DNA from: Amoebophrya sp. A120
Lineage: Eukaryota; Protista; Dinoflagellata
Direction of reading: 5' to 3'
Length of the DNA: 64,000 nucleotides
Assembly: GCA_905178155.1 (NCBI GenBank)
Contig: CAJINV010000022.1
Span: forward strand, 565,799 to 629,798
Part shown: piece after piece, positions 1 through 64,000 of the stretch
How positions within the stretch are numbered: the stretch's first letter is position 1
Layout of the letters: every line of letters starts with the position of its first letter
The notes under the pieces: generated by a model
The model's database searches: none
Told to the model about the DNA's origin: nothing
What the model saw: only the letters and a program-made list of their open reading frames with translations
Program-made: the position numbers and the translations under genes

Positions 1-3000
1 GATTGCCGGTGGAAATAATACGGAAGCACAAGAACCCGAGATTTTACTACCGTTGTCCGGTGCAGTGGGAGCGGCATCTAGCACCCCAAGCTCTTTATCG
101 TATATAAAAGTACACCCATACCATACCGGGGAACAAGTTGTATATGTCATGCAATTTTCAGAATAAAGACAAAAATGGAGCTCATGTTGTGTGATTTGAG
201 CGTGGCAAACTTTTGTTTATGTCCCCCTGAAGATCGGCTTCGCGTATTACAGAATCCGTTTTCATCTTGCATTCCAAAAAAGTGTACACCATAGTTGTCT
301 CTGCATGGCAGACTTTTTAGTTGTGACGCAAATTGCTTAGCGAAAGAAATAGATACTCTACCGGGCACAGCGCGCGTGGGTCTACATTTGTGTGTGATTC
401 CCTTTGCAGCCCGAGATCGGGATTGTCAATCCCAACAACCTCTGCTGGATGATCAGTTTGTCGCAGAGTTTGCTGTACATTCCCTCCTTGCACGAGAAGG
501 CCGAGGCGGAGTGCGCGCGGAGGGAGCAGGAGCAGCGAGGACCGGGTGCGAGTTCCAGTAGTAATTTTCAGCAACGCTCCCCGGAAGATAGCGACAAACT
601 CAGACAATGGTGCCAATTTTTCCGTGCCGTCGCTGGGTCGGGCGGTCGAGGACTATCAATTGCAAATATGTCTGGATCTGGAGGAATCCGAACTTTTGAT
701 GCTTCCTTCGGATTCTACAAAAATCTGTATTGCATGAACAGCAAGAGAGATCGAGTTTTTGCCACGGCGAGACGGCACTTCTCATGCAGGATAGGCATCA
801 GCAAGACCTCACAAAGTCTAGGATGCTAGGGCATCCATCACAGACATCTGGAGTCATGCAAAATGTGCATGACAAACGTTGCATTTTTCCTGACCAAAAC
901 ATATTTGCAGTTGATAAGGACGAAGCAACAACAATTTGTCTATTTACACCCGACAGCAAGGAGTAGAAGCGGTTCTACATTATGTTATGTGGAAGGCGAA
1001 TTGGCGCGAACTAAGGGACAGGAATTCTTGGAGACAGCAGGACCCGACGGAGGGGATGAGCAAACTGGTCGAAAATGTGCTACCTGGGAATTTCCAAAAC
1101 CTCTTCAACGTCGAAATCAAGGAGGAATTTTTCGCGATTGACCAGCAAGAGAACCCGATTCCGGACGAGAGCAAGGAAAAGAAAGACAATGCCGGCAATG
1201 CGTGGTTCCCCGCCTCCCAATTCATGATCGACTACAACGAGCAAAAACACACTGACATTCTCGGAGCTCTGCGAAACGCCTACTTCGAGCCTGATAAGGG
1301 AGATAGCAGCATATATTCTTACGACTATCAAAGGAAAGAAAATATTGGAATCAAGCAGGCGACAAAGCTTGCCTACAGAGCTCCGGCATACGTCGTAAAT
1401 GTTCTCTCAATTTGCTCCTGTGCCGGAGCAGAATCCTGCGCCGCACTGCATGACCATTGACTGCGCAATAAGTGTAGTTGACCGAACCAATTATAGTTGC
1501 TAATTGATATTGATTCTCAAAAATTTTGCCCCAATACTGCATTGGAACCCCACGACCCTCGGCCGGCCTGGTTGGAGGGTATGGAAATGCGGACGAAGCA
1601 GGTACCGGCGGAAGTTCAGATAATCACAGATAGCCAAGGACGAACACGAACGATTCAAGGCACCAGATATGGACTCCATCGGAAGGCCCACCTCCGGAAA
1701 CTGCCGGAAATTTTGCGGCTCGAGGTGAATCGTTTCACATACGAGAATAACGGAAGCACCCGCAAAAAGATGCATTATCTAGAGGCCCCCAGGCTTTTCT
1801 ACATCGACGGGGAGGCGAGCCGGAATGGTCCAAGTGGCATCCACACGGAGTTTCAGCGTGCGCGCTTGCGCAATCCGCACTGCCCCGGGGAGACAACAGC
1901 TTATACAGAGTGGGCAAGGCAAACTCGGAGACGGGGTATGGACCCCGTGTCCCAGTTGTACGAGCTACATGCGGTGATTTTGCACCACGGCCCCACCCCG
2001 AATTGCGGCCACTACACGGCTGTTGTGAACATCGGCACAGCCCAGCAATCTCCGCGGTGGCGACATTTCGACGACCAGCTGGTGACAGAAGTCCTGACGA
2101 CCTCCGTGGTAGGTCCTTCCGGTATTCTAGACAAATATCTGAGAGAACGAGCTGGGGAGGGCAAAACCATAAACATGCTGCTCTACAAGAAGAAGAAGCC
2201 CGACGCCGCATCGCCACCATATCAGGGCGCCGCACTGATCGGGCCTTCAGGGTCTGAAAATGGTGACCCGTTTGTCCCAATAACGCCCTCCTTAGCGACG
2301 TTGGCGCCGACTGCCTTGCCGGTAGATGCGAATACTTCGCAGCTACCGAGTGTAAGCTCAATCCGACCAGCAGACGCAAGTGAAATACGTCCCTCCTCGC
2401 CTGTTATTCGAACCGCATCGCCTCCATCAAGTAGCAGCAGTGGATCGACCGGGGCCGCAGGACCGGCAGCGTCTGCAAATGGGGGTGAGCATGACGAAGC
2501 AGAGGGATCTGCTGCAGTTCATCTCCAAGGAGCGCAACAGCCTTCTCGCCCGCTAGGAGGGGCAATGGCAAGTGGCGCATCAATACACGCGACAGGAGGG
2601 GAACTGGTAGTTGCAGCCCCGGATACTACGTTTGCGCCGGCGCAACCCGGCGTATTACTACAAACGCGGCAGGGTGACGCTGGAGCGGAAGCACGGACAC
2701 TACCGCCGCAGGGTGATGAGAATAGCGAACAGCAAATAGCCCAAGATAGCGCCGGTTCGTCTTCATCCGTGGGACAGGTAGTTGAACCGCCTGGCATTGT
2801 TGGCGCCACCGGCACAGCTGACGGCGGTCCACCGCCCGCATCAGCTGCTGACACATCAGAAACCGGCCCACCTGGAGCGCCGAAGCGCAGCCGCACTTCT
2901 TCGCCGGGCAGCAGCAGCGGCAGACAACAGCTAGAACCAAGTCCAGGAAGTGGTCCGAGGCAGAAGCGCACCTTGGAGTGGGGCGAGGCAGAAGACCACC

Positions 3001-3569
3001 TTGAGTGGGTAGGACCAGCACTAAATATCGTCAGTCCACTGACTGATGGAAGCAGAAGTACTGGGCCAGTGCCCGCGGTCCAACAAGCCCCGCAACTGCC
3101 CCCGGCAGAAGGTTCTACAACTTTACCCGACGCGCCACGTTTGGTACATTCACCTCCCACGAGCGGGAGAAGCGGAAACCCGGCTGGGGAGGCAAATCGT
3201 GGGCAGGCCCAGCCGCCAACAAGGGAAGTGTCCGCGGCCCCGGTTCCAGCCGCCGCTGAGCAAGCTGCTGGAGGGGAATCGGAAGTGAGAAACGCCGTCA
3301 CGGTTAGCTCTTCTGCAGCATTGGGTGGTCGTGCCTTCCCCGATGATGGTCTCTGTGACCTCGTGTCGGCGCAAGCCGATGTTCACTTTGTTCTCGGCGT
3401 TCACGGTCCAGAAGAAGACGGCATTCCTCGTGGGCCCTACTTCCCTGCTCCACGACGCTTCTTCACCGATGTCGGTGCGGTGTATCCTATCACGCGAAAA
3501 AGAACGGCTTTTGAATCCCATGCTAGTTTCAGGCAGAGTGCACGTGCAGGCAAAATGATGAGTCTGTGA
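1..3569 (+). CDS. Ubiquitin-specific protease (peptidase C19), multi-exon, 5' end outside window
   Basis: Cys box GIVNPNNLCWMISLSQSL (404 ORF), QQD box (936 ORF), His box YELHAVILHHG..GHYTA..WRHFDD (1497 ORF). Removing elements 96-399 and 654-916 (+1 direct repeat each) joins the frames. A probable AG acceptor lies at 1495-1496. Long low-complexity C-terminus; true 3' end uncertain. Confidence 0.85.
96..399. mobile_element. Degenerate TIR introner
   Basis: TATCG...TGATT ends, flanks CTCTT/CCCTT; removal joins SS-LQPEIG in frame. Confidence 0.6.
654..916. mobile_element. TIR introner family A
   Basis: TATCAATTGCAAATATGTCTGG...ACATATTTGCAGTTGATA, direct repeat AGGAC; removal joins ORF 404 to ORF 936. 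Confidence 0.9.
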
Positions 3570-3939
3570 CAGGTTTGGAACCTCGCGAGCGGTTAAGACA
3601 GATATATGTTCCATGCCGTTGCGCTAAGGCTTGTGCGTTTGAGTGATTTTTTTTTTGCAGCTGTAGTTGTTGTTTTATCGCAAAAGCGAAGATGTCTCAA
3701 CTTCGAGTACAGCGGACGCGCTAGCTGCGTCTACACTCGAGACAAGAAACACAATACGCTGCCATTCGAATGAATTGAGATGCGACTTAGAGCACACAAG
3801 AAAGAAGGAGAAAAAAAAAATTCTGCCCGGACGTAAGCAATAATTGTTTTTTTTCGTGTCATAAGTTAACATGCGATGATCCAGAAGGTCCTACAGGGTA
3901 GAACAATTTCTCGCTTGGACGTTGCCGACGCCCTGGGGG

Positions 3940-4195
3940 TATTAAGGGTAAATATGTCTGGGTGGTCTGGGGCGCTTCGGGGTTTGTGATTTTGGTGCAG
4001 CTTTCGCAACGTGACAGGTTCTGAACAGAAATGTCGTCTTTGGGATTGCGTGGTCAAAGGTGTGTGCTGACCTTCGCTGCCTTTAATGCGATAAAGATTT
4101 TTGTATATGAAGACCAGACCGAGACCAGCTACCGCTAGCGCCACAAACCCGGGCTCTACTTCTAGACCCCAACATATTACGATTTGCAATGCATA
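3940..4195. mobile_element. Degenerate family A element
   Basis: AATATGTCTGGG at left end, TAGACCCCAACATATT...TGCAATGCATA at right end; direct repeat eroded. Confidence 0.5.
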
Positions 4196-4541
4196 GAGGA
4201 ATTGGCAGCAGATGCAGACGGTACTCGGAAAAGGGGTTGCGCAGAGTGTTTATTGCCCGCTGAGGAGTTTTTACAATCTCAACTGTTACACTTTTTTCTC
4301 ATTTTGATTGCATGAAGCGTTTGTGTGGGGCTGCGGTGACGCATTCATTTTTTGTCACTGGTACGCAGGACAAGTTCTAATGTCACAAAAAGCTGGAAGT
4401 CGTAGACCCTACCGCAAAATTGTAGATGCAAGACACAACTGGCGCCAGGTTCCGATTAGAGTGCAAATGCGTCACAAACTTTCAGCTTTATGTAATTTTT
4501 GGATAACAGTGAGAGCTTGTAAACGCCTGACCAGGTTATAG

Positions 4542-7146
4542 TGTTCGAGACTGCTTTCTATCAGAAAAGATCGAGGACTTCATGCTGGTATGCATTGCAA
4601 GTATGGCTGGGTCGGTAAGATAGAATGCAATTGCAAGCAACCTGCATATACAATTGTGCATTGCGAAGGAGAATGTGAATCTGTGATGCGCGAAGTGGGC
4701 TATGACAATGATTTCTGTATAGTGTGTTCCGCAAAAATGCGGTTTCTCCAACTCGTTGCGCAGGTTTCGTTGAAGTCTTCGGATACCGGAGGCCATTTCG
4801 CATAGCGAACGTGGCGTTTTTGCCAGTTTCCCGACCCAGACATATTTGTCCTGAATAGCCGGAGACTTTGCGCGCCCAGTTGGAGAAAATGCAATTGATG
4901 TTGTTGTAGGCAATGCAAAGAAGTATTGTACTCGTAGTGCTTGCACGACAAGCGCTTTCTGCGTGAAAGATGGCGTCTGTCATGTAGAGTCAAGGCCTTA
5001 GAAAAACAGATTGTAAGGACCAAATGTACGACTACAATACTTTTGCACAGGATAAGTTGTCGCACTTCGGCGCCGGCGTCTTTCGATTCTACATCGATTC
5101 TGCAAGACCAGAACGCCTTCGCTTTCACAGATCGCCGCAAGGGCAAAAAGTAGGTGACTGGGTGCAACAAAGGATCACGCAGGCAAAAAGCAACGTGGAA
5201 AATTTTTTGCGTTTAGGCGTATCCGTTGGCACCATGGCCAACCTGGAAGACCTACCGCTTGAATCCAGGACAGCCGAAGTTCGAGTGTTCCTGGAGGCAG
5301 CAAGTTTTAGGAAAATGCAGCCAAAAAGGCTTTTCACGCAGGCTGCAAATGGGAGTGCGACCAATGGTGTCTATGCAAGGCGAAACCGAATGCATCATCG
5401 TACAAGTAAAAATTGCAGCACATACATTTTTTCATGAGTGTGCTCAAAATAAAAGACGTCGCAGTTTGTCATGCAATGTTTTTCAGGTACTAAGTAGAAG
5501 TGCAAATGTGTCATGCACGAAGCTTGCAATTTTTACGAGCACGATATTCATATTTTTCGGAGCATACTGTTTATATACGCTCTCGGGAATTCGCAAATAG
5601 TGACATTGCACAAATGGACTTCGGAACGTATTTCGGCGAGCTCATGGGTAGTCGACCTGGTGGTGCCTTGCTCTGGCTGGTCGACCAGTGGATCGAAAGC
5701 GTGACTCCAGGCAACCGAAGTCGACGTCTAGTGCTCCGATCAGCTGCAGAAGCGCTCCGCCTTGCCGAATATTTGTCAGGCGAAAAACCGCCGGCGGAGC
5801 TGCAACGGCTCGCAGCAGAAGAGGTCGTGATTAAGTGGGTACGCTGGAGTACCACTCAGGCAAGACCTTATGTGCTACGCGAATTTAAGGACTTGTCGAA
5901 TCGCGATCGAGAATTCCTGTCTCAGTATTTTCGAGCCGCCCTGGAAACAGGAGGAGGTGGCGAACACTTTATTGGACGCTTTGCAAGACAACAGCATCGC
6001 ACTCGTGAAAATTGCACCGCATACAATTTTTTCTCAAAATCCGCTTGCCAGAATGAAAAAACGCATTTGTCATTATGGTAATGTAATTGTAATTCTGCAG
6101 CTAGGAATAGGGAACCGATACCGGAATCCACATTTTGCATGCATTGTTGCAATGGACACGGGGGCGATACCATTTTTTCGAAGGATACTATTCTGCCACG
6201 AGATCTGGCCGCGAAGCTGGAGCGTCTCGTCTATCCAAGTCTGGACGGGAGGCTCCGCCGGCTTGTAGAAGAGTGGATCGAAAGCGTGGTGCTGCCCTAC
6301 AACGAACGCCGGACAGAAGGACGTCTAGTACTCCAATCGGCCGAAGAGGCGCTTCGCTTTGTCACATACTTATCGAGATTCACTGGGGGCGAAGGGGAAC
6401 AAGAGGAACAAGAGGAACAAGAGGAACAAGAGGAACAAGAGGAACAAGAGGAACAAGAGGAAGAGGAAGACCGTGAGACGGAGCTGGCGGGCCTTCAGAC
6501 AGAGCTGCAAGAGCTGGCGGCAGAAGAGGCCGCAGGGGAGCAGCAGGGAAAAGAATCTGAAATTGGACTTAGTCTTTTTCCGGCTTCTCCGTTTCTTTTT
6601 CTCCAAGATGCAGATGGTCGCCCTTTTCCCCTAAACCAGAATGGCCTTCTCGCAAGTAAAGATGGCGAAGAAGATCGGCTAACCAGACGCACACCAGATG
6701 GCATAGTGCGCTTCTTCAGCAAGCGGGGCCCGCCGGGCCCGGGGGAGGACGCACGCCGGTACCTTCGATCGAGCTACCGGACGGTCCCGGAGGACGTCGT
6801 AGCCCCTGGGGTCAAGCGCCTAGTGGAAGTTCTCTTCGGCCGGGAACATCTCGAAAATAGCCCGCTGGAGATGCAATTGCGAGAGGAATTCGCATATTGT
6901 GAGGAAAACAAGTCCCGCCCCCTTTCTAGTATGCTCACAACGGATATCTGTGACAGTGATTCGCGTACGCAAATCAGCTTTGTCTTGCGAGATGGCGCCA
7001 TTAGATGTCTCCGCCGCATAATAGGGGCGATTTCTAAACCTAATGCTGTGAGGACTAGATCTAGAACAGAGCATGCGACTGGCGTCTTATTATACCGCTG
7101 CGTCGAACATTCGCATAGAATCTGCCTGCAGGCCCTTGCTCCGTGA
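4542..7146 (+). CDS. Unknown lineage-specific protein (family X, copy 1), multi-exon; may continue the upstream gene
   Basis: After element removal reads FLSEKIEDFMLETLRAQLEKMQL..SPQGQKVGDWVQQRI.., with two copies of VL(R/Q)SA(A/E)EALR; colinear with 16460-18663. Junction near 5970-6190 not resolved exactly. Confidence 0.6.
4589..4857. mobile_element. TIR introner family A (diverged)
   Basis: TATGCATTGCAAGTATGGCTGGGTCGG...CCCGACCCAGACATATTTG..ATA; flanks GCTGG/GCCGG; frame restored. Confidence 0.8.
4907..5054. mobile_element. TIR introner family B (diverged)
   Basis: AAGTATTGTACTCGTA...TACAATACTTTTGCACAGGATA; flanks TGTTG/AGTTG; frame restored. Confidence 0.75.
5372..5566. mobile_element. 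Degenerate family B introner
   Basis: TATGC...GAGCACGATA..GCATA; removal +5 nt joins NGV-YIRSREF in frame. Confidence 0.6.
6394..6456 (+). repeat. 9-bp coding tandem repeat (GAGGAACAA)n encoding EEQ
   Basis: Six perfect units plus one variant unit. Confidence 0.95.
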
Positions 7147-9660
7147 TTAATAAAGTTGACTTATGTACAACACGGATCGGGCACCACAAGTTTCGTTTTG
7201 ACTCTCGGGAAGGGGTGGATTTGTCGTTTTGATATCGCAGCAGAAATTGCGCCGAAGCTTTTGCGGATCAAAGAAGGGATCAAAAATCTTGGGATCGCAA
7301 AGCAGAGTCGTTCGCAAAGCAGAATCGTCGAGTTCCTGAGGGAGAAAAATGGTCGAGTTCGTCCTGAGGAAAAGAATTATACGCAAAGCAGAGTCGTTGA
7401 GCTGCTCCTGTTGCGGCTGCACACGTAGAGGCAGGGCGAGGCTTTGTATCTGATCCGCAGGAAGGTGCAGGCTCTGGATCGGGGTCTTCTTCCTCCGCCT
7501 CAGCATTTGATGTCGTTCCACGAGATCCACCCAGCGAGGCGTGGTAAACGACTGCTTCCGAGGGTCGCCAACTCGAACTGAAGGGAAAGGAAGCACGCGG
7601 GAACCTGGAGTTGCAAGCGTGGTTACAACCATGGAAAAAGAATTTCCTACGCTATAATTTCCCCCCCATGATCTGCAAAACTGATAAAAGACGTAACGGT
7701 CGACAATGCGACGCGTATTAGTCTCTCGGACGGCGGTCGCAGAACCTCACTGGGTCCGACCCCAAGCTACTTGCACGAGGCCACGCTTTATCCTTGAAGA
7801 CACTTTTTTCATTAGTATCTACACCCCCGATCTTTTACTATCGTCGAGGCGCTGGCGACATTGTTGAAGCTTCAACACTGTTTTCCCTCCAAACAGCTAC
7901 AAAGCTCTCTAAAGATGACACTCGCGATGTACAACCTGTGGTAGCAGCTACTGTGCGCCGGCGCTCCTGCGGGCAGTCGCTGTGTTGCGTGTCTATAGTT
8001 TCCCGACGTGCAGCACGTGCTGGTGATGCATGATCTACATTAGCATTTTCTGTAAATCAATATTACACCATAATAATTTTGATTGCTGAGCAGCCGCAGT
8101 ATTGTTTTCATCTTAGGAAAAAGACTTAGACATCACCTCCTTTTGCAACACAAATATTATAGCACTTTTTTGTCGTGCAAGAAGTTGCCGAAAGATCATT
8201 TCTCCCCGGGGCCGAAGTTGTCCTCGGTGCTCCGTGAATGTACGATTCTAGCGGGTGTATGTTTTCCTCTTTTTCTTCAAGAAATGGTTTAAGTTGTATA
8301 ATTTTGGAATAACAAAAATCAAACCTCAACCCACATTGATTTTTAAACGCCCCAGCATCGACAGTCGAGTGCGAGGCACTATCTGTAGCTCTGTTTGCCC
8401 AGCTGCAGCTCATATTTTGAAAACTTTTTGCAAATGGCGAAACACTTTTTTCTCGTTTTTCATAGCACTCGCTCGTAACAAATTTTTCGCCCCAAATCGC
8501 CAGAAGGATTGAATCAGCGCCAAGGGGTGGCGCAATAGTTTTCTTGTTGATCATCCCTGGTCAGGGACCATGACCATCGGATGTGAGACGGGCAAACTAA
8601 GCCAATACCAATCGCTCGACCGATATATTGATGAAGCGCAAAATCTATACCACTGCATACACGCGCGGTCACTACAAGTACGGGAAGATGAATGCGACGA
8701 CAAGATGAACCAAATGGAAAATGAGAAATCAATTGCACACGATAGAGGTTTGCGGACTTCTGGTTGTGTGCGACAGTTCAGCTACGATTCCGACAATTTT
8801 CTTGACTTGTTGCTATACTAAGATGCGTTCTACTGTTGTGAAGAGTTAATTTAGAAACTACAAGATCTGGTGTGCTGTTGTGATTTCTCCCATCGCACAG
8901 AAATCCGGTGTGTGTGTGACGACCTGATATTTTTCGGTGGACGCGCTGAGAGCTTTACGGCTCGGACTCTGGTGGAGATATATTCAATATTGGATCAACA
9001 TGAAGATTGTCCTCGTAGCATGAAGACGCAATGAAGGCACGCCATGAGTTCCTAATCGCGAAATCACAAAGCCAAAAGTTGTCGTCCAATTTTTCTATTA
9101 ACGTATAGGCGTTGCCAAAGCGGTAGAGATGATGAAAACGCGAGACGATTCAGATAAGTGGGAGAAAATTTTTTCTGACATTGAGATTGACCAAGGTTAA
9201 CTATACAAAATTTTCGTATGTGCGATCATCTGCGCATCCGTGCTCTACATCAAATTGGATAAAGGATGCTGAAAAGCGAAGTTTTTGACAGCGAGACCGC
9301 GAGAGGCGCAAATAGATTGTCTACCGTCGTATGGAAGATGGCGATCTCTATTTCTAATCATTGGTCGCGTGAAGATAGAAATATTCCGCATGGCAGCTCT
9401 GGATATCAGTGCAGCCACCGGCATTGTAGAGTGAATACACAGCAGGTACTTCTAGTAGGGAGCCAAAGTAATATAAAGTCTAATGTTTGTTCTGTAGGCC
9501 AATCCAAAGAGAACAAATAGCAAGATGTCGACGCCGACTAGGTTTCTCGGCGATGCAAGCAGCAGCCGCGTTGCCGGCATCGTCGATCTCTGTGCACCAG
9601 CACTGACACGAATTTGTAATGGCGGAGTAGTATGACAAAAGCCTCGAGAGCTTCATCGCC

Positions 9661-12600
9661 ATGGAGCAGCAAAATGAGGAAGCGTTGCTTCTTCCTTTTG
9701 GCGGGCGACCACCCGACGAAGGCTGTCGTGGTGATTCGGAAAAAGACTGCAGTAGCAAGCTGCCGCCACCGCACTCAGCCACACGTCAAAGAACAACGTC
9801 TTCGGAGGACGAGAGCCAACATCTCACTTCTCTTCTACAGGAACCAAATGGGAGGTGTTCTCGGGCCGCGGAAGAAGATGAAGACGAATTTCCGCGTCCC
9901 GCTGCACCAAAAGACGTCGACACAGGCAAACCTGGCGCGCGTCGAGCGGGACACCAGGCAGAGGAACAAATCGCGCCACCTTCCGCTGCGGGTCTACTTC
10001 AGCCGGCCAGCGCGGGCAATGGAACAAGAAGGGCTCCTCTTACGTCTAGTACCTCCCAGCAGCGCGACACAAAGACCACCTTCTCCAATATCGAAAAGAA
10101 AAACCGCGTTTTAGTGTAGGTGTCTTCAGCAGGTGACAGCACGACAAATTCGTTCTGCATGACAGTGCAGTCCTGTCATGCACGGCTAGCACGTGCAAAC
10201 ACGACGTAAGAAAAGAACACACCGTGGCTAGTAACCAGCATGACAGAGACAAGTGTAAACTGTTTTATATTTTCTGCATCGCAGACTTACACTTACAGAC
10301 CTTTTTTGTTCCATATCCATCCACGATCTTTCCTTCACGGTGGGCGAACTGCTCGGCCGCGGCGGCTTCGTATGGATTGCAAAAGCCTATCGCCCTAGTA
10401 GAGGAAATTGCATTACAAATTCGTTCAGAAGAAAAATGAAATTTGTAATGCTGAACTTGGAGTAAGAAACTAGATCTGTCATGTATAAATGCAATTCACG
10501 CAACTACTCGGTGGGCTTTTACCGAATGCATACTTTGCCGAGGTTTACAAGGCGACAAGGGGGGAGAAGAATTTCGCGCTCAAAATCGTCTCCGCCCAGA
10601 ACAAGCACAAGTTGCTGCAGTTCCAGCAAGAGGCGGTTCTGCTTGAAAACTTGACGAAAAAGGACAGACGGGGAAGAAAACATGTTGTCCACTGCTTCGG
10701 CTCCGAGTGTGACGTGGCGAGTTTGAAGATTCACATTTTGCTGGAATTCGCGGACTGTGACTTCGAAGCCTACCATCGGAGTTTCGTGACGAAAGTCACA
10801 TCGAATCCGCCCCCAACTGCGGCGGCCAACGGATTATTCGGTGCCAACGGTGCGGGAAGCAGAGACTCTTCCAGCTGTTCTAGAGGTTCAAGAAAAACGA
10901 AGTTCTTCATGCCTTTCAACATTATTCTCCATTGCGGGAAGCAGATGGCGGCTGCGGTTGCTTACATCCACAGCAAGAACATCGTGCATTTTGATTTGAA
11001 GCCGGCGAATTTTCTCATGTTTGAAAACAAGCAGAAAATCAAGCTGTCCGACTTCGGGCTAGCCAGGGAAGTGGAGGAAGATAAATCCCATATCAGCCGG
11101 TTTGGGCAGTGCGGCACGATATTATACATGGCTCCCGAGGCTTTTCATCAGGGAGAGCAATACGAAGCAAGCATGAAAATGAAGCCGGAAACGGATATTT
11201 GGTCCCTTGGGATCATACTGTACGCGATGATCTACGAAAAACCGCCGCACGCGTATTTGTTCAACCAGCCGGGGGGCGGAAACCGGGTGATGTTCTGCAT
11301 TGTGGATCCGTTGATGGAGATCCTATCCTGTGCAAAAGTATCGTACTCGTGCAAATGCAAGTCTTGCATTACAAATCTTGTTCTTAAAGGCAGATCAGCA
11401 TTTCAAATTTTATTTCTCATGCTGAGGAAATTTGTGATGCATTTATACGATTGCGATACCATGCTTTTGCAATCCATAAATCCAGTATCCGGACAAGTTC
11501 TGCGCCTTCACGCAGGACATTCTAGACGATACTCTCGCGGACTTCGAAGGACGAAGGCTCGAGCATTTGCTGTATTTGGTGCAAGTCTGTCTCGCGCGGG
11601 AAATCACAGAGAGGATCACTGCTTTTGATTTAGAAAAAGAGCTGGTCGGCCTGGAGATGGTGGGAGATGCGGTGTTAGCGTCTTCTTCTACTTCTTGCGG
11701 CACTTCTTCTTCCCTGCAGTCTGCCGCTTGCGACACTGGGGACCACCACCAGCTGTGGGAAGGCCACAATGTTGTCCTGTCTCGGGCCAGTGCCGACGCT
11801 ATAAAAATGCAGTTAATGCAAGATGGACCAGGCGATCTCGATCTGACTCAAAATCGAAATCGTGCATCCAATTCCACCGGCACCACAACCGCGGGTGATG
11901 GGTCATCTGCTCCTTCCGGAGGTTCCATCGACAACAGTAGGAGCACCGCCGCTTCTTTTTGTGCAAAATTAAACCTGGATAAAAACTTCAAGTTCCGCAC
12001 AGCATTAGTACGTCCGATCCCGGGAAGCACGGCGACGGTGTTGCATCGGAAACACATTCCGCAGGTACAAGTAGCCGTCCAACAAGTGGCTGGCTCTGGA
12101 TCATCTTCGGCAGGAATGAATGTTCATAGCGGGGTAATATCATCATCTGCCGTGGTGACACCTTCCACCAGCTTCAAAATTACATCGCTGGAAACCGCTC
12201 CAGCGCAGGAGCGGACGATTGCGCCGCCGGTGGTGGCGGTTGAAGAAAAGTTTTTGAATGGGAGGCTCGAGGAATCTTCCGCACAAGAAGAAACCACTAG
12301 GCAGCCACCAGAGCTGGACCTGGTGGAGCTTCTGCCGCAGGATATTACAGTGTCCCCGCTCGTCGGTGGTGGTGCACGCTCCGATGTAGATCCGAATTTC
12401 GACCTCGACGAGGAAGGGCTCGTTGGCAGAAAAAACGAATTGGACAACATTCCGACCACCGAAGTGGATGAGGCTTCTAAAGTTGATGTGCCAACACCAA
12501 CAGCTGCAACATTTTGGACCAGCGTCGCTGGACAAGTGCTTATCTCGGCCCTTATCCTGTCTATCGGCATAGGCGCAGCTGTATCTATCGGCATATTTGG

Positions 12601-15047
12601 AACAAACACCGAAGTTGTACGAGATGCAGGAGGTGCTTCGGGCGCCGCGAATCAGCAACTGAACTTTGGAGCGGGTTGGGGCAATGGTTTGTTTCCACGA
12701 CCTGCCGGAAACGGTATGGTTTTCGTCAAAAACGCGAATGATTTCGATGGTAATGAAACGACCAATACTGGTGGTAGTCCTGACGGAACATTAAACGGAA
12801 CGTCTAGTGGTCCTACAGAATCTCTGCAGCCCATACTACCGAACCCTCACACTGCGTTTTTGCCCCCGAGTCCGAGTGCTCTGAGCCCAGGAGTGGTGGT
12901 GTTCGGAGATGGAGGCGTAGGTGGCGGCGGAGATGGCGGGTTTGACGGTGGCGCTGGCGGTAGCGACGGTGGTGGTGGCCCGGCAACACGACCAAATACC
13001 CCCGTTGCCCCTCGTCCCGGTGGGAGTAATTATCCCACTGGAAATTATACCGGAGGTGGAACATCACCAGGCAGCTCTCCACCTCTCGTGCGTGGCAACC
13101 TGCCCGTCCCCGCAGCTGCCCCTGCAATGGTTGCTACGAGTTTAATATTGCCAGTAGGACCAAAAGCTGGCGCCGGCGGAATGATGCCACAGCCGAAACA
13201 ACGTCCAGCTCGTCCCACACCTTCCGTTCCGCCTTCCGCTCCAGCAGTTGTGCCGCCAGAAGTTAGCAGTACACCAGGAGACGGTCCGCGAGGAGTATCA
13301 CCGGCGGGCCAACCAGTCGTACCACCATTGCCCTATGACGGGTTGGTCACGGCGTCGTCGACGGGGAATACGACTAGCACCTCGCCGTCATCGCCAAGTA
13401 CCACGACGCTACCGACGGCTGCACAACGCCCTCCGAGTACTAGTACGCCGATGCAGTCAACAACCCAGAATGCTCCATTGCCAACAAGTACTCGAACTGC
13501 ATCGCCACCAAGAGGCGCGCAGGTGCAACAGGATCCACCGCCGGCATTTTTACCACAAGAGCTTGCTGCAAATGGAATAGCGAGTGAGCCGCCAAGACGA
13601 AGAGACCCAGAGGGAGTAGAGCGATCTGCCGTTCCTCAACCGACACGGGACGAAACTCTGACAGAGCCGAGTCGCAATGGAAATGGCCCGCCAGCCGGAG
13701 GAAGCACTGGCCCTAGTACCAATGCAGCCCTGCAAGAAGCGGACCCCCTGTGGCAGGGCGGCAACGAGGTGCGACCGGGAGGAGCCCCGGTCGGGACATC
13801 AGGGCCACAAGCTGAAGAGCGCCACACAGAAGTACCTCGCCAACTACTGGCGGCTCAGAATATCAGGAGCGGTACAACAGCACCGCCCCAGGTCGAAGCT
13901 CCGAGTTCAGCTCGAAGTCCGAGTGAGGGACGAGATTCCAATTCCCGTAGAACTACTGCGTTGGAGCAGCAGACGGTAGTAGAGCACGGCACTAATTCCC
14001 CACCGTCCACTATCCAAGAAAAAAACATTGTAGGTGTAACTTTTTTGGAGGAACAGCATTACAAATTTGTCTGGCATGACAGCAAAAACCTGTCATGCGC
14101 AGATAGTACGTGAAAACGCCCTTTATTGGACCCTACGACGCATGCCAAGCATGACAGACGCAATCATCTTGCAGGTTGCGCATCACAAATTTACACTAAC
14201 AACGTTTTTTGCTTGGATATCCACCAGCCAAGAACCCCCAGGAACTACAGCAAGAGGTCCTCCGCGCAGGCAGCTCACTATCAAATGCAAAAATGTCTGG
14301 GTCTGGAAGATTGCGAGATTTGTCATGCATATTTCGGATCACCATCACGCAAATGGCGTCTGATGCAGGCAAAAGCATCACAGGTTTTGAGCGCGCCTCG
14401 TGATGCCTGTCCCGCATGAGAAACTTCCTACTTGCGTGCCAAGAAATGGACAGCTTTTGGCGCTCATGCAACACAAATTTTTGTGTGTTCCAGAGTTTGC
14501 ATCACAAGTTCCAACCCTTCCAGACCCAGACACTTTTACATTTGATACTCACCTTGGCTCCGCAAAGTTTCGCCGTGCAGGTCGACCCGAATTCTGATAA
14601 TTCGCAGGCGGGCACAGTCTATCCTGAGTAAAAACGTACCCACACCAGAGTTGTAATGCAGATTTGCAAAGACAGGAAGATTTGTAATGCGCATCCCCGC
14701 CATGAGAGCCATTTCCAATCGTGTTTTGGAATTTGTGATGCTGTGAACAGGATGAGCAGATGAATCTGTGATGCGGCTGCACTTGCTAACCTGCACTACA
14801 CTGCATAGCGCAACTTGTCATGCGTGACTCACAAAGCTCCTAGGTTTGTGTTGCAAAATCCCCATCCTGACTCTGGTGTGGGTACGTTTTTGCTCAGGAT
14901 ACAGTCTCCACTGCGTTTATCGAGCCATCAGGCCCAACATCTCCAAGGTCGGCTTGTTCCTTCGCAGCCCCGCCGCGGCCGACTGTTGAAAGTGCTGGTA
15001 ACCGGCGCCGTGTGCTGACAGTGAGTTTACGCCATGAGCAAATATAG
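9661..15047 (+). CDS. Mps1/TTK-like protein kinase with a transmembrane helix and P/T/S/G-rich tail, multi-exon
   Basis: Spliced model gives GELLGRGGFAEVYK, ALK, HFDLKPANFL, DFG, GTILYMAPE, DIWSLG, CL.R..ERIT. Hydrophobic VLISALILSIGIGAAVSIGIFG at about 12536-12601. Six introners removed in frame. A possible GT donor at 15021 may extend the gene. Confidence 0.85.
10089..10315. mobile_element. TIR introner family D (diverged)
   Basis: TAT...ATA ends, flanks TCCAA/TCCAT; frame restored. Confidence 0.75.
10371..10532. mobile_element. TIR introner family B in kinase G-loop
   Basis: Flanks CTTCG/CTTTG; removal restores GRGGF-AEVYK. Confidence 0.85.
11324..11478. mobile_element. TIR introner family B
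   Basis: TATCCTGTGCAAAAGTATCGTACTC...CTTTTGCAATCCATA; flanks GATCC/AATCC; joins to ORF 11567. Confidence 0.9.
14011..14219. mobile_element. TIR introner family D
   Basis: TATCCAAGAAAAAA...TTTTTTGCTTGGATA; perfect TCCAC repeat. Confidence 0.9.
14279..14547. mobile_element. TIR introner family A
   Basis: About 31-bp TIR TATCAAATGCAAAAATGTCTGGGTCTGGAAG; perfect CTCAC repeat. Confidence 0.95.
14620..14901. mobile_element. TIR introner family C
   Basis: TIR TATCCTGAGTAAAAACGTACCCACACCAGAGT; perfect CAGTC repeat. Confidence 0.95.
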
Positions 15048-15254
15048 TATCGTACTTGTGTGGTCTGTGTGAATTGTACTACTGATGCATGTTTTTTGCA
15101 GCTACAGAGAAATTCTTTTCCACTGCCCTGTGTTTCACCACCACGACCACCAGTGTCAGTCTTCCTTATTGCCACCAACATTTTCAGAACACAATTTACG
15201 CTAAAGGACGATATATGAGCTTGTGATGCATAGACGCGATGTAGCGAAAGCGAC

Positions 15255-16193
15255 GTGAATATCCAGCCGGCGGTGGTGCCAGCGGGTTGTGGTACTGGAG
15301 GAAGCTCGGGCTCCTCGGGCGTCCAACCCACAGTCGTGCAGACGCCTGAACCACCACTGGAAGTGGCAGGGCGACATGTTGGTACGAATACTTTAGCCGC
15401 GCGAAGACCACCGCCCATGGGTCAGCCTACAGCCGAAACCGCAACAAGTGTTCTGGGGGGTGGACAGAATCTTGTTCTCGAGGGGGTTCAACATCAACAG
15501 CCACCGATCGACTATGCTGTCGCGCCGGGTCGTTGTTCAGTTGTGACCACAGGCAGTGCTGAGCAAGCAGTGGATGCCGGGGAAAGATTCTTGCAACCGA
15601 GAATTATGAATGTTGTCCCGCCGGTGGGGACTCCGCCTGAAGCAGAAGCCAGTTGTAGCTCATCAAGTCTAGTGTCAACACCGGCTTGTTCACTACCACC
15701 AACCGACTCTGCTGCGTCCGCTCCAGGTACTATAGCTCCGCGCGGAGGAGTACTAGTACTGGAACCTGCATCCGCATCGGGAGGACCCCCAGCCACTTGC
15801 GAGGAAGCTACAGTGGGTGGTGGTGGTCTTTTCCCGGCACAAGGAGGACCTGATGGTGGCCGCTTCCCTGCGCAAGGAGGACCCGACGGTGGCTGCTTCC
15901 CTGCGCAAGGAGGACCCGATGGTGGTGGTGTCTTCGCAGTACAGCAGTCTTCCGCGGCTGATAACAGCAGCACCGTCGGGGACGAGCAAAGTAGTACTAC
16001 AGCTGGTGAAGCGAATGTTTTTGCGACAGTGCTGTCTACAACACGACAGGAAGATGAAGTAGAGGCGCCTGCAGTGCGCCACCAGGACGACCACGACACA
16101 GAGCCGCGTAGGCGACCCAGCTGTGATGGCCCAGGTCCGGGCGACCTCGTGACCTTCGCCAATTTGCAGACAATTTTTCTTATCACACGATGA
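15255..16193 (+). CDS. Low-complexity coding exon with 30-bp repeats (FPAQGGPDGG x3)
   Basis: 312-aa ORF, tandem repeat at about 15830-15927; probably an exon of a neighbouring gene. Confidence 0.55.
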   Translation: MNIQPAVVPAGCGTGGSSGSSGVQPTVVQTPEPPLEVAGRHVGTNTLAARRPPPMGQPTAETATSVLGGGQNLVLEGVQHQQPPIDYAVAPGRCSVVTTGSAEQAVDAGERFLQPRIMNVVPPVGTPPEAEASCSSSSLVSTPACSLPPTDSAASAPGTIAPRGGVLVLEPASASGGPPATCEEATVGGGGLFPAQGGPDGGRFPAQGGPDGGCFPAQGGPDGGGVFAVQQSSAADNSSTVGDEQSSTTAGEANVFATVLSTTRQEDEVEAPAVRHQDDHDTEPRRRPSCDGPGPGDLVTFANLQTIFLITR

Positions 16194-16459
16194 AAAAGCG
16201 TTCCATGTTTTGCGCCTTGTCAGGCTGGAAAAGCATTGTCATGATATATGCACCATTGCCATTTTTGGTGCCTGACGGACGGAGTGGTTAAAACTTGCTC
16301 CACTGTGCGAAGAAAAGACTCATTTATACTTGACTCAGATTTGTATTGCTCTACTGATGAATTGATGGCCCCCGCTGCTGCGTCATCAAGACAGAAATAG
16401 AAATTTCGGCACAGCAACAAGCGAAACGCAAAGGAGAAGGTAGCGCCTAAGTACTTCTT

Positions 16460-18663
16460 TTGAAAAAAAACGCTTCTCGCGGAAGGTGGTGGACGAACCA
16501 AAACTCAGCGCTTTTTCAAGCGATACCGCAACGCGATCTAGTAAGGCGCGCTATAGCGATTCCAGCCTTCCGCGCAGAAGTCGGTAATGCCATCGGGAAT
16601 TGGCACCAGATGCGAACCGCGCTCGGAGAAGAAGTTGCGAAGGAGTTGAAACGCTCGTTTCTAGCAGAAGAAATGGACGACTTCATGGCGGAACTGCTGC
16701 GCGAGCAGCTGCACAAAATGCAAGTTCTGCAGCTGTCAGAAGGTAGTACCAGTTTAATCGGCTCTGGTGTAGTCGCTCAAGGGGCAGCTGGGACGCAAAT
16801 TACCGTTCCCGCGGAAGTGTACTATGATTCTGCACGTGCACGTTACAGATTATTATACGATATTACGGAAGAAAGCGGCCGTCGTCGCTGTCACACGACC
16901 ACATCGCCGGAAGGTCAGAAGTATGAACTGCAAAAGTATCGTACTCGTATAAATGCATGACAAATTCCCTCAGCATGAGAAATAAATTTTGTAATGCGGA
17001 TTTACCTTGAGACAAAAATTTGTAATGCATGATTGCAATACGAGTACGATACTTTTTCACAGGATAAGAAGATAGCCGAGTGGGTGGAAGAAAAGATCAA
17101 GCAGGCAAGAGAGAAAATAGCCGAGGCGAGAGCAGTATCAAATGCAAATCTGTCTGGGTCTGGAAGAACGAAGCAACTTGTCATGCTAAATCTGAATCAT
17201 GTGGAAATCTGTGTTGCGTGATTGCCAAAAGCTGTCTACTTTTGACCTGATCGAGAGGCAGTTTCTCATGCAGGATAGGCATGAGAGAACTCTCACAGAA
17301 TCTGTCATGCGATGTTCTACATACCAGACAGCATGGGTCATGGAAAATCTGCATGACAAGTCTACTGGCATTCTCCCAGACCCAGACACTTTTGCAGTTC
17401 ATAAGCAGCAGGGGAAATTCAGAACCCTGCTGAAGTACTGGCTTTCCTGGCCGCCGGAGCGGGTCGTGCGACAAGTGCCGGCAGGACAAGCCTCGACAAT
17501 CGGGCAGAGGAAGGAGGTGACGTAGAATTTCACCCTGAATCCGGAGCCCCCACCCCAGCAGCTTCTGATGTGCTGCTCTACGTGCCGCCGGTAGTTCTAT
17601 CTGAGAGGCTCGCAGGGCTGCTAGAGCAATTTGCCCAAGCAGAGATCATGCGAGACGATCGAGGCGTTCTACTGGGCGGAAGAAATTATGTGCTCCAATC
17701 AGCGGAAGAGTCCCTCCGCTTCGCGGAATACCTGTCTGGAACTGCACGGCCGCCAGAGGTGCAACGGGCCGGAGAAGTTGTTGACGCAAAGGCACGGAGG
17801 GACGGACAAGAACACCTGAATGAAGGTGGTATCAAACTAGAATTAAGGTGCCCGAGCCTGAGAATCTGATTAGGCATCAAAGCCGTGCTGCAAATCTATC
17901 TCTGCGGCAGTATGTATCAGCATCGTGATTGTTTTCGGCTTAGAATCTGAAACCACGTAGATTTGCGCACGATGAACGAGGTTGCAATCATTCCAAAAAA
18001 CTACTGCATTCAATTTTCTCCAATGCATCAAAACTGTTCATTTTCTTGGGGAGTACGGCACCTTTTTTCATTTCTATACCCTGGACCTCCTTCTACCGTT
18101 TCGCGCAAGTCAGCCTCCTACCCGGCCTCAGGCACCTCTTGAGCCTTCTCTTCTACTCTGGGACGAACAATGATCTCACGATGCTTGGGCATCAAAGAAC
18201 ATCAAGGGATGTAAAATTACGAGCAGAATTCGAAGCACAATGGGCACCACAACTATTGCGCATGATTTACACACTCGATAAGGGCGGTGGGAGGTTTCCG
18301 TGGACCAACATCGCACCGAAGAATAATCGTCATGCTCCTGCACGATCGAGCGGAATATTAACGGGGGCACGACAAGCAGGAGGTTATTCATCTAGCCAGA
18401 GAGGTGACCACACCTCGGGATCAGGATCTACTTCGTCGGGGTCATCTTGTTCGTCGTCCTCTGGCCGACCTGTACCCCGAGCTGCGGCGGATCATGGTTG
18501 TTCCGGAGGTGATCATGCAGAAGTGAGCCGCCCCGCCCCACACGCGGATGAACAAGACGCAAGCCACGCTTCAGGATCACGAAGCGAATTTTCACAAGGA
18601 AATCCAAACCACGAGCATCGCCCGAGGAACTACGAAGCGGTGTTTGTAGAGGAGGTTGATTGA
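16460..18663 (+). CDS. Unknown protein family X, copy 2, multi-exon
   Basis: Removing 16922-17066, 17136-17403 and 17830-18078 (+5 nt each) gives one open frame colinear with copy 1 (FLAEEMDDFM, SPEGQKIAEWV, VLQSAEESLRFAEYLSG, KLRAEF). Confidence 0.7.
16922..17066. mobile_element. TIR introner family B
   Basis: Perfect AGAAG repeat; frame restored. Confidence 0.95.
17136..17403. mobile_element. TIR introner family A
   Basis: Perfect AGCAG repeat; frame restored. Confidence 0.95.
17830..18078. mobile_element. Degenerate TIR introner
   Basis: TATC..AAGGTGCC / GGCACCTT..TATA inverted ends; direct repeat eroded but +5 removal is in frame. Confidence 0.55.
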
Positions 18664-18669
18664 AATTTG

Positions 18670-19038
18670 TGTTGATCGTGTGATCTTGACCTCCCGAACA
18701 CACTCCTTCTTCTTCTTCTTACGGGAAACAAAACGCGTCCTTTCCTGATTGTGTTTGCTCAAAACCTTGAGCCAACGGCTCAAACGAAAATTGTTGTTGT
18801 ACATGTTTCAGCATGAGAGATTCGCTCTCCACCCGGTTCCAGGGTCTATCTAATGTTCTCTCTCAAAGAAAGAAGAGTGCGAATAAACTTTTCCCCAAAA
18901 ACGAATACGAAAGATATTGGAAAAACGATGGATGCGACTAGTCGTGAAAAAACAGATACCGACTAGCGACGACCACGATAAGCGAAAAAACAAGCTCTTG
19001 ACCGATGAGAGATAGGTGTGAACACATTGTGAACAACA
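18670..19038 (-). repeat. Copia 3' LTR
   Basis: Direct repeat of 24592-24960. Confidence 0.97.
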
Positions 19039-19050
19039 CCCCTCCTCAAA
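19039..19050 (-). other. Copia polypurine tract
   Basis: Minus strand TTTGAGGAGGGG abuts the 3' LTR. Confidence 0.85.
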
Positions 19051-19199
19051 CTAGCCGAAGGACCTGCTTTTTGCAAATTTAAAGCTTGGAAAATGGCTGG
19101 TCGTGCTAGTTTGCTATTTAGTGGCGTTTTTCTTCTACTAACTCAACTATCTGTATGCTGACCTGTATGCATGCTATGACTTTTACTCGATTTTATGCG

Positions 19200-22100
19200 C
19201 TATGGATTAATCATACTGATGAGAAAGTTATGCACTTTGATCGGCAGTGACTTGGTAAGGATATCAGCATACTGGTATTTGGTTTGCACATGGACTACCT
19301 TTACTTCTTTTCGCTTGTGTAGGTCTTTGATGAAGTTGTAACGTATATCGATGTGCTTGGTTTTGCGCGTGCTATCACTTTGCTCTACTAGATCTATGCA
19401 GGACTTATTGTCCTCAAAAATTACTGTTGGGCATTTTTTAACATCAGGAATTTTTGCACTTTCGGCTAGGCTGGAGATAAAATTCCGATAATACAAAATC
19501 TCGCGGCCGCACTCCGATATAGCGTAGTACTCGGCTTCGCAGCTGGAAAGTGATACAGATTTTTGTGTGATCGATTGCCAAAAAACTAAATCACCACCAT
19601 AGAAAACGAGGATGCCGGAAGTGGATCGGCGGTCTTCCGAATTGCCCCAATCGGCATCCGAAAAACCTATGATCTCTTCAGCATCGGGCGTGTGCGTGCA
19701 CGCCTTTATTTCTAGCGGTTGCGCCCCACGAAAGGTCAACGCAAATTCCCGCGTGCCCTTCAGGTAGCGTATGAGCCGCGCGGCGGCGATGTGCTCGCGC
19801 TTCGTATTTTTGTCGCTGAATTTTCCTAGTTCTTTTACTGCGTAGCCGATATCATATCGCGAAGCTACTGCAAGATACATGCACATCCCGACTAATTTTC
19901 TATAATTGCTGCTGTTGACCTTGGTCGGTGCGTTTGTATCATCTTTGTCTATGTCAATGGATCTAAGATCGGTAGAAGGCGTGCGCACTGGCATGCAGTT
20001 TTGCATGTCAAACTCAGAAAGAATTTTGTCTATGAGTGTCTCCTGAGTTATTTTTATAGTGCCCTTCTTTTTGTTTTGATGAATATGCAGGCCGAGATAC
20101 ATGCGATGCGAAATTCCTTTTTCGTCAGTAGTAGGCTTAATCCGCTTGCAAGCGAAGTTTTGCAGTATCTCACTAACCTCAGCATCGATGGCATCCTGTC
20201 GGCCGAACAGAAGTAAATCATCTACATACAGGAGGAGATAAACCCCATTGCGGTCGAAGAGACACGGCTCGACTTTATTCTGTCGCCAACCATGCGAGGA
20301 CAAAAAATCTCGAAAATACTCATACCACCTAAATCCGCTCTCCTTCAGCCCATAGAGGGCGCGCTGAAGCTTCCAAACTTCGCCCGGCTTCGTCCGCCAC
20401 TGCGGCGGCGGCGAAACGTAAACCGGCTCGGTTAGTGGTGCATTGACATACGCATTGGAAATGTCGTATTGGTCTATGTCCCACTTTTTTCTGGCGGCTA
20501 GGGAGAGCAGGATTCTGAGCGTACTAAAACGCGCGACGGGCGAAAAGTAGGCATCTGCGCCATGCTGGCGGTTGCCAAGCACCACACATCTGCACTTAAA
20601 TCTGCCATCCTCCTTGCGCGACAGGATAAGCCTGAGCGGCAAAATATCCTTCTTGGGTATTTTTGCCCACTCAGGTTCCGGCAGAGGTATGGCGAAGTTT
20701 TTAGCTTCAAGCCCGTCCCGCTCTACTTGTATACACTTAGACCAATGGGTCGCGTTTGCACTTTGTAGCGCCTGCCTAATGCAGATTTTATCAGCTAAAA
20801 AGCATAAGTCCTGTACACTTTGCATAGTGAATTCTACCTCAGGACATTCAACTTGCAGGTAGGCCAACAACTCCTCCGTAGTGCAGTCTTGCGTATCCTG
20901 ATCTCGCGCTTGGTTCCGCAGCAGGTACGACTCGTCCTCGAAGGAGATATAGGACAGCGCGGCGCCCGCATTGTTGTGTCGCACCGTCTTTGGCGTCGGG
21001 ATGGATAAGAACACGGCGTCGAGGGTCGTCTGTATCTCCGGTCGCGAGTGCTGTGCGGGCTTCGGCTGGCTACTGTTCTGGTCCCGGTCGCAGGAGCTGT
21101 TTATTGCTGCTGTATCAGAAGACGTCGCGACCGGTGCGCGTTTCCCTTCCTTGGGAAAATGTCGATCACTGTTGCGCGTCCCCTCCTGAAGCTGTTCGTC
21201 GGTGGTAGTTACGAATTTGCGCGGGGCAGCTCCGGGAACGTATGTGCGGCACGCAATTTGCTCGGCGAAGGTTACTTTATTCCGGACACGGGAAACTGGT
21301 GCGATTGGCCGTCTCCCCGTGCTGTTCTTCCGCACAAAGTCTCGGACCCTTGGCAGGACCTTGTCGAGCTTTTCGTCGTAAACTGCGACGTCGAGGGAAT
21401 GATCGGCAAAACCTAGAAACCGCCCCGGGCTCCTTCGGTCCTCGAGCTTGCCCTGCGGCTTCGTGTTGTAAAATACTTCCTCGCCGAAGCGAAGAAGTTT
21501 GGCCGTGTCGAAGTCCTCGCCGTAGGCTTCCCGGTGGGAGTTGCTGCCGTGCAGGCATTTTCGCGGCATTATCGACAAGCAGAAAACGTAGTGCTTTATC
21601 GCATAGCACCACAACTTTTTCGGCAGTCCGGAGTCAGCGATGAGTGTTCTTGTGCCCGCGAGGGCCAGCTTGTTCAACACCTCCGCGCCGCCATTCATCG
21701 GCGATGAGTAGTAGGAGGTGAAGATCTGGACTATTCTATTAGCCCGGCACTCGGCCCGGAACCGCTCCGAAATAAATTCGCCACCGTTGTCCGACTTCAG
21801 CCGGCGCGGGGCGGTGTGCTTCGCGATCCAGAGTCGCAGGCCATTGACGCTGTCAGCCTTGCGGCGCAACGGCGCCACCTCCGGCAGCCGCGTCTTCTTG
21901 TCCGCTATGGTCATCGCGAATTTATGTCCGTGCATCGACTCCGGCAGAATTGGGCCGCAGAGGTCCGTGCTGATTTCGTCATTGAATGTCAGCCGGCCCT
22001 CGTACTGGTCATCCCGCGGCCCCGCCCGGTGTGGAGCCTTTGCTGCTCTGGAGATCGTACAGCTCTGGCAGAACCCGCGGTAGGGAAGTATGTGTGCGCT

Positions 22101-22619
22101 GCGGCAGTGGTCTTCAAAGCTATATGTCAAGCATGAGTACTCCTCCTTACTAGTATTTTTGTGGAATATTACGTAAAAGAGACCGTTCGTAAATCTGTGT
22201 ATAGCGATGCTCTTCCTCTCCTGGCCGGGAAGGAAGAGCTGCGCAAGGTCTGCGCTGAAAAGAAATCCTTTCGCCAGCAAAATGCTGACAGCGAGGATGT
22301 TAAAAGGTATGCAATCGTTGAAGATTGCCCTGCTGATATTGATCAACAAGTTGTTATTTGCAAGTGGCTTGGGTTTGCATATTGGCGCCTTGACTGGCTC
22401 GCCGAATATGCCCCGTACCGATGTAACTTGGTCCCTGTAAATCGTATCTACTAGTGTGCTGTCTTGGAGCATGTGTGACGTGGCCCCCGTGTCGAGTAGC
22501 CATATGGAAAAATTTGCATTGGATAATGTATCGACTGTTTCAACCATACTATAAATGTTGTCCATTCTAGAAAAAATTTTTGCTGTTTCGGGCGCAACCC
22601 GCATGAAGTTGTCTGACAT
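19200..22619 (-). CDS. pol: Copia Pol (protease, integrase, RT, RNase H)
   Basis: WLLDTGATSHM; H..H..CQSC; DLCGP..SDNGGEF..NGGAE; DISNAY..YVDD; DADW..KHIDIRY. Confidence 0.95.
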   Translation of the reverse strand: MSDNFMRVAPETAKIFSRMDNIYSMVETVDTLSNANFSIWLLDTGATSHMLQDSTLVDTIYRDQVTSVRGIFGEPVKAPICKPKPLANNNLLINISRAIFNDCIPFNILAVSILLAKGFLFSADLAQLFLPGQERKSIAIHRFTNGLFYVIFHKNTSKEEYSCLTYSFEDHCRSAHILPYRGFCQSCTISRAAKAPHRAGPRDDQYEGRLTFNDEISTDLCGPILPESMHGHKFAMTIADKKTRLPEVAPLRRKADSVNGLRLWIAKHTAPRRLKSDNGGEFISERFRAECRANRIVQIFTSYYSSPMNGGAEVLNKLALAGTRTLIADSGLPKKLWCYAIKHYVFCLSIMPRKCLHGSNSHREAYGEDFDTAKLLRFGEEVFYNTKPQGKLEDRRSPGRFLGFADHSLDVAVYDEKLDKVLPRVRDFVRKNSTGRRPIAPVSRVRNKVTFAEQIACRTYVPGAAPRKFVTTTDEQLQEGTRNSDRHFPKEGKRAPVATSSDTAAINSSCDRDQNSSQPKPAQHSRPEIQTTLDAVFLSIPTPKTVRHNNAGAALSYISFEDESYLLRNQARDQDTQDCTTEELLAYLQVECPEVEFTMQSVQDLCFLADKICIRQALQSANATHWSKCIQVERDGLEAKNFAIPLPEPEWAKIPKKDILPLRLILSRKEDGRFKCRCVVLGNRQHGADAYFSPVARFSTLRILLSLAARKKWDIDQYDISNAYVNAPLTEPVYVSPPPQWRTKPGEVWKLQRALYGLKESGFRWYEYFRDFLSSHGWRQNKVEPCLFDRNGVYLLLYVDDLLLFGRQDAIDAEVSEILQNFACKRIKPTTDEKGISHRMYLGLHIHQNKKKGTIKITQETLIDKILSEFDMQNCMPVRTPSTDLRSIDIDKDDTNAPTKVNSSNYRKLVGMCMYLAVASRYDIGYAVKELGKFSDKNTKREHIAAARLIRYLKGTREFALTFRGAQPLEIKACTHTPDAEEIIGFSDADWGNSEDRRSTSGILVFYGGDLVFWQSITQKSVSLSSCEAEYYAISECGREILYYRNFISSLAESAKIPDVKKCPTVIFEDNKSCIDLVEQSDSTRKTKHIDIRYNFIKDLHKRKEVKVVHVQTKYQYADILTKSLPIKVHNFLISMINP

Positions 22620-23101
22620 TTTTCACAAACTGGGACGCGAATGCCACTGAGATGAGAAGGCGTGGCCTCAACGGAAAATTAGCGCACTGCTATCCCCGAG
22701 GTCAGAGGGTCTGTGACTCACGATGTCACTCCCGCCTGCGCCCTGGCGATGTCAGTGTCGTCCGTACAGCAATATTTATACACGGAAGTAGAATTATGCA
22801 CATGGGCGTGACGCCTTCTGCTATTTTGTAGCGACTTATCTTGCAGTTAATCTTTTTGCTTTTCAAAAAAAAATATTTGCTTTGTAATGCGGAAACTCAG
22901 ATTTTCCGTGGTTTTTGTGACAAAATCCTTCAAAATTTGTTTTACACAAAGAGAAACCAATAAAAAAATAGAAAAAAAAAATTGTACAGAAATGCGATTG
23001 CAACCAATGAAACGAGATTATACAAAACTTGAATTGTACATTGCGAACTGATATAAATGTGTTTGAAAGTAATTATTTGAAATTGACCACCGCCGCACTA
23101 T

Positions 23102-24502
23102 TCACATTTCCACCTTCTCAGTGGAAGTGCCCCGCGACTGACTGTTGTTGCGGCTTGTGGATTGCTGGTTGCGTCTGATGGTTCCGCTGCCCCGGTTCTG
23201 GCTGGTGTTGCGACTGGTGGATCGGTCCTGTCGCACGAATTTGTTGTCGCGGAATCGCCCACGACTGCGATTGTCGTTGCCCCAGCTCCAGGAACCGTCG
23301 GCGTTCCAGTGCCACGGGCGACCGTACTCGTTGTTGTTGCCGAACTGCGGCTTGGTGTTGTTTTGGTAGTTGTTGCTCCCGGCCGTACGAAAACCGTTGC
23401 CGGTGAATCCGCGCTGCTGTGGGCGGAAGCCAACGAATGCGGTGGCGCCAGCAGCCGCTTTTCCGGCGACGTCGGAAATCCGGTCCGCGAGGATGACCCG
23501 GATCGCGGTCTGCACGTTATTGAGGCGGAAGTCGCCCGCGATTCGTGTCAACAGACCGGTGACCTGGTGCGGTTCCAACTCACCAAGCACCGCCTTGATG
23601 AGATTCAGACCGTGGATCTCGTCGACGGAAATTTTCTCGACCTTTTTCCGCAGACGCTGGTACGTCTGGAGGTCGGTCTGCAGGTGATCGGAGCGGACCG
23701 TAAAGTTGGTGAAGCGCAGCCAGATGGATAGTTTTTCACTATTGCGCCCAGGGTAGATCTCGCCGTTGAGCGCGCTCAGGTAGTCGTCGATGGATTTGAT
23801 CTCCTTGTCGCGGATTGCGTCCTTCAACTCGACCACCTCGATGCTCTGCTTCAACTGGTAGATCAACGTCGAGAAGGGGAGACTACCGGCTACGACGCCG
23901 AAATACTCCCGCACGTCGGTTTCGTACGCGTCGATATCGACCTGATGGCACCGGATATCGTAATCGTCGATCTGGCTACTGTCCAACTTGAGTTTGGGCA
24001 CGGAGAGCTTGGTCGGGTCGACTTGTTTCTGGTATCCGTACGAACTGTTTCCGCGACCAGCGGCCGCTGGGGTGTAAATTTCGTAGTGCTGGGTCCCCTG
24101 CTGTCCGTCGTCGGATTCTTCGGAATCTTCCTCAATTTGCTCCTGACTGCGGTTGGGTTTCAGTTTGAAGACGTCGATGTTCCCGGCGTTGTTTTCCAGG
24201 ATCTCGAGCGCTTGCTTCTTGAGCTCCTTGAGATTTTCCTTCGACAAGTCGGACGCCCCTTCGGTAGCCCGGATCTTGTTCGCCACCCGCGCTACTAATT
24301 TGAGAAAATAGTAGTCTTCGCCCAATTTCAAGAATTGGCTGCGGTTCTGGTCGTTCACCGCAGTCGCGCCGGCCTGGCGCGCGAAGATCTGCCAAACCTG
24401 GTCGCTGCTACCGCAGATGTAGATGTAGCGAGCGCTGTTGATGGTTGCGATGCCTCCCGCTTTGTTTTGCGGATGTCTGCTGTTCTGGGCTGGTGGCGGC
24501 AT
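23102..24502 (-). CDS. gag: Copia Gag (separate ORF)
   Basis: 466-aa ORF just downstream of the 5' LTR/PBS; basic R/S/N-rich tail; no CCHC knuckle seen. Confidence 0.8.
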   Translation of the reverse strand: MPPPAQNSRHPQNKAGGIATINSARYIYICGSSDQVWQIFARQAGATAVNDQNRSQFLKLGEDYYFLKLVARVANKIRATEGASDLSKENLKELKKQALEILENNAGNIDVFKLKPNRSQEQIEEDSEESDDGQQGTQHYEIYTPAAAGRGNSSYGYQKQVDPTKLSVPKLKLDSSQIDDYDIRCHQVDIDAYETDVREYFGVVAGSLPFSTLIYQLKQSIEVVELKDAIRDKEIKSIDDYLSALNGEIYPGRNSEKLSIWLRFTNFTVRSDHLQTDLQTYQRLRKKVEKISVDEIHGLNLIKAVLGELEPHQVTGLLTRIAGDFRLNNVQTAIRVILADRISDVAGKAAAGATAFVGFRPQQRGFTGNGFRTAGSNNYQNNTKPQFGNNNEYGRPWHWNADGSWSWGNDNRSRGRFRDNKFVRQDRSTSRNTSQNRGSGTIRRNQQSTSRNNSQSRGTSTEKVEM

Positions 24503-24579
24503 CTTTATTGCATGTAGTAGTAGTGACTTCAGGATGATAATCGAATGTGTTTTTGGGGATGGGGGTCTTTAGCAAGAGA

Positions 24580-24589
24580 GGCTCATAAC
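24580..24589 (-). other. Primer-binding site complementary to the tRNA-iMet anticodon arm
   Basis: Minus strand GTTATGAGCC 2 nt after the 5' LTR; + strand GGCTCATAAC. Confidence 0.75.
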
Positions 24590-24591
24590 TC

Positions 24592-24960
24592 TGTTGATCG
24601 TGTGATCTTGACCTCCCGAACACACTCCTTCTTCTTCTTCTTACGGGAAACAAAACGCGTCCTTTCCTGATTGTGTTTGCTCAAAACCTTGAGCCAACGG
24701 CTCAAACGAAAATTGTTGTTGTACATGTTTCAGCATGAGAGATTCGCTCTCCACCCGGTTCCAGGGTCTATCTAATGTTCTCTCTCAAAGAAAGAAGAGT
24801 GCGAATAAACTTTTCCCCAAAAACGAATACGAAAGATATTGGAAAAACGATGGATGCGACTAGTCGTGAAAAAACAGATACCGACTAGCGACGACCACGA
24901 TAAGCGAAAAAACAAGCTCTTGACCGATGAGAGATAGGTGTGAACACATTGTGAACAACA
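24592..24960 (-). repeat. Copia 5' LTR
   Basis: Direct repeat of 18670-19038. Confidence 0.97.
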
Positions 24961-26226
24961 ATTTGGACATGAAACGAGTTCGAGAGAATAGACTTGTATA
25001 AACTGAGTTCAACATAACTCGCCTGGCGTTGCAGGTGCTGCGACCATGCACGACGAAGTACTTACAACTTTATTTGACGACGACACAATTATTCTGTATG
25101 ATGGCGACACTTCTTTCAGAAAGCTGCCCATAGTACTTTTTTCTACCGAAGGAAGCGGAAACTAGTTTCTTCTGTTCATCCTTGGGGCTTCGTCACATAC
25201 TGCATGTTCTACTTGGCAGCACGCATAGGCTCAGGCTGGACCGGGGCATTACGAAGCACCTCCAGCGTGGGTGTGACCGTCTCCGTCATGATCATGACGA
25301 GCTTTACATATTACCCCATTTATTTTCCCGTACGGATGAAAAAACTTCTTTGCATGCACACCAGTATATCGTTTTCGTTCTTACATAAGAGGACCACGTA
25401 AGTCTAGCCTGACGCTTTTCAAAAACCCTTGAGTCAAGAAGAAGTGTGCACAACTTCTCCTCCGCCGGAGTCGAAGGAGTAGCGACTTCCAAGTGCTGCC
25501 ACCGAGAAATGTACAATTACAGCGACCATACACATAGAAAAAGCATTCCCAACTTGCGCACGATGCGACGTCCCATTTCGGATATCATTTTACTGACTTG
25601 AGGTCAAGGTATATAAAAGTGTTCCACGAATTTGATGGCAGCTGTTTTCTGCAGCAGCAGTGTCACTGCAACTTCTTCTGCACGCTCCGTCGAGATTCGA
25701 CGGAAGCAGAAGTCGGCTAGGCATCCTACCCCTAGGTTGTATCCCGACTACTAGGGACATGCGCTGCGCAACTTGCCATCTCCGAAAGTTCTGTTGTCTT
25801 CTCGATTACCTACACAAGAATGTTCCGGCGGTGTGGCACAATCAAAAAGAAGCCCCCGGCGACGGCTTGTTGCGCTGCTTTTGCTCTGTTCCAGAAGCGT
25901 TATATGAAATTTCCGTGATTATATGAAGAGGTGGACGAGGTACCGCAGTGGCTTTCTCGCTGTGCGTATCAAATGTCAGATAAAAGCTGGGGTTGATTTT
26001 GAAAGGATGGAGCCGAGCAAGAATGTTCTTAGCACAATGCAGAATGGCAAATTTCGATAAACCTAAAGATCTGAAATTCGAGTAAACCCAGAAGCAATGT
26101 TGCAAGGAAATTCCAAACTACATAAAGAACTGTTTGTGTAGTTGGTAGGTGGGAACATGTATTGACCGAAATTCGACATAGAATCTGAGCCCAAAACAAG
26201 AAGTAGATAAAAACACATTCAAGACC

Positions 26227-29200
26227 ATGATGCGCAGCAGCCTCGCGGAGCCTGCGGGGCAGCAGCAACGGGCTGGCAATCTCCGTCCCAGCGGTGTGGG
26301 TGGCATGTTCGGCAAGTTGAGTACCGCGGAACAACCACCCGCAAGACCGGTCGCAGCGATATCCCGCAAAAAAAAGCAGTCAGGTCAGATTTGTAATGCG
26401 AAAATACATACGAAGAAAAATCTCCTGTCACGGGCAACCCCATAGGAGGCTGTTCAGGATATTACGCAATAGTACCGATTCATCTTCTGTGTATTTATTT
26501 TTGCACTGCAAATATGACCTGCACCTGCCTGTCTTTTCCTGTGGGATAAGCGAAAACCTCGACCAAGCCGCAGAAGAACTGGGCGGAGAAGCACCGGCCG
26601 AAAAAACTGCAGAACATTGTTTTACGCGAACAGATATGCATTGCAAAAGTATCGTACTCATAGTAATTGCAAACATGCATCACAAATCTTGTTCTTAAGC
26701 CAAATCCGCATTACAAATTTTATTTTTCACGCTGAGGAAATTTGTATTGCATTTTTAGTACGAGTACGATACTTTTGCACAGGATAACACACCCGCAAGA
26801 CGTTCGAGAAGAGCATCGAACAGCCGTTGAAGATGCCCCACCTGCTCATGTACGGCCCCCCTGGCACTGGAAAAACCACCACCGCCTGGGCGTTCTTGTA
26901 CGAGTTGTTCGGGAAAAAAGCGGCGGGTCGCCACGTCAAGGCGCTCAACTCCAGTCAAGACCGCGGGATCAAGGTGATTCGGGAAGAGTATGGTCTGGGG
27001 AAAAACTTGTGCATTTTTGAAGTCGACGGGGAAGTACTTTTTTTTGCCGGTGATTCAGGAAGATCACTAAAGCAGGGTTAGAAGTAGAAGACGTAGCGCG
27101 TTTATTGTCACGCAGGAAAATAACCGTTGCTGCATGCGATCCATCACCGAAGATTTTTTGTGTAACCATAAAAAGCTGTTGGAGTCGCAGAAGGAGATTG
27201 AGGATTACAAACTTCACAGTACACAAATTTTCCCTACCATAACGCAGTGAAGCCCTACTGTGAGGCGGAAATTAACGATAGCAAGGACGAACCTGGGTAA
27301 GATCGGAAGTAGAATCCTTTCAAAGCTCGCAATCGCATGTTGACAAAAACAAGCGTTGCTACTGATGCGCCAAATGAATGACACACAGGGATTCTTCTTT
27401 CCATGTGCCCTTTGCAGTTACTTATTCCGGTATGACAAACTACTTTTCCAAAACAAAGACATCAATCCCAGGTACCCTAACCCGCGCTTGAAATTCATCC
27501 TGATGGACGAGGCGGACGCGTTAACGATGGAAGCCCAAGCCGCGCTCCGACGCGTGATCGAGGAAAACTCGGATAACACCCGCTTCATCCTGTGCTGCAA
27601 TTACGTGAACAAAATCATCGAGCCGATCCAGTTATGCAAGACATCAAAAGTATCATACTTCAAGAAAATGTGCATCACAAAGTACATTCCGAAACGGAAA
27701 ATAAACTGGCAGCTTGTGTGATGCTGATTTTGGAATAGAAACCAGATTTGATGTTGTCATGTGTAAAGATGGTCCACCAAGCTACTGGTAGTGCGAGTAC
27801 GATACTTGGTTTTCACATGATATCAGTCCCGTTGCGCCTCCGTGGCCTTCACCCCGTTGGCGCCGGACCTGCACAAGCTGCATTTGGTCAAGTATCAAAG
27901 TGAAAAAAGCCCCCACCCCACATCAAAACGAAATTTCTGATGCTGTATTTGCGTACACGAATCAGATTTGTCTTGCAGTAGGGGACTGCAGGCCGATATC
28001 ATGCCAGTGCGCAGAGGTTTTGGCCTAGGCGCTTAGCATGGGGAACGCCTATGCTGTAGGACCAACAGCATTACAAACCGCCTGCATAATGGGGCGGAGC
28101 GCATGCCGTTACTTTCTTGCAAGACAGACACGATTTGTGGTCACAAATCAGCATCGCAAATTTTTTGAGGCGTTCCTTTTCGATATGCGGAGGGGGGATT
28201 TTTCCTTACAATATCAAGATCTGCAAGGAGGAGAACGTCGTTTTAGTAGAGGACAATCTTGAGAAATTTTCCCAGTCCCAACTCCCGATTGACATGGTAT
28301 CCACTGCAAAAGTACGGTAAATTTTGTAGTAATTCGAAATTGATGCAATCGCGCATGGGGGGGTCAATCAGCAATACAAATTGCCGTTCTCGTCATGCGG
28401 AGCAAATCTGTCATGCAGCTACGAACACCAGTACGGTACTTTTGTCTAATGCATATATGGAGGAAGACTTCGACTACAATGACTGCAACAGCAAGATTCA
28501 AGAATTGAATTTCAACACCCCCTGCCTGGACTTCCTCGTCGACCTATGCGTTGCAGAAGTACTATCGTACTCGTAGAAATTGCATTCATGCATGACAAAA
28601 CTGGTTGTTCCTTAGGTAATGCACGATGACAAATTTTATTTGTCATGCTGCGAAAATTTATATGTAAAAATGCAATTACAACCAGTACGATAGTTCTGTT
28701 TCAGGTCCATACGACCTCTCCGATGGCGACTGCCGGCGGTCCATCACATTATTGCAGTCGGTCGCGAGCGTGTGCAGCCGAAAAGGCAAGGATGCAGATA
28801 GCACAGTGACTGTGGGAAGAGCCACGAACATGTTCGGCGGTGGGGGCAGCAACGCTCTTGCGTCGAGAGCTTCTGTGGCGGGAGCGGCTGCAAAGGATGT
28901 GAAGATTCGCGTCACGATATGACAATGGAAAATTCCCCATCTCCATAACTGAAACGAATATTTCTTGTGTAGCACGATTTGTGATCACAAGTCACCGATT
29001 GAGTCCTATGCTAGAAGGGAAGATGAGATGTTGTGACCTGTAGTTCTTTCTGGCTGGCGTGGAAAAGCTTTGCGCTTTAGCTTTACGCATGTTGACAGAA
29101 AGCAACTGCAAGCCGGAGGTAACAGCATGACAAATTACCTGCAATTGAGGCCGCAACTTCGTCTGTTGGACTTCTAGCAATACCGGTCGATTTGCGTACG

Positions 29201-30953
29201 GAAGAAATCCAGCATCACAAATTTCCTTTTCAATATGGGGAAGGGGGATAATTCTTCCTCAGGATACAGAAAGCCAGATCTGGTCCAGGTTTCTAACTCG
29301 CTGGAGGAACCGAAACTGCAAGAAATCGTGAATCACATCTTGTTATGCAGCGCAAATATACACGCATTTGTTGCTGGAAACTTGTAATGCTGGGGCGTGA
29401 AGAACAGTAAACGCTCTGCATAAATCTAAATACACAGCCAAGCAAGCATGACAAATGTTTGCGCGGCTTGGTGTTGCGTTTTCCGCATGACAAACTGCGT
29501 TTATTTTGCATGCCAAGCAAAAGCAGAGTCTCTTCTCGGACACGCGTCACAGACTCTTTAGTTGTCATGGCACCATACAAGCATATAGAAATAACCTTGC
29601 ATTCTTCCAGACCCAGACCAATATTTGCGGCGCATACCTGTACACCGAAACATTCGAAGAAGTGGAAAACGATGCGGAGTGGCTGTTGCGCAACGCTTTT
29701 GCGGTCCGAGCGGTGATCATCCCGATTTGGCAGGAGATCCGGAGCCGGGCGAAAAATCTCTTCTACAGCTATCAACCGTAAAAATGTCTGGGTCTGGAAG
29801 ATTCTGACACTTGTCATGCACGTTTTGCATGAGCCGTGATGTCTGTGATGCATGCCCTAGCATCACAGATTTTTTGAGAGCTTCTTGATGCCTATTTCGC
29901 ATGACAAATGCCCTCTCCGTGTAGCAAAAATTAAATTTTCTTTTGGCATTCATGCAACACAGATTTTTCTGGAATCCAAATGCAGCATCACAAGTTCCAT
30001 TCTTCCAGACCCAGACACTTTTACATTTGATAACAGCAGCGCGGCCTCGATGAGCCAGTTCGCGGGGTCTGGCTTTGCCGGGACAAAACGGGAGGACTTT
30101 TTGCCACTACAGTTTTCCAACTATGCATTGCAAAAGTAACCTACTAGTAGAAATTGCATGACAAATTTCGGCAAGTTGAAAAGTGGAATTTGTAATGCTG
30201 TCTTACCTTAGGAGGAAGATTTGTCATGCATATTTGCAATTACCTCGAGTGCGATACTTTTGCACAGCACACCAACCTACAGTGGACGAAAGTGGGGATT
30301 CTGATCGCGGAAGTCGATGGTATGGTGAACGCAAACGTCCCGACCGACGCGGTGTATCCCTATTTCCTGCTCACGTTGTACCTGCTCCTAAACTATCAAA
30401 TGCAAAAATGTCTGGGTCTGGAAGGTTGCAACCCAATTTGTACGTTGCGCAAGTGATAGTATATGTAGTAATAGTTAGTTCCACCGGTGGACATATTAGC
30501 ATGCTTAATCTCTCTCTAAATAGTGCAAACACGTAGTTCTCTTTTATTTTCTTTCTTCATAAAGTTCAAGTCGTTCTCTTCCCTGTGCTGTACCAAGGTC
30601 TTGTTTCCAGACAAAACACCAGACATTTTTGCATTTGATATGTACACGAAGCAGGAGATCAAGCCGGCAAAAAATCTGGCGGAGGTCGACTATGCTGTGC
30701 AAAAGTATCTGATACTCGTATTGCATGCATGCATTGCAAATCTATTCCCTAAGGTAAATCAGCATTACAAATTTTCTTTCTCATGCTGAGGAAATTTGTA
30801 ATGCATTTATACGAGTACGATTCTTTTGCAATGCATATCGACGATCACGCACTGATTTGGGCGCAGTACTCCGTGGGGGTGTCGAAGTATCACGACGAGT
30901 ACAATCCATATCCGAAGGAAGAAATGTGGGGAAACGAAATTGCGACTTTCTGA
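26227..30953 (+). CDS. Replication factor C small subunit (RFC2/RFC4-like clamp loader AAA+), 13 introner introns plus one GT-AG intron
   Basis: Spliced model: [75 protein letters not shown]; open to TGA 30951-30953. Canonical intron 27297-27471 (alternative in-frame acceptor 27417). Confidence 0.93.
26360..26548. mobile_element. TIR introner (other family)
   Basis: TATCCCGCA...TGTGGGATA; perfect AGCGA repeat. Confidence 0.9.
26635..26786. mobile_element. TIR introner family B
   Basis: Flanks ACAGA/ACACA; frame restored. Confidence 0.92.
26989..27241. mobile_element. Diverged TIR introner
   Basis: TATGG..GGAAAA..TTGTG / CACAAATTTTCC..CCATA; +5 removal gives IREE-VKPY. Confidence 0.75.
27633..27822. 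mobile_element. TIR introner family B within the SRC motif
   Basis: Flanks CCAGT/TCAGT; removal restores IQ-SRC. Confidence 0.9.
27893..28213. mobile_element. TIR introner family E (C-run/G-run TIR)
   Basis: Perfect TCAAG repeat; related to 38414-38735. Confidence 0.9.
28298..28455. mobile_element. TIR introner family B
   Basis: Flanks CATGG/TATGG; frame restored. Confidence 0.85.
28545..28711. mobile_element. TIR introner family B
   Basis: Perfect CGACC repeat; restores DL-SDGDCRR. Confidence 0.9.
28918..29266. mobile_element. TIR introner family E (diverged)
   Basis: TATGA..AATTCCCC / GGGGGATAATT..GGATA; flanks CACGA/CAGAA; frame restored. Confidence 0.8.
29344..29636. mobile_element. 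TIR introner family A (diverged)
   Basis: TATGCAGCGCAAATAT...ATATTTGCGGCGCATA; flanks CTTGT/CCTGT. Confidence 0.85.
29770..30032. mobile_element. TIR introner family A
   Basis: Perfect ACAGC repeat; very similar to 62492-62753. Confidence 0.95.
30122..30271. mobile_element. TIR introner family B
   Basis: Perfect CCAAC repeat. Confidence 0.9.
30394..30640. mobile_element. TIR introner family A ends with an atypical interior
   Basis: TATCAAATGCAAAAATGTCTGG / CCAGACATTTTTGCATTTGATA; flanks TAAAC/TGTAC. Confidence 0.9.
30691..30837. mobile_element. TIR introner family B
   Basis: Perfect TCGAC repeat. Confidence 0.95.
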
Positions 30954-31831
30954 AGTAGATAGGAACTGTTACGGAAGGGGATTTTTAGTCGTAGATGCTG
31001 AGCAGGACAATGAGCAGGTTAGCTTTTTATTTCTATAGGCCAAGACCTTGAACTTCAACTTCTACATGAGGCGTAGTTGTGCATTAGCCAGATTTGAAAA
31101 AGTGCAAGCGTACTAGCGAGAGTGAAAATGTCGAATCGTAGAAAAGCGTAGCGAGACCGAAGGTAACATGAGAGAAGTTTTTCGAGGCACCACAGATATT
31201 GGTGTCAACGCAGAGCAAGCGTACTTGCGATGAGACTGTCATGACCAAAGTTGTCAATGATCAGAGGATTTTTGGAAAAAGGAAAAAGGAAAACCCAACA
31301 TTGCTGCGATTGTCGAAGAACTACACGTTCCGTGAGGGATGATGAAGATCAGAGTAAAAGAACAGCAAAATGCTGCGTGAATGATCATCAACAAAAAATG
31401 ACTGTGCGTGGAAGAAAAGTTCTTGTGGGAAGATCATCTGAACAAGCAGACTAGTGACGATCGGAGTCAAGAAACTGTGATTTCATTGCCCACGACATCC
31501 CACGAGGACGAAGTGTACTTCTGACTCAGGCTCATGCTCAAATTGTCGTCCTATCGGACGTCGATTAGTCCCACACGGGTTCTTGATGATCACCAGGACT
31601 TCTGAAGGTTTTTGTTTTTTCATCCTCGCGACGTAGACGCACTGTACCAACTATACTTGAAGACTTTTGCGTTTCGCTTTATATATCATACAGCAAACGG
31701 CCGGAATATTTTTGAAATCCAATTTCCCGTCGCAGTCGCACCTGCGCAGTAGTACACAAAATCAACATTTCGTTTGGATGACAAACTACAACCTAAGATC
31801 TACTACTGGACGAAAAATTTTTGTCACAAAA

Positions 31832-34800
31832 ATGCACGATCCTTTCATGATCCCGAAAAGAAAACTCCGACGCGGTCACGGACCACCTTCCCCCGCAGCT
31901 GGTGTTTATTCCGCATTCTTGTTGGCGCAGCTCTCCATGTTGTCCCATTATGCCGCCTTGGGGTTATTTGTGGGTGTGGTCTTCGCGAGTGATATTGTTC
32001 CAAGACCAAGCGCGCTGGTATCAAATAAAGGCGGACGCTCGTCCTTTTCAGGCGCATCTTCCTCGGCATGCAGCTCCTTGCATAAAAATCCACCCCGCGA
32101 AGAAAAAGAAGTAGACCACAACATGGACGAACAAGCGCAGCTCGATGTTCTGGACACAGCGCCAGCATCTCCACCACAGAAACGGAGAAAAATATTGCGT
32201 ACTACTGATCATTCCGCAGCTGAACAAGAATGCACAGCTGCTTTTCGCGCCGCAAGCGGCCTCTTACAGGAAAAATTAACCATCGCTGCACGCGAAGATC
32301 CACCACAGCAGCCAACCAGCAGTAGCTCTGCCACAGATCATCGTCCTCCGCATCAAGTGCAACCTGATTTACTCCCAACTGACACTTGGGAGAATGTCGC
32401 GTCTTTCCTTTCCGCTGCCCGGAAAATTCCTGTGAAACAACAAGTAGGGCAGTCCTCCGAGGAGGAGGAAACACAACAACCAGCGCTGGGAGATGTTGAA
32501 ATCGAGCAAACGAAGCTGAATCTGGAGAATTTCTTTAAAACCTTGCAGCGCAAGGCCGCCGCCATGTGGGAGAAGCAGTTGCTTATGCATTGCAAAAGTG
32601 TCGTACTGGTCCTTCTCCTAGTTGTAATTGCATTTTACAAATGTCTCCAGCTTGAAAAATGAAACTATTTGCAAAAATGCTCCTTTAGGTTGAAAGAGAA
32701 GCTTCTCATGCATAAGCAAGTGCAAGAAGTCCTGCGAGTATCAGATACTTTTGCACATCATATTCCGGTCTCCGAAGTTTTGGAACGGTGCTACCGACAA
32801 CTCGGGAGCTGGATTTTTACGAGCTTGTGCTTCCGACACCGAGAAAGCTGTGGCTGCAGAACGGACCCAGTCGGTTGTGTACAACAGAAATATTTCTTTT
32901 TCGCACCGAGAACCGCTGTCGCTCCCCAGCAGATTTCTGACCAGACTCGCTGGGGCAATCGTGAAGCAGACAATTCTCGCGCACGTGTTGCGACGTGGCT
33001 TCCGCTTGGGGCCGGAGTATCCGGGTTCCGGGTTCGCAAGTGCGAGTAGGTCGGCGGGAGAATTGATGAAACAGGGGAAAAAAACGTACTTTGGCAACGA
33101 TTGGCATCGAAGGCTTTTTTACTTCCGTGACGCGGCGACGTCGACACAAGCTGCTTCCGATGGAGGTTCATTATCCCCTCGAAACCTTGTCCCCGGAACA
33201 TTTTCCTGTCGAGCAATCGACAACAAGAATACTTGGAACAACAACTGGCAAAGCGGTGACTACAATATGGATTGCAAATATGTCTGGGTCTGGAAGAGTG
33301 CGATATTTGTCATGCTAGTCTAGCATGACACTGAGCCCTGTATTGCGTGGCCAGCAAGAGGCCCTCTGGTCTGTCATGCAAAAACGCTGTTTCTCATGCG
33401 GAATACGCAACACAAAGCCACGGAAAAATTTGTCATGCTTGGCGGCGCATTACAATGTACCTCCTATTAACTAACATGCATCACAACTTTCCAGACCCAG
33501 ACACTTTTGCATTTGATATACAATCCGCTGTTGCAACACGGCTGGCTGTCTCCGCAGATCTTGTCAGAAATAGGGGTGCGGAAGACGAGAAAATTAGAGG
33601 AGCAGGCGCGCAACCGTGGTTCTCTGTCCTCTAAAGATGAGATGAATAGTACGAAGGGAGCTGCGGCCGCGGGTGTAGTACTACAGTCGAGTAGTTCATC
33701 TACGGCAGCTACTAGCGGTACAACAAGCTCCGGAACGACCACGGCTGCCAGTACGACGTCATCCGCTTCGTCGAGCTCAATCTCCTCTTCCGGAGCAGAT
33801 GGCAATACGGCCAGCCTCAATGGTGCGAGTCCGTCAGGGACTACTACGCAGTATAGTGGTGTTGATCACGGTTCTTTAACTACACCAGCGGCAGAGCAGG
33901 AACTACGAGGCGTGTCCGACGACGAGGAGGCGGGGGCCACAAGTACGAGGGTCGCTCCACCAGAAGTCGACGAGGAGGCGGTCGCCTGGTCGAATGTAAA
34001 TATTCAGCCGGAGCACGTGCAGCAGGGCCGCGATGCCAAGGCTTTTTTCGAGGAGCACGTGGTCAAAAATAACGACCCAGGCAAGTACTACCCAAAAGTT
34101 TTTCTCGATTCAGGAACAAAGCGGACCGATTACCACTTCCCCCCCGCCTTCCACCGCCTCTTCGGCCGGCTGCCGCGGCCGGAGGGCTTCAATCCGAATG
34201 CGCAGGAAGACGAAGAGACGATCACTCTACAAACCGACGACTACAGGGCCTACATCCGGAAGCCGGATGGGTCGAACCGCTGGAGAGTATGCATTGCAAA
34301 TATTTCGGGGTCTGTAGAAATGCCAACCTGTGATGCGACGTGTGAAGAGGTCCAGACTCTCTGGACCATGCTGCAAAATTTGCATGACAAACTTCTGCAT
34401 TTTCCCAGACCCAGATATTTGCAATGGATAGACCGGCAGCAGCAACCAAACGACGAGCCACTACACGACCAGATTCGACTATGCATTGCAAAAGCATCGT
34501 ACCAGTATAAATCGCAATACAAATTTTCTCAGAAGGAGAAACGGAGTTTGTAATGCTGATTTGGCTAAAAAACAAGATTTGTCATGCGTGATTGCAATTA
34601 GTACGAGTATGATACTTTTGCAGAGCATATCGACCTGGACCAAGCAATTCACGACGCCACGTGGGGGTATCCTGAGTAAAAACGTCCCCACACCAGAGTC
34701 AAGATGGTAGATCTGCTACACAAATCAACCAGCTAAGACTATTTTGCATGACAAGTTTGTGCTCGTAGTGTAATCCTGTTAAGCTAGTTCAGCAGCATCA

Positions 34801-35519
34801 CAGATCTACGCTATCGTGCTGATTGACGCATCACAAATTCCAAAACGCGACTAGAAAATGCTTCTCATTGCGCTCCGCGTGAGAAACTTTTTGTTTTTTG
34901 GCATGCAGATTTGCATGACAACTCTGGGGTGGGGACGTTTTTACACAGCATAGGGGAAGACCAGTATTCAATGCAGGACGACCACATCAGCCTGGCGCGG
35001 ACGGCGTCTTTGCAGAGGAATTTGAACCCCACTTGCGGTTTCTGATTATGAATGTGCACAATGTCCCCTCCCCCTCACTTGTATATGCAAAATCCCAAAT
35101 CCAGGTGCTGCCTTGTAGCACTGTTTGCATGACAAATGATCCTGGAAGCCCAAACAGCACTACACTCCAGTGCAAATTTTTCATGCAAAACCGGCATTCT
35201 TTCTGATGCTTGTATTGCCGTTCATGCTATACAAAATGTGGGGGAGGGGGAGTTGTGGCGCAATTCTATACTGATTCTCGAGTCGCCAGAAGTGTTTACA
35301 CTTGTGAAATGCGACGTGCAGAACAACTGGGTGTGCGGGGTGCAAATCTGCGAGGCCGACGACCGGGAGGATCGAAGGCGAAGAATTGCGGCAGAAGACC
35401 CCCGTAATCGAGGAGACCGTGATGGTGCAACGGGCAGGACGGCGGGGGCGACGAATGGAGGACGGCGCATGGATCATACGGCCAGGGATGACGAGTATCG
35501 CCGCGTACAGGGGGGATAG
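31832..35519 (+). CDS. Unknown protein with an N-terminal hydrophobic segment and S/T-rich region, 6 introners
   Basis: Removing the elements at 32584, 33266, 34288, 34480, 34668 and 35047 (+5 nt each) gives one open frame ending ..RDDEYRRVQGG* (TAG 35517-35519). Confidence 0.75.
32584..32762. mobile_element. TIR introner family B
   Basis: TATGCATTGCAAAAGT...ACTTTTGCACATCATA; frame restored. Confidence 0.85.
33266..33518. mobile_element. TIR introner family A
   Basis: Perfect TACAA repeat. Confidence 0.95.
34288..34430. mobile_element. Short (internally deleted) family A introner
   Basis: TATGCATTGCAAATAT / ATATTTGCAATGGATA; 143 bp. Confidence 0.85.
34480..34629. mobile_element. TIR introner family B
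   Basis: Perfect TCGAC repeat. Confidence 0.92.
34668..34952. mobile_element. TIR introner family C
   Basis: TATCCTGAGTAAAAACGTCCCCACACCAGAGT; flanks GGGGG/GGGGA. Confidence 0.92.
35047..35270. mobile_element. TIR introner (C-run/G-run type)
   Basis: TCCCCTCCCCC / GGGGGAGGGGG arms; perfect CTGAT repeat. Confidence 0.88.
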
Positions 35520-36860
35520 ATTTTTTAATTTTGATCGCACGAGCATCAAGAGTCCTACGCACAGCTTTAGCACCAGGATCGGTCCAACTGAAGAAATGCG
35601 CTGGGGCTGGACCAGCAGTGGTACTTGAAACCAGAGAGGACAATAAAAATGTGCCACTTCTTTTCATCGCGCTTGAGCTCTTTACGAAAACGTGGTGTTG
35701 CAAATAAACTTAGTGACGTTGCAAATAACTTATTCGCTAGTGTTGTAGATTGTGGAGCTCAGATGTCGATCACGCGAGCAAGCGTCGTACTTGAGACGGA
35801 GTTTCCCCACCTCTGTCATTCCGACAGAAAGCGGTTTGTTGTCCCGCCAAACAGTGGATGTCTGAGGACAAAGCACTCCGAGCGAAGGCTCGATATGTAC
35901 TTACCATCTCTACACATTGCCAGGACTGTAGTAGACAGCAGATCGGTCATCTATGAGAGCGTCGGGAAAGGGCAGTCCAAACAGAAACTATAAAGGCCTG
36001 AAGCCGAAGATGTGATCGACACCAGCTACGATTAATGAACTAGCGTCTTCGCGAAGAGGTTTTCGCGAGGCGCCAGTCAGTGGATAAAGATCTGTGGCGA
36101 TTAAATTTTTTTCTGGGCGACGAGAACTTTGACAAGATCCAGCAGCGACAGCGAGTAGTAGCTTTTATTTTCGAGCAATAAACTTTCACTTTCTTGACAT
36201 TCATTGTCGCTCCATATTATTTCTGCTTTACGTATCTCTCTATTCGAGTTGTCAACATCCATAAATTTTCTTTGTCCTTCAGACGCGCAGCCCTTGCCGC
36301 ACCTTCGCTAGAAGAAGAAATTATGGTGGCTCTTTTGAAGAAGAGGATGCCCGGGTGGATGATGGGACCAACATGCATCTGCTTACTCTGCGCAGGAGCG
36401 GCCCATCGATTCGCGCTGGCCGCCGTGCCTGTTACTCCACCTGCGCAAGATATTGCAGCCGCGGGCAGTTCAACATCTGATGGTTGCAACAGCAGTACTA
36501 GTCGGCAAACTCCGCCCCACGTGGAAGATATCGACGCGCGCGCTGTTGATGTTGCTGCAAACGGCAAACGCATACGGCAGGGGCGGACAGGTGACAAAGA
36601 TTGCGGTCAATCTGCTCGTCCGGATAAATTTCTCAGAACTTTCGCTGAACAAGCGCAGAATCTTCGCCAGACTTTAGAAGTTGCCGATCAGCATAGTAGC
36701 GACGGGTCATCTTCGTCAGGGACAACCTCCGCAGCAGGCCCGACTCTGCAAATTCTGCGTGTCAGCGGGGCCGTCAAGATGGATATCGGTTACGAAGAAT
36801 GGAAAGACTGGAGAGTCGGTCAGCTCCTCAGTGTCGTCGAAGAAAGCCAGCAACCCGCTC
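35420..36860 (+). repeat. Segmental duplication copy 1 (paired with about 42042-43440; partial third copy about 48320-49440)
   Basis: Colinear near-identity of the gene tail, intergenic region and MVALLKKRMPG exon. Confidence 0.9.
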
Positions 36861-39800
36861 CGCTATCCTAAGAAAAAACGTCTTCAACCTATAGCTCACG
36901 ATGGAGAATCATCTTCTGCTACACAAATCCACAAGTTTTGGCTGTCGCGCATGACAAGTTTGGGCTCGTGTTTCGCTAGTGCTGTCACCGCATCACATGA
37001 ACCCTACTACCTTTTTATTCTGATTCGAGCATAACACATCATCCCAAAAAAGCATATAGAAGATGCCTCTCATGGGGCTGCGCATGAGAAGCATTTTAGG
37101 CGTGCAGATTTGCATCACAACTCCGGGGTCCTCTTCACAACTCATGGCAAACGTTTTTACGTAGGATAACCGCTCGAAATCTTCGCCGCTCCGCTGCAAC
37201 TTGTCACTGTTGGCGCATCGCCACTCGCGCTGAGCAATCGCAATGGTGACGAAAAGGTGGCGACAATACTGGCAGAGCGGTCCTCTCTGCAGAACCTGCA
37301 AAATGTAGCCGGACAAGAAGTGATGTCACTATTCTCTGCTTATCAAATGCAAATATGTCTGGGAGGTCTGGAAGGATGCAAGACTTGTCATGCATATTTT
37401 CCATGCCCCCTGGGGTTTGGAATGCAGGACCTAGCATGAGAAGTTCTGCGACGTCTCTATCATGGTGCGTCTCCTGCATGACAAACTGCCTCTAACCTTG
37501 TTCAAAAGTGTACAGCTTTTGGTAGTCATGCAACACAAATTTTTGTACGATCCAGACTTGGCATGACAAGTTCGCGTCCTCCCAGACCCAGACATATTTG
37601 CAATGCATACTGCTACCCCCCGCACTCAGTCGGCCGTCGTGCCACTGACCTTGGTGGAGAGAGGGCAAAAGCTGCACTTCGCAACACTTCTGAACATGCA
37701 TCACGCGGGGTTTGGCACCTACACTGCCGCCAACAGAAAGGAGGAATGGAACGCGTTTTTTCAACAAGCGCAAACTGGAAAACTTGCCGACATGACGGTC
37801 CCTGGCTTAGAACACCAGCTGCTCTCTATTACAGTGAAAAATGCACCCACCCCGAAAGTTGCAATAATTTCAATTTGTGATGCGACGTTTCCAAATGAAA
37901 ACTCTTTGTCTTGCATGAAAGGACTATGAATCTTTCTGATGCGGAGTCTAGTGCTAAGTAGTCGTATACAGCATCGCTTGCATGACAAGCCCTGCTCTTG
38001 CTGGGATCTTTTGCAATACAGATTTGCACTGTTCACGATTGAAAATTTGTGATGCTGATACATGCAAGACTGCGACTATTTCCATTGGAGAGGTAGTTTG
38101 CGATGCAAATGCTCCCAAGTTCTGGGCTGGGGGCATTTTTCATTGTAATGCCCTCTTTCATCCGTGCTGCTTCTCTGCCCAACTCTGTCAGCCTGCCACG
38201 TTTAGAAGACCTTATCGCGCCTGAGAGTGAGTGTCAGAAAACTTGCTTTCAGTGGATGCTGGCAGGGATCGAGAAAGCTCTGGCGACGGTTTCACCTGCA
38301 AGCGCTAGACCGGCGGGAGCAGATGGTTTTTTCTATGCAACAAGCATTTATGATGAGAATGACCGAGCCCCGGTTGTTCTTCCGTTAGTCGCAGATAAAC
38401 TTCGGTATGTTGCTATTGTGAGGCAAAATCCCCCCTCCCCATATCGAAAAGGCACGTTTCCGAAAATTTGTGTTGCTGATTTGAGGTCACAAATCACATC
38501 TGTCTTGCAAGAAGACAAGGGCAAAAGCTTCGCCCCCATTATGGAGGCGATTTGTCATGCTGTTGGGCCTAAAGGGGGGCCGTTTGCCATGCTGAACAAC
38601 TAGACCGACACGCCCCTAGCTAGCCTGGGGAACTGGCTGCAATGCCTTCCTGCAATACAAAGCTGATTTGTGTACACAAATCCAGCATCACAAAATCCGT
38701 TTTGATATGGGGAGGGGGGATTTTTCCTCTCAATAGTTTCACTTCGTGTGAGTTTGGGGCAGCGAGGCGTGGACCACCCGATCCAGGTGCTATCGACCGT
38801 GTCATGTATACGTGTCTGGGATGTGAGCTACATTGCTTTGAGCGCGTTATTCGACGAAGGGTTTACTATTTATTTTTGAATTTGCAGAGTTTTCTATGAG
38901 CAGAATTTGCTTGTTTGTCCCGGCGACCCTAGTTCTGATGATGAAAAGGGCTATAGCATAAAGTCATGGTCAGTAAGGCATCGTAATCGTTGATGTTTCA
39001 GTATAAGCGCTTCTAATTTGTTTTGCAGCACGAGCGCCACGCCGGAAAATATAGTTTCTTGTTTGGGCACGCGCACGGGCACCTCTGTATACAAGTCAAC
39101 GCGACCACTGTCGCCTGGCACAAGGGCGCTTCTTGCGATTTCATCGCGTATTTCGTATGCATATCGAATGCAAATATGTCTGGTTCTGGAGATTTGTCGT
39201 GATGCAAGATGAGCAGACTCTGATGCGCTGCCAAGCATGACAAGTTTTTCCGTGGTTCTGAGTTGCGTACACCGGCGCATGAGAAACTGCGTGTTTGCAT
39301 GACAGGCAAGAGGAGCTCTTTGCGGCCGCGCAATACAAATTCAGAGTCATGCTAGACATGCATGACAAATCTCTATCTCGCAATCTCCCAGACCCAGACA
39401 TATTTGCAGTTGATAATGCAGCTTGGATGACTCGTTCTAGGACCAGACACGTATACACATCCATACACCATCGTGCACGACTATCTAACCGACCTTGACG
39501 ACGATGGGCTGTCCCTTATGACGTGTGGAACCAAACACCTGGCCCTCGGTTTTTTTGCTATATTTGCTGTTTATAAAAATAGTTTGTCGTGTCCAAATCA
39601 GGCACACCAAGCGACACTGGTCTGCTGGGAAACAGATGCGCAGCTCTACTGGATCTGTATGAGGACGCAACTTGCTTTAATGCGTTCTTGACATAGCAGG
39701 TGGCCAGGGGCAGGGGCAGAACAACTTTTACTTTTTCGACGGCATTTATGCTATCGTCCTCCTGGCAAAAAATGTCGTTATTGCATTGTTGTACATGCTT

Positions 39801-40131
39801 TTCATGCAGACGACGCAACACACACCACGTCTCACCGACACTGAGGGTTTATATACATTTGGGGCTTTAACATCTTCGTGGGCGGGTGTTCATTATTTTC
39901 AACTTTACATCATCAAGCCTTGGCGATGAAGATCGTGCGGTGCTCAAAAATGATCGCACAGCCCGAACAGGTTGGCTCAGATTCCGTGGCGAAAGTGGGC
40001 GGGAATTTGAGCTCAAGTACGTGGCGCGGGGAAGTTTATGGGGTCCGCTCGAGGACGACCCCGGTCCGGGTTGGCGTAACGTTGGTTTCGTGCTCTCTGG
40101 GCCAAGACCGGTTGCGCAACAGCGGCGGTGA
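36323..40131 (+). CDS. MVALLKKRMPG family protein, copy A (signal-peptide-like N-terminus; possible ubiquitin-like domain)
   Basis: Frame restored across elements 36864, 37341, 37827 and 38414; last exon ..GWLRFRGESG..GFVLSGPRPVAQQRR*; middle exons uncertain. Confidence 0.65.
36864..37168. mobile_element. TIR introner (family C-like)
   Basis: TATCCTAAGAAAAAACG / CGTTTTTACGTAGGATA; flanks TCCGC/ACCGC; absent in paralogue B. Confidence 0.9.
37341..37609. mobile_element. TIR introner family A
   Basis: Perfect CTGCT repeat; absent in paralogue B. Confidence 0.95.
37827..38150. mobile_element. TIR introner
   Basis: TATTACAGTGAAAAATGC / GCATTTTTCATTGTAATG; flanks CTCTC/CCCTC; absent in paralogue B. 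Confidence 0.88.
38414..38735. mobile_element. TIR introner family E
   Basis: TATTGTGAGGCAAAATCCCCC / GGGGGATTTTTCCTCTCAATA; flanks GTTGC/GTTTC. Confidence 0.88.
39162..39415. mobile_element. TIR introner family A
   Basis: Perfect ATGCA repeat. Confidence 0.92.
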
Positions 40132-42905
40132 ATGTCGCTGCAATTTTTCTCCGGAACATCAAACGGGTTACTTACGGTGCACGTACATCAAACGGTTACT
40201 TAAGTGACAAAACAGCATTACAAATTGATGATAGAGAAATGAGATCAACTGTCATTCAAGGCCACAAATTTACACTTGCAAGTGCTACCACCTAGTCACT
40301 GTATATATTTTTTTGTTTTTACACCGACCTGACCACTGTTTGAGCCAATGTAGACCATGAAAAGTGGTCTCAAATCAGCTATCAACCGTTAGTAGAAATC
40401 TTCTGTACTACAATTTTACGTTTCGAAACAGCATGAAAAGATCGAACTTTCATATTTGTGCCAAGGGAAAATTCTAAAAATACCATCATGATCCTATACA
40501 AAAATTAAAATTTAGAAGTGAAAAACCGAAGTAAATACACATCAGCTTTTCTCTTTTTTAGAATATAGCGGTGTGTAGCCACAGCTATTGATTCCGTGTG
40601 AAGAATCAAGAAAAACGTCTTTTGAGTTTTTTCCTGGAGAGTTGAGTCTTGTGAGTTTTTTTGAAGAATCAAGAAAAACGTGTTTATGAGTTGTTTTCTG
40701 GCAAGAAAAAGTGAGGAAAGGAAGAAAGAAATTGTGCCTTCTCATGCTGAAAATGCAACACAAACTGAATTTTCCAACTCAGCTGAGCAGTCTTTTGGGA
40801 ATACATCAATGCGCAAAACGTTCTTTCGAATCTCGGAAATCTTCGAGTGTTCTGAAGGAACAACAAGCAGGCGCTTTTGTTGCCCTGCCAAGTACATCAA
40901 GCCGTGGCACTCTGAGCACAAAGCAACCCCGAGCGAAAGCTCGATGAGATCATTTCTTCGATTGATTGATACCGCCATCACCAAACTGCAGGACAAATAC
41001 GCAGATCTGTCATTGTCGTTTTGCGATAAGTTTTCGCGAGATGTCAGTCAAGGATGGATCATCTCCAGTGATGATCACTGTTTCGACGAATTGCTTTTGT
41101 GTGATGTATGGGGTTACGAAGATAGATGACGTTAACTCAAAGTCAAAGGATAATTTTCTTACCTTTCCGGATTGATATGCGAAAACCGAATGTCTCGGGT
41201 GATTGTAGTAGAGCGAAAAAAGAAGAAACGGCTCCAAAAATGGACGGGTTGCTCAGCAAGGTTGTGCGGAGCCGCCTCATATCTTCAGCGGGGAAACATG
41301 GCCACTCGACCCGTGTTTGTTGGTTTACAACACCAAGCTAAGGGCCCAAAGTGGTGACCCATGTTGCCGTGGCGCCGATTGGGGCCGCCGTAGAAGCGCG
41401 TGCCCGCGCCGCACCCGGCCACGAATGCGAACGGGCGCGCCGCCAGTTTACATCCCCGGGCGGACCGCGTCCGCGTGCGGCGCATCCGTGCGCGCACATA
41501 AAAACAAGCGCCCCCATATGAGCCACCACGGCAAGCTGCGCAATTCGGTGGGAGCCCCGAAGCAGTAAGTGGCCCCGCGCTCGGTCGTCGGTGTGCACTC
41601 AGTTGCGAGCGCGCCGGGCATTAGACAAGCAAAAAGGCCCAAACTCACCTGCGCGCCGGCGCAAAGGGCGGGGCGAGCGATCTTCCGGCGCTCCAGAGCA
41701 TACAAAAGAGCAGGGGGGGCAGCGCTCTGGCAGGTCCCTCTGCCGCCCGCCTGTCAACGGGCGGCGCCCCCACGCCTGCGTCGCCTGCGGGGCACGGCCG
41801 ATGGGGCTCAACAATATTGGGCCCAAGCCCGGGCGCCGGGCCCCGTCCGCCGGCTTTTTGGCCCCGTACGCCCCCCAACCTACCCACCCACCATAGCACG
41901 CCGGCGCCAGGGTGTTGCATGCTGGCGCGCTGCGTGGGGGCCACGCCCACCACCCCACCCACCCAACGAGGCGCGGCGTGGTTGGCGTGTGTGGCGCAGC
42001 CATCTGTAGCGCAGACGCCTACCAACCTACCCACCCACCGTGGTGGTGCAGCGGGCAGGACAGCGGGAGCGACGAATGGACAGCCCATGGACCCTACGGA
42101 CAGAGACGACGAGTATCGCCGCGTGCAGGGGGGATAGATTTTTGTATTTCGATCGGACGGGCATCAAGAGTCCTACGCACCGCTTTAACACCAGGATCGG
42201 TCCAACTGAAGACATGCGCTGGCGCTGGACCAGCAGAGCTACTTGAAACCAGAGAGGACAATAAAAAAAATGTGCTACTTCTCATCGCGCTTGTTAAGCT
42301 CTTTACGAAGAAGTGACGTTGCAAATAACTTATTCGCTAGTGTTGTAGATTGTGCAGCTGAGATGTCGATCATGCGAGCAAGCGTCGTGCTGAAGACGGA
42401 GTTCTTTGCCCACCTCTGTCATTCCGACAGGAAGTGGTTTGTTGTCCCGCCAAATAGTGGTTGTCTGAGGACAAAGCACCCCGAGCGAAGGCTCGATAAG
42501 TACCATCTCTCTACACATTGCCAGGACTGTAGTAGATAGCAGATCGGTCATCTACGAGAGCGTCGGGAAAGCGGAGTCCAAACAAAAACTATAAAGGCCT
42601 ACAGCCGAAGATGTGATCGACACCAGCTACGATTAATGAACTAGCGTCTTCGCGCAGAAGTTTTCGCGAGGCGCCAGTCAGTGGATAAAAATCTGTGACG
42701 ATCAAATTTTATTCTCGGCGACGAGAACTTTGACAAGATCCAGGGACGAGTAGTACTTTTTTTCGACGATAAAACTTTCACTTTCTTGACCTTATTAATT
42801 GATTTCTGCTTTACGTGTTTCTCTATTCGAGTTGTCAATATCCGTATATTTTCTTTGTCATTCAGGCGCGCCGCTCTTGCCGCACCTTCGCTAGAAGAAG
42901 AAATT

Positions 42906-45900
42906 ATGGTGGCTCTTTTGAAGAAGAGAATGCCCGGGTGGAAGATGATTGGACCATGCATCTGCTTACTCTGCGCAGGAGCGGCCCATCGATTCGCGCT
43001 GGCTTCCGTTGCTGGTACTCCATGTTCGCAAGGTGTTGAAGCCGCGAGCAGTTCAGCATCTGATGGGGACAACAGCAGTACCCTGCAAAGAACACCGCCC
43101 CACGTGGAAGATACCGACGCGCGCGATGTTGATGTTGCTATTAGCGGCAAACGCACAAGGCATGGGCAGACAGGTGGCGAAGATGGCGGTGAGCCTGCTC
43201 GTCCGGATAAATTTCTCAGAACTGTCGCTGAGCAAGCGCAGCATCTCACCCAGACTTCATTTGTCGATCAGCTTAGTAGCGACGGGTCATCTTCGTCGGG
43301 GACCACAACATCCGCAGCAGGCCCGACTCTGCAAATCCTGCGTCTCAGTGGGGGCGTCAAGACGGAAATCGGTTACGAAAAATGGAAAGACTGGAAGGTC
43401 TGGCAGCTTCTCAGCGAGGTCGAAGTAAACTACCGCCCCTCACCGTTCGAAATCTTTACCAGTCCGCCGCAGCTTGTCCTCACGGCTGGCGCATCGCCAC
43501 TCGCGCTGAGCGATCGCGATGGAGGGGAAAAACTGGTGTCGACAGTGCTGCACGACTGGTCCTTATCCAAGAAAAATACGTTGTTAGTGTAAATTTGTAA
43601 TGCGCAGCATGCAAATTGATTGCGCCTGTCATGCTGGCCCTGCATAGTAGGGTCCATTCAAGGGCGTTTCACGTACTATCTGCGCATGACAGGTTTTTGC
43701 TGTCATGCGAGACATATTTGTCATGCTAGTCCTCCAAGAAAGTTACACGTACAATCTTTTTTTCTTGGATAGTCCTCCGTGAAGGGGCGTGAGGATTTAA
43801 GTGGAACTTCCTCTGCTACTCCTTTCCATGATTCTGTCGTGCCGCTGACCTACGTGGCGAGAGGGCAAAAACTACACTTCGCCACGTTTCTGAACATGTG
43901 CTATGTGGGCGCAAAGGGGCCGGACAAGCCGGTCAAGATAGCTGAGTGGGAGGCTTTTTTGCAACAGGCGCGGGCGGGGAAATTGGCCGACAAGACGGTG
44001 CCGGGTGTAGAACAACAGCTATTGGCGTTTATCCGTGCGGCTTTTCTGCCGATGACCTCGGTGGACTTGTTACCAACGCTAGACGACTTGATCGCAAGTG
44101 AGAGTGAGTGTCAGAAAACTTGCTTGCAGTGGCTAATCGCAGGAATGGAGAAAGCTATGGCGGCGAGTAACCCTGGGAGCGTTTCACCGCCCTGGACTTT
44201 CTTCACTGCAGCCCATCACTACGACTACGAAAGCCGAACCAGGGTGGTTCCGTTTGTATGGCGTTCTCAACAAACGTTACACTCTCAACTGTTAAATGAA
44301 TTTGCAACGCATCAAGACCGCATCACAATTTTGGCATAGATTTAGATGCTGCTTAGCCCTTCGTCTTCGAGAATTTGTCAAGCGAAGCAGCTTGATCGTC
44401 TGGTGGCTAATGGTCATTTTGCATGACAAGTCATGTAGCTGTTGAAAGCGTAACGCCTGAGAGCCCCATAATTTGACGCAACTCTTAAGTCTGCGCGACT
44501 TCGTTTGCAGCTCGTGCGTATCAAATGCAAAAATGTCTGGGTCTGGAAACTTGTGATGCTGGTTGGCGTATCGTGAGGAGGCCACAAGTGCTGGCTCAGC
44601 ATGACAAGTGTGTGAGCTTCTAGGTGTTGCCTACTCTGCATGACAAACTGCGTTTCTGCATGACAGAAAAATGGCGCTCTTGGGTAACTAACGTGCATGA
44701 CAAATTTGAGAGTCATGCCAGACAAGCATGACAAACATGCACTCTTCCAGACCCAGACATTTTTACATTTGATAGTGCGAGACCTGGGTCAGATGACGAT
44801 CCTATCGACTGCGAATATAGTGTCTGGGTCGGGGTGGATGTCGATCTAGTTGTATTGTTTTTTGTATATAGGGTTTCTTCATGGACTACTGTGTGCAACG
44901 CGATGGAAGGTTTACGTAGCTAAAATTATGTCCAAATTGCTGTAAGCATCAACGAACGTTTTTTTCCGCTGCAAGATGAGAGCGTGGGTTCTTACGGGTT
45001 CATCGACGCCCGTTTGGTATTCAGCTTTGAACCCTTACCGCGCACCAGACACTTATAGCACCGCATAGACCTTCGTATCAACTGTAAAAATGTCTGGGTC
45101 TGGAAGATTTCCAGGTTTGTCATGCATATTTCGCATGGGCTATGATGCCTGTAATGCACTACCTAGCATGACAGATTTTTTGCGGGTATCTTGATGCCGA
45201 TCCCGCATGACAAATGCCCTCTCCGCGGAGCAAAAACTGGACGCCTCTACTTGCTGTTCATGCAATACAGATTTTTTTAGATTCCAAAAATAGCATCACA
45301 AGTTGCATTCCTCCAGACCCACACACTTTTGCAATCTATACGTCGTGCAAAGCTACGAAACCAATCTTGAGAACGATGGGCTGGTCCTTATCACGTTTCG
45401 ACGCAAACACCTGCCCCACGGTCATTTGTCCCAGCAAATGAACGTAAATCGCCCGCCGCGCTTACCATCGCCATCGGTTGCATTTGATGTCTCTGCATTG
45501 TACGCAAATCACACAACACATCACGCCCCGTCGACATCGAGGGCATACAGTTGCCATACTATCGAGGGCGGGTGTTTGGGGTTTTCAACGTGATATAGCC
45601 ACGACTGGGCGATGACGATCGTGCGCTACTCATGGCGGAGCCATATCCATTGCAAATGTTTTCTCATGATCTGGAAGGATAGATTCTTCCTCGCGATACT
45701 CTTCTTACAACAAGCAAAACCTGCTCTGCCTCCATTGAGGAGCAAAATAAGCGAGTCTGTATTTGCGTATACAAAGAGCGCACTTGTTACCATGCGGGAT
45801 AGACAACATCAAGAGGCCGTCGCAAAAACTTCTGATGCTGGGGCAGGCGATCTCTCAGAAAAAGAAATAGTGTGCACCTATGCAGCAAAGTCGGCATGAC

Positions 45901-46187
45901 CCCAAAGATATCTGCGTCGTAGTTTCAAAGTCCAACCGATGCTATTTGCAGTGGATAGGGTAACGGCTTACAGGCCAGCGAACGTTCGGAGAGGTTGGCT
46001 TAGATTCCGCGACGCAAGTGGACGGCAGCTCCAGTTCTGGTATGGCGTGCAAGGAGGGACACGCGGATGGGGCACCGAGGATCCCGCCTGGAGGCATGCC
46101 ATCCACTTCGGGCTTCGTGGGCCAGGACCCTTTGTGCCGCAATTGCATCGCAAATATTGGCAAGAAGATGAAGTGTGGAATTTGTGA
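42906..46187 (+). CDS. MVALLKKRMPG family protein, copy B
   Basis: Colinear with copy A (RGQKLHFATFLNM, SESECQKTC, GWLRFRD); different introner positions; 3' end may be truncated. Confidence 0.65.
43564..43771. mobile_element. TIR introner family D (opposite orientation to 14011-14219)
   Basis: Perfect GTCCT repeat; interior is the reverse complement of the 14011 copy. Confidence 0.93.
44257..44470. mobile_element. TIR introner (other family; related to fragment 61592-61694)
   Basis: TATGG...CCCATA ends; flanks GTTTG/ATTTG. Confidence 0.8.
44519..44774. mobile_element. TIR introner family A
   Basis: Perfect GTGCG repeat. Confidence 0.95.
45076..45340. mobile_element. TIR introner family A
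   Basis: Flanks CTTCG/CGTCG. Confidence 0.9.
45644..45957. mobile_element. Diverged family A-like introner
   Basis: TATCCATTGCAAAT / ATTTGCAGTGGATA; +5 removal gives a frame colinear with copy A. Confidence 0.75.
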
Positions 46188-46319
46188 GGCTGTTTTACCT
46201 TAGGAAGGAGATTTGTCATGCATATTTGCAATTAGTACGACTCCCCAAGAGATTTGAGTCGAGCACCGCCCGAGATTTTAGGTGATGAATATTTGAAAAA
46301 ATGAAAAGAGAAACTCTTT

Positions 46320-48192
46320 TAATTTTTGCAGCGCGCGCAAGCTTGCGCTGCCGGGGGGCTTCGCCCTCCCCATGTTCGCGAAAGGCTTGACTTTGCCCTG
46401 CCCCTTCGGCGTTTTCTTTCTTTGCGTGTAGTGTAGCCTCGGCAGGCGATTCGTTTTCCCCGCCACCGGCTCGCGTGCTGACGTGGGCGCCTTTGGGGTG
46501 TTGTGCGTTTTTTATGTTGCCCGCGCGGCGCGGGTCTCCATGTCGGAGCTAAGGCGCGCGGCTCCGTGGCGCTTTGTGCTTTATTTTGCCGGGGCTTTTT
46601 TTGCATTTTTGCTATTTTATGGCAGTAGGAACATGAAGAGCAGCCCGCCTCTGCAGTTGGCGCCCCGTTCCTCTTTTTCGTGTCGAAATTTTCGCGGGGC
46701 AAACCACGCGGCGCCGGCTGTGTCTTTCGCACTTTGCTTCCAGAGCTAGTGGCGCGACTGCTTCGCGTAAGCGCCCTGAATTAGCACCAAGCGAGGCTCT
46801 TCGTTGGTTTTCCATGTAATGCAACCCCGGAGGCCGGTTCGGCGTGTCAGCCAGCGGCCTGCTTCTTGTTGCGGGCATTTTATTTTCTGGCGTTTTTCGT
46901 TTCGCGCGTTGGTCGTGTGGCGTTTATCTTCACTTCAGGGCGCAGAACAGTGACGCGGCGGCGTTTTTCGCTCCTTGTCTGCATTTGTGGACTTACTATC
47001 CTTGCTGCGCTGCAGTGCCAGCGCCGACTTACCAAGCATCCATGAGAGGCGCCGCGGTTGCTAAGGTTTTACGCTAAAAGTGGCAACGCTGTCCATGTTT
47101 TGCCTTCGTCTTCCTTTTTGGGTGTCTTTCCGCTGCTTTTTTGCCGTACTTCGTTCATTTTGTTGCGTTTTTGCGCCTTTTCGAGCTATGCGGAGCTTTT
47201 CCGGCGCATTTTGGGCCTAAAAACGAACAAACTGCCTGGGGCTGGTTATTTTCGCCGCCTGCTTGCCGTATTTTGTTCACTTCGTCGCGTTTTTGTGCCT
47301 TTTTAAGCTGGAGGAATTTTTTTGGCGCATTTTGGTCCTCAGAACGGCCAAACTATCTGGAATCGACCTGGCGGATGCGATAGCGCCACCGCTCTGCGGA
47401 CTTGCTCCTGCAAAATCATCGGCGCGCGCCTTGTCGCGCTTCTGCGCCTTTTTGGAGAATTTGCAAAGCGTTGCACTTTTGCGCCTATTTCGATGGCTTT
47501 GCGACCGTTTTTGCTTTAGTTTGCGTCTGTTGGTGCATTTGCGCACCTTTTTGAGCTGATGGGAGCTCTTTTGGCGCATTGTGGTCCTAAGTACGACCAA
47601 ACTGTCGGGAGTTAGCTCTACGGGTGCGACAGCGCCAACGCGCTGCGAACCGCTGCAAAATCATAGGCGCGCGCCTTGTTGCGATTTTGCGCATTTTTGG
47701 AGAATGCGCAAAGTGGCGCACTTTTGTGCTTATTTTGAGAAATTTGCGCCCTTTCCGCCTTAGTTTTTGCATTTTGGCGCATTTGCGCAATTTTTAGGCT
47801 TAACTAGGTGGCCCCGCCGTGCGCTTTTCCGTCCATTTCGTTCTTTTTGACTTAACAAGGCCTGTTCTGCAGTGAAATGAGTCGAATTAGCACCAAAAAG
47901 GTGCGCTTGTACCTTAAGAAAATTGGCATTTTTTTTCGAATTTCGCAGCTCTTTGCGAATGTGCCCTTATGCGCACTTACGTCGTTACTTTCATCAGTTC
48001 CCGACTTTTTTCGTTTTTTTGTCGCATTTTCGCACATGGGGGCAATTTTAGCGCTTAACTAAGTGGCCCCGCCGTGCGCTTTTCCGTCGTTTTTGTTGTT
48101 TTTGACTTAACAAGACCAGTTTTGCACTAAAATGACTCGAATTAGCACGAACGACGTGCGTTTTTACCTTAACAAAATTGGAATTTTTTTTT
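46320..48192. repeat. T-rich/GC-rich block with degenerate tandem duplications of about 120-250 bp
   Basis: Repeated units at about 47141/47263/47505 (GGCGCATTTTGGTCCT..CAAACT) and 47790/48044 (CTTAACTA.GTGGCCCCGCCGTGCGCTTTTCCGTC). Confidence 0.7.
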
Positions 48193-48448
48193 CTGATGTG
48201 ATGCATGTTTGCAATACAAGTTAAAGACTACGATGCTTTTGCACAGCATACGATGAATGTCGCTGCAATTACGCCACAGAAACGGCTGGAGCACGTCGGC
48301 CGTCGTGTGTTTTTACAACTGCGCTGGACCAGCAGTGTTTTTCTTTTTACAACTTGAAACCAGAGAGGACAATAAAAATGTGCAACCTCTCATAGCGCTT
48401 GTTAAGCTCTTATACGAAGAAGTGACGTTGCAAATAACTTATTCGCTA

Positions 48449-48613
48449 ACTGTGGAAGATTGTGGACGCTAATTATAAATGTGGAAGATTGATGTGGACG
48501 CTAATAAATTGGAAGACTGTGGAAGATTGTGGACGCTACTGTGAAAATAACTTATTCGCTACCTTATTCGCTAACTGTGACGTTGCGAATAACTTGTTGT
48601 AGATTGTGGAAGA
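48449..48613. repeat. Local short repeats TGTGGAAGATTGTGGACGCTA
   Basis: 3-4 imperfect copies plus repeated CTTATTCGCTA. Confidence 0.75.
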
Positions 48614-49159
48614 TCGCGAGCAAGCGTCGTACTTATAGCGGGGAGGTTCTTTCCCCCACCACTGTCATTCCGACAGGAAGTGGTTGTCGGAGGAGAAAGC
48701 AAAGCGGAACGAAGGCTCGATGAGATCATTTCTTCGATTGATACCGCCATCACCAAACTGTAGGACAAATACGCAGATCTGTCATTGTCGTTTTGCGATA
48801 AGTTTTCGCGAGATGTCAGTCAAGGGTGGACCTGCAGTGAAGATCACTGATTCAACGAATTGCTTTTGTGTGATGAGACATTTCTTTTGCAAATATAGAA
48901 TTTAACACCCCAGAAATGCCAGCCTTTTAGTTTTATGCACCTTTTTGAGGCAAAAATCGCGGTCGTCTACTACTTAGTTCATTTCTTTCTCACCTCACAT
49001 AGGTGCCAGCACCAGCTTCTTTCCTTAAATATTTTGTCCTTATTTTTCTCGTGCGATTTCACCAAGCGCAGAACAAGGTTTGTTCTGTCATCAGTACGCG
49101 CCGCGCAGCTCTACTTGCCGCAACTTCAACATCTCTAGCTGTAATATACGGATAGAATT

Positions 49160-49493
49160 ATGGTCGCCTTTTTGAAGAAAAAGATGCTCGGCTCAATGTT
49201 GGGCCCATGCATGATCTTATTCAGCGCAGGAGCCTCTCGCTTCGCGCTGGCTGCCGCGCCAGGAGCAGCACCTTCTGGAGGAGGTCATGATATTTTTGCA
49301 GTAACCGGCATCGAAGATAGAGGCGCGCTTGAGGTTGTTGGGCGCAGGAGGCCGGCGCCGGCCGCTGGCGAAGATGGTGGTCGCCCAACGAGATTTCTGC
49401 GCCGGACTGTTCCTGATCAGCATGCTAGTAGCGGGTCCAGCTTTTTATGCGACAGAAAAGTACGGACTTATGTTTACCTCTTCAACACGACTG
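49160..49493 (+). pseudogene. MVAFLKKKM.. family copy C 5' exon, interrupted by the Gypsy element
   Basis: Homologous to the copy A/B N-terminus (AGASRFALA, AGEDGG..FLR); the LTR begins at 49494. Confidence 0.6.
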
Positions 49494-50144
49494 TGTGTAT
49501 ATGATTCTTAATGGTTAAGCACGAACTGCCTCTCCACGCAATACAAATCCACTGGTTCAGAATTTTACCGATCTATTTTTCCGATCCTGTTTTACAAATG
49601 TATGATGTTCTTTCTTGGGGAAGTAGGGATCTCATTTTTATCGTATTATCAAATCTGTAATGCAAGTGGCTTTTCTGCTCGCAAATGCCCGATCAAGATG
49701 CTCTTCCGTCGGTGGTAAATCCTGTATGATTTCTAAATGGTTTTTTTTGGATCTTCGTGTATGATTCTCATGGTGTTCAGCCGGTCGCAAGCACTATGGC
49801 ATTTACCAATCGCTTTTCGTGGTCGCGCATTACAAATTCGCACTGTATAATTGTCGCTCTTTCTTTAACTCAATCGTCAAGGCGTCGGAGGGTAAAAATA
49901 GCATTACAAATCGTATTTCGTACTAAATTATAGGAGTAGAATCCGCATTACATCGTGGGGAAACATCGTTTTGGTGCATTACAAATTGGTAGGACATAAA
50001 GACCGATAGGAAACACGGAAACTAACGCACGAACATCGGGGAAAGAAATAAACTGTCGCGAAACCGCACCTGATTGCGGTCTATTTGGATTATTTGGGAT
50101 AATATTTGTGTTCTAACCTCTCCATTTTGAAACTAGATCCTTCA
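49494..50144 (+). repeat. Gypsy 5' LTR
   Basis: Direct repeat at offset 10418; right end inferred from CA followed by the PBS. Confidence 0.85.
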
Positions 50145-50146
50145 AT

Positions 50147-50164
50147 TGGTGGAGAACCTGGGCA
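50147..50164 (+). other. Primer-binding site, probably tRNA-Ala
   Basis: TGGTGGAGAACCTGGGCA is complementary to a ..TCTCCACCA 3' end typical of tRNA-Ala; repeated at 60565. Confidence 0.7.
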
Positions 50165-50407
50165 ATAATTCGACTAGCTGCTTACGATTTACGGCGTAAA
50201 ATTTGCTATACATTATTTACGGTTTGGGGATTATCGATTATCTATTTTACGAGTTTGCAATGCACTATTTACGGTTCTTGGGGTTCTATCACTACTAATT
50301 TTTATCGGGGAAGTAACTTACTGCAAGATATTTTTACTGGTTTCGCTCGGGTTACAGCTTTCTTTGCGTAAATTTAGTCGCGCTGCAATCAGATTGACAA
50401 AAATATT

Positions 50408-53400
50408 ATGTTCTTCGGCCGAACACGAAACTACGAACAACAACGACAAGAAGACACCGACTGGGATTCGCCGGCATCCTTGCCATTAATTTCGGGCTTC
50501 CGCTCTTGCAATCGCGCGGTGCAGCAGCAACCACAAGGGGACCGAACACAGCAACTACAGGAATTTTGGGAACGGGTTAAAACCATTCGCACTAAGCGCC
50601 GGGGGAAAATGGACGACGATATTCCGCATCGGGGTGCACCAACCCCGATGTCACCACTGAGCGCAGTCTCGCTAACGGAGCAAATTATGGCGGAAGTCAG
50701 TACGGCGACGGCTACGCAGCCCAGCGGAGGAAGCACAAACGCCGACCCACCGGCCGCGGCAACTATCACTACTACTCCTACTGCTACCACCAGCGGAGCA
50801 ACGGAAACGGGTGGAACAACCACTACTACTACTGGCATAGCAACTACTACCACGACTACTGGAACAACAACTACCACTACGGGAACAGCTGAGGGAGCGC
50901 GCGACGGAGGAACAACTTCAGGGGAACAGGCGAAAAGCTTCGCGACCCAGGTCATTCGGGGCCTAGTAGTAATGGTAGTCCAGCTGCTATTTTGGGTCAT
51001 TGAACTGGTGGTGACGGTCATCTTCGCCTGCGGGAAAGAAATCTGCGTTCGCACAGCAGGCCTGGCATTCAGCGGAGGAAAATGCGTGATCAACTGGGGA
51101 AAAGAAATTCGGATTAGCGCGGCGGGAATGAAAGCCGATGTTGGCCACACGAGCACAACGCCGGCCCCTGCCGTTACCCCGCCCTTAGTAACCGCCACAA
51201 GAACTTCTACGCCGCCGACTCCAGTCGCCGCCACGCCACCAACCACTACTGCTTCCGGCCAATTGGATAGTAAAAAGCTTATTTTCCTTGGGGTAGAGCC
51301 CACGTCCACCACGTCTCCCGACTCGGTCAGCGGACAGATACTTTACAAAGACTTGAAATTGGCCGGGCTTACAAAAATGCAAGTCTTCGCCCTCCGCACA
51401 CTGGTCCGCAAAGTAGTGAAGGAAAAGTTTGGCCACCGGGTCGACATGATTTTCTCGGAGGGTTCTATCATTGTGGATTGGGCTGCTATTCCGGGCGTCG
51501 ACGACAAGGCAGACAAAACGGATTATGCAAAACCACAACTACCCCGTCTTTCATTCCGGGCGAAAACGCAGAGGGAGGCTGTTTTGGAGATCATCAATTC
51601 CCGCTTTCACCTGCAGACGGTGACACAGCAAAAGCAGTCCTGGCAGACCCTCGATGCAACTGGGACGGCTTTGGCGATTCGAAACAGGATGCAGACGCAG
51701 CTTGCTATCCACCCGTCGGAAGCGTCAGAAGAGTTTTTTGGTGCTGTTCTTTCGGAATTCGTTGAGCAACTCGAAGCCGCATGGGGAATCAACGATCAAC
51801 AGCGGATTACTATCCTACAAGAAATCCTTGACGAGGTCAGCTTCGTGGCAAGAAATGCGCGAGAAGTTGGGTCGAGTTTAATCAGCTTTGTTGCTGGTTA
51901 TCAAGCTGCATTCGGAATGCTCATGTCGGAAAGGGAAAGAACGGGAAATACGTTTTTCCAGCTCACGGCTGAAGTCGGTGCCGATACCGAGCGGAAGCAG
52001 TTTGTGGAAAAACTCAAGTACCGCACTAGCCTGCCGATTTGGGCCCGGACCAAGTTAGACGACTACTTTGGGGACCGTGCTGAACCTGTCGCCGCCCAGT
52101 CTTTACAAAAAGTGCTTGACCGCTTGGCACTGTTGGCGCAGTCGGAACAGTCCAAGAGCAACGCCGACGGCACTGCAAACCCCGGCCAACCGAGTAACTT
52201 CAGCGCGACGCAAACAGCACTGCAGGAGCAACAGCAATACTTGAACCGCGCGGCAGGAGGGCGGCTGCAACCACAAGCAGGCGCGTCGCTGGGTACGGGG
52301 ATGTGCAACGGCAACCACCGCCGGATCCACCACTTCCTTTTCAATCGCCGGGTCGCTGCTGCAGAAAAACAGCTTGGTAGGGGACTGCAAGTGGGATTAT
52401 GTGGGTATTGCAAAAACCACCACAAGGTCGCCGAGCCTGGGGGCGCAATCCTTTGCCCTGATAAAATTTGTGCTGATTCAGATGCAGCTTCGGGTGGGCG
52501 CCCGAACCACCTCCGTTGTGACTTGCATTGCAAGCCCTACGAGTACCTCCCGCATATGACGGCTTATCCGGGTACCCAACAGCAAAATACTAACAGCGCC
52601 GCACCATTTCAGCATCAACAGCAGCAGAGACAGAATTTCTCACAGCAGCAGCAACAACAGCAATTTCGTCCTGGTCCGAATCCGTTCATGCAGAAACCAG
52701 CTCAACAGCAGCAGCAACAATGCTCTCGTCACCAGCAACAGCAGTCCGTCAACGTGGAACAAACTCTTTTGGGCGCAGGATGGAGTGCTGGCACCGGGGG
52801 AAGACAGCAGTCGCAATTCGGAGTGGTCCGGTCAGTCACTGCAACTTCTCTTCCGAGCAGTGAAGGAGAAAGTCCCGGGTTCATGCAAATGGATATTTGT
52901 CATGCATTTTCACAGTCCGCTCCGACAAACAGCAGTGAAAATGTGAAAGACATTTTCGCGCAGTGCGGATGGGTCCCGAAACACGACGATCAGGGGACGA
53001 GGGCAATTTACGGACTCAGGATGTGTAATGCGGGGACGCAAACCTACTGCGCATTTTCTTCGACGAATTCCGACGCGGTTTACTTAAATACTTCGGCGGA
53101 CGAGTTGGAGCGATATTTGGGTGGGGAAGAAATTTCGAAGGAACACATGTGGAGCGCCGAACCGGCCGGGTCTGTTCCGCCTCTATCTCTTGTCGCGAAA
53201 GTCAGCTTGATGTACACAAAATCCAAGGGCTACAATTTTATGGTTCGGAATTCAGGGACGGGATTTTTTGCTGCAAACCTTCCTTTCGACCTGGTGACGT
53301 CGGTCGTCGACGAGACCACGGGCACGGAGTACATTAACGAAGGAGTGCGGGCACACGCGGCGAGCTACTTCAAGAAAACGGAACCGAGCAAAGCACCCCG

Positions 53401-53830
53401 GCCCCGGGGCGTAGTTACCATTGCCGGAAAACAGTACGAAGCTATGCTTGACAGCGCGTGCTGTGTTGGCCCGTGGGATGGTGGTAACAACATGATCAGC
53501 GCGAAGCTTTTGCGGGAATTGAAGAAAAACGCGCCGCAAGTCTTACGGAACCAACAGACCGACGGGGTGGACATTGTGCAGCTGGGGGCGCGCAATCACC
53601 TCGTGCACTACGAGCGGAAACTGGTGGAAATCGAAATTGTTTTTCGCAGCGCCGATGGTACCGAGGAGAAGAAACTGTGGCTGCCTTTCGCGATCGTGGA
53701 TTGGCTTTGCGAAGGGGACGATGTAATTATCGGGCTGCAGACCTTTGAAGAACGACTTGGAGTGGTGTTTATGGGGTCGAAGGTGAAGCTGGAGAAGCTT
53801 GGAATTTGTATTCCTCGCTCTCTATCGTGA
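50408..53830 (+). CDS. gag: Gypsy Gag-protease ORF
   Basis: 1140 aa; Thr-rich tracts, hydrophobic segment, Cys/His cluster, poly-Q, C-terminal aspartic protease AMLDSA..DVIIG. Confidence 0.85.
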   Translation: MFFGRTRNYEQQRQEDTDWDSPASLPLISGFRSCNRAVQQQPQGDRTQQLQEFWERVKTIRTKRRGKMDDDIPHRGAPTPMSPLSAVSLTEQIMAEVSTATATQPSGGSTNADPPAAATITTTPTATTSGATETGGTTTTTTGIATTTTTTGTTTTTTGTAEGARDGGTTSGEQAKSFATQVIRGLVVMVVQLLFWVIELVVTVIFACGKEICVRTAGLAFSGGKCVINWGKEIRISAAGMKADVGHTSTTPAPAVTPPLVTATRTSTPPTPVAATPPTTTASGQLDSKKLIFLGVEPTSTTSPDSVSGQILYKDLKLAGLTKMQVFALRTLVRKVVKEKFGHRVDMIFSEGSIIVDWAAIPGVDDKADKTDYAKPQLPRLSFRAKTQREAVLEIINSRFHLQTVTQQKQSWQTLDATGTALAIRNRMQTQLAIHPSEASEEFFGAVLSEFVEQLEAAWGINDQQRITILQEILDEVSFVARNAREVGSSLISFVAGYQAAFGMLMSERERTGNTFFQLTAEVGADTERKQFVEKLKYRTSLPIWARTKLDDYFGDRAEPVAAQSLQKVLDRLALLAQSEQSKSNADGTANPGQPSNFSATQTALQEQQQYLNRAAGGRLQPQAGASLGTGMCNGNHRRIHHFLFNRRVAAAEKQLGRGLQVGLCGYCKNHHKVAEPGGAILCPDKICADSDAASGGRPNHLRCDLHCKPYEYLPHMTAYPGTQQQNTNSAAPFQHQQQQRQNFSQQQQQQQFRPGPNPFMQKPAQQQQQQCSRHQQQQSVNVEQTLLGAGWSAGTGGRQQSQFGVVRSVTATSLPSSEGESPGFMQMDICHAFSQSAPTNSSENVKDIFAQCGWVPKHDDQGTRAIYGLRMCNAGTQTYCAFSSTNSDAVYLNTSADELERYLGGEEISKEHMWSAEPAGSVPPLSLVAKVSLMYTKSKGYNFMVRNSGTGFFAANLPFDLVTSVVDETTGTEYINEGVRAHAASYFKKTEPSKAPRPRGVVTIAGKQYEAMLDSACCVGPWDGGNNMISAKLLRELKKNAPQVLRNQQTDGVDIVQLGARNHLVHYERKLVEIEIVFRSADGTEEKKLWLPFAIVDWLCEGDDVIIGLQTFEERLGVVFMGSKVKLEKLGICIPRSLS

Positions 53831-56800
53831 CTATCTTTTGAAGACAAAAATTTAGAAAGTTGCAAAACAGGGCTTGCAGCCGGTTTGAAGGGTTTCGCAC
53901 GGTGTACGGCCTCAAACTGCAACACAGCCGCGCGAAAATCAAAACGGAAAAACGAAGGCGAGAAACGGGTCAGATTTTTGCTACCAGGGGAAGCGATTTA
54001 CTTTGAAGTTGGGGAGTACGAAAAACAAGAACTACCGATGGAATTCAAGACCGGACTACGAAAATACCTGTATGATGAAGATAAGAACTACGAAAAGAAC
54101 TCTCCAGCAACAGTACTACAGAACAAGGTCGAAAAAGCGCTACAAATTAAAGCAAAGAATTGGGAACAAGAAGAACGAAAAACAAAGAAGACAGTCCAGA
54201 TTTCGAGCCTTCCGGATGATCGCGAGTTTATTCCGGGCGGGAGTTTTCTTCTCGATCCGACAGCAGTTGGGAACAAGCCGATCCGAAATCCAACTTTTAA
54301 TGCTGGACTATCTAACAGTGAGAACGAAAGACGCAATCTGTTATGCGGGAAACAAGATCTATGGAGCAGCTTTGAAAAGGGAATGGAAATTAACAATCAC
54401 GAACAAGCACTGACAACCAGCACTGAGGAATTAGAATTTTTTCCGCGAGAACGGGAACAAGACGGTGAAGGAATTGCTACACCGGTGACAGAAGAATTTG
54501 AAGACGAGAGTAAAGAAGTAAATTTTTCCGGGGTCCGCAATTTCGAGATGGGGGAAGACGATTTTCAGGTGGGGTTTTCCGGTTTGGGTGGACCTCCCCA
54601 TGAGGTGGACCCAAACAGCAGTACCGCCCTGGAAGGAAAATATCGAATGTGTATGATGAAAGAGGAAGAAGAACTTGACGAACGGAAAGAAGAACTTGAA
54701 GAAGAAGAAGAAGATGCTGCGCTGTCCTGTCCCGACCACCCCAGCAGCGGGAATAGTGAACTACAAAAAGAAATAAAATTGTGTACGATGCAGCAAACAG
54801 TACGAATCCCGAGCGAAGACGAAGTTTGTATCCGGGTGCATTTAGACGAAGAGAAATTTGAACGCAACAAGGTTTACAACCTTCAGGGCCGAGGGGGTGG
54901 AGCGCTTCCGGGATTTGTCATCGAGCCATCAGTGATCGTTCTGACCATGGAAACCGCCTGTATGCCAATCGTTTTACGGGTTTCGCACAGTAGCAGAACT
55001 TCAAGGAAGTTGGGGGTCGCAAGTTTTGTCGTCCGCGAACACTCCGATCGGCCTATCTCAAAGCAGGAAATTGACAGTGCAGTTTTGGGACTATCAATTT
55101 TACCACGCGGGCCGGAGCTCTCGAAAACTTTGTATTGCAATCTTGCAAGAGCTGTGGGGGACGACGGAAATTCAGAACAAGACACTACGAGCCGGGGGCG
55201 CAGTTTCAGTAAAATTCGATCAAGGTTCCACGGAGCCAAGTACAAAAACGAAGAGAACAAGTACAAAGACTTCGAGGAGGAAAAGAAACTTCTGGAAGAA
55301 GAAATTGCGGATAAGAAGTCGAAGTGGAAAGCCGGGGGCGATAAACTTTTACGAACAAGCCAGGAGTGGAAGGACAGGGTCAGAAAAGCACAGGAAGAAA
55401 AATTAGTGGATTTGCCGGAGCCGCTGCGGACACAGATGATCGAGCTGGTGGTGGAAAATGCGGAGCACTTGCATGACGATGGGGCGGAGTTTCCGCAGCT
55501 AAAAGGGATTCTCGCTCGCCACGTCATCAAACCGAACCCGCAGTGGAAAGCAATTCAGCCGTACAAAACCAACCCGCTGGACGAAATACGGACAAAATTT
55601 TTGCTGGAAGAGCATATTTTTGAAAACAAAATCCGGCCGCTCGACCTGAGTAAAGAGCAACCCCCGCCACACACCTCGCCAACACTGGTCGCAGACAGGA
55701 AAAATCATCGGACGCGCCGGCTGGTAGTGGACTACCGATTTTACAACCAACAAGTCGAGGATCAAGCCACAGTAATGCCGCGGGCAGATGATATTTTCAA
55801 AAAGTTGATCCACGGAAACCCGAAGTGGTTCGTCGTTTTGGATTTGTCGATGGGCTATAATCAGATGCTGCTAAGTCCATGCACAGCGCCTTACCTTAGT
55901 TGGTCGACGAAAAGCGGAATTTTTATTCCGGTGCGACTCCCGTTGGGTCCAAAATGGGCACCAGCACTATTCCAGTCTCATACTCAAAATGTTTTTGGGT
56001 TTCTGGAATGGTTGTCGGTGTTCATTGACGACCTGACGCACAACGCAAAGGACGACGAAGAACTGCTACAGCGGGTGGCGGAGTTGTTCAAAAGGTGCAA
56101 GGAAAGTGGGTTTTGCCTGTCTCTTCGGAAGTCAGTCTTTGGGGCGTCTAGTGTCGAAGTTTTGGGATTCGAAATCGACAGAAACGGAAGAACAGTTTGC
56201 GCGAAGAAGAGAAAAGTTTTGCAAATGTGGCCCCTTCCCACTAATTCCGAAGCTTTGAAGTCTCTGTTGTGTTTCAGCAACTACTTACGCGAATTTATTC
56301 CGAGGTTCCCGGACTTGGCTCATGTTCTCCGACCCTACTCCGAAAAGCAAAAAAGGTGGTCTGGGTTTGCACAGGACGCTGAAGCGCAAGACGCACTCGA
56401 AAAGTTGAAGCATGCCCTGGATGCACATGTTTATCTTGTGAGCATCGATGTGGAGGCAGCACGAGCTTGGAGAACGTCGGGGCGGCCAATAGAAGTTTTC
56501 ATCGACGCATCGGACATTGCGTGCTCCTTCGTCGTTACGCAGCGACCAGCACCGCACCAGAAGCCACAACCGGTCTACTTCCAGTCCAAAACCTGGAACC
56601 CGACAGAACGCAGCTGGAGTACGATGGAGAAAGAAATCTTCGCCATGCACTACTGGTGCCTGGAAGGTGCAGATGAGGTTTCTCGCTATGAATATTTGTT
56701 GTACTTCGACCACAAGAACGAAGGTCCGCATGAGATGGCATCTTTGTGGGCTAACACGCGGGTGAGCTCCAAGGTTCGCCGATGGATTTCTGAAATCATG

Positions 56801-59800
56801 GAACGGCTGGGGTCGTGTTACAGAATATTTTTGGCTGGGGAGTGGAACGTCGTTGCCGATGCACTAAGCCGAACTTGGTGGGGACAGCAAGACGCCGACG
56901 CAGAAGAAGTTGCGAACTCCGTGGGGATTCCAAAATATGTGTCCGACTTCATCGAGTTTTTGTTCGACGCCAAGAAGCCAGAAATCGGAAAACAGCATGA
57001 CAAACGGGATTTGGAAGTAGCAACAAAAGTCAGTAGTATGGTTTCCTGCCCTGTTTCACAGCTGATTTTCAACATGTTTGAAAATCCCAACCGATTACGG
57101 GGTCAATTTTTCTTGCAGTTCATGAGCCGTTTTCCGGTTTACGGGTTTCTCCAGTTGCAAAGCAAGTTTTTGCCCGCGATCAGTCACAAACACGCATTGG
57201 AAATTAAGTGCTACAGCACCGACACCAGAGGAAAGGCATGGCATATCGAGGCTAAATGCAAAGTGCAAAAATATAGCTGGAGCAACCTGGTCCGGTTACG
57301 AAAAGCGGACAACGACGACAGACAAGCCCGGTACGATGTTGCGCGCAGTTTCCGGCAGTGGTTGATGACCCTGACACCAAAAGCGGGACACGCTGAAGAA
57401 TTCCGGTGCTACACGGTGCTACCAGATGTTTTTTCGGAATACCGAGGTGACTACGAAATGGATTCGATTAGCAGGACGATTTTGAACTACAATCCGAGTA
57501 CCATGGCGATTCAGTGGCCAGAAGTAGTCTGTCCAAATCCGGTGAAATTAGACACGCTTGCAGTTGGGGGCGAGAGTCACTCCTTCCTCGACGGAGTATA
57601 CAAGTGTAACTGCAAGACGCCTCTAATTCCAGCGCTACTACAAGCTGCGGAACAAGATCAGGACTTTGAAAACCACGAACCACGACCGGACAACAGTGGA
57701 GAAGAATTTGCAGGGGAAGAAGAAGAGTTTTTATTTGCAGCGGACGACGAGGAGTTTTTCCCAGACCCACTCGAAGAACTTTTTGGAGAACCAGCTGAAC
57801 CGGTACAACATGCAGTGCTGGTCGCTGAAGATCCCGCTCGACAAGAGAACGAGATGGAGCTTGAAGCTTCCGATGGCGAACCAGTGGAAGATGAGGAAGA
57901 CGATCTACTACAGGACGCACCGCAAGCAGTACCGGTGGCACACAAAAGTCAACAACAGCAGAAAGCAAAAGCGGGAGAGCAAATACGAAAATTTGCTTGG
58001 GTCGTGTTGAAAGGAGAAGAACCAAAATTGGAACAGTTCGATGCGGGAAAACTTTACAGCGAAATTTGGCACGACGAAAGGAAAACGGGCAAGGCACAGC
58101 ACCTAAAGTGGGTCGCTGCTACTGGGGTCGATCTTCTTGGGGGTGCCGACTTGGTTTGGGATGCTTCCTGGGGTACGCTAAGAGTAGTCCTATTTTTTCG
58201 GGCTAAAGCGAAGAACACCTTTCGCATCCTTTTCGGCCGACCAATCGAAATTTTAGTTGAGGTTGCAGGCAGCTCCGCACAACTTCCCGAAGATATTCGC
58301 AGCAACAGTAAGTACCTGGGGGCGCTGCTGATTGGGAAGAAAAGACTTTTCCAGGAAATAGCAACGGTGGAAATTAGTGTTGCAAGATTGGAACTCGCCC
58401 GGGAACAACGAGGAGATGAACACTACGGGCCAATCTGTCATGCGGTTTCAGCAAAAGACGAGCATGAGGATGATGGGGATTTGGAGTGGTTTGATATTCT
58501 CCTTCGAGAGATGAAGCTACCGCGGAAAGAAGCAAAGAAACTAGCACGCAGACTCCGCATGGGAGATTTCCGATTTGATGATGATGGAGTTTTGGTGCAG
58601 AATGTAGAGGGGGTTTGGTGTACTTGTGTTCCAACTACATTTCAGCTGCATCTACTTCAGGAATCGCATGACAAACACCATGGAACAGTTAGTGCTACTC
58701 TTTCTCGGCTCCGTAATGAAAATCTTTGGTGGGTGGGGATTGAAGCGATGGCGGAAGAGTATTGCGATGTGCGATGCTTAGTATGTGGAATCGAACGGGC
58801 AAAGCAAAGGACCGACGCTTTTTATTTTGCCGACCGGGTTACGCACTTCGGTGAGATTTTCTTCATCGACCACCACGGACCCTACGAACAAAGCCGGCTT
58901 GGAAATAAATACTTGCTGACAGTAGTCGACGCAGCGACGGGCTATGGGTGGATATTTCCGGTTGCCAACACTAGTCTACCTCTTGTTGTTGCGCATTTGA
59001 AAACAGTTTTTCACGACCAGGGGCACTGTACTGCCATTCGCTGCGATAACGGATTTGGAACTCAGAAGGGAGTACTGGGAAAATTTCTGAAGTCGAAGAA
59101 GATTAAGTTTCGACCTGGGTCACGCGAAAATCCACGGGGACAGTGGCCAATCGAATTTCCGCACAAAGATATGAGATGCTTCATCGCTACGAAAATGCGT
59201 TTCATGTCGAAAAAGAATACTTGGGATTTGTATGCTTCGGAACTTCAATGGTTTTGGCGAACTCTTGAACGACCAGCATGGGGAAACAAAAGCGCCCACG
59301 AATTCCGATTCAACGAAAAGCCACGCATGGAGCTGAGTACGGTAGCGAAACGGGTAGAGGAAATTTTTGACGACAACGAGGATGGCCTCGACGTTCTGGA
59401 TTTTAAGACCCGCCAGAAAAACGAAGTTCTTCTACGCCACCGATACCGCCGGGAAAACACTTTTACGCAGAACGACGAGCGGGTCGCGTTGAACAACAAC
59501 ACGCTCTTCCGCGTTGGGGATATCGTCTACTATCACAATATCCGGGCTGAGATTCGGAGGAAGGATATTTTGAGTGGGCTGAACCATGCTGCTTTGTTTA
59601 TGATCAAGCAGGTCATATCTCCTACCACGATGTACTTAGTAGACTGGCGGGACAGCATCGAGCAAATTTCTTTCGTGCAGCCTGTGCACCGAAAAAATTT
59701 GTCATCGACTGGTCTTCGCGTCGAGAACTTCGTCGTGGATTTGAATCGGCAGCACTACTGTGAAGCCGAAAAGTGCAATTATTTTGTCGTGCATTATGAC

Positions 59801-59929
59801 GCTTTTCGCTTACGTTATTTTTATCAAGTAGGAGGAGAAAATTTGTACTGTAGTCGTAAGTTTTTAGAGGACAAAATCAGTGGACTTCGTCAGTTCGTGC
59901 TGGGGGCGGTTTGTGTATATGATTCTTAA
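53831..59929 (+). CDS. pol: Gypsy Pol (RT, RNase H, integrase), same frame as gag-PR after one TGA
   Basis: RLVVDYR, LDLSMGYNQ, VFIDD; IDAS..EKE..DH..ADALSR; H..H..CLVC, FIDHHGP..CDNG..E; the ORF ends 18 nt inside the 3' LTR. Confidence 0.93.
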   Translation, partial: LSFEDKNLESCKTGLAAGLKGFARCTASNCNTAARKSKRKNEGEKRVRFLLPGEAIYFEVGEYEKQELPMEFKTGLRKYLYDEDKNYEKNSPATVLQNKVEKALQIKAKNWEQEERKTKKTVQISSLPDDREFIPGGSFLLDPTAVGNKPIRNPTFNAGLSNSENERRNLLCGKQDLWSSFEKGMEINNHEQALTTSTEELEFFPREREQDGEGIATPVTEEFEDESKEVNFSGVRNFEMGEDDFQVGFSGLGGPPHEVDPNSSTALEGKYRMCMMKEEEELDERKEELEEEEEDAALSCPDHPSSGNSELQKEIKLCTMQQTVRIPSEDEVCIRVHLDEEKFERNKVYNLQGRGGGALPGFVIEPSVIVLTMETACMPIVLRVSHSSRTSRKLGVASFVVREHSDRPISKQEIDSAVLGLSILPRGPELSKTLYCNLARAVGDDGNSEQDTTSRGRSFSKIRSRFHGAKYKNEENKYKDFEEEKKLLEEEIADKKSKWKAGGDKLLRTSQEWKDRVRKAQEEKLVDLPEPLRTQMIELVVENAEHLHDDGAEFPQLKGILARHVIKPNPQWKAIQPYKTNPLDEIRTKFLLEEHIFENKIRPLDLSKEQPPPHTSPTLVADRKNHRTRRLVVDYRFYNQQVEDQATVMPRADDIFKKLIHGNPKWFVVLDLSMGYNQMLLSPCTAPYLSWSTKSGIFIPVRLPLGPKWAPALFQSHTQNVFGFLEWLSVFIDDLTHNAKDDEELLQRVAELFKRCKESGFCLSLRKSVFGASSVEVLGFEIDRNGRTVCAKKRKVLQMWPLPTNSEALKSLLCFSNYLREFIPRFPDLAHVLRPYSEKQKRWSGFAQDAEAQDALEKLKHALDAHVYLVSIDVEAARAWRTSGRPIEVFIDASDIACSFVVTQRPAPHQKPQPVYFQSKTWNPTERSWSTMEKEIFAMHYWCLEGADEVSRYEYLLYFDHKNEGPHEMASLWANTRVSSKVRRWISEIMERLGSCYRIFLAGEWNVVADALSRTWWGQQDADAEEVANSVGIPKYVSDFIEFLFDAKKPEIGKQHDKRDLEVATKVSSMVSCPVSQLIFNMFENPNRLRGQFFLQFMSRFPVYGFLQLQSKFLPAISHKHALEIKCYSTDTRGKAWHIEAKCKVQKYSWSNLVRLRKADNDDRQARYDVARSFRQWLMTLTPKAGHAEEFRCYTVLPDVFSEYRGDYEMDSISRTILNYNPSTMAIQWPEVVCPNPVKLDTLAVGGESHSFLDGVYKCNCKTPLIPALLQAAEQDQDFENHEPRPDNSGEEFAGEEEEFLFAADDEEFFPDPLEELFGEPAEPVQHAVLVAEDPARQENEMELEASDGEPVEDEEDDLLQDAPQAVPVAHKSQQQQKAKAGEQIRKFAWVVLKGEEPKLEQFDAGKLYSEIWHDERKTGKAQHLKWVAATGVDLLGGADLVWDASWGTLRVVLFFRAKAKNTFRILFGRPIEILVEVAGSSAQLPEDIRSNSKYLGALLIGKKRLFQEIATVEISVARLELAREQRGDEHYGPICHAVSAKDEHEDDGDLEWFDILLREMKLPRKEAKKLARRLRMGDFRFDDDGVLVQNVEGVWCTCVPTTFQLHLLQESHDKHHGTVSATLSRLRNENLWWVGIEAMAEEYCDVRCLVCGIERAKQRTDAFYFADRVTHFGEIFFIDHHGPYEQSRLGNKYLLTVVDAATGYGWIFPVANTSLPLVVAHLKTVFHDQGHCTAIRCDNGFGTQKGVLGKFLKSKKIKFRPGSRENPRGQWPIEFPHKDMRCFIATKMRFMSKKNTWDLYASELQWFWRTLERPAWGNKSAHEFRFNEKPRMELSTVAKRVEEIFDDNEDGLDVLDFKTRQKNEVLLRHRYRRENTFTQNDERVALNNNTLFRVGDIVYYHNIRAEIRRKDILSGLNHAALFMIKQVISPTTMYLVDWRDSIEQISFVQPVHRKNLSSTGLRVENFVVDLNRQHYCEAEKCNYFVVHYDAFRLRYFYQVGGENLYCSRKFLEDKISGLRQFVLGAVCVYDS

Positions 59930-60562
59930 TGGTTAAGCACGAACTGCCTCTCCACGCAATACAAATCCACTGGTTCAGAATTTTACCGATCTATTTTTCC
60001 GATCCTGTTTTACAAATGTATGATGTTCTTTCTTGGGGAAGTAGGGATCTCATTTTTATCGTATTATCAAATCTGTAATGCAAGTGGCTTTTCTGCTCGC
60101 AAATGCCCGATCAAGATGCTCTTCCGTCGGTGGTAAATCCTGTATGATTTCTAAATGGTTTTTTTTGGATCTTCGTGTATGATTCTCATGGTGTTCAGCC
60201 GGTCGCAAGCACTATGGCATTTACCAATCGCTTTTCGTGGTCGCGCATTACAAATTCGCACTGTATAATTGTCGCTCTTTCTTTAACTCAATCGTCAAGG
60301 CGTCGGAGGGTAAAAATAGCATTACAAATCGTATTTCGTACTAAATTATAGGAGTAGAATCCGCATTACATCGTGGGGAAACATCGTTTTGGTGCATTAC
60401 AAATTGGTAGGACATAAAGACCGATAGGAAACACGGAAACTAACGCACGAACATCGGGGAAAGAAATAAACTGTCGCGAAACCGCACCTGATTGCGGTCT
60501 ATTTGGATTATTTGGGATAATATTTGTGTTCTAACCTCTCCATTTTGAAACTAGATCCTTCA
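59912..60562 (+). repeat. Gypsy 3' LTR (also 5' LTR of the following copy)
   Basis: Preceded by purine tract GGGGGCGG (59902-59909), followed by a second PBS and gag start. Confidence 0.85.
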
Positions 60563-61590
60563 ATTGGTGGAGAACCTGGGCAATAATTCGACTAGCTGCT
60601 TACGATTTACGGCGTAAAATTTGCTATACATTATTTACGGTTTGGGGATTATCGATTATCTATTTTACGAGTTTGCAATGCACTATTTACGGTTCTTGGG
60701 GTTCTATCACTACTAATTTTTATCGGGGAAGTAACTTACTGCAAGATATTTTTACTGGTTTCGCTCGGGTTACAGCTTTCTTTGCGTAAATTTAGTCGCG
60801 CTGCAATCAGATTGACAAAAATATTATGTTCTTCGGCCGAACACGAAACTACGAACAACAACGACAAGAAGACACCGACTGGGATTCGCCGGCATCCTTG
60901 CCATTAATTTCGGGCTTCCGCTCTTGCAATCGCGCGGTGCAGCAGCAACCACAAGGGGACCGAACACAGCAACTACAGGAATTTTGGGAACGGGTTAAAA
61001 CCATTCGCACTAAGCGCCGGGGGAAAATGGACGACGATATTCCGCATCGGGGTGCACCAACCCCGATGTCACCACTGAGCGCAGTCTCGCTAACGGAGCA
61101 AATTATGGCGGAAGTCAGTACGGCGACGGCTACGCAGCCCAGCGGAGGAAGCACAAACGCCGACCCACCGGCCGCGGCAACTATCACTACTACTCCTACT
61201 GCTACCACCAGCGGAGCAACGGAAACGGGTGGAACAACCACTACTACTACTGGCATAGCAACTACTACCACGACTACTGGAACAACAACTACCACTACGG
61301 GAACAGCTGAGGGAGCGCGCGACGGAGGAACAACTTCAGGGGAACAGGCGAAAAGCTTCGCGACCCAGGTCATTCGGGGCCTAGTAGTAATGGTAGTCCA
61401 GCTGCTATTTTGGGTCATTGAACTGGTGGTGACGGTCATCTTCGCCTGCGGGAAAGAAATCTGCGTTCGCACAGCAGGCCTGGCATTCAGCGGAGGAAAA
61501 TGCGTGATCAACTGGGGAAAAGAAATTCGGATTAGCGCGGCGGGAATGAAAGCCGATGTTGGCCACACGAGCACAACGCCGGCCCCTGCC
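60563..61590 (+). mobile_element. Start of a second Gypsy internal region (PBS, leader, gag 5' part) ending at an N gap
   Basis: Matches 50145-51172; N at 61591. Confidence 0.8.
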
Positions 61591-61975
61591 NCGAGAATTT
61601 GTAATGCGAAGCAGCTTGATCGTCTGGCGGGTCATGGTCATTTTGCATGACAAACCATGTAACAGTTGAGAATGTCACGTTTGAGAACCCCATAACACTG
61701 ACATTCTACAAGCACTGCGGAACGCAGGCTTCGAGCCAGATCACGGTGTACTAGATCCAAACGTCGACTCCCTCGTGTATGAACATGGAAAAAAATTTAA
61801 GTCAACCAGGACACAAAGTTTTTGATATCCAGAGCTCATCGATAGTTCATGTAAAAGAGGAGCTCTCAAACTCAACTTCTGCAGCGGGTGCTCATAAACT
61901 GCTCCGTAATAAGTAAGTATAATGGGCTTAGGCTCCTGCGCAACAGGAGGCGCTGAGATAGAATCTTGAATGTAG

Positions 61976-63844
61976 TTGCAGCTGCTTGACTCCTCCCAAT
62001 TTTCCCACGATTCTGCAGTGGACGATGACGACCCTCGGCCGACCTGGTTGGACGGTGTGGAGACGCGGACCAGGCAGGTGCATTATGCTGTGCAAAAGTA
62101 TCGTACTCTTATTGCAATCATGCATTACAAATCTTTTCGTTATAGGGAAATCCGCATTACAAATTTTAGTTCTCATGCTGAGAAAATTTGTAATGCATTT
62201 ATACGAGTACGATACTTTTGCAGTTCATATGCATGCGCAGCGGACAATCCGAGATAGCACAGGACAACCTCGGACTATTCGCTACACCGAGTACGGCCTG
62301 CACCGCAAAGTTTACCTCCGCAAACTGCCCGAAATTTTGCCGCTCCACGTGAACCGCTTCACATACCAGACTGACGGAACAAGCATCACCAGGAAAAAAA
62401 TGCAGTATCTGGACATTCCCTTTCTATTCTACATCGACGCCCAGGCGAGAAGAAATGGTGGTCAAAGCGGCATCAACACGGAGTTTGAACGTATCAACTG
62501 TAAAAATGTCTGGGTCTGGAAGATTCTGACACTTGTCATGCACGTTTTGCATGAGCCCTGATGTCTGTGATACATGCCCTAGCATCACAGATTTTTTGAG
62601 AGCTTCCTGTTGCCTATTCCGCATGACAAATGCCCTCTCCGCGTAGCAAAAATTACGTTCCTTTTGGTACTCATGCAATACAGATTTTTCTGGAATGCAA
62701 ATGCAGCATCACAAGTTGCAATCTTCCAGACCCAGACACTTTTGCACTTGATAGAACGTGCGCGAGTGCGAAATCCCAAATCCCCTGAGGACGCACGCGA
62801 CTACAGAGATATCAAATGCAAAAATGTCTGGGTCTGGAAAATTGCCAGGTTTGTCATGCATATTTTGAATGACCCATGATGTCTGTGATGCATGCCCTAG
62901 CATCACAGATTTTTAGAGGACTTTGCGATGCCTCCACCGCATGAGAAATGCCCTCTCCACGTAGCACAAACTAGAGTCCTTTTGCTGGTCATGCAATACA
63001 AATTCTTCTAGAATCCAGAGACAGCATTACAAGTTTAGAATCTTCCAGACCCAGACATTTTTACGTTTGATAAGAGAGTGGGAAAGGCAAGTGCAGGAAC
63101 GGGGCATGGAAGCTGTGTCGCAGGCGTACGAATATCCTCTGCAAAAGTATCGCACTCGTATAAATGCGAATCTTGCATTACAAATCTTTTTATCAAGGCA
63201 AATCCGCATGACACATTCCATTTCTCATGCTAAGGAAATCTGTATTGCAATTAATACTAGTACGACACTTTTGCAATGCATAACGAACTGCATGCGGTGA
63301 TTTTGCACCACGGTCCAAGGGCCAATGCCGGCCACTACACGGCGGTTGTGAACATCGGTACGCAGCAATCTCCGCAGTGGCGACATTTCGACGACGGGCG
63401 TGTGATAGTCATCCCGACTACTACTGGCTCTTTGTATCAAATGCAAATATTTGCTTGGGTGTCGAAGAAGATTGCAAGGCTTGTATTATTCAAGTTTTCC
63501 ATGCCCAATGAGGTTGAGGTCTGGAAAAATGCGGGGCGTAGCATGACAGATTCTGTGCGGTCTTTCTATTTGTCATGCCTGTTCTGCATGACAAACTCCT
63601 TCTAACCTTGAGCAAAATTAATAGGGCAACTCTTAGGTGTCATGCACAGGATGCATCACAAGTTAGCGCCGTTTTTTGTTTATTTCCAGACCCAGACAAA
63701 TGCGCAGTGCATACTTTGAGCGGATACCTGAAAGAACGAAACGCGGAGGGAAAGACTGTGTGCATGCTTCTGTACAAAAAGCCCAGGCATAGCACTGGTT
63801 TCGTGCTCTCTGGGCCAAAACGGGTCGCACAGCAGCGACGGTGA
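61976..63844 (+). CDS. USP paralogue, C-terminal part, with 5 introners
   Basis: Spliced model colinear with ORF 1497 (DPRPTWLDG, YGLHRKVYLRKLPEIL, YELHAVILHHG..GHYTA..WRHFDD, MLLYKK); ends GFVLSGPKRVAQQRR*. Confidence 0.85.
62084..62229. mobile_element. TIR introner family B
   Basis: Perfect TGCAT repeat; empty site in the first USP. Confidence 0.95.
62492..62753. mobile_element. TIR introner family A
   Basis: Perfect GAACG repeat; empty site in the first USP. Confidence 0.95.
62810..63072. mobile_element. TIR introner family A
   Basis: Perfect AGAGA repeat; empty site in the first USP. Confidence 0.95.
63133..63282. mobile_element. TIR introner family B
   Basis: Perfect ACGAA repeat; restores YE-LHAVILH. 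Confidence 0.95.
63435..63713. mobile_element. TIR introner family A
   Basis: Perfect CTTTG repeat; frame restored. Confidence 0.9.
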
Positions 63845-64000
63845 ATCTCGCTGCAATTTTTCTCCGAAACATGATCAAACGGGTTACGGTGCACACGGGC
63901 CGTCGCGCGAGGAAGAGAAAAACCCAGAAGAGGAAAAGCTGGGAAATAAAATGGTAGCGCAGATAGAAAATCAGCACATGAACCGGGTGCAGCAAAGTGG

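Follow-up and report, generated by a model that had tools for sequence, protein, structure and literature searches.

The 64,000-nt stretch of Amoebophrya sp. A120 DNA analysed here (the window) raises the question of how inverted-repeat inserts that lack GT-AG borders are removed from transcripts, and what sets the cut. Our catalogue for the interval 654 to 63713 lists 48 inverted-repeat elements of the TAT...ATA type, each with a 5-bp duplication (Table 1), in agreement with the original prediction of about 45-50 elements in at least five families with TAT/ATA ends. They are 143-349 nt long, make up 17.5% of the window and comprise five multi-member core families (13, 11, 3, 2 and 2 copies) and 17 singletons; members of A measure about 260 nt, B about 150 nt, C about 208 nt, D about 285 nt and E about 321 nt. 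TAT...ATA termini occur in 45 of the 48, the exceptions being 4907 (TAG at the 5' end), 30122 (ACA at the 3' end) and 37827 (ATG at the 3' end). The elements are unevenly spread, with none in the two LTR retrotransposons of the window. Four extra degenerate candidates (96-355, 5372-5566, 5970-6187 and 16181-16525) are uncertain and stand outside the 48. Insertion orientation is free: the five largest clusters split 71:82, 17:24, 19:11, 12:12 and 9:10 between the two orientations, and composition is symmetric between the two element ends. These short non-coding inverted-repeat inserts are likely non-autonomous DNA transposons.

Table 1. Elements and related features in the window. Letter pairs are the 5' and 3' copies of the flanking repeat; "skipped" is the length missing from the transcript-type contigs.
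Feature	Position	Strand	Remarks
Uncertain degenerate candidate	96..355		CTCTT/CTCTA; outside the 48
Element, family A	654..916		AGGAC/AGGAC; sequence only
Element, singleton, less certain	3940..4195		GGGGG/GAGGA
Element, singleton	4251..4540		GTGTT/GTGTT; paralogous site empty (gapped alignment)
Element, singleton	4589..4857		GCTGG/GCCGG; paralogous site empty (gapped alignment)
Element, 5' end TAG	4907..5054		TGTTG/AGTTG
Element, singleton	6895..7234		TCGCA/TCGCA
Element, singleton, in protein kinase gene	10089..10315		TCCAA/TCCAT
Element, family B, in kinase gene	10371..10532		CTTCG/CTTTG
Element, family B	11324..11478		GATCC/AATCC
Element, family C	14011..14219		TCCAC/TCCAC
Element, family A	14279..14547		CTCAC/CTCAC
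Element, family D	14620..14901		CAGTC/CAGTC
Element, family B (example in the original prediction)	16922..17066		AGAAG/AGAAG; paralogous site empty
Element, family A	17136..17403		AGCAG/AGCAG
Host gene, replication factor C small subunit	26156..31247	+	13 element introns, 1 canonical intron; 550-aa open frame
Element	26360..26548		AGCGA/AGCGA; 194 nt skipped; joint in X1 and X4
Element, family B	26635..26786		ACAGA/ACACA; 157 nt skipped; register 4 or 5
Element	26989..27241		AAGAG/ACGCA (2/5); 258 nt skipped; register exactly 4; intron 26988-27245, GT..GC
Canonical GT-AG intron, internal control	27297..27471	+	absent from contig
Element	27633..27822		CCAGT/TCAGT; 195 nt skipped; ends without predicted pairing
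Element, family E	27893..28213		TCAAG/TCAAG; 326 nt skipped
Element, family B	28298..28455		CATGG/TATGG; 163 nt skipped
Element, family B	28545..28711		CGACC/CGACC; 172 nt skipped
Element	28918..29266		CACGA/CAGAA; 354 nt skipped; register 4 or 5
Element, family A	29344..29636		CTTGT/CCTGT; 298 nt skipped
Element, family A	29770..30032		ACAGC/ACAGC; 268 nt skipped
Element, family B, opposite orientation, ends ACA	30122..30271		CCAAC/CCAAC; 155 nt skipped
Element	30394..30640		TAAAC/TGTAC; 252 nt skipped; register 3-5
Element, family B	30691..30837		TCGAC/TCGAC; 152 nt skipped
Element	32584..32762		TTGCT/TTCCG; contig piece from 32766, register 3-4, one side only
Element, family A	33266..33518		TACAA/TACAA; 258 nt skipped from one contig piece to the next
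Element	34288..34430		GAGAG/GACCG; piece ends 34286, register 4-5; removal by sum
Element, family B	34480..34629		TCGAC/TCGAC; removal by sum
Element, family D	34668..34952		GGGGG/GGGGA; removal by sum
Element	35047..35270		CTGAT/CTGAT; removal by sum
Element, family D	36864..37168		TCCGC/ACCGC; paralogous site empty
Element, family A	37341..37609		CTGCT/CTGCT
Element, ends ATG	37827..38150		CTCTC/CCCTC; paralogous site empty
Element, family E	38414..38735		GTTGC/GTTTC
Element, family A	39162..39415		ATGCA/ATGCA
Element, family C	43564..43771		GTCCT/GTCCT
Element	44257..44470		GTTTG/ATTTG
Element, family A	44519..44774		GTGCG/GTGCG
Element, family A	45076..45340		CTTCG/CGTCG; paralogous site empty
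Element	45644..45957		AGCCA/GGGTA (2/5)
Element, family B	62084..62229		TGCAT/TGCAT; paralogous site empty
Element, family A	62492..62753		GAACG/GAACG; paralogous site empty
Element, family A	62810..63072		AGAGA/AGAGA; paralogous site empty
Element, family B	63133..63282		ACGAA/ACGAA; paralogous site empty
Element, family A	63435..63713		CTTTG/CTTTG

Since the elements match published Amoebophrya introners, the system is already known, and they most likely belong to the A120 introner system of Farhat 2021 (PMC7789003). The sections of that paper drawn on here describe inverted repeats that begin with TAT, followed by seven letters of lower conservation and then three or more A. They also give direct repeats of 3-5 nt that span the exon/intron border (the legend of Fig. 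S19 has 5 bp), a large number of families, a mean non-canonical intron length of 240 nt and RNA-seq-supported removal, with no transposase found. The original prediction noted that inverted-repeat introns had been reported in Amoebophrya, but it gave too little credit to earlier work: these sections already contain the TAT terminus, the 5-bp repeats and RNA-seq support for such introns, and a Ginger-like family has been described (PMC12130899). In the same sections repeat length and splice position are variable and no clear dinucleotide signature is seen, whereas the window points to a single register and a repeat length of 5, with orientation free and three letters protected.

Where transcript-type contigs cover them, the elements are spliced in both orientations, with element+5 nt removed and without GT-AG. 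This length is missing at 18 elements, 13 through direct joints and 5 through contig pieces. The direct joints lie in the replication factor C (RFC) gene, where they equal length+5 at 13/13 elements in both X1 and X4; all 13 element introns and the canonical intron are absent from one 1973-nt contig. Removal of one more element shows between neighbouring contig pieces, and that of four others follows from a sum that agrees exactly (822 = 822). X1 and X4 are taken as RNA by guess, and contigs hide minor isoforms. A single transcript shows splicing of family B elements that lie in opposite orientations. The single rule proposed earlier holds for all families tested in these contigs, which drop the elements instead of retaining them or using GT-AG joints; no within-gene joint among those listed (15/43) contradicts it. 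In line with the claim that this removal restores the frame, it gives open frames of 550 aa (the RFC subunit, which also needs removal of the canonical intron), 1360, 791 and 331 aa. The per-element test is weak: both flanks are open for at least 60 aa in 32/48 at +5 compared with 12-16/48 for out-of-frame lengths, and +5 and +8 are indistinguishable. As predicted, no placement of the element+5 cut gives GT-AG on the + strand (0/48); only 28545 has one, on the opposite strand. GT-AG options are not enriched (16/309 sense, 11/309 antisense).

The 5-bp flanking repeats had also been claimed, and 209/240 duplication letters match in the 48 elements (shuffled mean 62, maximum 90; 10,000 shuffles), a score that is partly circular because the repeat and the RNA joints had been used to fix the element ends. 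We found the same in an independent set of 403 further elements from related loci (L001-L149), paired blind to the repeat: the match is 0.90 for 5 bp and 0.24-0.30 for lengths 2-4 and 6-10, and 293 have a perfect repeat. In the window only 26/48 duplications are perfect, and mismatches are spread over all five positions. The paralogous site is empty, with a single 5-mer, for 10/10 elements that have an alignable one in the window. No strong target preference of insertion was found in the elements. Positions +1, -1 and -2 accept any letter, and where the repeat copies differ, +1 has not drifted towards G nor the 3' end towards AG.

Decayed repeats make it possible to place the cut. The registers allowed by the 13 RFC joints intersect solely at 4. 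The informative constraints (exactly 4; 4-5 three times; 3-4; 3-5; 2-5) come from different families and all include 4, with the contig pieces at 32766 and 34286 giving 3-4 and 4-5. Most joints are slidable; the exact value comes from one joint (26989), and the upper bound from this joint and one one-sided contig piece. We strongly infer one fixed register, N|TAT...ATA|NNNN, in which one nucleotide lies between the upstream cut and TAT, and four lie between ATA and the downstream cut. Register 4 predicts T at +2, and in Table S4 of PMC7789003, as far as the part used here goes, the nine commonest non-canonical splice pairs of A120 and the nine pairs of A25 all have it. A single register derived from decayed duplications was not found in the portions of the published texts on the system covered here. 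The original prediction held that the direct repeat guides the cut. This is not supported: removal is exact where only 2/5 (26989) or 3/5 (28918, 30394) repeat letters match. A register-4 cut removes exactly five flanking letters and so regains the original mRNA sequence at any insertion site, indicating that the repeat is a by-product of insertion and not a guide.

Terminal pairing, the other proposed determinant, is doubtful in its simple form. All three TAT:ATA pairs are predicted (P>0.5) in only 11/18 RNA-supported elements, and the RNA-confirmed 27633 has no predicted end pairing. On the other hand, 17/18 have at least 8 expected end-to-end pairs, and the complete hairpin probably remains important. 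Among 321 elements found without requiring TAT we saw 22 terminal variants once one false pairing was dropped, against 3.9% mismatch per repeat position; three further variants were then added, and 24/25 are orientable. By position they number 0 at +2, 1 at +3, 10 at +4, 5 at -5, 6 at -6 and 2 at -7. Variants at +4/-5/-6 outnumber those at +2/+3/-7 by 21:3 (p = 0.0003); leaving out the six variants that suggested this contrast gives 15:3 (p = 0.008). The terminal pair is broken by 19/24, and in each of the three pairs one partner alone is protected (+2, +3 and -7). This distribution suggests that each terminal letter is read on its own instead of as part of a pair. Of the two -7 losses, one can be placed as GT-AG at the same length. 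The other (A>G, L056:8399-8670) lies in a frame that is clean and looks conserved, where no GT-AG escape is available; this speaks against a protected -7, as the +3 variant in a clean frame in L026 does against a protected +3. Strands of variants are model calls, with RNA confirmation for one (30122); the unorientable L003:1359 could be a +2 change. In favour of protection, the transition bias at the A11-13 run (17 vs 7) is opposite in direction to the +3 and -7 asymmetry.

Our best guess, held at about an even chance, is a relaxed U2-type spliceosome that recognises U+2 and A+3 together with an A at -7 as the branch and cuts element+5 at the one fixed register. The long end-to-end hairpin would bring the ends together in place of U1/U2AF, perhaps aided by a protein on TAT-N7-AAA or on the internal TGTNATGC repeats. 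U+2 and A+3 would act as a minimal 5' splice site and the leading A of ATA (-7) as the branch nucleotide, with distance deciding the 3' site. As the same word stands at both ends, both signals would be available in either orientation. A+3 has a role in U6 pairing. In yeast, U6 A51 pairs with U+2 (10.1101/212811). A branch at -7 seems feasible given that branch motifs in Yarrowia normally stand a single base away from the 3' triplet (PMC13309789). A120 retains nearly all spliceosomal proteins and U2, U4, U5 and U6, with U1 not detected, according to the sections of PMC7789003 drawn on here. The spliceosome and branch steps are inferred rather than observed. Counting against them, the yeast 3' site docks via G-1:G+1 and A-2:branch A pairs, which are missing in these introns, and about nine bases are put between branch and 3' site by the same authors (10.1101/212811). 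Classical U2 pairing is not evident, since a YTRAY-like branch word occurs in only 124/357 elements and without orientation preference; noisy de novo calls of canonical introns showed no A at -7. Exact removal without GT-AG, likely at fixed distances from the TAT and ATA ends, sharpens a puzzle already in print and predicts where a relaxed spliceosome would make its cuts.

The main rival, possible though clearly less probable, is that a separate non-spliceosomal machinery is guided by the hairpin at the element ends plus a short motif, cleaves at offsets of 1 and 4 nt, ligates the exons and may release a circle. Nonconventional introns of Euglena use such a fixed-offset code (5'-N3CDG...CH'G N5-6|R), and non-spliceosomal factors with hairpin circularisation are thought to act there (PMC12501133). 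Symmetric ends, free orientation, the widespread end-to-end pairing, the absent branch consensus and the undetected U1 would all suit it. However, the lone protected partner of each terminal pair is at a position that a spliceosome reads, most variants break the pair, and 27633 is removed without predicted end pairing; a protein-based reader could also read asymmetrically.

That the register differs by element or family while the length rule holds is unlikely. The relevant part of PMC7789003 does call splice sites variable relative to the hairpin, automated TSD calls range from 2 to 5 (PMC12130899) and most joints here can slide, but every informative constraint shares register 4 and the published top pairs share T at +2; the apparent border variability arises because junctions are slidable. 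Slightly less credible still is the earlier version, in which terminal pairing and the direct repeat set the cut and one repeat copy is lost in a repeat-guided or template-switch-like manner. The skipped length is element+5 in 18/18 supported cases and most repeats remain similar, as it would expect. Repeat-guided cutting is nevertheless largely refuted by the poorly matched repeats, whose joints are mosaics of 5'-copy letters 1-4 and 3'-copy letter 5, by mismatches at all five positions, and by the canonical intron removed in the same contig; template switching by reverse transcriptase would also hardly be expected to clear every one of the 14 introns from the dominant contig in two samples. 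Very improbably, the joined forms are DNA, either empty alleles of another strain or products of DNA-level excision. The guessed RNA nature of X1 and X4 leaves room for this, but the same contig lacks the GT-AG intron and carries derived letters of both repeat copies, and the listed exon pieces have no other letter differences.

Like these elements, Euglena nonconventional introns show a MITE-like origin, a terminal hairpin, slidable direct repeats, no GT-AG and a fixed motif distance (PMC12501133, PMC11282704). The lineage is unrelated, however, and its code, defined by mutagenesis, has CDG behind three unconstrained letters, CH'G at a distance of 5-6 nt to the end and a purine following the cut, whereas here TAT starts at +2 and ATA ends at -5. 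Introns of Fritillaria and Micromonas/Aureococcus are also MITE-derived with TIR and TSD (PMC11282704 and part of PMC7789003), but they prefer certain end dinucleotides (AG-AC/AG-AT, or GT/GC-AG) with a splice site co-opted from the target, in contrast to the free +1, -1 and -2 letters here; those of Fritillaria are removed by an adapted spliceosome (PMC11282704). Mobilisation would occur in trans, likely via an integrase-type (Ginger-like) transposase. The long coding TAT...ATA copies sought after the original prediction, and any transposase, are absent from the window and 823 kb of related loci. By description only, the elements resemble A120 introner family 38 (Gozashti 2025, PMC12130899), a TIR DNA/Ginger family of about 810 bp with a 5-bp TSD and TA/TA termini; unlike the window elements, it has coding copies, with ORFs of LTR-integrase-like homology. 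Ginger2/Tdd elements likewise combine TIRs with an integrase-type transposase, with TDD-4 as well as TDD-5 generating 5-bp TSDs (PMC2836005). The window elements differ from them in the missing transposase gene, the lack of a strong target preference and the TAT termini, from which the TGT of Ginger2/Tdd is one transition away.

The removal of the TAT...ATA inverted-repeat inserts (elements, named here by their start) was followed in transcript-type contigs, which were compared with the window over 26001–46000 after 25 skips had been predicted in advance. In two contig sets, X1 and X4, whose status as RNA is our guess, 15 of 43 joints are listed, and 14 of these lie in one gene, that for the replication factor C (RFC) small subunit (26156..31247, + strand), and are present in both sets. 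Of the RFC gene joints, 13 skip exactly one element plus 5 nt, and the remaining joint corresponds to a GT-AG intron. Nine of the 13 element joints had been predicted beforehand; the other four belong to older elements that were recognised from the joints and follow the same rule. The spliced RFC contig of 1973 nt forms a 550-aa open frame for the replication factor C small subunit. According to contig pieces, element 33266 is also removed (258 nt, that is, 253 plus 5), as are four elements whose combined skip of 822 equals the predicted value. Altogether, 14 of the 25 predicted skips were confirmed and none was contradicted, the other 11 being one-sided or outside the joints listed. The canonical intron is removed together with the elements and the displayed pieces carry no other differences, and both points speak for spliced RNA. 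On the gene strand, none of the 48 elements of the window permits a GT-AG placement. The original prediction, that each element leaves with exactly 5 nt and at junctions other than GT-AG, thus held for the 13 direct joints, for element 33266 and for the 822-nt sum. Removal of element plus 5 nt in silico also opens frames of 1360 aa (a kinase gene with six elements), 791 aa (six elements) and 331 aa (two elements); the frames of the remaining genes break off, further introns or decay being the probable cause.

The fifteenth joint listed is odd. It is found in X1, runs from 26786 to 45075 and links the ATA terminus in one family with the G-TAT of another, one letter lying between them, at a depth of 45.8 and with a shorter side of 28 nt. 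This junction was not found in the DNA examined (the window and the related loci described below). Adjacent copies elsewhere, a chimera and read-through of a lariat or circle are candidate explanations, and we did not use this joint as lariat evidence.

We then investigated where within the repeats the cut falls. A joint slides where the two repeat copies are perfect and is fixed where they have decayed. At element 26989, the copies read AAGAG and ACGCA, and the contig takes letters 1–4 from the first copy and letter 5 from the second. Only at this register (register 4) do the ranges of the 13 joints overlap, and one-sided contig pieces agree with it (3–4 at 32584 and 4–5 at 34288). We infer strongly, for these joints and not genome-wide because the exact fix comes from one joint and the upper bound from two, that the intron is N-TAT...ATA-NNNN in a single register. 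The first letter and the last two letters of the intron then vary with the target, giving 35 distinct end pairs among the 48 elements, and T is always second. Published splice-pair tables fit register 4 by their NT and TT starts: in Table S4 of PMC7789003, as far as its accessible part goes, the nine top A120 pairs all begin with NT and the nine A25 pairs all with TT. Tests of the register by stop codons and by codon likelihood, applied to 54 mismatched repeats, gave no discrimination. An excess of phase-0 insertions at register 4 is seen in the related loci (106/49/48) and not in the window (14/11/14); it was rejected as register evidence, because it is absent in the window and would be accounted for by a preference for palindromic targets.

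An initial search for TAT...ATA pairs flanked by matching sequence yielded 21 strict matches, and profile-based pairing with curation gave 48 elements of 143–349 nt. After end-trimming, these comprise five multi-copy families (13, 11, 3, 2 and 2 copies) and 17 singletons. Their 5-bp flanking repeats are identical at 209 of 240 letters, whereas shuffling reached at most 90; in 26 of 48 they are perfect. Because the repeat had in part been used to build this catalogue, a blind test was run. The end of family A (elements of ~260 nt) has at least 155 matching stretches in one metagenome record set, from which 149 loci (L001–L149, 823 kb with overlaps) were taken. In 403 elements of these loci, paired by their ends while ignoring the flanks, the match is 0.90 for a 5-bp repeat and 0.24–0.30 for all other lengths. 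The expected 45–50 or so elements with TAT/ATA termini, at least five families and 5-bp repeats were recovered in the window. A paralogous site could be aligned for 10 window elements, with ~3 of the alignments gapped nearby, and it is empty in all 10, each with one copy of the 5-mer. The inverted-repeat end consists of TAT, variable positions 4–10 and A at 11–13 in ~97% of 309 oriented elements, a figure that is partly circular since detection used a TAT-N7-AAA-type motif, positions 1–3 being tested blind. Left out were 94 of the 403 loci elements, which were unorientable or had a repeat match below 3/5, and in one terminal-letter count 13 of 241 elements were dropped for having fewer than three repeat matches. 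With terminal inverted repeats (TIRs), short non-coding multicopy sequences and a target-site duplication (TSD) of fixed length that is single at empty sites, the elements resemble MITEs and are built like non-autonomous TIR transposons that make a 5-bp target duplication. One element (L060:10329-10608) has an 8-bp instead of a 5-bp duplication and is in frame with either 5 or 8 extra letters removed. Lone or decayed ends without a clear partner are found in the window at 44803, 46130–46240, 48250 and 61600–61694.

This system is already known, because the elements match the A120 introners of PMC7789003, whose families were later surveyed in PMC12130899. In the accessible part of PMC7789003, A120 introner elements have TAT, seven less conserved nucleotides and at least three A, a border direct repeat of 3–5 nt (5 nt here), non-GT-AG removal (here in 13 direct joints from two contig sets presumed to be RNA) and repeated families without an internal transposase. 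The likeness covers terminal motif, repeats, size and removal. As far as PMC12130899 is accessible, it reports 58 A120 introner families, mostly TIR DNA elements not assigned to a type, with the TSD called as 2–5 among the 22 listed, and one Ginger-like family with a 5-bp TSD and TA termini. Ginger elements, in the accessible part of PMC2836005, have TGT...ACA termini and a 4- or 5-bp TSD; the window-type elements share a TSD of this length (5 bp), whereas they end in TAT...ATA, with TGT in only 5 of 642 ends. Judged by their termini, they are not a typical Ginger. The 5-bp duplication and an end that differs from TGT by a single transition suggest an integrase-type enzyme as the mover. No autonomous partner with shared ends was found in the window and loci (<1 Mb in total), and a search there for long TAT...ATA copies gave no coding copy or internal transposase in the families. 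Two queries from the LTR elements of the window gave no integrase-like match in the loci, the family A end had no match in viral contigs, and no Rfam family was found in the window. Three long candidates were rejected as autonomous copies, as none encodes a transposase: one element holds an insert ending in poly-A, another holds an unrelated insert, and the third is a span that covers separate elements by chance. The family A element at L068:11024-11995 carries an insert of 700 nt that has a poly-A tail and a ~20-bp direct repeat, resembling a non-LTR retrotransposon insertion.

We then investigated the signals that removal could read. In the five largest clusters, elements lie freely in either orientation to transcription, and their two ends are alike in composition; therefore, all needed signals should lie in the symmetric ends. 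Family B (~150 nt) is spliced in opposite orientations in one transcript. The direct repeat is not a needed signal, because removal was exact where only two of five repeat letters match, and the guiding role first proposed for it has to be dropped. The terminal pairing proposed alongside it fared unevenly: pairing of the terminal three letters is predicted in only 11 of 18 RNA-supported elements and appears not obviously needed, whereas end-to-end pairing further in is predicted in 17 of 18, with at least 8 expected pairs compared with 3.5 in a canonical intron control. The original observation is thus confirmed and its interpretation partly supported.

When TAT was not required in the search, the 321 elements found had 22 terminal variants, a rate far lower than the 3.9% per position of the repeats. 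With three further variants added and the coding strand as reference, 10 fall at +4, six at −6, five at −5, two at −7, one at +3 and none at +2, and one is unorientable (+2 to +4 being the letters of TAT and −7 to −5 those of ATA). Of the two letters in every terminal pair, one varies freely and the other is protected (21:3; with the six cases from which the idea came left out, 15:3, p = 0.008), the strands being model calls with one RNA-confirmed variant. Strand-biased transitions, as read from the A11–13 run, would push +3 and −7 opposite to this asymmetry. One −7 change, whose frame is clean and offers no GT-AG escape, is a counter-case to protection at −7. The count leaves out L004:64-182 (false pairing) and L003:1359 (ambiguous orientation). 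In L003:2873-3123, the first A of ATA is lost and an AGGTG repeat permits a GT-AG cut of the same length, possibly a step from a non-canonical to a canonical intron. Within the literature outside subscription papers, we did not find the single register, free orientation and three protected letters described; Figures 3 and S19–S25 of PMC7789003, which is accessible in part, may show some of this. The motif TGT[ACG][AT]TGC (TGTNATGC repeats) occurs at 14.6 per kb in elements versus 1.0 per kb in exon flanks, at least twice in 319 of 357 elements, running forward close to the 5′ end and in reverse close to the 3′ end. It is a candidate binding site common to all families. In the Gypsy LTR (window 49490–50330), the same motif has a density of 7 per kb.

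We give an even chance to removal by a relaxed spliceosome, in which a hairpin, perhaps with a protein bound to TAT-N7-AAA or the TGTNATGC repeats, would replace U1/U2AF, the 3′ cut would be set by distance and the A seven letters from the intron end could serve as the branch nucleotide. The A+3 of a 5′ splice site has a role with U6. In the accessible parts of the sources, U6 A51 holds U+2 of the 5′ site in the yeast spliceosome (10.1101/212811), the branch motif of most Yarrowia introns lies one base from the 3′ triplet (PMC13309789), and A120 retains almost all spliceosomal proteins and U2, U4, U5 and U6, with U1 not detected (PMC7789003). We favour the relaxed spliceosome because of this U+2 contact, the feasible −7 branch and the spliceosomal inventory. 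The A at −7 is depleted of variants. Unlike in canonical U2-type introns with GT/GC and AG, positions +1, −2 and −1 are free and only T+2 is kept. Against this reading count the lack of drift to G+1 or AG among the elements examined, the lack in element introns of the docking pairs used in yeast, and the lack of a branch consensus (YTRAY in only 124 of 357 elements) and of any lariat seen. An A at −7 was not found in a strict subset of nine from 291 de novo canonical intron calls, which are noisy.

The main rival, which we hold to be less likely than the relaxed spliceosome, is a separate pathway like that of Euglena, cutting at fixed offsets from a paired motif. A hairpin that joins the ends, as in Euglena, is predicted in 17 of 18 RNA-supported elements. 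The Euglena signature N3CDG...CH'G N5-6|R, as coded in the accessible part of PMC12501133, differs from the N-TAT and ATA-N4 found here. Within the spliceosomal reading, it is conceivable, at somewhat less than an even chance, that the palindromic transposon end is a complete, orientation-free splicing cassette. The forward TAT would provide U+2 and A+3 for the 5′ splice site, with the ATA of the far end providing the branch A at −7, while a spliceosome without U1, G+1 and 3′ AG would measure both cuts from the hairpin. The offsets of 1 and 4 nt would together equal the 5-bp duplication of the transposase; with such a sum, insertion into any exon would at once create a scar-free intron.

More than 60% of introns are non-canonical in two Amoebophrya strains according to the accessible part of PMC7789003, which leaves their removal mechanism open. 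A single register with three protected letters yields point predictions for branch position, intron product and reporter changes. The register also provides a simple annotation rule for tens of thousands of introns, the borders of which are currently slid by aligners to GT/AG look-alikes. If the spliceosomal reading is true, exon ligation can do entirely without its conserved G+1/AG docking, and the flooding of exons by a transposon at no cost to protein sequence would be explained.

Retrotransposons and paralogous gene sets of the window
Feature	Position	Strand	Content
Ty1/Copia-type LTR retrotransposon	~18660-24960	-	two LTR copies; 488-aa frame without Pfam match; 1140-aa frame with integrase and RVT_2
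Ty3/Gypsy-type element	~49490-61590	+	1150-aa and 2032-aa frames (RT, RNase H, integrase)
Paralogous gene set 1	430-3570 and 61900-63800	+	ubiquitin carboxyl-terminal hydrolase domain
Paralogous gene set 2	36300-40100, 42900-46200, ~49150-49450	+	
Paralogous gene set 3	~3900-7400 and 16400-17900	+	

All window genes read lie on the + strand. Within each of the three paralogous sets, DNA identity is ~70–78% and the element insertions differ. Inside the Ty1/Copia-type retrotransposon (~18660–24960), no TAT...ATA element is present. The first ~1.7 kb of the Ty3/Gypsy-type element is repeated at ~59910–61590, up to a single N at 61591, and this repeat is likely a tandem copy or an assembly gap. 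A TAT-type end lies at 49446, just upstream of the Ty3/Gypsy-type element.

Follow-up and report, generated by a model that had tools for sequence, protein, structure and literature searches.

The stretch of the Amoebophrya sp. A120 genome analysed here (64 kb in full, hereafter the window) holds a Copia element, a Gypsy element, a gene which we take from its peptide motifs to be replication-factor-C-like (RFC-like), and short introner elements bounded by terminal inverted repeats (TIRs). The features are listed below, where F numbers denote introner families, "sites" are copies of the word GCAT[G/T/C]ACAAA or its variants, and signs give the strand.

654..916, reverse-oriented introner F0 with five sites
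14011..14219, introner of the ~210-bp family F2, six sites
14620..14901, introner F4, whose six sites lie on the minus strand throughout, at spacings of 31, 51, 33, 49 and 31 bp
18670..24960, minus strand, Copia element with identical 369-bp LTRs and a 5-bp duplication
26360..30837, plus strand, RFC-like gene with an AAA domain and twelve TIR elements in both orientations
30394..30640, element with F0-type TIRs (22/24) and stop codons in each of the three frames, its interior free of motif sites
32584..32762, F1-type element, decayed, with a single interior site; the probable RNA contig X2 record 2 lacks it together with one 5-bp duplication
33266..33518, introner F0, likewise missing from that contig along with one 5-bp duplication
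34668..34952, oppositely oriented introner F4, without counterpart in the probable RNA contig
37829..38148, introner F9 (~305-320 bp), seven sites
38414..38735, introner F3 (~322 bp), six sites, of which the outermost stand 54 and 43 bp inside the ends
49494..50145, plus strand, Gypsy 5' LTR (652 bp), sites 49538+, 49654-, 49827+, 49901+ and 49976+
50378..59929, plus strand, Gypsy gag-like and pol ORFs, 17 sites of at least 9 bits, including 52896-, 56995+, 58434- and 58666+
62084..62229, introner F1 (~150-bp family), sites 62122+, 62154+, 62169- and 62187-, TIR match 21/24, flank duplication
62492..62753, introner F0 (~262-bp family), sites 62532-, 62582+, 62621+, 62675+ and 62706+ (31-bp pair)
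62810..63072, introner F0, six sites with 32-bp and 31-bp pairs
63133..63282, introner F1, five sites, one within the TIR

Catalogued over the window and 611 kb of a related assembly, the set comprises 489 elements, with 15 introner families of 109-323 bp. A120 introners have been described in two papers (Farhat et al. 2021, PMC7789003; Gozashti et al. 2025, PMC12130899), and the first reports non-canonical introns with ends of TAT, seven loose bases and AAA and with short direct repeats (3-5 nt) at the boundary. The window elements fit this signature: the TAT-N7-AAA inverted repeat stands at both ends (detection sought TAT/TTA ends), and an exact 5-bp duplication accompanies 343 of the 489 elements, with one duplication at 4 bp and none at 6 bp (detection favoured matches over 5 bp). 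Our family lengths also match those in the covered part of the PMC12130899 table (106, 148-149, 160-165, 208, 214-227, 252-261, 278, 305 and 319-322 bp), most rows of which are labelled "TIR DNA, Unknown". An earlier note on this DNA had spoken of families with different TIRs, a description that needs qualification, as one end signature and the 5-bp duplication are common to the families and several of them are distantly related. With the motif deleted, F7 and F12 (z = 9.1), F4 and F9 (8.2), and F4 and F5 (6.0) still align, and by this measure some families are not independent of each other. Of 264 ORFs, 95 were scanned, and no transposase or integrase domain was found in them. Five longer TIR-bounded elements contain captured-looking DNA.

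The contig X2 record 2, taken as RNA by the tool's guess only, equals the genomic sequence minus six elements and 5 bp for each, and in this probable RNA the element ends are the splice boundaries. The motif-free element at 30394-30640 is probably spliced as well, because it lies inside the RFC-like gene and has stops in all frames. The raw RNA runs X9 and X10 yielded only 20 and 4 partial matching reads, with none from X9 on the Gypsy element.

Abundance, conservation and spacing of the word

The window contains 73 exact copies of GCAT[G/T/C]ACAAA on both strands (35 with G, 28 with T, 10 with C and none with A at the fifth base; three of the 73 belong to the second, identical Gypsy LTR), against an expectation of ~1.3 under an order-3 Markov model (0.57 + 0.33 + 0.43). 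The motif reported in the earlier note is thus real, and the copies it located at 62122+, 62154+, 62187-, 62621+, 49827+, 49901+, 49976+, 22881- and 52896- are correct within 1 bp. The word as it was written is enriched but too narrow, the fuller form being GCA(T/A)(G/C/T)ACA(A/G)(A/G)T; at a threshold of at least 9 bits, 256 sites were found in the window versus 25-53 across 30 Markov simulations. Exact copies occur at 4.9 per kb in elements versus 0.083 per kb in ORFs. The claim that all element families share the word stands for the 15 introner family consensuses, each of which carries it, and is overstated for individual elements, given that the exact word is present in 320 of 451 elements outside the window and that no site occurs in 30394-30640. 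A scan of viral sequences with the 31-bp pair returned 33 single matches, with 2-8 motif copies per locus and no arrays, and further viral scans with an F1 end and with the Gypsy reverse transcriptase gave no match.

Substitution rates, pooled over 10 families, point to selection on the word. Core positions 1, 2, 3 and 8 change at 0.33 (terminal branches) and 0.11 (internal branches) of the rate of other interior columns, while position 5 changes at 1.06 and 1.08, drifting freely among G, C and T (697, 432 and 346 counts) and avoiding A (14 counts). Mutation bias was ruled out by context-matched controls near 1, the C of GCA changing at 0.17/0.11 inside motifs versus 0.97/1.05 outside, with the caveat that a low rate (0.43) is also seen in nine GCAT columns that lie outside called motifs. 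Decay at the rate of the flanks, or a frequency explained by composition, had been set beforehand as the outcome that would count against the motif; the comparison was run and the motif was not refuted. Motif count also rises with nearest-neighbour identity (rho = 0.28 in F0 and 0.55 in F1), a trend for which ordinary ageing could be an alternative source.

The arrangement of the copies is further constrained. A same-strand pair 30-33 bp apart occurs in 14 of 15 families (null mean 2.4, maximum 9 in 5000), and between families the spacers of the 31-bp pairs show no visible alignment. Measured from the element end, the outermost copy lies ~31, 41 or 52 bp in, or ~3, 4 or 5 helix turns, and this end phasing is significant across families (R = 0.76, n = 13, P = 1.6e-4), including when related families are merged (R = 0.67, n = 14, permutation P = 0.006). 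No significance was reached by the 22 singleton elements (P = 0.34), by sites that point inward (P = 0.58) or by those outside elements (P = 0.14). At F0-type ends the first site lies at 32 bp (40 ends) or 39-41 bp (183 ends) and otherwise at 30-38 bp (5 ends), a step of 7-9 bp that falls short of a full helix turn; same-strand pairs within families follow a period of 15.9 bp (0.57) slightly more closely than one of 10.5 bp (0.48). Helical phasing of element length was considered and was not significant (P = 0.33).

The word in retroelements, host ORFs and non-coding DNA

The Gypsy element, whose second LTR (59912-60563) is identical to the first and whose pol ORF contains the Pfam domains RVT_1, RT_RNaseH and rve, bears out the reported cluster in the LTR, with five strong sites (P = 7e-6 to 0.003 by background). 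An extra weak site lies at LTR position 452. Capture of an introner piece was ruled out as the source of these sites, since the LTR matches introners over only 19-25 bp, centred on the motif, and has no introner homology beyond this. Among diverged LTR contigs, a tiny sample whose table omits contig ends, positions 49654-49663 carry no listed change amid 10 nearby substitutions. The Gypsy ORFs hold 17 sites versus 7.1 expected and the host ORFs 83 versus 57, both counts exceeding those of all 40 permuted matrices (2-3 fold and 1.5-2 fold enrichment, respectively), and the excess of the former over the latter is marginal (P = 0.02-0.04). The host-ORF control consisted of masked ORFs, used in place of ORF 11480-14113, which has an introner at its end. 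The copies described earlier as ICHA codons are indeed in frame, in gag at 52895 and in pol at 58433, although the one at 58433 is the variant GCATGACAGA and not the word itself. The evidence for a host protein rests on one Gypsy element.

The Copia element is not clearly enriched. An exact copy is present at 22881 as reported, but its presence reaches only P ~0.06 against the genome's own non-coding rate; the single variant site per LTR (18811 and 24733) is not significant by the same rate (P ~0.14), and the Copia ORFs carry the motif at background level. A role as a chromatin-organising word, also proposed earlier, is weakly possible: outside elements the word is in 1.5-2 fold excess in ORFs, and its ~5-fold excess in non-coding DNA owes much to decayed elements.

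Candidate roles of the word

Taken together, we favour, with a probability of about 0.5, the reading that the motif is a double-stranded DNA site for one protein, probably host-encoded, which would aid the mobilisation complex of very short elements. Proteins bound to motif copies along one face of the helix may stand in register with a transposase at the TAT-N7-AAA end and may help to bend or bridge the 110-320 bp of DNA, and lineages retaining the motif array would then amplify. The earlier proposal of a host or transposase binding site is retained as far as it concerns a double-stranded DNA site that is under selection and helically phased. That the bound protein would be a host factor is the weaker step; a host protein nevertheless appears more likely than a transposase, since the word occurs in the Gypsy LTR and ORFs in the absence of introner homology and is in slight excess in host ORFs. 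Host bending cofactors are familiar from bacterial transposons, where IHF plays this role. In Sleeping Beauty, HMGB1 is such a cofactor and ~300 bp is needed between the TIRs (PMC7827188); the likeness is that a host protein would aid synapsis, most elements here being shorter than ~300 bp, whereas HMGB1 is recruited by the transposase and not, as proposed here, by a 10-bp word.

It is possible, if doubtful, that the motif is instead a subterminal repeat read together with TAT-N7-AAA by a single lineage of the elements' own transposase, with the LTR and ORF copies secondary. The conservation and end-phasing data would fit such a site, as would the ends and 5-bp duplication common to all families, the relatedness of several families, and an A120 TIR-flanked family with LTR-retrotransposon-related ORFs (PMC12130899). 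Precedents exist in Muta1 (PMC5499845), the Hermes BED sites (PMC10368747) and the Emigrant MITE/Lemi1 system (PMC1636448), where short words are repeated inside the ends, in either orientation in Hermes, and where more copies give more binding and excision in Muta1. The present word is likewise short, repeated near both ends and conserved in active lineages. In those systems, however, the binder is the element's own transposase, while the present word is common to families whose inner TIRs differ, retains its 31-bp spacing and is found in an LTR retrotransposon besides. The transposase reading leaves unexplained the five strong sites in a 652-bp LTR without introner homology and the excess in Gypsy and, weakly, host ORFs, by which the motif is not confined to one transposon family; moreover, no transposase has been found in A120 (PMC7789003). 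IS3EU/GingerRoot elements share the TA..TA termini and have integrase-related transposases and a duplication of usually 6 bp (PMC10045372), in contrast to the 5 bp here, with 0 of 489 at 6 bp and no transposase in the ORFs scanned.

Less probable still is that a DNA-bound host protein marks introners after insertion, helping to define them as introns during transcription or keeping the elements tolerated in chromatin. Of the columns that are fixed on internal branches, those of motif cores change more slowly than inner-TIR columns on terminal branches (0.28 vs 0.50) and their rate is little higher in older copies (0.27 to 0.31, vs 0.47 to 0.59 for inner-TIR columns), which would suit such marking, as would splice boundaries at the element ends and the failure to find U1 snRNA in these genomes (PMC7789003). 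However, the low core rate need not be post-insertion, because terminal branches include unsampled active lineages, and a search for duplicated insertion sites that would give a clean post-insertion rate found none. Further against this idea, the element at 32584-32762 was removed in X2 with one interior site, and the motif-free 30394-30640 is probably spliced too.

It is very unlikely that the word acts at the RNA level, whether by enhancing splicing or by pairing into the arms of an intron hairpin. Hairpins were proposed in PMC7789003, and in predicted folds some motif copies pair mutually on both strands in 13 of 15 family consensuses; in F4 and F14, however, every copy lies on one strand, and F4 inserts both ways. 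The splicing enhancer put forward in the earlier note is disfavoured as a single-stranded RNA signal, because orientation to transcription is unbiased (42/42 in F0, 18/24 in F1 and 5/6 in F4) and paired copies do not covary: the left-right match at position 5 in F0 is 0.27 versus 0.43 expected, positive covariation is absent from F0, F3, F5 and F7 (four of the five families tested), and F6 alone is positive (0.64 vs 0.37, one position, n = 14). Removal of 32584-32762 with its single interior site also speaks against the enhancer, and 10.5-bp phasing suits B-form DNA. A neutral origin through common descent, composition or mutation bias can for the most part be dismissed, despite the common ancestry of some families and the slow GCAT columns outside motifs, on the strength of the context-matched controls, the free position 5 next to fixed neighbours, and a spacing kept while copy number, order and strand differ between families.

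Returning to a host-encoded binder, its furthest extension, which we regard as improbable, is that one sequence-specific DNA-binding protein would read the word in both introners and an LTR retrotransposon and, in register, license transposition and mark the non-GT-AG intron cuts on DNA. If true, this extension would place DNA-level intron marking in a lineage whose genomes yielded no U1 snRNA. The movement of A120 introners, with no transposase known, and their non-canonical end splicing were stated as open in PMC7789003. Neither an internal motif nor phasing is described in the text and supplements covered of PMC7789003 and PMC12130899, and the literature searched returned no report of the word, the exact-word matches listed being unrelated by title. 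The conserved, phased internal word shows that introners need more than their TIRs, and its presence in the Gypsy element hints at one factor common to DNA transposons and a retrotransposon. The 31-bp pair, with a core-mutant control, could serve as bait for the putative binding protein; the word itself is usable in genome searches for autonomous partners. By sequence, the middle of the composite Sox/Oct element CATTGTCATGCAAAT (PMC5314778), an animal enhancer, resembles the reverse strand of the motif, TTTGT(C/G/A)ATGC, as a look-alike only.

Setting and removal of the motif-bearing elements

The window holds eukaryotic DNA densely packed with genes, including a ubiquitin hydrolase, a kinase and an AAA protein that we take to be RFC, which are broken up by elements 110-350 bp long that have TAT..ATA termini and carry 5-bp duplications. 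These elements agree with the description of Amoebophrya A120 introners in the available part of PMC7789003, and their families with lengths tabulated in PMC12130899 (22 of 58 A120 rows). The window also contains two retroelements:

18670-24960, Copia element
49494-60563, Gypsy element

The word GCAT(G/T/C)ACAAA was found in 73 exact copies on both strands of the 64-kb window, against ~1.3 expected under an order-3 Markov model, and position 5 of these copies was G, T or C, never A. Iterative refinement yielded GCA(T/A)(G/C/T)ACA(A/G)(A/G)T, with 256 sites in the window vs 25-53 in simulations. The motif coordinates quoted in an earlier note on this DNA were correct to within 1 bp; the retroelement 'ICHA' codons that it names do lie in frame, and the copy at 58433 is a variant, not the exact word. 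While introners themselves are already known, the word is apparently undescribed, since literature searches and the accessible portions of the supplements of PMC7789003 and PMC12130899 contained no report of it.

One contig of run X2, guessed to be RNA, fuses 32581|32766 and 33260|33519 and keeps 162 nt between 34286 and 35271, exactly as predicted for loss of six elements plus 5 bp each; one contig of run X5 retains 32584-32762 in place. The motif-free element at 30394-30640 has near-perfect TIRs of family F0, and X5 contigs differ in letters across its interior, which suggests a few related copies, although depth gives no copy number. Runs X9 and X10 (RNA reads of 2026) match parts of F0 elements only, at 90-99%, and not exons, which points to a different strain or species whose introners are related.

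Scanning metagenome contigs with a pattern recovered at least 160 stretches from at least 149 loci, all from one assembly and skewed towards loci with F0 ends (611,356 bp after dereplication). Together with the window these gave 489 elements, comprising 15 families (F0-F14) of 3-194 copies and 56 singletons. Elements held 4.9 exact copies per kb, compared with 0.51 for other DNA and 0.083 for ORFs, and every family consensus carried at least two interior sites. Five longer TIR-bounded elements with 5-bp duplications (L019:505-1608, L026:632-1465, L054:571-1051, L055:3862-4492 and L028:10305-10761) have middles with few or no motif copies, which look like captured foreign DNA, as in Pack-type transposons.

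Selection and helical phasing

The word is real and under selection. Core columns were better conserved than other interior columns in all 15 families. For the 10 largest families, trees with motif sites called on the consensus showed core positions 1, 2, 3 and 8 changing at a rate of 0.33 on terminal branches (235 vs 705 expected) and 0.11 on internal branches (39 vs 351), and position 5 at 1.06 and 1.08, respectively. With a slow core, a free position 5 that avoids A (14 of 1489), and bases of the same context outside motifs changing at 0.78-1.12, the pattern is that of a recognised site; composition or common descent with decay at the flanking rate, the possibility raised earlier, does not account for it. 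A caveat is that nine GCAT columns outside called motifs were likewise slow.

The periodicity of same-strand pairs in the window was strongest at 10.5 bp (R 0.43, n=175, from copies that are not independent). Counting each family once, a same-strand pair at 30-33 bp was present in 14 of 15 families (null mean 2.4), with spacers unlike each other across families. Against helical phasing, family pairs suit a 16-bp period equally well, and F0 has a step of 7-9 bp. Measured from the element end, the outermost outward-pointing site is at 31-33, 39-43 or 51-54 bp (sole exception 59), as in the related families F5, F7 and F12 at 32, 42 and 52. This phasing (p=1.6e-4, 13 families) persisted with related families merged (permutation p=0.006) and was not significant in singletons, inward sites, sites outside elements or element length. 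Because several families share ancestry, many separate origins of the geometry are not required; it was retained while copies altered in number, order and strand.

A candidate DNA-binding site

Conserved, phased and indifferent to strand, the word is very likely a selected DNA-binding site (probability about 0.85), for a host cofactor of mobilisation or for a transposase. A protein would recognise the word in double-stranded DNA and sit in register with the element end, and lineages retaining the word would amplify; motif count rises with nearest-neighbour identity (rho 0.28 in F0, 0.55 in F1), to which ageing could contribute. For a host cofactor the chances appear roughly even, and the word may then work like a cofactor site, comparable with the role of HMGB1 in Sleeping Beauty (PMC7827188, in part). 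A transposase is a less likely binder; the word might alternatively resemble the subterminal repeats described in the available parts of PMC5499845 (Muta1), PMC10368747 (Hermes) and PMC1636448 (Emigrant), but unlike these it is not confined to one family. The element ends are similar to those of IS3EU as described in part of PMC10045372, with a duplication of 5 bp rather than 6, and the resemblance to a Sox/Oct composite element (PMC5314778, in part) is a look-alike. A mainly post-insertion host role is less probable still; in its favour, the terminal-branch rate is lower in the core (0.28) than at inner-TIR positions (0.50). The word turns the question of introner mobilisation into a testable one.

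The splicing enhancer proposed earlier is unlikely as a single-stranded signal, because introner orientation relative to transcription is unbiased (F0 42/42, F1 18/24, F4 5/6, gene direction inferred from neighbouring long ORFs), motif copies lack left-right covariation in four of five families examined, the one-site element 32584-32762 is removed in the X2 contig (RNA by guess), and motif-free 30394-30640 is probably also spliced. F4 shows no bias even though every one of its motif copies lies on one strand. Left-right matching at variable TIR positions 4-9 was at chance level in F0, F1, F3 and F4 alignments, which is not as expected if a perfect RNA hairpin were selected for; F0 position 14 covaries (0.76 vs 0.50). 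The invariant TAT and AAA of the TIR are spaced by one helical turn. In the predicted folds, most families have some of their motif copies paired, but F14 has none.

Retroelements, host DNA and local duplications

The Gypsy LTR cluster reported in the earlier note was upheld, with 5 strong sites where its own composition predicts 0.06 (p=7e-6 relative to a clean non-coding background, p=0.003 relative to all non-element DNA) at steps of 74 and 75 bp, or seven turns; apart from the word, no homology of this LTR to introners was found. After synonymous shuffling, Gypsy ORFs (17 sites vs 7.1) and host ORFs (83 vs 57) exceeded 40 of 40 permuted matrices, and Copia ORFs were unremarkable in the same test. 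Masked non-coding DNA held 111 strong sites vs 16-24, 51 isolated and 60 clustered, the latter looking like unrecognised or decayed elements.

The stretch 60564-61591, 3' of the Gypsy 3' LTR, repeats the leader and gag start (50146-51173) and stops at the window's only N; it is probably an assembly artefact, because X5 depth is single-copy-like (43.9) across the greater part of the original and roughly twice that on the LTR. The primer-binding site at 50147-50163 is, we presume, complementary to the tRNA-Ala 3' end, and an X2 contig spans the 3' part of pol (57421-59900) and continues into the LTR. A faint likeness to the Copia LTR (local score 38 only) at 40540-40860, possibly an old solo LTR, encloses a divergent motif pair (40738-, 40755+) 17 bp apart.

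Stretches 41200-42100 and 46300-48200, the latter with a 255-bp tandem pair (47676-48185), are GC-rich and full of repeats, without long ORFs or motif arrays. Genes and upstream DNA are locally duplicated at 35460-36900, 42078-43560 and 48320-48900 (first pair 85-94%) and at 918-3569 and 61962-63790; introners differ between these paralogues, so their insertions are later than the duplication.

Follow-up and report, generated by a model that had tools for sequence, protein, structure and literature searches.

Transposon-like introns facing either way in Amoebophrya genes: mirror-image ends and a likely fixed rule for their removal from RNA

Introduction

How can a cell remove the same intron from its transcripts whichever way that intron faces in the gene? 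The question is raised by a 64,000-nt window of the Amoebophrya sp. A120 genome (the whole stretch of DNA analyzed here), in which members of one repeat family lie in opposite orientations within genes on a single strand. How tens of thousands of Amoebophrya introns are removed without GT-AG signals or a recognizable U1 is stated to be an open problem. U2, U4, U6, and most spliceosomal proteins are present, and U1 is reported as not found. The available text of Farhat et al. (2021, PMC7789003) reports that cut sites vary, with no clear signature for splicing, and speaks of "orientation" for genes only.

Results

The first-pass annotation had proposed that paired copies of families D, A, and B are reverse complements although all lie in + strand genes. 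These copies, with an older member of family D, are as follows.

14011..14219, + strand, family D element D1, direct repeat TCCAC; predicted intron 14010-14223, kinase gene tail
43564..43771, - strand, family D element D2, reverse of D1, repeat GTCCT; predicted intron 43563-43775, + strand gene X2
10089..10315, + strand, older copy of family D in the kinase gene, oriented like D1
654..916, + strand, family A element, repeat AGGAC, ubiquitin-protease gene, between the Cys and His boxes
29770..30032, - strand, family A element, reverse of 654-916, repeat ACAGC, RFC-like gene
16922..17066, + strand, family B element, repeat AGAAG, gene 16451-17866
30691..30837, - strand, family B element, reverse of 16922-17066, repeat TCGAC, RFC-like gene

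The proposal was borne out by local alignment of the interiors, with 30 nt cut from each end to keep the terminal repeats from scoring. Scores in the opposite versus the same orientation were 196 versus 21 for the family D pair, 174 versus 24 for family A, and 103 versus 30 for family B. Interiors aligned to their own reverse complements scored only 12-47 across 45 elements, so that element orientation is well defined. All six paired copies lie within + strand reading frames and run TAT...ATA between 5-nt direct repeats, with the earlier coordinates exact to the base.

The transcript-guided public gene models P0001 and P0016 omit the elements in their genes, an indirect sign that these are removed. 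P0001 leaves out 29770..30032 as 268 nt and 30691..30837 as 152 nt, and P0016 leaves out D2 as 213 nt; the D2 site is also empty in the tandem paralogue X1. The 16922 copy is hosted by a frame of 331 aa, for which a paralogue has a colinear site (weak, score 75). Near 654, the UCH Cys box scores E 0.0067, which is under Pfam's cut-off, and the His box lies on the other side of the element. D1 lies in the low-complexity tail of the 1360-aa kinase frame and is the least secure single copy, as we found no public model covering 14011 and an in-frame GT(14005)..AG(14227) alternative is present.

The element ends read TAT-N5-G-N-AAA and its complement, and the flanking 5-nt duplication, visible in the sequence, is created by insertion. 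A census of the window gave 45 elements, 12 of them without a family. Its five multi-copy families each occur in both orientations (4:10, 4:7, 2:1, 1:2, and 1:1). One terminal motif also matches 128 related loci, and a second assembly likewise carries elements, 352 in 388 kb; 217 of the 352 are strand-called, and 170 of the 217 are family-assigned. When 179 kb of related loci were shuffled, the same scan returned no elements; unshuffled, they gave 140. The direct repeat is perfect at 5 nt in 24/45 window elements and 244/323 elements in the loci, where repeats of other lengths from 3 to 8 nt account for at most 6/323. Mirror positions of the terminal inverted repeats pair in 670/900 cases in the window and 3,533/4,340 in the loci. 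Short and non-coding, with terminal inverted repeats (TIRs), target duplications, and homologues with empty sites, the elements are, judged from their sequence, miniature DNA transposons whose two ends mirror each other and whose insertions into exons occur in both directions. The related loci also have 49 long open reading frames listed.

Further elements and the genes that hold them are listed below (strand given where assigned).

9631..15044, + strand, protein kinase frame, 1360 aa once six elements are removed (+5 nt each); Pkinase E 2e-32
10371..10532, + strand, family B element within the kinase glycine-rich loop
11324..11478, - strand, family B element, same kinase gene, opposite to 10371
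14279..14547, - strand, family A element, kinase tail
14620..14901, + strand, family C element, kinase gene, reverse of 34668 and 36864
17136..17403, + strand, family A element, gene 16451-17866
31661..35516, + strand, 864-aa frame restored by removal of six elements, A, B, and C copies included: 32584-32762, 33266-33518, 34288-34430, 34480-34629, 34668-34952, 35047-35270
36323..39915, + strand, gene X1, paralogue of X2; elements 36864-37168 (C), 37341-37609 (A), 37827-38150, 38414-38735 (E), 38791-39465 (holding nested element 39162-39415), and one from 39517
42906..46300, + strand, gene X2, predicted at 505 aa under the junction rule, with an approximate end; elements 43564, 44257-44470, 44519-44774, 44803-45067, 45076-45340, 45389-45595, 45644-45957
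45072..45074, + strand, predicted 3-nt micro-exon between two X2 elements
61976..63841, + strand, part of a second ubiquitin-protease gene; elements 62084-62229 (B), 62492-62753, 62810-63072, 63435-63713 (A), 63133-63282 (B); four of the sites empty in the paralogue at 1620-2204
4589..4857, TIR element
5372..5566, old TIR element, frame 4988-6078

The RFC-like gene is the most heavily annotated host. Public model P0001 maps exactly onto it, with a Pfam AAA match, and it is colinear with P0002 and P0003 across conserved junctions.

26227..30950, + strand, RFC small-subunit-like AAA+ gene, 15 exons; 13 of the introns are TIR elements and one is GT-AG
27297..27471, + strand, intron of 175 nt with canonical GT-AG ends; A at -7 here too, a single case
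26360..26548, TIR element assigned to no family (P0001)
26635..26786, - strand, family B element, upstream repeat copy kept (P0001)
26989..27241, old TIR element, repeat copies differing at 3/5, upstream copy kept
27633..27822, TIR element assigned to no family (P0001)
27893..28213, + strand, family E element, reverse of 38414-38735
28298..28455, - strand, family B-related element (P0001)
28545..28711, - strand, family B element (P0001)
28918..29266, E-related TIR element, upstream repeat copy kept
29344..29636, - strand, family A-related element (P0001)
30122..30271, + strand, family B element, opposite to 26635 and 30691, ending in ACA with A(-7) kept
30394..30640, TIR element, ends of the A type, with the upstream copy of the repeat kept (P0001)

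Orientation relative to the host gene was even: 81 of the 170 family-assigned elements in the 128 loci face the same way as the gene and 89 the opposite way (p 0.59), counts that we did not find in print, and all seven reference families there occur in both orientations. Retaining the element would cause a stop or frameshift in 214/217 strand-called elements. The best frame fix was removal of the element plus 5 nt in 204 of the 228 decisive cases, with +4 winning in 16 and +3 in 8. With strand calls made under the +5 model, the frame was restored in 79/81 same-oriented and 83/89 opposite-oriented copies. It is thus likely, from these sequence comparisons, that copies form introns facing either way equally often. 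Mismatches between repeat copies were synonymous in 26/61 cases, which fits one exonic copy (0.42 expected) and not two free ones (0.27, p 0.009).

In the transcript-guided models, removal extends beyond the element itself by 1 nt on the upstream side and 4 nt on the downstream side, irrespective of which bases flank it. This -1/+4 offset is the only one that fits all 18 annotated introns tested (17 + 1). Left out of the 18 was one annotated 541-nt intron over two adjacent elements, 1 nt off the rule, which we read as a missed micro-exon. The predicted micro-exon at 45072..45074 restores a paralogue-matched frame, scoring 169 versus 19 for the public model's tail. A single intron, in a partial model that is frameshifted nearby, separates -1/+4 from 0/+5: the annotated junction of 45389..45595 excludes the 0/+5 cut. 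The upstream repeat copy was kept in all 8 decisive cases (p 0.008), namely five public-model introns, one paralogue, ETF-beta, and CDPK, which indicates that the geometry of removal follows transcript direction. For both orientations of a single family, this rule is weakly supported (family link score 52). Taken together, the elements are likely excised from RNA, with each cut at a set distance from the mirror-image ends.

The absence of standard GT-AG signals, implied at first pass, held up: only 1/17 annotated introns can be read as G[TCA]-AG, and 28918..29266 is the only annotated TIR intron readable as GA-AG. Exact GT/GC/GA-AG ends occur in 16 of the 217 loci elements in sense and 17 in the antisense control, and nearby sites in 43 and 43. 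The terminal dinucleotides form 58 combinations among the 217, none of them conserved. The 5' end reads N-TAT (+2T in 216/217, +3A in 215/217, +4T in 212/217), and A(-7) is present in 217/217, as well as in 30122 and 37827, the two elements of the window whose 3' ends are damaged. This A lies in YTRAY in 76/217 and in NNRAY in 152/217, with 141/217 lacking YTRAY. Compared with its mirror base, it is present in 217 versus 212 (p 0.06 before correction for 16 positions), and no strand asymmetry in end sequence was found among the 217. Read from either strand, the palindromic ends present N-TAT on the 5' side and an invariant A at -7. The invariance of TAT/ATA would be explained equally by a transposase's needs.

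Terminal stems are predicted on both strands (z -2.8 to -18.7 for 16 elements, 15 shuffles each; separate stem folding gave z -4.3 and -6.5), with A(-7) paired inside the predicted stem, so that unwinding would be needed. Arm positions 4-7 are often unpaired (positions 4, 5, and 7 pair in 117, 125, and 76 of 217), whereas TAT and AAA are invariant. We found no bias of G-U over A-C mismatches toward the transcribed strand, either in the loci (145 vs 161) or in the window (45 vs 49). Of the suggestion that a symmetric TIR hairpin is the recognition signal, the part on the symmetric ends stands, and pairing itself may or may not be what is read.

Discussion

The first-pass annotation had argued that strand-specific signals exclude the spliceosome. 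That premise fails, since palindromic ends show the same signals on both strands and spliceosomal introners in both orientations exist in Polarella and Aureococcus. A spliceosome without U1 is accordingly as plausible as a euglenid-like route. The reading that we put at about an even chance is that a remodelled spliceosome removes the elements from pre-mRNA by recognizing their palindromic ends instead of GT-AG; the even orientation, the +5 fix, the -1/+4 fit, the kept upstream copy, and the constancy of A(-7) argue for it. The intron would be identical in either orientation. Its 5' end, N-U-A-U with a free first base, would serve as the donor, and its 3' end would be U-tract...A-U-A-N4 with a sequence-free 3' splice site. 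A(-7) would act as the branch point, set back from that site by a constant distance, pairing of the two ends may help juxtapose them in place of U1, and the product would be a lariat branched at A(-7). Free first and last intron bases are normally disallowed by spliceosomal 3'-site docking, which counts against this reading. Fixed branch positions near -8 have been reported in Entamoeba invadens, diplomonads, and parabasalids. More tentatively, the palindromic ends could be a complete strand-blind splice code, with a UAU donor, an AUA branch point, and a 3' cut 7 nt from the branch A; in its boldest form, a transposase-derived factor would read the ends instead of U1. If such a code were true, every copy would be a ready-made intron, whatever its orientation and whatever its exonic site.

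It is also quite conceivable, if short of an even chance, that removal from RNA is independent of the spliceosome, with a nuclease that recognizes the terminal duplex or TAT/AAA making a staggered -1/+4 cut and a ligase joining the exons. The lack of conserved terminal dinucleotides, the lack of strand asymmetry, and the stable stems predicted on both strands would suit such a route; the longer 3' overhang recalls the Euglena N3 / N5-6 geometry, and an RNase III plus ligase route has been proposed for diplonemids. The Euglena signature, however, occurs in 0/217, the transcribed strand shows no G-U preference, the arm positions pair as irregularly as noted above, the 5' end is donor-like (NTAT), and a second machine would be required, for which nothing was found here. 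Motifs that are invariant rather than pairing, with no wobble signal, no strand asymmetry, and an even orientation ratio, could alternatively reflect a transposase-derived protein that binds the terminal motifs on DNA and directs co-transcriptional RNA removal by either chemistry. We consider this improbable, as recent transposition alone yields the same patterns.

Three further explanations fare worse. Precise excision from DNA before transcription had been offered as an alternative at first pass. Paramecium-type IESs are TA-bounded, of transposon origin, and orientation-blind, as the elements here are, and are cut from DNA with one TA left. In Amoebophrya, both TAs are lost, one 5-nt repeat stays (empty sites hold that repeat and no TA), and the cut follows transcript direction (8/8), which leads us to reject IES-type excision as very unlikely. 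Keeping one TA would also give stops in both paralogue pairs, frame class +4 wins in only 16/228, the second assembly is element-laden as well, and the published introns came from transcripts mapped to an element-containing genome. A conventional splicing route that uses cryptic GT/GC/GA-AG sites close to the ends, in the Aureococcus/Polarella style, gains something from the in-frame GT..AG close to 16/45 window elements (D1 included) and from the existence of both-orientation spliceosomal introners, but the single G[TCA]-AG reading among 17 and the match between sense and antisense controls make it just as unlikely. Least credible of all is that the elements are never removed and their hosts are decaying pseudogenes: several host proteins belong to no known family, yet exons remain open and conserved across 13 elements in the essential RFC-like gene, and mismatches between repeat copies are biased toward synonymous.

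Among known systems, the closest are the Amoebophrya introners, from the same organism group (the host proteins here are 98-100% identical to records labelled Amoebophrya sp. A120), for which the available text of Farhat et al. (PMC7789003) gives inverted repeats with TAT + 7 nt + AAA, short direct repeats, sizes of ~240-260 nt, repeated families, and absence from transcript-guided models. In both the window and the loci, 8-20 nt inverted repeats lie at both intron ends with this A120-type motif, and the elements here also share the 3-5 nt direct repeats and genome-repeated families. Relative to that text, an orientation divided evenly between both directions, the fixed -1/+4 junction, and the NTAT/A(-7) reading are additions, some of which its figures S19-S25 may already contain. 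The introners of Polarella glacialis and Aureococcus anophagefferens (bioRxiv 10.1101/2020.10.14.339549) likewise have TIRs, target duplications, and either orientation. Their GT/GC/GA donors and AG acceptors, however, are supplied by the element or the duplication, and their orientation is biased; neither trait is seen here. Euglenid and diplonemid non-conventional introns (PMC12501133, PMC12621601), for which a MITE origin has been proposed, share the absence of GT-AG, the direct repeats, the paired ends (predicted here), and a longer unpaired 3' stretch. Their CDG/CHG code and purine-starting exon are absent, as the signature N3CDG...CHG N5-6 | R occurs in 0/217 under either junction. In the available parts of the Fritillaria borealis reports (PMC11282704, PMC13326754, bioRxiv 10.1101/2025.08.15.670264), transposon-derived non-canonical introns are removed without GT-AG by U2-type splicing, a precedent for a remodelled spliceosome. 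Those introns prefer AG-AC/AG-AT ends with U1 intact, whereas terminal bases are free in the Amoebophrya elements.

The elements themselves are already published, and what our analysis suggests is a fixed-junction rule for their unexplained splicing route. The rule corrects gene models, as in the frameshifted public model mended by a predicted 3-nt exon. Orientation-blindness and a single fixed junction make this splicing sharply testable, and would account for the ability of a transposon to spread through exons at a density of about one copy per kilobase, unconstrained by sequence or strand.

Elements and their orientation in the window

The window contains 45 or more elements, 143-349 nt long, that have TAT...ATA ends and a 5-nt direct repeat on either side. 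Before one boundary revision, this repeat was perfect in 24/45 elements and carried at most one mismatch in 37/45; for other repeat lengths, perfect copies numbered two at 3 nt, one at 4 nt, and zero at 6, 7, and 8 nt. Two elements have a damaged 3' end. Thirty-three of the elements group into five families, every one of which occurs in both orientations with zero inconsistent links, and 12 are unassigned. The first-pass annotation had described three pairs of copies as reverse complements, and this was borne out. After 30 nt had been cut from each end, the family D copies D1 (14011-14219) and D2 (43564-43771), the family A copies at 654-916 and 29770-30032, and the family B copies at 16922-17066 and 30691-30837 align in that sense only (reverse-complement versus same-orientation alignment of 196 vs 21, 174 vs 24, and 103 vs 30, respectively). 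Single genes also carry family B both ways: the RFC-like gene has 26635 and 30691 opposed to 30122, and the kinase gene has 10371 opposed to 11324.

Some further structure was seen among the elements. At 38791-39465, an older element holds a family A element (39162-39415) with its own perfect 5-nt repeat, forming an intron within an intron. Inside most elements, and in most families, both strands carry repeats of a GCATGACAAA-like motif; these are possibly transposase-binding subterminal repeats. Additional degenerate element candidates lie at 3940-5054 and 6895-7234.

Other features of the window
18670-24960, minus strand: Copia-type LTR retrotransposon with RVT_2 and integrase; LTRs identical across the 300 nt compared
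within 49494-61591: Gypsy-type LTR retrotransposon with RVT_1, RNase H, and integrase
47676-48185: T-rich tandem duplication of ~255 nt, intergenic

A second Gypsy-type copy starts after the first and breaks at 61591, where a single N stands. Neither the Copia-type retrotransposon nor the Gypsy-type region was found to contain a TIR element.

Indirect evidence for removal from the message

An exon of the RFC-like gene matched the public protein models P0001 (Amoebophrya sp. A120, 98%), then P0002 (transcriptome-derived Amoebophrya) and P0003 (A25). P0001 maps exactly to 15 exons; 13 of the gaps equal an element plus 5 nt, whereas a single gap is a GT-AG intron of 175 nt. P0002 and P0003 are colinear with P0001 at junctions within conserved parts, and D2 is left out of a further model, P0016, as 213 nt. 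In addition, two paralogue pairs in the window give empty sites, and their alignment is stop-free only with removal of the element plus 5 nt (scores of 1095 vs 542-545 and 604 vs 396-417 for the alternatives). D1 lies within a 1360-aa kinase frame, where an in-frame GT-AG reading is also present; a public model was sought for the D1 tail and for the ubiquitin-protease gene, and none was found, in the latter case among 86 matches. This indirect evidence indicates that the elements are removed from the message.

The tandem paralogues at 36323-39915 and 42906-46300, which encode an unknown protein, have two old element sites in common and differ at the others, pointing to insertions both before and after the duplication.

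Frame restoration in both orientations

A larger sample was drawn from another assembly with the same families. It comprised 128 loci (388 kb) retrieved with a family A terminal motif, so family A is over-represented. The symmetric end profile identified 352 unique elements in these loci but none in shuffled sequence (179 kb), and the 5-nt repeat was perfect in 244/323 elements picked on inverted repeats alone. Element length plus 5 nt had no preference for multiples of three (125/97/130). With a codon model trained on the window, removal of the element plus 5 nt gave the top coding score in 204/228 decisive cases. The host strand could be called for 217/352 elements (135 undecided ones were dropped), with within-locus agreement in 52/54 loci, and retention would introduce a stop or frameshift in 214/217.

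Relative to the host gene, 81 family-assigned copies lie one way and 89 the other (n = 170, p = 0.59), and all seven reference families occur in both orientations. Removal restored the frame in 79/81 copies of one orientation and 83/89 of the other, which supports the earlier proposal that the elements act as introns either way round.

These motif-selected loci hold about one element per 1.1 kb. A Pfam scan of 25 flanking exons gave matches in 5, no host locus common to the window and the loci was found, and the family A motif was absent from the viral contigs searched.

Junction geometry and the retained repeat copy

An intron beginning 1 nt before the element and ending 4 nt after it (-1/+4) and a 0/+5 offset are each compatible with 17/17 annotated element introns. 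An eighteenth, 45389-45595, excludes 0/+5, leaving -1/+4 as the sole offset common to all 18 on the basis of that one case. A 541-nt annotated gap across two adjacent elements, excluded from the 18, is split by the -1/+4 rule into 270 + 270 nt with a predicted 3-nt exon between (45072-45074). This exon restores the paralogue-matched frame (score 169 vs 19), and P0016 appears to be frameshifted downstream of it.

Where the two repeat copies differ, the upstream copy was retained in 8/8 decisive cases.

Cases in which the upstream repeat copy is kept, with the evidence used
26635, 26989, 28918, 30394, 45644: annotated models
37827: paralogue
L067 (a locus of the larger sample): ETF-beta homologues
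L070 (likewise): CDPK homologues; F vs Y, not L; the weakest case

For homologue checks, 31 mismatched-repeat candidates were listed; ETF-beta and CDPK were decisive, SNF2 was not, and two of the searches gave no match. At 45644 the copies differ at 4/5 bases and the intron length is the same, so distance determines where the 3' cut falls. Repeat-copy mismatches were synonymous in 26/61, as for one exonic and one free copy, and a mutation-direction test of which copy is free came out at 13 vs 13.

The first-pass annotation had also raised excision at the DNA level. Because orientation is close to 50:50, a DNA cut tied to the element would retain the downstream copy half the time, and eight upstream outcomes in eight argue against this (p = 0.008), the cases weakly covering both orientations of one family. 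We regard DNA excision as very improbable.

What the ends may provide

Canonical GT-AG signals, which had been reported as absent, are indeed missing: exact G[TCA]-AG is no commoner in the loci than in the antisense control (16 vs 17 of 217), and only 1/17 annotated element introns can be so read, as GA-AG. Nearby in-frame GT..AG pairs number 43 of 217 in both sense and antisense control, and upstream YTRAY at -50..-12 occurs in 26 on each strand. Cryptic canonical sites, despite the reading at D1, are very improbable, as is the notion that the hosts are pseudogenes.

A GCATGACAA-like subterminal motif cannot serve as the branch point in general, given 127 sense vs 132 antisense occurrences and 52/217 introns with it on neither strand. 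A U12-type 5' end (RTATCC in 30/217) was dropped, as minor snRNAs are reported absent by Farhat et al. 2021 (PMC7789003).

Recognition had been attributed to a symmetric TIR hairpin. The symmetry of the ends stands: positions 1-3 and 11-13 are near-invariant at both ends, and no significant 5'-3' asymmetry was found over 16 positions. The pairing is another matter. A closing stem is predicted on both strands, which is automatic for an inverted repeat; an RNA-strand selection test found that, in the strand that is transcribed, G-U does not exceed A-C (145 vs 161), and arm positions 4-7 are paired in only 76-160 of 217.

The -1/+4 offset gives an intron of the form N-T-A-T...T-tract...A-T-A-N4, in which the opening base and the final four are unconstrained. 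The seventh base from its 3' end is A, or A(-7), in 217/217 loci introns (within YTRAY in 76) and in both window elements with a damaged 3' end. The GT-AG intron 27297-27471 also has A at -7, a single case, and among the loci the excess of A(-7) over its mirror base reaches only p = 0.06. Branch positions fixed near -8 are described for Entamoeba invadens, diplomonads, and parabasalids in bioRxiv 10.1101/2022.06.08.495308.

Taken together, removal at the RNA level keyed to the symmetric ends, summed over three explanations, is very probable. Which catalyst acts, where the branch forms, and what pairing contributes are inferred. A U1-less spliceosome, for which NUAU would be the donor and A(-7) would provide the branch point, is favored at roughly even odds. 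Farhat et al. 2021 report that >60% of introns are non-canonical and that U1 was not found; their gene models were built from transcripts. Removal by a nuclease-ligase route is a tentative second choice, and marking of the element ends by a DNA-bound factor is unlikely.

Relation to known introners

The elements fit the Amoebophrya introners of Farhat et al. 2021 (PMC7789003), inverted repeats beginning TAT + 7 nt + AAA with 3-5 nt direct repeats, and are therefore themselves already known. As reported in bioRxiv 10.1101/2020.10.14.339549, Polarella and Aureococcus introners also occur in both orientations but use canonical-type sites, and Polarella classes have an orientation bias. The Euglena non-conventional intron code, as given in PMC12501133, is absent from the Amoebophrya elements. 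Amoebophrya element orientation is unmentioned in the accessible portions of PMC12621601 (diplonemid), the tunicate papers, PMC11282704 (review), and the introner surveys PMC12130899 and PMC9860276, and a literature search outside subscription journals and supplementary figures found no report of it. We conclude that the feature is genuine and belongs to a known element class, and that its unreported two-way symmetry and fixed junction make the mechanism of Amoebophrya splicing directly testable.

Follow-up and report, generated by a model that had tools for sequence, protein, structure and literature searches.

The RFC4-Type Gene and Its Insertions

The window analysed here, a 64-kb stretch of the Amoebophrya sp. 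A120 genome, carries a gene for a clamp-loader small subunit of the RFC4 (human)/Rfc2 (yeast) type, interrupted by 13 inverted-repeat inserts and one GT-AG intron (Table 1). RFC small subunits are part of the five-subunit clamp loader and are essential in yeast. When each insert is removed together with 5 nt, the 535-aa translation is identical, letter for letter, to the annotated A120 protein P0001. The best PDB matches of the product are human RFC4 (E 8e-50) and yeast Rfc2 (E 1e-44). Box II, Walker A, the DEAD (Walker B) motif and the SRC arginine finger are all present in an AAA+ module that can be aligned to both proteins, from which the A120 protein differs by two insertions and a C-terminal extension. 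Unlike in RFC4 and Rfc2, its putative collar region has apparently diverged beyond recognition by Pfam: Rep_fac_C has no match in P0001 at E<=0.1; the A25 orthologue, which can be aligned to this part of P0001, has one at E 0.078. Protein comparison, together with exon-only contigs in the likely-RNA runs X3 and X5, identifies a transcribed gene for an RFC4-type clamp-loader subunit, and the 120 matches listed include no further A120-labelled RFC4-like protein that could be a second copy. The CDS is interrupted by 8.7 introns per kb (published mean 1.42; Farhat et al. 2021, PMC7789003), and the gene is a densely split but unexceptional example of the published intron invasion.

All 13 insertions reported by the first-pass annotation were found, and its coordinates for introners 3 and 8, the GT-AG intron and the TGA stop were correct. 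The cores, of 147-349 nt, all start with TAT; 12 end in ATA and one in ACA, and the 5-nt direct repeats around them agree at four positions or better in 10 of 13 cases. One insert had been placed inside the SRC motif; the cut in fact falls immediately before the Ser codon (Q/SRC), and the Arg-finger codon itself is unsplit.

Table 1. Gene, introners as spliced, GT-AG intron and two control introners of neighbouring genes (window coordinates).
Feature	Position	Strand	Core	Repeat identity	Remarks
RFC4/Rfc2-type clamp-loader small subunit gene	26227..30953	+			15 exons; 1608-nt CDS; 535 aa
Introner 1	26359..26552	+	26360-26548	5/5
Introner 2	26634..26790	+	26635-26786	4/5	left-repeat position 4 retained in RNA
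Introner 3	26988..27245	+	26989-27241	2/5	alone pins cut at -1/+4; contig piece stops at 26987 in both X3 and X5
GT-AG intron	27297..27471	+			175 nt; end-to-end pairing not predicted; A at -7
Introner 4	27632..27826	+	27633-27822	4/5	cut at Q/SRC boundary; arms not predicted to pair
Introner 5	27892..28217	+	27893-28213	5/5	visible only inside summed offset 856
Introner 6	28297..28459	+	28298-28455	4/5	visible only inside summed offset 856
Introner 7	28544..28715	+	28545-28711	5/5
Introner 8	28917..29270	+	28918-29266	3/5	left positions 3-4 retained
Introner 9	29343..29640	+	29344-29636	4/5
Introner 10	29769..30036	+	29770-30032	5/5	young, 92% like copy at 62492
Introner 11	30121..30275	+	30122-30271	5/5	ACA end replaces ATA; orientation opposite to introner 2
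Introner 12	30393..30644	+	30394-30640	3/5	22-nt perfect inverted repeat
Introner 13	30690..30841	+	30691-30837	5/5
Control, old introner in neighbouring gene	38790..39469	+	38791-39465	0/5	nested introner inside; cut still -1/+4; joint 38789/39470, no ambiguity
Control, old introner	39516..39913	+	39517-39909		ACA end; arm pairing energy at background; cut still -1/+4; joint 39515/39914

The Repeat Family

The inserts are introners, as had been proposed. A120 introners have been described genome-wide, with inverted repeats of the form TAT + 7 nt + AAA, direct repeats of 3-5 nt (5 bp in the legend of Fig. S19) and a mean length of ~240 nt (Farhat et al. 2021, PMC7789003), and tens of introners per gene have been noted (Gozashti et al. 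2025, PMC12130899). The inserts described here come from the same organism and the same gene model (P0001) and have the same anatomy: terminal inverted repeats starting with TAT, seven variable bases and an A run, border repeats of 5 nt, and non-canonical junctions supported by transcript contigs from runs whose RNA status is a tool's guess. Both the introner class and this gene model had been made public before, and so had A120 genes carrying both intron types.

Chance would give 16.7 +/- 4.2 copies of the end motif TATS-N6-AAA in the window, where 91 are present. In an automatic census (n=31), flank identity is 0.88 at a repeat length of 5, a length that the selection favoured, and 0.15-0.34 at other lengths; the census overlooked 5 of the 13 inserts, and window counts are therefore lower bounds. 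As in a repeated family, interior similarity between window copies is 67-92%, and summed depth on young inserts is very high in the DNA-like run X1. Empty sites were seen in a paralogue pair, and a relative has no insert at alignable positions. A metagenome scan gave one close relative among 80 loci. An Rfam scan of the window gave no matches. A neighbouring Copia element finds no support as the mobiliser; its LTRs end in TG...CA, not TAT...ATA, and only the 5-bp duplication is in common.

Removal in Likely Transcript Contigs

Single contigs in X3 and X5 lack exactly the insert lengths: the predicted sums are reproduced by six X5 offsets and five X3 offsets. The GT-AG intron is likewise missing from these contigs, and exons and UTRs are matched with no other letters. 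These contigs belong to one study (P2), the RNA or DNA nature of X1, X3 and X5 is a tool's guess, and the RFC-gene joints are those among the joints listed, the search having given 492 more. The raw RNA run X9 contributed four partial reads, none of them on exons, and so speaks neither for nor against removal. The GT-AG intron boundary follows from an offset of 433 (258+175) and a piece start at 27471; the offset excludes an alternative acceptor at 27417 (in-frame AG, good pyrimidine tract, T at -7), which is unused in the contigs.

The open frame to the TGA had been offered as evidence of exact removal. The 535-aa model does match P0001, but an open frame fixes the removed length only modulo 3, and inserts 9-13 allow another open reading (536-538 aa). 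The +5 rule is established because the RNA contigs show the removed lengths, and the eroded copies obey it both in the RFC gene and in neighbouring genes. Of removal said to be "precise and efficient", precision holds in the contigs of two likely-RNA runs; efficiency is beyond them, as contigs lose rare forms and give no levels. For the old copies, repeat decay shows only that the repeats are dispensable, not the gain of function implied by "domesticated".

A Fixed Cut Register

Elements whose 5-nt repeats have come to differ are informative, as RNA contigs can fix the cut in them. All 16 informative junctions, from four genes, fit one register, an outcome with a chance probability of 2.7e-7. 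The intron runs N+TAT...A[T/C]A+NNNN, cut one base before TAT and four after A[T/C]A. Three elements pin it individually, with zero ambiguity; 12 of 28 do not report on it (10 with identical repeats, two without a listed boundary). In terms of the repeats, the mRNA keeps four bases of the left copy and the fifth of the right, so that an insertion leaves the protein unaffected at any site. Piece ends fit this 4+1 register in 11 of 11 cases, against 10 for 5+0 and 8 for 3+2. In neighbouring genes, 15 of 20 joints are listed; one was discarded as a repeat artefact, and the other 14 (15 elements) fit both element+5 and 4+1. All host genes in this test lie on the + strand, and opposite-orientation pairs among the informative elements are weak matches (30-31 bits).

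Under this register, intron positions +2 to +4 are TAT, and A stands at -7 and -5, in 28 of 28 elements, while +1 and -4 to -1 are free. None of the 28 has the GT (or GC)...AG termini of U2-type introns; two other U2-type features, U+2 and a 3′-proximal adenosine that might serve for branching, are present in all. We have not found the fixed register in print, where A120 introner borders are called variable or unknown, with no dinucleotide signature (Farhat et al. 2021, PMC7789003), although Figures 3 and S19-S23 of that study may already contain part of it; here, the eroded repeats yield the single register -1/+4.

The register matters more than the gene, as a fixed cut gives a real splice-site sequence, with which existing RNA-seq could test the register genome-wide. 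It names the base, A-7, at which a lariat should branch, and it explains how an essential gene takes 13 insertions without a change in its protein.

A Proposed Modified Spliceosome

How more than 60% of Amoebophrya introns are removed without GT-AG and without a detected U1 was left as an open question (Farhat et al. 2021, PMC7789003). Starting from the observed anatomy, removed lengths and register, we favour, with a probability of about 0.6, the reading that this RFC4-type gene holds 13 likely non-autonomous inverted-repeat transposons, each removed with five bases at -1/+4, likely by a modified U2-type spliceosome. Insertion of such a transposon would duplicate five target bases. The machine would read N/UA(U)S as a donor with no need for G+1; the invariant A at -7 would be a fixed-distance branch point, with the cut 7 nt later and no need for AG; and the terminal hairpin would probably help to join the ends but could decay. 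Precedents are the Fritillaria spliceosome, which acts on non-GT/AG introns (PMC13326754), and a fixed branch position in Entamoeba invadens. The inverted repeats start with TAT in A120 and TTA in A25 (PMC7789003), and the top terminal pairs in Table S4 of Farhat et al. are NT-NN in 9 of 9 cases for A120 and TT-NN in 9 of 9 for A25; in both strains, U+2 would then be followed by A+3, as in GUA. Several points count against a spliceosome. Splicing is said to depend on a terminal non-Watson-Crick pair, which is broken here because the +1 and -1 bases are free; the end bases that are conserved double as transposon termini, which mobility alone could preserve in young copies; conservation is about equal at the 5′ and 3′ ends; and U1 was undetected in A25 and A120. 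The supplement of Farhat et al. yielded no U6 sequence as text.

N-TATCC was also considered as a U12-like signal, a reading set aside since minor snRNAs are reported absent.

For canonical and non-canonical introns, one machine is as likely as two removal modes, because mixed genes have been described before and the U+2, A+3 and A-7 of the inserts also occur in the GT-AG intron. A broader proposal, which we advance tentatively and at slightly worse than even odds, is that the Amoebophrya spliceosome makes no demand on the first and last bases, takes N/UA as its donor, cuts at a fixed 7 nt past the branch A and serves both intron types, and that introner termini have evolved to fit this code in either orientation, so that any 5-bp target would yield a perfect intron. 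If so, the "variable" borders of about 30,000 A120 introners would be one fixed rule masked by target duplications.

Alternative Readings

The two modes of the first-pass annotation imply precise RNA removal by a separate, non-spliceosomal nuclease-ligase measuring one and four bases from the hairpin foot, which we regard as unlikely. Such an enzyme would suit the unconstrained terminal dinucleotides and the undetected U1, and non-spliceosomal factors have been suggested for Euglena introns, in which spacers of fixed length flank a stem (Nomura et al. 2025, PMC12501133). At least 14 expected pairs between the end regions are kept in 26 of 28 elements, and in many predicted folds exactly 1 and 4 bases stay unpaired; however, the outermost pairs are not predicted in 8 of 28, and the two elements whose arm pairing is at background (27633 and 39517) are still removed at the +5 length, 39517 exactly at -1/+4. 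The ACA ends (2/28) lose a pair but retain A-Y, U+2 A+3 seems to be common to two strains whose termini differ, and the same organisation of repeats is seen in 15% of canonical A120 introns, all of which argues against a hairpin-measuring enzyme.

It is much less probable that the cut falls at different points of the 5-nt repeat in different elements, as Farhat et al. state, and that the shared register is an effect of sampling or alignment. Their dataset rows for A120 families do give mixed site and mechanism calls, and 12 of 28 elements are silent on the register; but alignment inside identical repeats would itself yield mixed calls, the 16 informative junctions agree, three with zero ambiguity, and the joint-placement rule recovers the GT-AG intron boundary exactly.

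Least credible is elimination of the inserts from DNA, or a dead locus with contigs from an uninterrupted second copy: the nature of X1, X3 and X5 is not on record, but the exon-only contigs lack the GT-AG intron too, no second A120-labelled protein stands among the matches listed, and X1 contigs, which would drop rare forms, run unbranched through the GT-AG intron and inserts 1, 3, 4, 6, 7 and 8 at the same depth as in the exons (43), with no joined form in DNA of the kind left by IES-like programmed elimination.

Relation to Other Unusual Introns

The TIR/TSD introners of Symbiodinium, Chrysochromulina, Florenciella and Aureococcus share the DNA-transposon anatomy, with splice positions in the target duplication; they carry or co-opt recognisable splice sites (Gozashti et al. 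2022, PMC9860276), whereas the Amoebophrya inserts need no terminal dinucleotide. Euglena nonconventional introns share a majority non-GT-AG class, a terminal stem, fixed stem-cut spacers and conventional introns alongside, but follow the code N3CDG...CHG N5-6/R (Nomura et al. 2025, PMC12501133), against N-TAT...AYA-N4 here; end logos do not show that signature, and its purine rule at exon +1 is absent (15/28). Fritillaria borealis likewise has transposon-linked non-GT/AG introns, there handled by an altered U2 spliceosome (PMC13326754); it keeps U1 and its intron ends are still biased, whereas in Amoebophrya no U1 was detected and both +1 and -1 seem unconstrained.

An apparent avoidance of phase 1 in the RFC gene (0/13) does not extend to other genes (12/30; overall P 0.49).

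Anatomy of the inserts and identity of the gene

The RFC4-type clamp-loader gene is interrupted by 13 inserts, each 147-349 nt long with arms in inverted orientation, starting with TAT and ending with ATA (ACA in insert 11). The end motif TATS-N6-AAA is seen 91 times in the window against 16.7 expected by chance. The 5-nt repeats flanking inserts 1 to 13 are identical at 5, 4, 2, 4, 5, 4, 5, 3, 4, 5, 5, 3 and 5 of 5 positions, in that order. Taking out each insert plus 5 nt, together with the GT-AG intron, leaves a 535-aa frame, and this reassembled model confirms the observation in the first-pass annotation of 13 inserts, one ordinary intron and a frame open to its TGA. Only 4 of the 13 removed lengths are divisible by 3. 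Because the open-frame test settles these lengths modulo 3 only, and inserts 9-13 also allow a second open frame, the insert-plus-5 rule claimed in the same annotation is unproven by the DNA alone; it is the transcript contigs described below that match it.

The spliced model is identical at every letter to an annotated protein labelled Amoebophrya sp. A120 (CAD7973283.1, 535 aa), retrieved with a single exon as the query, and the gene model is therefore already annotated. The introner class is likewise known: Farhat 2021 (PMC7789003) describes 29,850 repeated introners in A120 and genes of mixed intron types, and Gozashti 2025 (PMC12130899) reports tens of introns per gene. The closest solved structures are human RFC4 and yeast Rfc2. 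The A25 orthologue aligns end to end, C-terminal tail included, which supports the chosen frame. No second A120-labelled relative appeared among the protein matches listed (120 of 182 and 120 of 6254). Compared with the A25 and other orthologues, the protein carries two extra stretches, each of about 25-35 residues, and introner 6 lies in the first of them.

Coordinates of features in the window
Feature	Position	Strand	Basis or remark
Introner-bearing gene region	9600-12500		three introners
Copia-type LTR retrotransposon, apparently intact, very young	18670-24960	-	LTRs and ORFs
RFC4-type gene	26227-30953	+	ATG 26227, TGA 30953
GT-AG intron of that gene	27297-27471	+	175 nt
Region with two protein insertions	27828-28917	+	comparison with orthologues
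Paralogous neighbours	36200-40700; 42800-46400		77% identical
Introner ending ATG	37827-38150		unspliced in contig
Element 38791	38791-39465		old introner
Introner nested in element 38791	39162-39415		younger
Segment diverging from contig	39914-40728		4 letters and 1 gap
Tandem introners	44803-45340		3-nt exon at 45072-45074 under the 4+1 register
Identical reading-frame text	50596-50889; 61014-61307		about 10.4 kb apart
Related frames	1-1500; about 61-62 kb

Removal in transcripts

Four of the 11 runs listed were compared with the gene. Two of them, X3 and X5, come from one study and are RNA by the tool's guess; each gives a single exon-only contig with 0 other letters (X3 record 9, 2040 nt; X5 record 12, 2030 nt), also free of the GT-AG intron, as expected of mature mRNA. 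Offsets between the listed pieces are 351, 433, 856, 652, 423 and 404 in X5 and 351, 433, 856, 652 and then 827 in X3, and every one equals the predicted sum of insert-plus-5 lengths and the 175-nt intron, the removal of inserts 5 and 6 being visible only within the summed offset of 856.

A fixed cut register

At an element whose two 5-nt repeats are not identical, it can be read from the transcript which base stayed. In the RFC4-type gene, 11 of 11 piece ends fit retention of four bases of the left repeat and the fifth of the right (the 4+1 register), while keeping five left bases fits 10 and keeping three fits 8. The comparison was extended to positions 31300-46400 of the window, with 15 of 20 joints listed. 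One of these, which links the ends of two elements, was set aside as an artefact of repeats. The other 14 belong to 15 elements spread over three genes, and all 13 single joints agree with removal of element plus 5 nt and with 4+1. The spliced length of the first of these genes equals that of its contig (2755). The tandem pair, in which the second introner sits in the right repeat of the first, also agrees, given the 3-nt exon retained in the X5 contig. Pooled, 28 elements give 26 observed boundaries, of which 16 are informative and all compatible with 4+1 (chance of this for the 4+1 register under random cuts, 2.7e-7); the host genes are all on the + strand, and the mirrored minus-strand case is absent from the sample.

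Elements 26989 (introner 3 of the RFC4-type gene), 38791 and 39517 each fix the register alone; the repeats of 38791 are identical at 0 of 5 positions, yet it is cut at the 4+1 position. This element is an old introner holding a younger one, and the 680-nt block is absent whole from the contig. An introner ending ATG rather than ATA is unspliced in an X5 contig with a foreign left flank. Three further introners, in a gene that we take from its motifs to be protein kinase-like, have repeats differing at positions 5, 4 and 1.

From the 4+1 register it follows that the intron reads N+TAT...A[T/C]A+NNNN. With ends chosen from DNA for the 13 elements of the RFC4-type gene and defined by RNA joints for the other 15, TAT occupies +2 to +4 in 28/28 and S occupies +5 in 27, +1 being free; A stands at -7 and -5 in 28/28, -6 is T or C (26 and 2), and -4 to -1 are free. 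None of the 28 has GT-AG ends.

The fixed cut is a by-product of this analysis, and it makes the open question of Amoebophrya splicing testable. No statement of a fixed register was found in the text, legends and tables of PMC7789003, in PMC12130899 with the covered part of its supplement, or in the accessible parts of PMC9860276, PMC11282704, PMC11453091, PMC12005148, PMC12501133 and PMC13326754; the relevant terms are absent from PMC13149111.

Candidate removal mechanisms

Anatomy, removed lengths and register of the inserts are established; as the removing machine we infer a modified spliceosome, with a probability of about 0.6. The invariant U at +2 and A at +3, as in GUA, argue for it, as does the invariant A at -7, which resembles the fixed branch position described in Entamoeba invadens (bioRxiv 2022.06.08.495308). 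In a single case pointing the same way, A also occupies -7 in the GT-AG intron of the gene but is missing at that distance from an upstream AG that goes unused. Outermost base pairs are absent from the prediction in 8 of 28 elements and arm pairing is at background in two, which also favours a spliceosome. So does T at +2 in every top dinucleotide pair of both strains (Farhat Table S4, PMC7789003), although the inverted repeats start TAT in A120 and TTA in A25. The free terminal intron bases and the reported non-detection of U1 in A25 and A120 (PMC7789003) argue against it, as do the stems predicted to be retained in 26 of 28 elements and, by analogy, the nonconventional introns of Euglena, a precedent for a separate removal route (PMC12501133). 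A nuclease-ligase reading the stem is a less probable second candidate.

That the cut position varies between elements is improbable; Farhat 2021 calls introner borders 'variable' or 'unknown', and the Gozashti 2025 dataset has mixed site calls (21 of 58 A120 rows). Excision from DNA, or an uninterrupted second copy as contig source, is highly improbable. In the DNA-like run X1, from which the assembly may derive, contigs 26000-26656, 26761-27919 and 28180-29487 span six inserts as well as the GT-AG intron without branching, by the joints listed, and with a depth of ~43, which argues against DNA-level excision. The earlier proposals of two removal modes acting on one pre-mRNA and of 'domesticated' old, eroded copies are conjectural on these data.

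Origin of the inserts

Introner family members recur within the window in both orientations. The paralogous neighbours have one element position in common; at the other 10, the partner has an empty site at 8, and 2 are unaligned. This pattern is consistent with elements that inserted, each duplicating 5 bp, once the genes had been duplicated. The gene of the sole close relative among 80 metagenome loci is uninterrupted over residues 49-236 and 275-530, so the insert positions alignable there are not ancestral; its one GT-AG intron is located elsewhere.

Other features of the window

The Copia-type element carries 369-nt LTRs with TG...CA ends, reported to be 100% identical over 300 nt, together with a 5-bp duplication and two ORFs (466 and 1139 aa) in which integrase and reverse transcriptase are matched. 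The differences between the X5 contig and the window at 39914-40728 point to a different allele, or else to an additional copy, of that 3' region. Finally, identical reading-frame text occurs twice, and a related frame near 61-62 kb, presumably peptidase-like by its motifs, resembles that at the window start.

Follow-up and report, generated by a model that had tools for sequence, protein, structure and literature searches.

Programmed UGA readthrough between Gag-protease and RT-RNase H-integrase, favored here with moderate confidence, is the best reading of a junction in an LTR retrotransposon of Amoebophrya sp. A120, located within the stretch of 64,000 nt that was analysed (the window). The position of the stop codon, its sequence context and the coding-like sequence downstream combine to favor readthrough over splicing or an internal start. 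A first-pass annotation of the window had proposed the same mechanism; these three observations sustain the proposal, whereas the searches reached no other copy of the junction, five relatives carry a sense codon and the suggested RNA stem failed. The stop-after-protease layout itself is already known and is common in one plant family (Retand).

Organization and classification of the element

The element is a Ty3/Gypsy-type LTR retrotransposon. Its LTRs have TG...CA ends with a primer binding site (PBS) just inside the 5' LTR, its domains follow the order protease, RT, RNase H and integrase, and the named matches to its RT-RNase H region are Tf2- and K02A2.6-like, i.e., Gypsy (Table 1). The PBS complement probably corresponds to the 3' end of tRNA-Ala, judged by the G3:U70 and A73 identity rule. 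ORF1 encodes, in order, a Thr-rich hydrophobic N-terminal extension, a Gag core, a Cys/His knuckle region, a Gln-rich linker, an ART-fold-like domain and a protease, and is homologous by protein comparison to the relatives P0123 and P0003. On its 3' side the element runs into a second copy and N: positions 59912-61590 are identical to 49494-51172 across 1,679 bp and are cut by N at 61591. This repeat may be a tandem copy or an assembly duplication; therefore, the identical repeats give no age for the copy. A dUTPase-like identity for the domain at 54797, suggested by a sequence pattern, found no support, the best Foldseek match being to unrelated chaperones (E 0.055).

Table 1. Features of the element, in window coordinates.
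Feature	Position	Strand	Remarks
5' LTR	49494..50144	+	651 bp, TG...CA ends; exact repeat from 59912 on
Primer binding site	50147..50164	+	2 nt past LTR
ORF1	50408..53830	+	1,140 aa, ATG 50408; stop to stop 50378-53830
Cys/His-rich knuckle-like Gag region	52400..52540	+	kept in P0123 and P0003; putative nucleocapsid role
Tpt1/TRPT1 NAD-lobe-like domain (ADP-ribosyltransferase fold)	53045..53347	+	predicted fold
Retropepsin-type aspartic protease	53387..53818	+	DSA motif, Asp at 53450
Candidate readthrough site, in-frame TGA then CTA	53828..53833	+	sequence
Linker, ~320 codons	53831..54796	+	open, coding-like, acidic, low-complexity; first ATG 54038
Mostly-beta domain before RT	54797..55150	+	conserved; common to P0003 and P0141
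Reverse transcriptase	55709..56176	+	Pfam RVT_1, E 1.5e-15
RNase H	56483..56797	+	Pfam RT_RNaseH, E 2.8e-12
Integrase zinc finger and core	58667..59134	+	Pfam rve, E 5.5e-6, under curated cut-off; motif positions
ORF2, pol without protease	53831..59929	+	2,032 codons; TAA inside 3' LTR
Candidate PPT, short purine-rich tract before 3' LTR	59902..59909	+	putative role
3' LTR (59912 to 60562), second PBS and second gag start	59912..61590	+	

The stop codon and its context

ORF1 and ORF2 share one frame and are split by the TGA at 53828-53830, which is followed by CTA TCT and is the sole stop in 3,173 codons, with no frameshift between the two ORFs; the coordinates agree with those first annotated. 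The earlier statement that the pol ORF has no nearby ATG also holds, the first in-frame ATG past the stop being codon 70. By chance, the 320 codons past the stop would stay open with p ~2e-9, and the shorter run of 69 codons up to the first ATG with a probability of 0.0115. These 69 codons score 0.103 per codon in frame, compared with 0.092 for a stretch near RT and -0.05 and -0.13 for the other two frames, and 0 of 500 stop-free shuffles reached their score. Elsewhere, the 5' leader scored -0.28 and the spacer of a Copia element in the window -0.16 to -0.27. The coding-like character of the 69 codons is consistent with translation across the junction and speaks against both an intron and initiation at an internal site.

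The protease is predicted from structural modeling to precede the stop, in keeping with the first-pass annotation. All 50 listed PDB rows from Foldseek were retropepsins (best E 1.1e-3), the VIA-align comparison with the EIAV protease gave Z 8.9, and BFVD and an Atlas lead gave further support, whereas no protease match came from profile searches against PDB sequences or Pfam. The DSA motif, with its Asp, and the homology with relatives, which extends as far as 'IPR' and leaves three sense codons ahead of the TGA, agree with this placement; the stop is the fourth codon past the last conserved protease residue.

The description of UGA-CUA as a leaky context was borne out, as UGA followed by CUA or CGG constitutes the type II readthrough motif (PMC3159437), and the element carries the CUA form that is also found in the alphavirus type II signal. 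The Leu after the TGA aligns with a Leu in P0123, although in a weak alignment, so part of the stop context may be inherited coding sequence. In reporters, the UGA-CUA context alone gives 0.2-2% readthrough, and the conserved type II stem, located 8-9 nt past the stop, lifts readthrough 3- to 14-fold (PMC3159437). Such a stem is conserved in alphaviruses but none is supported in the element. Both arms of the stem originally proposed are present, at 53883 and at 53910, and folding the 66 nt at 53865-53930 alone brings them together, but the stem would begin 52 nt past the TGA and the piece is no stabler than random: z is -0.14, and 79 of its 200 shuffles fold as well. Windows of 66-300 nt gave z from -1.4 to +0.8, with 22% of 63 element windows folding as well, and in the 150-nt ensemble the six stem pairs checked had a probability of 0.0; the proposed stem, with z values of -0.1 to -1.1, is thus unsupported. 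An Rfam search of 49400-61600 gave nothing with E up to 1, so no SECIS-like match was present. Two slippery-like heptamers in 53700-53900 were set aside, as both lie downstream of the TGA and are not needed.

Relatives and lineage

In the RT tree (50 rows, without a non-Gypsy outgroup or a labelled Retand row), the element sits on a long branch of its own, clusters with four relatives of marine or Amoebophrya origin (SH-aLRT 100) and lies far from the four plant-named rows. The closest named relative is from Amoebophrya AT5.2, and the lineage probably belongs to Amoebophrya.

The first-pass annotation had suggested asking whether TGA-CTA is conserved in other copies. Searches of contigs and metagenomes gave no further copy of the junction: an exact search of metagenome contigs with the 25 nt following the stop gave 0 matches, and three identical contigs at 54041-54800 (run X3) do not span the stop. 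These contigs begin close to ATG 54038, but this does not speak for an internal start, contigs being unable to show RNA ends; likewise, the lack of joints in them does not bear on splicing, as none covers the stop. Three RNA runs under the same species label contributed 0 reads, and no RNA run was listed among those containing the element, neither of which bears on its expression. Five distant relatives (P0123, P0140, P0141, P0006 and L001; P0003 and P0139 were left out of this count) have a sense codon at the stop position, and P0006 and L001 keep a single frame from Gag through RNase H. The relatives are 30-57% identical to the element; the nearest by Gag-protease, P0123, is 36-37% identical and has 77 more residues. 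As for the two relatives left out, the P0003 gene model skips from where the protease ends straight into the beta domain, without that domain's first strand, and a predicted intron may hide the junction, while P0139 stops inside the protease. The records of P0005, P0140 and P0141 end or start between protease and RT with no visible cause, a weak hint in favor of readthrough. A metagenome scan with the RT alignment yielded nine loci, of which only L001 is of the element's lineage; the other eight, distant and mostly broken fragments, were dropped. Three scans of viral contigs gave no match, nor did ORF2 residues 300-690 against proteins of 379-1,208 aa.

Comparison with known systems

The first-pass view that a protease before the stop is unusual is half right: GAG-PROT:stop:RT-RH-INT is the prevailing layout in plant Retand (351 elements, 49%) and occurs in 14% of Ogre (PMC6317226, Additional file 5). 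The junction strategy varies within Retand, with 12% of elements having a single ORF (PMC6317226). Retand elements (Ty3/gypsy, Tat lineage; RIRE2, Tat4-1, Cinful-1) thus share the stop after the protease with the element, and because Retand is dominated by this layout, the layout is viable. The element nevertheless appears to be not a Retand but a separate, deep-branching lineage. The long POL-3'LTR region with an antisense ORF (TRP28) found in Retand is absent, the element's pol stop lying inside the 3' LTR, and its RT falls on a separate branch in the tree, which has no labelled Retand. The 600 aa between RNase H and integrase matched nothing in Pfam with E up to 5, and no additional RNase H (aRH) of the Retand/Tat kind was detected there. 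The PBS also differs, being tRNA-Ala-like by the identity rule. That of Retand corresponds to tRNA-Lys/Arg (PMC6317226). No experiment on Retand stop bypass was found in the literature searched.

The fission-yeast Gypsy elements Tj1, Tcry1 and Tosmo1-3 also have an in-frame TGA followed by CT(A/G) and a pol without a nearby AUG. TGA-CT is conserved across them, and the Tj1 stop is required for transposition (PMC4600332). In these elements, however, the stop precedes the protease and follows GAA, whereas in the element studied here it comes after the protease, with TCG as the preceding codon. In Candida albicans, Tca2 (Ty1/copia, gag-UGA-pol) is likewise an LTR retrotransposon with a single in-frame UGA, and its pol is produced from gag-pol RNA, but Tca2 is a Copia element with the protease past the stop (PMC2194720). 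Among the literature matches listed, no paper addressed the element or readthrough in Amoebophrya retroelements.

Proposed mechanism and the domain before the protease

Under readthrough, most ribosomes on the genomic RNA would terminate at the UGA and yield much Gag-protease, while at a few per cent of ribosomes a near-cognate tRNA would insert an amino acid, helped by the CUA context. These ribosomes would continue for 2,032 codons and yield a little full-length polyprotein, whose Gag part would bring RT and integrase into the particle; the protease, present one-to-one with Gag, would then cut RT and integrase free. As no downstream RNA structure is supported, readthrough would depend on the local context, or on something unseen as in Tca2.

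Just upstream of the protease lies a domain that is predicted to fold like the NAD lobe of Tpt1/TRPT1/KptA (PDB 7yw2, 7yw4, 9ld3). VIA-align gave Z 9.3 for 7yw2_A (rmsd 2.5, 95 aligned) and Z 7.9 and 7.5 for 7yw4 and 9ld3, respectively, for a model with pLDDT ~56-71 in this region and against a typical best Z of 7-8 for unmatched models. At the sequence level, the domain matched nothing in profile searches against PDB and Pfam. The RNA-lobe pattern of the motif search, which we took to represent the catalytic Arg-His, was missing between the knuckle and the protease in 7 of 7 proteins, as was HGT; SGxR occurred there in one of the seven (P0140) and was missing from the window's element. HGT and SGxR were searched as described for Tpt1 (PMC10415124). 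The RNA lobe, HGT and SGxR belong to Tpt1/TRPT1/KptA and the element's domain is without all three; phosphotransferase activity is unlikely. No paper on Tpt1 in a Gypsy element was found among the literature matches listed, and the domain, seen in one moderate-confidence model, may be the more original lead.

A more speculative and rather unlikely reading is that the element represents an undescribed syndinian Gypsy lineage that arrived independently at a Retand-type arrangement, having a leaky UGA-CUA downstream of the protease, no RNA structure, and a Gag-level precursor containing a degenerate Tpt1-like ART-fold domain and the protease. If readthrough holds, the Gypsy expression switch would have been placed after the protease, rather than after Gag, more than once, and here outside plants. 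The junction would then offer a compact, structure-free site for studying stop bypass, and would bear on stop-codon leakiness in Amoebophrya, one strain of which reads all three stops as sense.

Alternative explanations for the stop

Because five relatives have sense codons, a copy-specific nonsense mutation was kept as a rival; it is unlikely, yet to be taken seriously. Here the family would have a single Gag-protease-Pol frame and this copy a recent chance nonsense mutation after the protease, leaving an ordinary broken copy that is dead for Pol or reliant on intact copies. Two of the five relatives are single-ORF through RT, the coding-like sequence past the stop fits equally well, folding of the 66-300 nt windows revealed no stimulatory structure, and the copy is undated since its identical repeats could stem from duplication in the assembly. 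New copies in wheat carry ~0.3 in-frame stops on average, and ~30-40% are estimated to be dead on arrival (PMC9744471). However, the relatives are distant, and the junction strategy varies even within Retand. A random stop would fall within about 10 codons of the protease end in ~0.3% of cases (10/3,173 codons) and in a TGA-CT context in 1.1% (14/1,273); both windows were picked post hoc, but the product stays small when they are relaxed (any domain boundary; TGA-C, 4.7%). Among the 1,273 single-base nonsense changes possible in the element, 3 give TGA-CTA and 60 TGA-C; for the 323 transition-only outcomes, TGA-CTA, TGA-CT and TGA-C number 0, 4 and 20, respectively.

It is improbable that the stop is inherited and Pol comes from another RNA or start, whether by an Ogre-like intron, a spliced-leader or internal pol RNA at ATG 54038, or a Tca2-like bypass. 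In Amoebophrya, non-canonical introns are numerous and a spliced leader is used (PMC7789003), GT dinucleotides occur within the last 70 nt of ORF1, and in the window's Copia element gag and pol are split by an AT-rich spacer with an ATG of its own. Additionally, the Tca2 junction alone did not support readthrough in yeast, and it contains a minor promoter (PMC2194720). The 69 codons from stop to ATG are, however, open and coding-like, unlike the 5' leader and the Copia spacer. A TGA that is no regulated stop at all is very improbable, be it through a host UGA read as Trp, as in Amoebophrya sp. ex Karlodinium veneficum, or through assembly error. The closest named relative does come from an Amoebophrya, and one Amoebophrya decodes UGA as Trp in a context-dependent manner (PMC6394959). 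Yet the element has TGG 54 times, one TGA and zero TAA/TAG in 3,173 codons, a count that is partly circular inside stop-defined frames, whereas in that strain genes with stops carry on average 13.6 of them per 549 aa, although roughly half of its genes are free of stops. In the window, one of the two pol frames terminates at TAA and the other at TAG, whereas UGA seems to be that strain's only terminator (PMC6394959). As for assembly error, an assembly gap lies nearby in the window, but two sequencing runs, which may be the assembly's own data, matched 308 sampled words at a share of 1.00, and ~3 of these words are expected to lie across the stop.

The stop codon and its reading frame

The Gag-protease frame (ORF1) and the RT-RNase H-integrase frame (ORF2) of the Ty3/Gypsy-type element share one frame, in which a single TGA (53828-53830, followed by CTA TCT) is the sole stop in 3,173 codons. 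The first in-frame ATG past this stop is codon 70 (54038); both observations of the first-pass annotation, a shared frame with one TGA and a pol ORF with no nearby ATG, were therefore borne out. The 69 codons between the TGA and this ATG are free of stops (chance 0.0115), and their codon usage matches the rest of the element, scoring 0.103 per codon in frame and negatively in the other frames. No shuffle equalled this score, whether among 2,000 or among 500 free of stops (single-base shuffles; the model had been trained elsewhere in the element), and the score was negative for both comparison stretches, the 5' leader and the AT-rich gag-pol spacer of the window's separate Copia element. The codon usage points to translation of this stretch in line with ORF1, now or until recently, and fits readthrough and a recent mutation alike.

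Features of the element
Feature	Position	Strand	Remarks
5' LTR	49494-50144	+	651 bp, TG...CA
ORF1	50378-53830	+	stop to stop; ATG 50408; 1,140 aa
Tpt1/TRPT1 NAD-lobe-like domain	53045-53347	+	predicted fold; model residues 16-116; between Gag knuckle and protease
ORF2	53831-59929	+	2,032 codons; same frame as ORF1
RT	in ORF2	+	Pfam E 1.5e-15
RNase H	in ORF2	+	Pfam E 2.8e-12
Integrase	in ORF2	+	Pfam E 5.5e-6, below cut-off

A stem had also been proposed downstream of the stop. Its arms are present, but they pair only in a 66-nt piece folded alone (z -0.14, with 79 of 200 shuffles equally good), and their pairing probability was 0.0 in the ensemble when 150 nt were folded, so that the stem was not supported. 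The 100 nt 3' of the stop gave z -1.07 in one run and -1.4 in another (30 shuffles), a value of -1.07 being reached by 22% of 63 windows across the element, and folding windows of 120-300 nt gave z -0.7 to +0.8. Apart from the stem, the observed arrangement of stop and frames is real.

Predicted protease and ADP-ribosyltransferase-like fold upstream of the stop

A protease is predicted upstream of the TGA. It was not detected in a Pfam search; in a structure model of 53000-53827 (mean pLDDT 52), retropepsins accounted for 50 of the 50 PDB rows listed (best E 1.1e-3, so that no row reached 1e-3). In further comparisons the model matched EIAV protease (Z 8.9, rmsd 2.5, 87 aligned), and three viral matches had E below 1e-3. 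Atlas features also indicate a protease, as leads only. Homology to P0123 and P0003, two relatives' protein records, stops at 'IPR', three sense codons ahead of the TGA.

Ahead of the protease, the same model matched the NAD lobe of TRPT1 from mouse (Z 9.3; 95 aligned at rmsd 2.5), of yeast Tpt1 (Z 7.9) and of the Tpt1-family entry 9ld3 (Z 7.5), as well as many other ADP-ribosyltransferase folds; the domain is kept in P0123 and P0003. Profile searches of PDB sequences and Pfam gave no sequence-level match. Three hallmarks that PMC10415124 describes for the Tpt1 family, an HGT motif, an SGxR motif and an RNA lobe, were looked for in the window's domain and are absent. Because best Z values of 7-8 are typical of unmatched models, the Tpt1-like match is a lead. 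Being upstream of the TGA, the domain would be produced at the Gag level. A few viral polyproteins are reported to contain KptA (PMC9503650).

The stop among copies and relatives

Eight relatives of the lineage were read at the junction. Sense codons take the place of the TGA in five of them (the protein records P0123, P0140, P0141 and P0006, and the metagenome locus L001), which means that the stop does not extend to the whole lineage. P0123, whose identity over Gag and protease is 36-37%, continues for 77 residues past the stop position and P0140 for 68, both to unexplained ends; the gene model P0141 stops short of RT; and P0006 and L001, on the distant branch, keep a single frame from Gag to the end of RNase H. 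P0003, another gene model, skips ~320 residues from the protease end and is uninformative on the stop, while P0139 ends within the protease and P0005 starts after it. Among the eight, no near-branch member was seen at the DNA level to run unbroken from protease into RT. An exact search of metagenome contigs gave no second copy of the junction; contigs of the sequencing run X3 cover 54041-54800 only, and three RNA runs yielded no mapped reads and so carry no weight either way. Two runs, possibly the assembly's own data, contain every one of the 308 words sampled (share 1.00).

Probable readthrough and alternative explanations

The most likely reading, and one we consider somewhat probable, is leaky termination at UGA-CUA. 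A leaky stop on the genomic RNA would yield an excess of Gag-protease, with readthrough giving the full polyprotein as perhaps a few per cent of products; in reporters, the alphavirus context alone is reported to give 0.2-2% readthrough, which a stem raises 3- to 14-fold (PMC3159437). The Gag-protease/stop/RT layout is already known: it predominates in plant Retand elements (351, 49%) and is found in 14% of Ogre elements (PMC6317226). Fission-yeast Gypsy elements are described as conserving TGA-CT junctions at the gag/protease boundary (bioRxiv 2022.12.06.519325), transposition of the fission-yeast element Tj1 requires its stop (PMC4600332), and Tca2, a Candida albicans Ty1/copia element, shows that such a stop can be bypassed without local signals (PMC2194720). 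A private nonsense mutation in this copy is the leading alternative, though less likely; new wheat copies are reported to average ~0.3 stops (PMC9744471). Of the stops that a single-base change could introduce into the element (1,273), 3 read TGA-CTA, 14 TGA-CT and 60 TGA-C (0, 4 and 20 of 323 for transitions only), and ~10 of 3,173 codons are as near the protease end as the TGA; the joint chance of its position and context by random nonsense change is small, with context and position windows picked after the fact.

Splicing, as in the plant element Ogre (PMC6317226), or a separate pol RNA would be plausible given the non-canonical introns and spliced leader reported for the host (PMC7789003), but we regard it as improbable, since the open, coding-like 69 codons argue against an intron or internal start. 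Least credible is that the host's genetic code or an assembly error explains the TGA: one Amoebophrya is reported to read UGA as Trp (PMC6394959; bioRxiv 2024.09.05.611473), whereas inside the element TGG occurs 54 times, TGA once and TAA and TAG never, and the window's two pol frames terminate at TAA and TAG.

Structure and relatedness of the element

The primer binding site (PBS) begins 2 nt past the 5' LTR and is presumably complementary to tRNA-Ala, judging by the identity rule G3:U70 and A73. ORF2 ends within the 3' LTR, beyond which lie a further PBS and the beginning of a second gag; the whole stretch (59912-61591, LTR included) is 100% identical over 1,679 bp to the 5' part of the element and ends at an N. 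This segment is a head-to-tail tandem copy or an assembly duplication; therefore, LTR identity gives no age for the copy and the target duplication is unreadable. The nearest named relative among the matches listed was an Amoebophrya AT5.2 gene model (57% identical over RT-RNase H), as would fit an Amoebophrya as the probable host. A quick tree, computed without bootstrap on 50 rows (48 of the 120 listed proteins plus L001 and the window), grouped the window with P0003 and P0005 and placed P0006 and L001 as their sister, all five on a long branch of their own (SH-aLRT 100). The layout resembles that of Retand, a plant Ty3/gypsy element of the Tat lineage, from which the window element differs in its pol running into the LTR (PMC11963269), in its PBS and apparently in its RT branch, which was separate in this tree; it is not a Retand. 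A literature search found no description of the window's element.

Additionally, in the N-terminal extension of Gag, a Thr-rich tract is followed by a stretch of 19-21 aa with strong hydrophobicity (50963-51025, +; mean hydropathy 2.6) that may be a membrane anchor; the N terminus of P0006 likewise includes a hydrophobic stretch. A conserved, mostly-beta domain ahead of RT (54797-55150, +) is common to P0003 and P0141, and its model (pLDDT 60) gave no significant fold match. Between RNase H and integrase lie ~600 aa (56891-58690, +) to which Pfam gave no match even at E 5 and which are partly conserved in P0003. In L001 (1-8255), a single open frame, 2,364 codons long, extends from Gag through RNase H, and the frame shifts at a run of G directly before the integrase core.

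Other features of the window

An intact young Copia element (18670-24960, -) has identical 369-bp LTRs and a 5-bp target duplication; its gag ends at 23102, followed by a ~540 nt AT-rich spacer and a pol with its own ATG in a different frame, a split layout resembling that of plant Bianca elements (PMC6317226). Many dispersed repeats of 60-270 bp occur window-wide in both orientations (e.g., 654-916, 14279-14547, 29770-30032, 62492-63282), some between pieces of UCH-like protease genes, and may be introner or MITE-like elements of the sort reported from Amoebophrya (PMC7789003).

Follow-up and report, generated by a model that had tools for sequence, protein, structure and literature searches.

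Two copies of a USP-type ubiquitin protease gene lie in the 64,000-nucleotide stretch of Amoebophrya sp. A120 DNA analyzed here (the window, from contig CAJINV010000022.1), and in one of them, copy B, five elements interrupt the coding sequence at points where the other, copy A, is continuous. The questions raised by this locus are what the five elements are, whether they are removed from the message and whether copy B gained them or copy A lost them. The reading that we favor, with a probability of about 85%, is that they are non-coding hairpin mobile elements flanked by 5-bp target duplications and belonging to the introner class of A120, that probable transcript assemblies lack them to the base, and that they likely inserted after the duplication. 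The parts of the gene pair on which the comparison rests are the following:

398-3569, forward strand: copy A, USP-type ubiquitin protease gene (PF00443)
1541-2200, forward strand: copy A exon with the five empty sites, from its open frame and the alignment to the B exons
61695-63844, forward strand: copy B, USP-type ubiquitin protease gene, its 5' half outside the window
61695-61776, forward strand: copy B exon, from contig pieces and tblastn to copy A
62017-62083, forward strand: copy B exon including the left repeat of element 1, from contigs and the alignment to A
63714-63844, forward strand: terminal exon of copy B, ending at about the stop codon; its tail is short against the long tail of A, and protein P0006 ends alike

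Based on Pfam searches, copy A encodes a UCH domain (PF00443), with an E value of 3.6e-16 for the part that holds the His box; its Cys-box exon matched the same domain at E 0.015, below the cut-off. The Cys box of copy B falls outside the window, and the B-type protein P0006 gave the UCH domain at E 6.3e-10. A UCH domain with Cys and His boxes is the mark of USP (C19) proteases, to which we assign the pair. Copy A is 100% identical to P0001, an NCBI protein of Amoebophrya sp. A120. P0006, which comes from another collection, is identical to copy B at 96 of 102 residues without a gap and runs continuously across sites 4 and 5. A single open frame at 1497-3569 in copy A is colinear with the exons of copy B, and the spliced-out frame of B (237 aligned codons) is 64.6% identical to A. 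The two copies diverge with a dS of 0.67 (bootstrap 0.50-0.90) and a dN of 0.25; with a dN/dS of 0.38, the restored reading frame of copy B was shown to be under purifying selection. The tails of the two genes differ, that of copy A consisting of about 450 low-complexity residues. As the B tail is short and the end of gene B (63796-63894) is 85% like 40083-40182, part of an unrelated repeated region, the 3' end of B may be chimeric.

Some features of the assembly around copy B should be mentioned. A single N at 61591 marks an assembly join, and the 5' half of gene B that is missing from the window shows up as a loose end of contigs. In the contigs of the DNA-like run X1 and of runs X3-X6, gene B occurs in two sequence variants (62313-62464 and 63783-63994), both departing from the window in places by substitutions and a 3-base deletion; a second near-identical copy, a strain mixture or an assembly error are possible sources. 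On the other side of the join lies a retroelement:

49494-61590: LTR retroelement, two identical 1679-bp repeats, with frames of 1150 and 2032 codons (50378-53830 and 53831-59929) and one stop between them

This element is presumably Ty3/Gypsy-like. Its right LTR ends at the assembly gap, so that the identity of the LTRs may be an assembly effect. The idea that it sits inside an intron of B was dropped, because the assembly gap lies between the two and the upstream exon of B is outside the window.

The five elements of copy B were delimited as follows:

62084-62229, forward strand: element 1, 146 bp, repeat TGCAT, family of ~150 bp; a skip of 151 bases in X3, X4 and X5
62492-62753, forward strand: element 2, 262 bp, repeat GAACG, family of ~260 bp; a skip of 267 bases in 4/4 runs
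62810-63072, forward strand: element 3, 263 bp, repeat AGAGA, family of ~260 bp; a skip of 268 bases in 4/4 runs
63133-63282, forward strand: element 4, 150 bp, repeat ACGAA, family of ~150 bp; a skip of 155 bases in 4/4 runs
63435-63713, forward strand: element 5, 279 bp, repeat CTTTG, diverged member of the ~260-bp family; a skip of 284 bases in 4/4 runs

They start with TAT(C/G) and end with (G/C)ATA as inverted ends, and the flanking 5-mers are perfect repeats in all five. Within the first 25 positions, the arms of the terminal inverted repeats (TIR) of elements 1 to 5 match at 22, 22, 23, 19 and 12 positions, and their terminal stems fold with z values of -8.2, -8.8, -6.7, -2.4 and -2.0, respectively (against 40 shuffles each); among the elements of the window the stems reach about 35 bp. 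The pattern of TAT, seven loose bases and AAA is found at all five 5' ends; at the 3' side it is present in four elements and degenerate in element 5. An unbiased scan for a 5-bp repeat combined with TIR gave 22 matches in the window and one in each of two shuffled sequences; it recovered four of the B elements, and the one with the weakest TIR surfaced in a relaxed scan. Over 37 elements of the window, a hand-delimited and not exhaustive set, the flanks match at 0.90 for a repeat length of 5 bp and at 0.18-0.28 for lengths of 3, 4, 6, 7 and 8 bp. The 5-bp repeats behave as target-site duplications (TSD). With lengths of 146-279 bp, TIR, a constant 5-bp TSD and a non-coding sequence too short for a transposase, the B elements show the traits of MITEs. 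An internal motif, GCA-W-B-ACA (with its reverse), is 15 times denser within elements (126 occurrences in 8.4 kb) than outside (56 in 55.6 kb); it is possibly a transposase or splicing-factor site.

Sister copies of the B elements, 78-93% identical (JC 0.07-0.27), are located elsewhere in the window in other genes, and element 2 is 93% identical to 29770-30032. Among these genes is one that we used for comparison:

26227-30950, forward strand: RFC-like gene for an AAA+ clamp-loader subunit, to which protein P0002 was mapped in 15 exact segments

P0002, an NCBI protein of Amoebophrya sp. A120, is 100% identical to this gene and gave Pfam matches to AAA and DNA_pol3_delta2 and a weak match to the RCF1-5 lid; we take the clamp-loader to be RFC-like. 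By the annotated protein, its 14 introns consist of 13 TAT elements, each removed with five extra bases, and one GT-AG intron. The repeats of the 13 elements range from perfect to 2/5 matching bases, seven being imperfect, which makes them a decay series in one conserved gene. The window also holds an exact 369-bp direct repeat (18670-19038 and 24592-24960) and a second duplicated region (35416-40182 and 42037-45422), 85% identical over 1.4 kb and weaker beyond. Elements are placed differently in its two halves (37341 and 39162 versus 43564, 44519 and 45076), and it may contain further filled and empty pairs.

Concerning removal, the original prediction had taken the elements for introns, and the contigs of runs X3-X6 support this: the element and one repeat are removed exactly and the open frame is restored. 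These runs come from one sample whose RNA nature is only presumed. The contigs skip 151, 267, 268, 155 and 284 bases, that is, each element plus five, element 1 in three of the four runs and the rest in all four. The term intron holds because this exact removal is seen in contigs of probably-RNA runs. Read-through of the elements is excluded, since the element length plus five is not a multiple of three in four of them and the remaining one contains stop codons whichever frame is read. The joints slide over 5-6 bases, and at none of the six slides of the five junctions is there a GT-AG, GC-AG or AT-AC pair; the five elements thus lack the GT/GC...AG ends of U2-type introns. A GT-AG reading of elements 1, 2 and 5, with a few codons gained or lost, was ruled out because the contigs skip exactly the element plus five. 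X1 contigs run from exon into element, with the same sequence variants as those of X3-X6. Two runs of confirmed RNA under the same species label, X10 and X11, match element ends only and no gene B exons, and are uninformative on expression. At 62492-62743, X10 shows a same-ended element in a different flank, retained in reads, although gene B exons are absent from this run; the element family seems to be common to another strain.

Besides the five elements, the pair contains an older intron that both copies share and one further element in each copy:

61777-62016, forward strand: old element-derived intron in copy B, ends GT..GC, target duplication lost; joint 61776>62017 without slide in X3, X4, X5 and X6
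1325-1540, forward strand: old element-derived intron in copy A, ends CT..GC, junction fixed by the annotated protein P0001
61592-61694, forward strand: sixth element of copy B, partial, represented by its 3' portion because the assembly gap (N at 61591) removes its 5' end; copy A lacks it near 1250
654-916, forward strand: young element in copy A, repeat AGGAC; its predicted removal joins the Cys-box exon in frame to the remainder

The shared intron aligns over its full length between the copies, with a score of 140 versus 56+-10 in 200 shuffles, and starts in both with a decayed TAT...AAA end. Being homologous in the two copies, it represents one element that was inserted before the duplication and kept by A. 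Its repeats match at 1/5 in both copies and the intron is still removed, so that the repeat is not needed for splicing. An end of this intron at the AG near 1496/61975 was considered and is wrong by the junctions of the contigs and of P0001. The sixth element ends with CATA and is 85% like 44368-44471; it precedes the shared intron on the 5' side, and contigs skip it. Those of X3, X5 and X6 have a loose end before 61695, the last nine codons of which align in frame and gap-free to the A exon (4/9 residues identical, by eye). The counterpart in B of the A region 654-916 lies outside the window.

The empty sites in copy A are located at about 1603, 1854, 1905, 1960 and 2125. Sites 2 to 4 could be placed cleanly, with 3/5, 4/5 and 4/5 bases equal to the B repeat; sites 1 and 5 match at 2/5 each and adjoin a 1-codon and a 5-codon indel, which makes their placement less exact. 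The five repeat pairs of B are identical to each other at 25/25 positions and differ from copy A at 10/25. The contrast first proposed for this locus, five elements with perfect 5-bp repeats in B against an uninterrupted region 1497-2190 in A, stands for all five elements and their repeats, but not for its left border, as 61976-62016 and A 1497-1540 are the 3' end of the shared intron and not exon.

The paralogue pair offers not only empty sites but also an internal clock, because five undiverged elements stand next to an old one common to both copies, and gain can thereby be weighed against loss. From the sequence comparison we infer that the five elements very probably inserted after the duplication, gain being favored over loss. 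Under four assumed rates, the chance of 25/25 identical repeat positions at a pre-duplication age is 4e-5 to 9e-3. Perfect repeats are frequent in the window anyway (6/13 in the RFC-like gene, 13/19 elsewhere), so that five out of five is only modestly unusual. Comparison of element divergence with paralogue dS had been suggested as a check, but the age of an insertion cannot be read from its similarity to sister copies (JC 0.07-0.27), because young elements may derive from an old one, and this way of dating was rejected as unsound.

The best surviving alternative, although an improbable one, is that the elements pre-date the duplication and that copy A lost them by recombination with spliced cDNA or is itself a retrocopy. 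Loss of adjacent introns towards the 3' end is the pattern expected of cDNA-mediated loss, and the five empty sites are indeed adjacent and 3'-ward; the LTR retroelement with long open frames indicates, moreover, that reverse transcriptase genes exist in this genome. However, a processed retrocopy would have lost all parental introns, whereas copy A retains that at 1325-1540 and carries an element of its own (654-916); copy A is therefore no such retrocopy. Across the retained intron from the five sites there is a sixth B-only element, so that loss through cDNA would need at least two conversion tracts sparing that one intron. The five repeat pairs, in addition, are undiverged, unlike those of the known pre-duplication element. 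An outgroup copy that would exclude loss was sought among proteins and metagenomes. One protein search of 263 candidates gave only P0001, which is copy A itself, and none was present among 2905 longer candidates (lengths 409-534 are in neither set). A further protein search gave 73 matches, with only P0006 close, and this is B-like and not an outgroup; a metagenome scan gave one distant USP locus (L001, 40%). The polarity is thus inferred and not phylogenetic. Alignment of the copies, as advised at the outset, yielded the five empty sites, but for lack of an outgroup among the orthologues sought, calling the pair direct evidence of gain by insertion with target-site duplication was a little too strong. 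Gain itself is favored by the undiverged repeats, the unprocessed state of A and the sixth site, while the loss by retroprocessing that the original prediction kept as its alternative is unlikely, given the shared intron in A and the B-only element on its other side.

Very unlikely is a second alternative, in which the elements were removed from DNA, as empty alleles or by programmed elimination, and X3-X6 are DNA. Farhat et al. 2021 (PMC7789003) describe such introns from a comparison of RNA-seq with the genome, which argues against it. The RNA status of X3-X6 is presumed and two gene B variants occur in these runs, but their contigs omit the decayed shared intron as well, and their variants recur in the X1 contig, which is DNA-like and filled. 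Hardly credible is a third, in which the skips are reverse-transcriptase template switches across hairpins and copy B is a transposon-riddled pseudogene: a stem flanked by short direct repeats is a classic substrate for such switches, the joints were seen in contigs and not in raw reads, and element 5 is retained in some X3 and X4 contigs, but the junction at which the shared intron is removed is unique and has no direct repeat, single contigs skip several elements at once (up to the shared intron and four elements together in X5 record 13), the joined frame is open with a dN/dS of 0.38, P0006, a protein from another source (ungapped match of 96/102 residues), continues across sites 4 and 5, and a conserved clamp-loader gene carries 13 such elements, seven of them with imperfect repeats.

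Returning to post-duplication insertion of spliced elements, we looked for the position of the cuts relative to the element ends. Perfect repeats hide the junction and decayed ones show it, so that the introns with decayed repeats are the informative ones. The shared intron is cut one base before TAT and four bases after the closing ATA/ATT, both in A (by P0001) and in B (by the contigs); a CAG is placed two bases past its end in B, the AG of which is unused and would shift the frame if used. In the RFC-like gene, four of the 13 elements help to place the 5' cut, confining it to -1/0, -1/0, -2..0 and -2..0, and the other nine are uninformative. All five informative introns fit a -1/+4 register and none fits -5 to -3, on a sample in which four come from annotated proteins instead of reads and are compatible with 0 as well as -1. 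At one site P0003, a protein of a related species, has the residue expected from a -2 cut. With the -1/+4 register every intron has a T at +2, and the nine predominant non-canonical motifs that PMC7789003 lists for A120 (Table S4) all begin with NT. That paper found no clear splice signature and describes the cut positions as variable (relative to the hairpin, legend to Fig. 3) or unknown, and no statement of a fixed register for A120 introners was found in the literature searched, as far as its text was available. We lean slightly towards the view that A120 splices tens of thousands of introns devoid of signals by one ruler, at -1 of TAT and +4 of ATA, keeping only the U at +2 and ignoring the 3' dinucleotide.

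A mechanism can be proposed for the whole cycle. A putative transposase acting in trans would recognize the TAT...AAA inverted ends and cut with a stagger of 5 bp. If the RNA is then cut at a constant distance from the element ends, exactly one target copy would stay in the message, so that an insertion anywhere in an exon would be silent. The intron would read N-TAT...ATA-NNNN, with U always at +2 and any 3' dinucleotide, as the five informative introns suggest. The cutting would most likely be done by the major spliceosome, with a relaxed 5' site whose bases, from +2 on, would hypothetically come from the element end, and with a 3' site perhaps positioned by the terminal stem. Parts of the A120 major spliceosome, except U1 snRNA, are reported in PMC7789003, and the register bears on how a spliceosome seemingly devoid of this RNA handles introns without a +1 G or a terminal AG. 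If the ruler is real, any exon insertion of the transposon would be an instant scarless intron, and the ruler would outlast the decay of the target duplication and of most of the stem. The published picture of variable sites would then be replaced by one of a spliceosome that measures structure instead of reading AG, and the annotation of some 30,000 introns would be corrected.

The five elements belong to a class that is not new, the introners already published for Amoebophrya sp. A120. They share its host, its TAT/7/AAA inverted repeats, its direct repeats (perfect 5-mers in 5/5), its removal without GT-AG ends (from presumed RNA) and its copies in unrelated genes. According to Farhat et al. 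(PMC7789003), A120 has 29,850 repeated non-canonical introns with inverted repeats of TAT, seven loose bases and AAA and with direct repeats of 3-5 nt; no transposase was found, and gain was indistinguishable from loss. The likeness extends to direct repeats at the exon borders (the legend to Fig. S19 gives a 5-bp example), to the non-coding sequence and to families of related copies. The differences lie in the direct repeats (3-5 nt in the paper, 5 bp in the elements studied here), in the inverted repeats (8-20 nt there, stems of up to about 35 bp here) and in the cut, which is variable or unknown there and fits one register here; empty sites in a paralogue are a further difference. Among 21 rows of supplementary file 8 of Gozashti et al. 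2025 (PMC12130899), which has 58 A120 families, several TIR-DNA families of about 150, 260, 280 and 320 bp are similar to ours, mostly with non-canonical ends; this likeness is one of size and TIR. The TSD called automatically there range from 2 to 5 bp, and the mechanism is not the same in every family. That work also describes integrase-like homology in a TIR family.

The comparison can be extended to other lineages. The introners of Aureococcus, Micromonas, Symbiodinium and Polarella (PMC9860276; bioRxiv 10.1101/2020.10.14.339549) are likewise MITE-like, with TSD and TIR, lose the element with one TSD and partly co-opt their splice sites from the TSD. However, they need a G(T/C/A)...AG that is carried or recruited, whereas the B elements need neither an AG nor a +1 G; the available text of the preprint makes no mention of Amoebophrya. 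The non-canonical introns of Fritillaria borealis and the nonconventional introns of euglenids (PMC11282704) also show TIR, TSD or TSD-like repeats, non-canonical ends and a stem that joins the ends, but the former favor AG-AC/AG-AT ends and the latter follow a pyrimidine|purine rule, in contrast to the constant T at +2 that the A120 elements bring with their own end. What is added to this known class is modest, namely the paralogue clock and the proposed fixed register.
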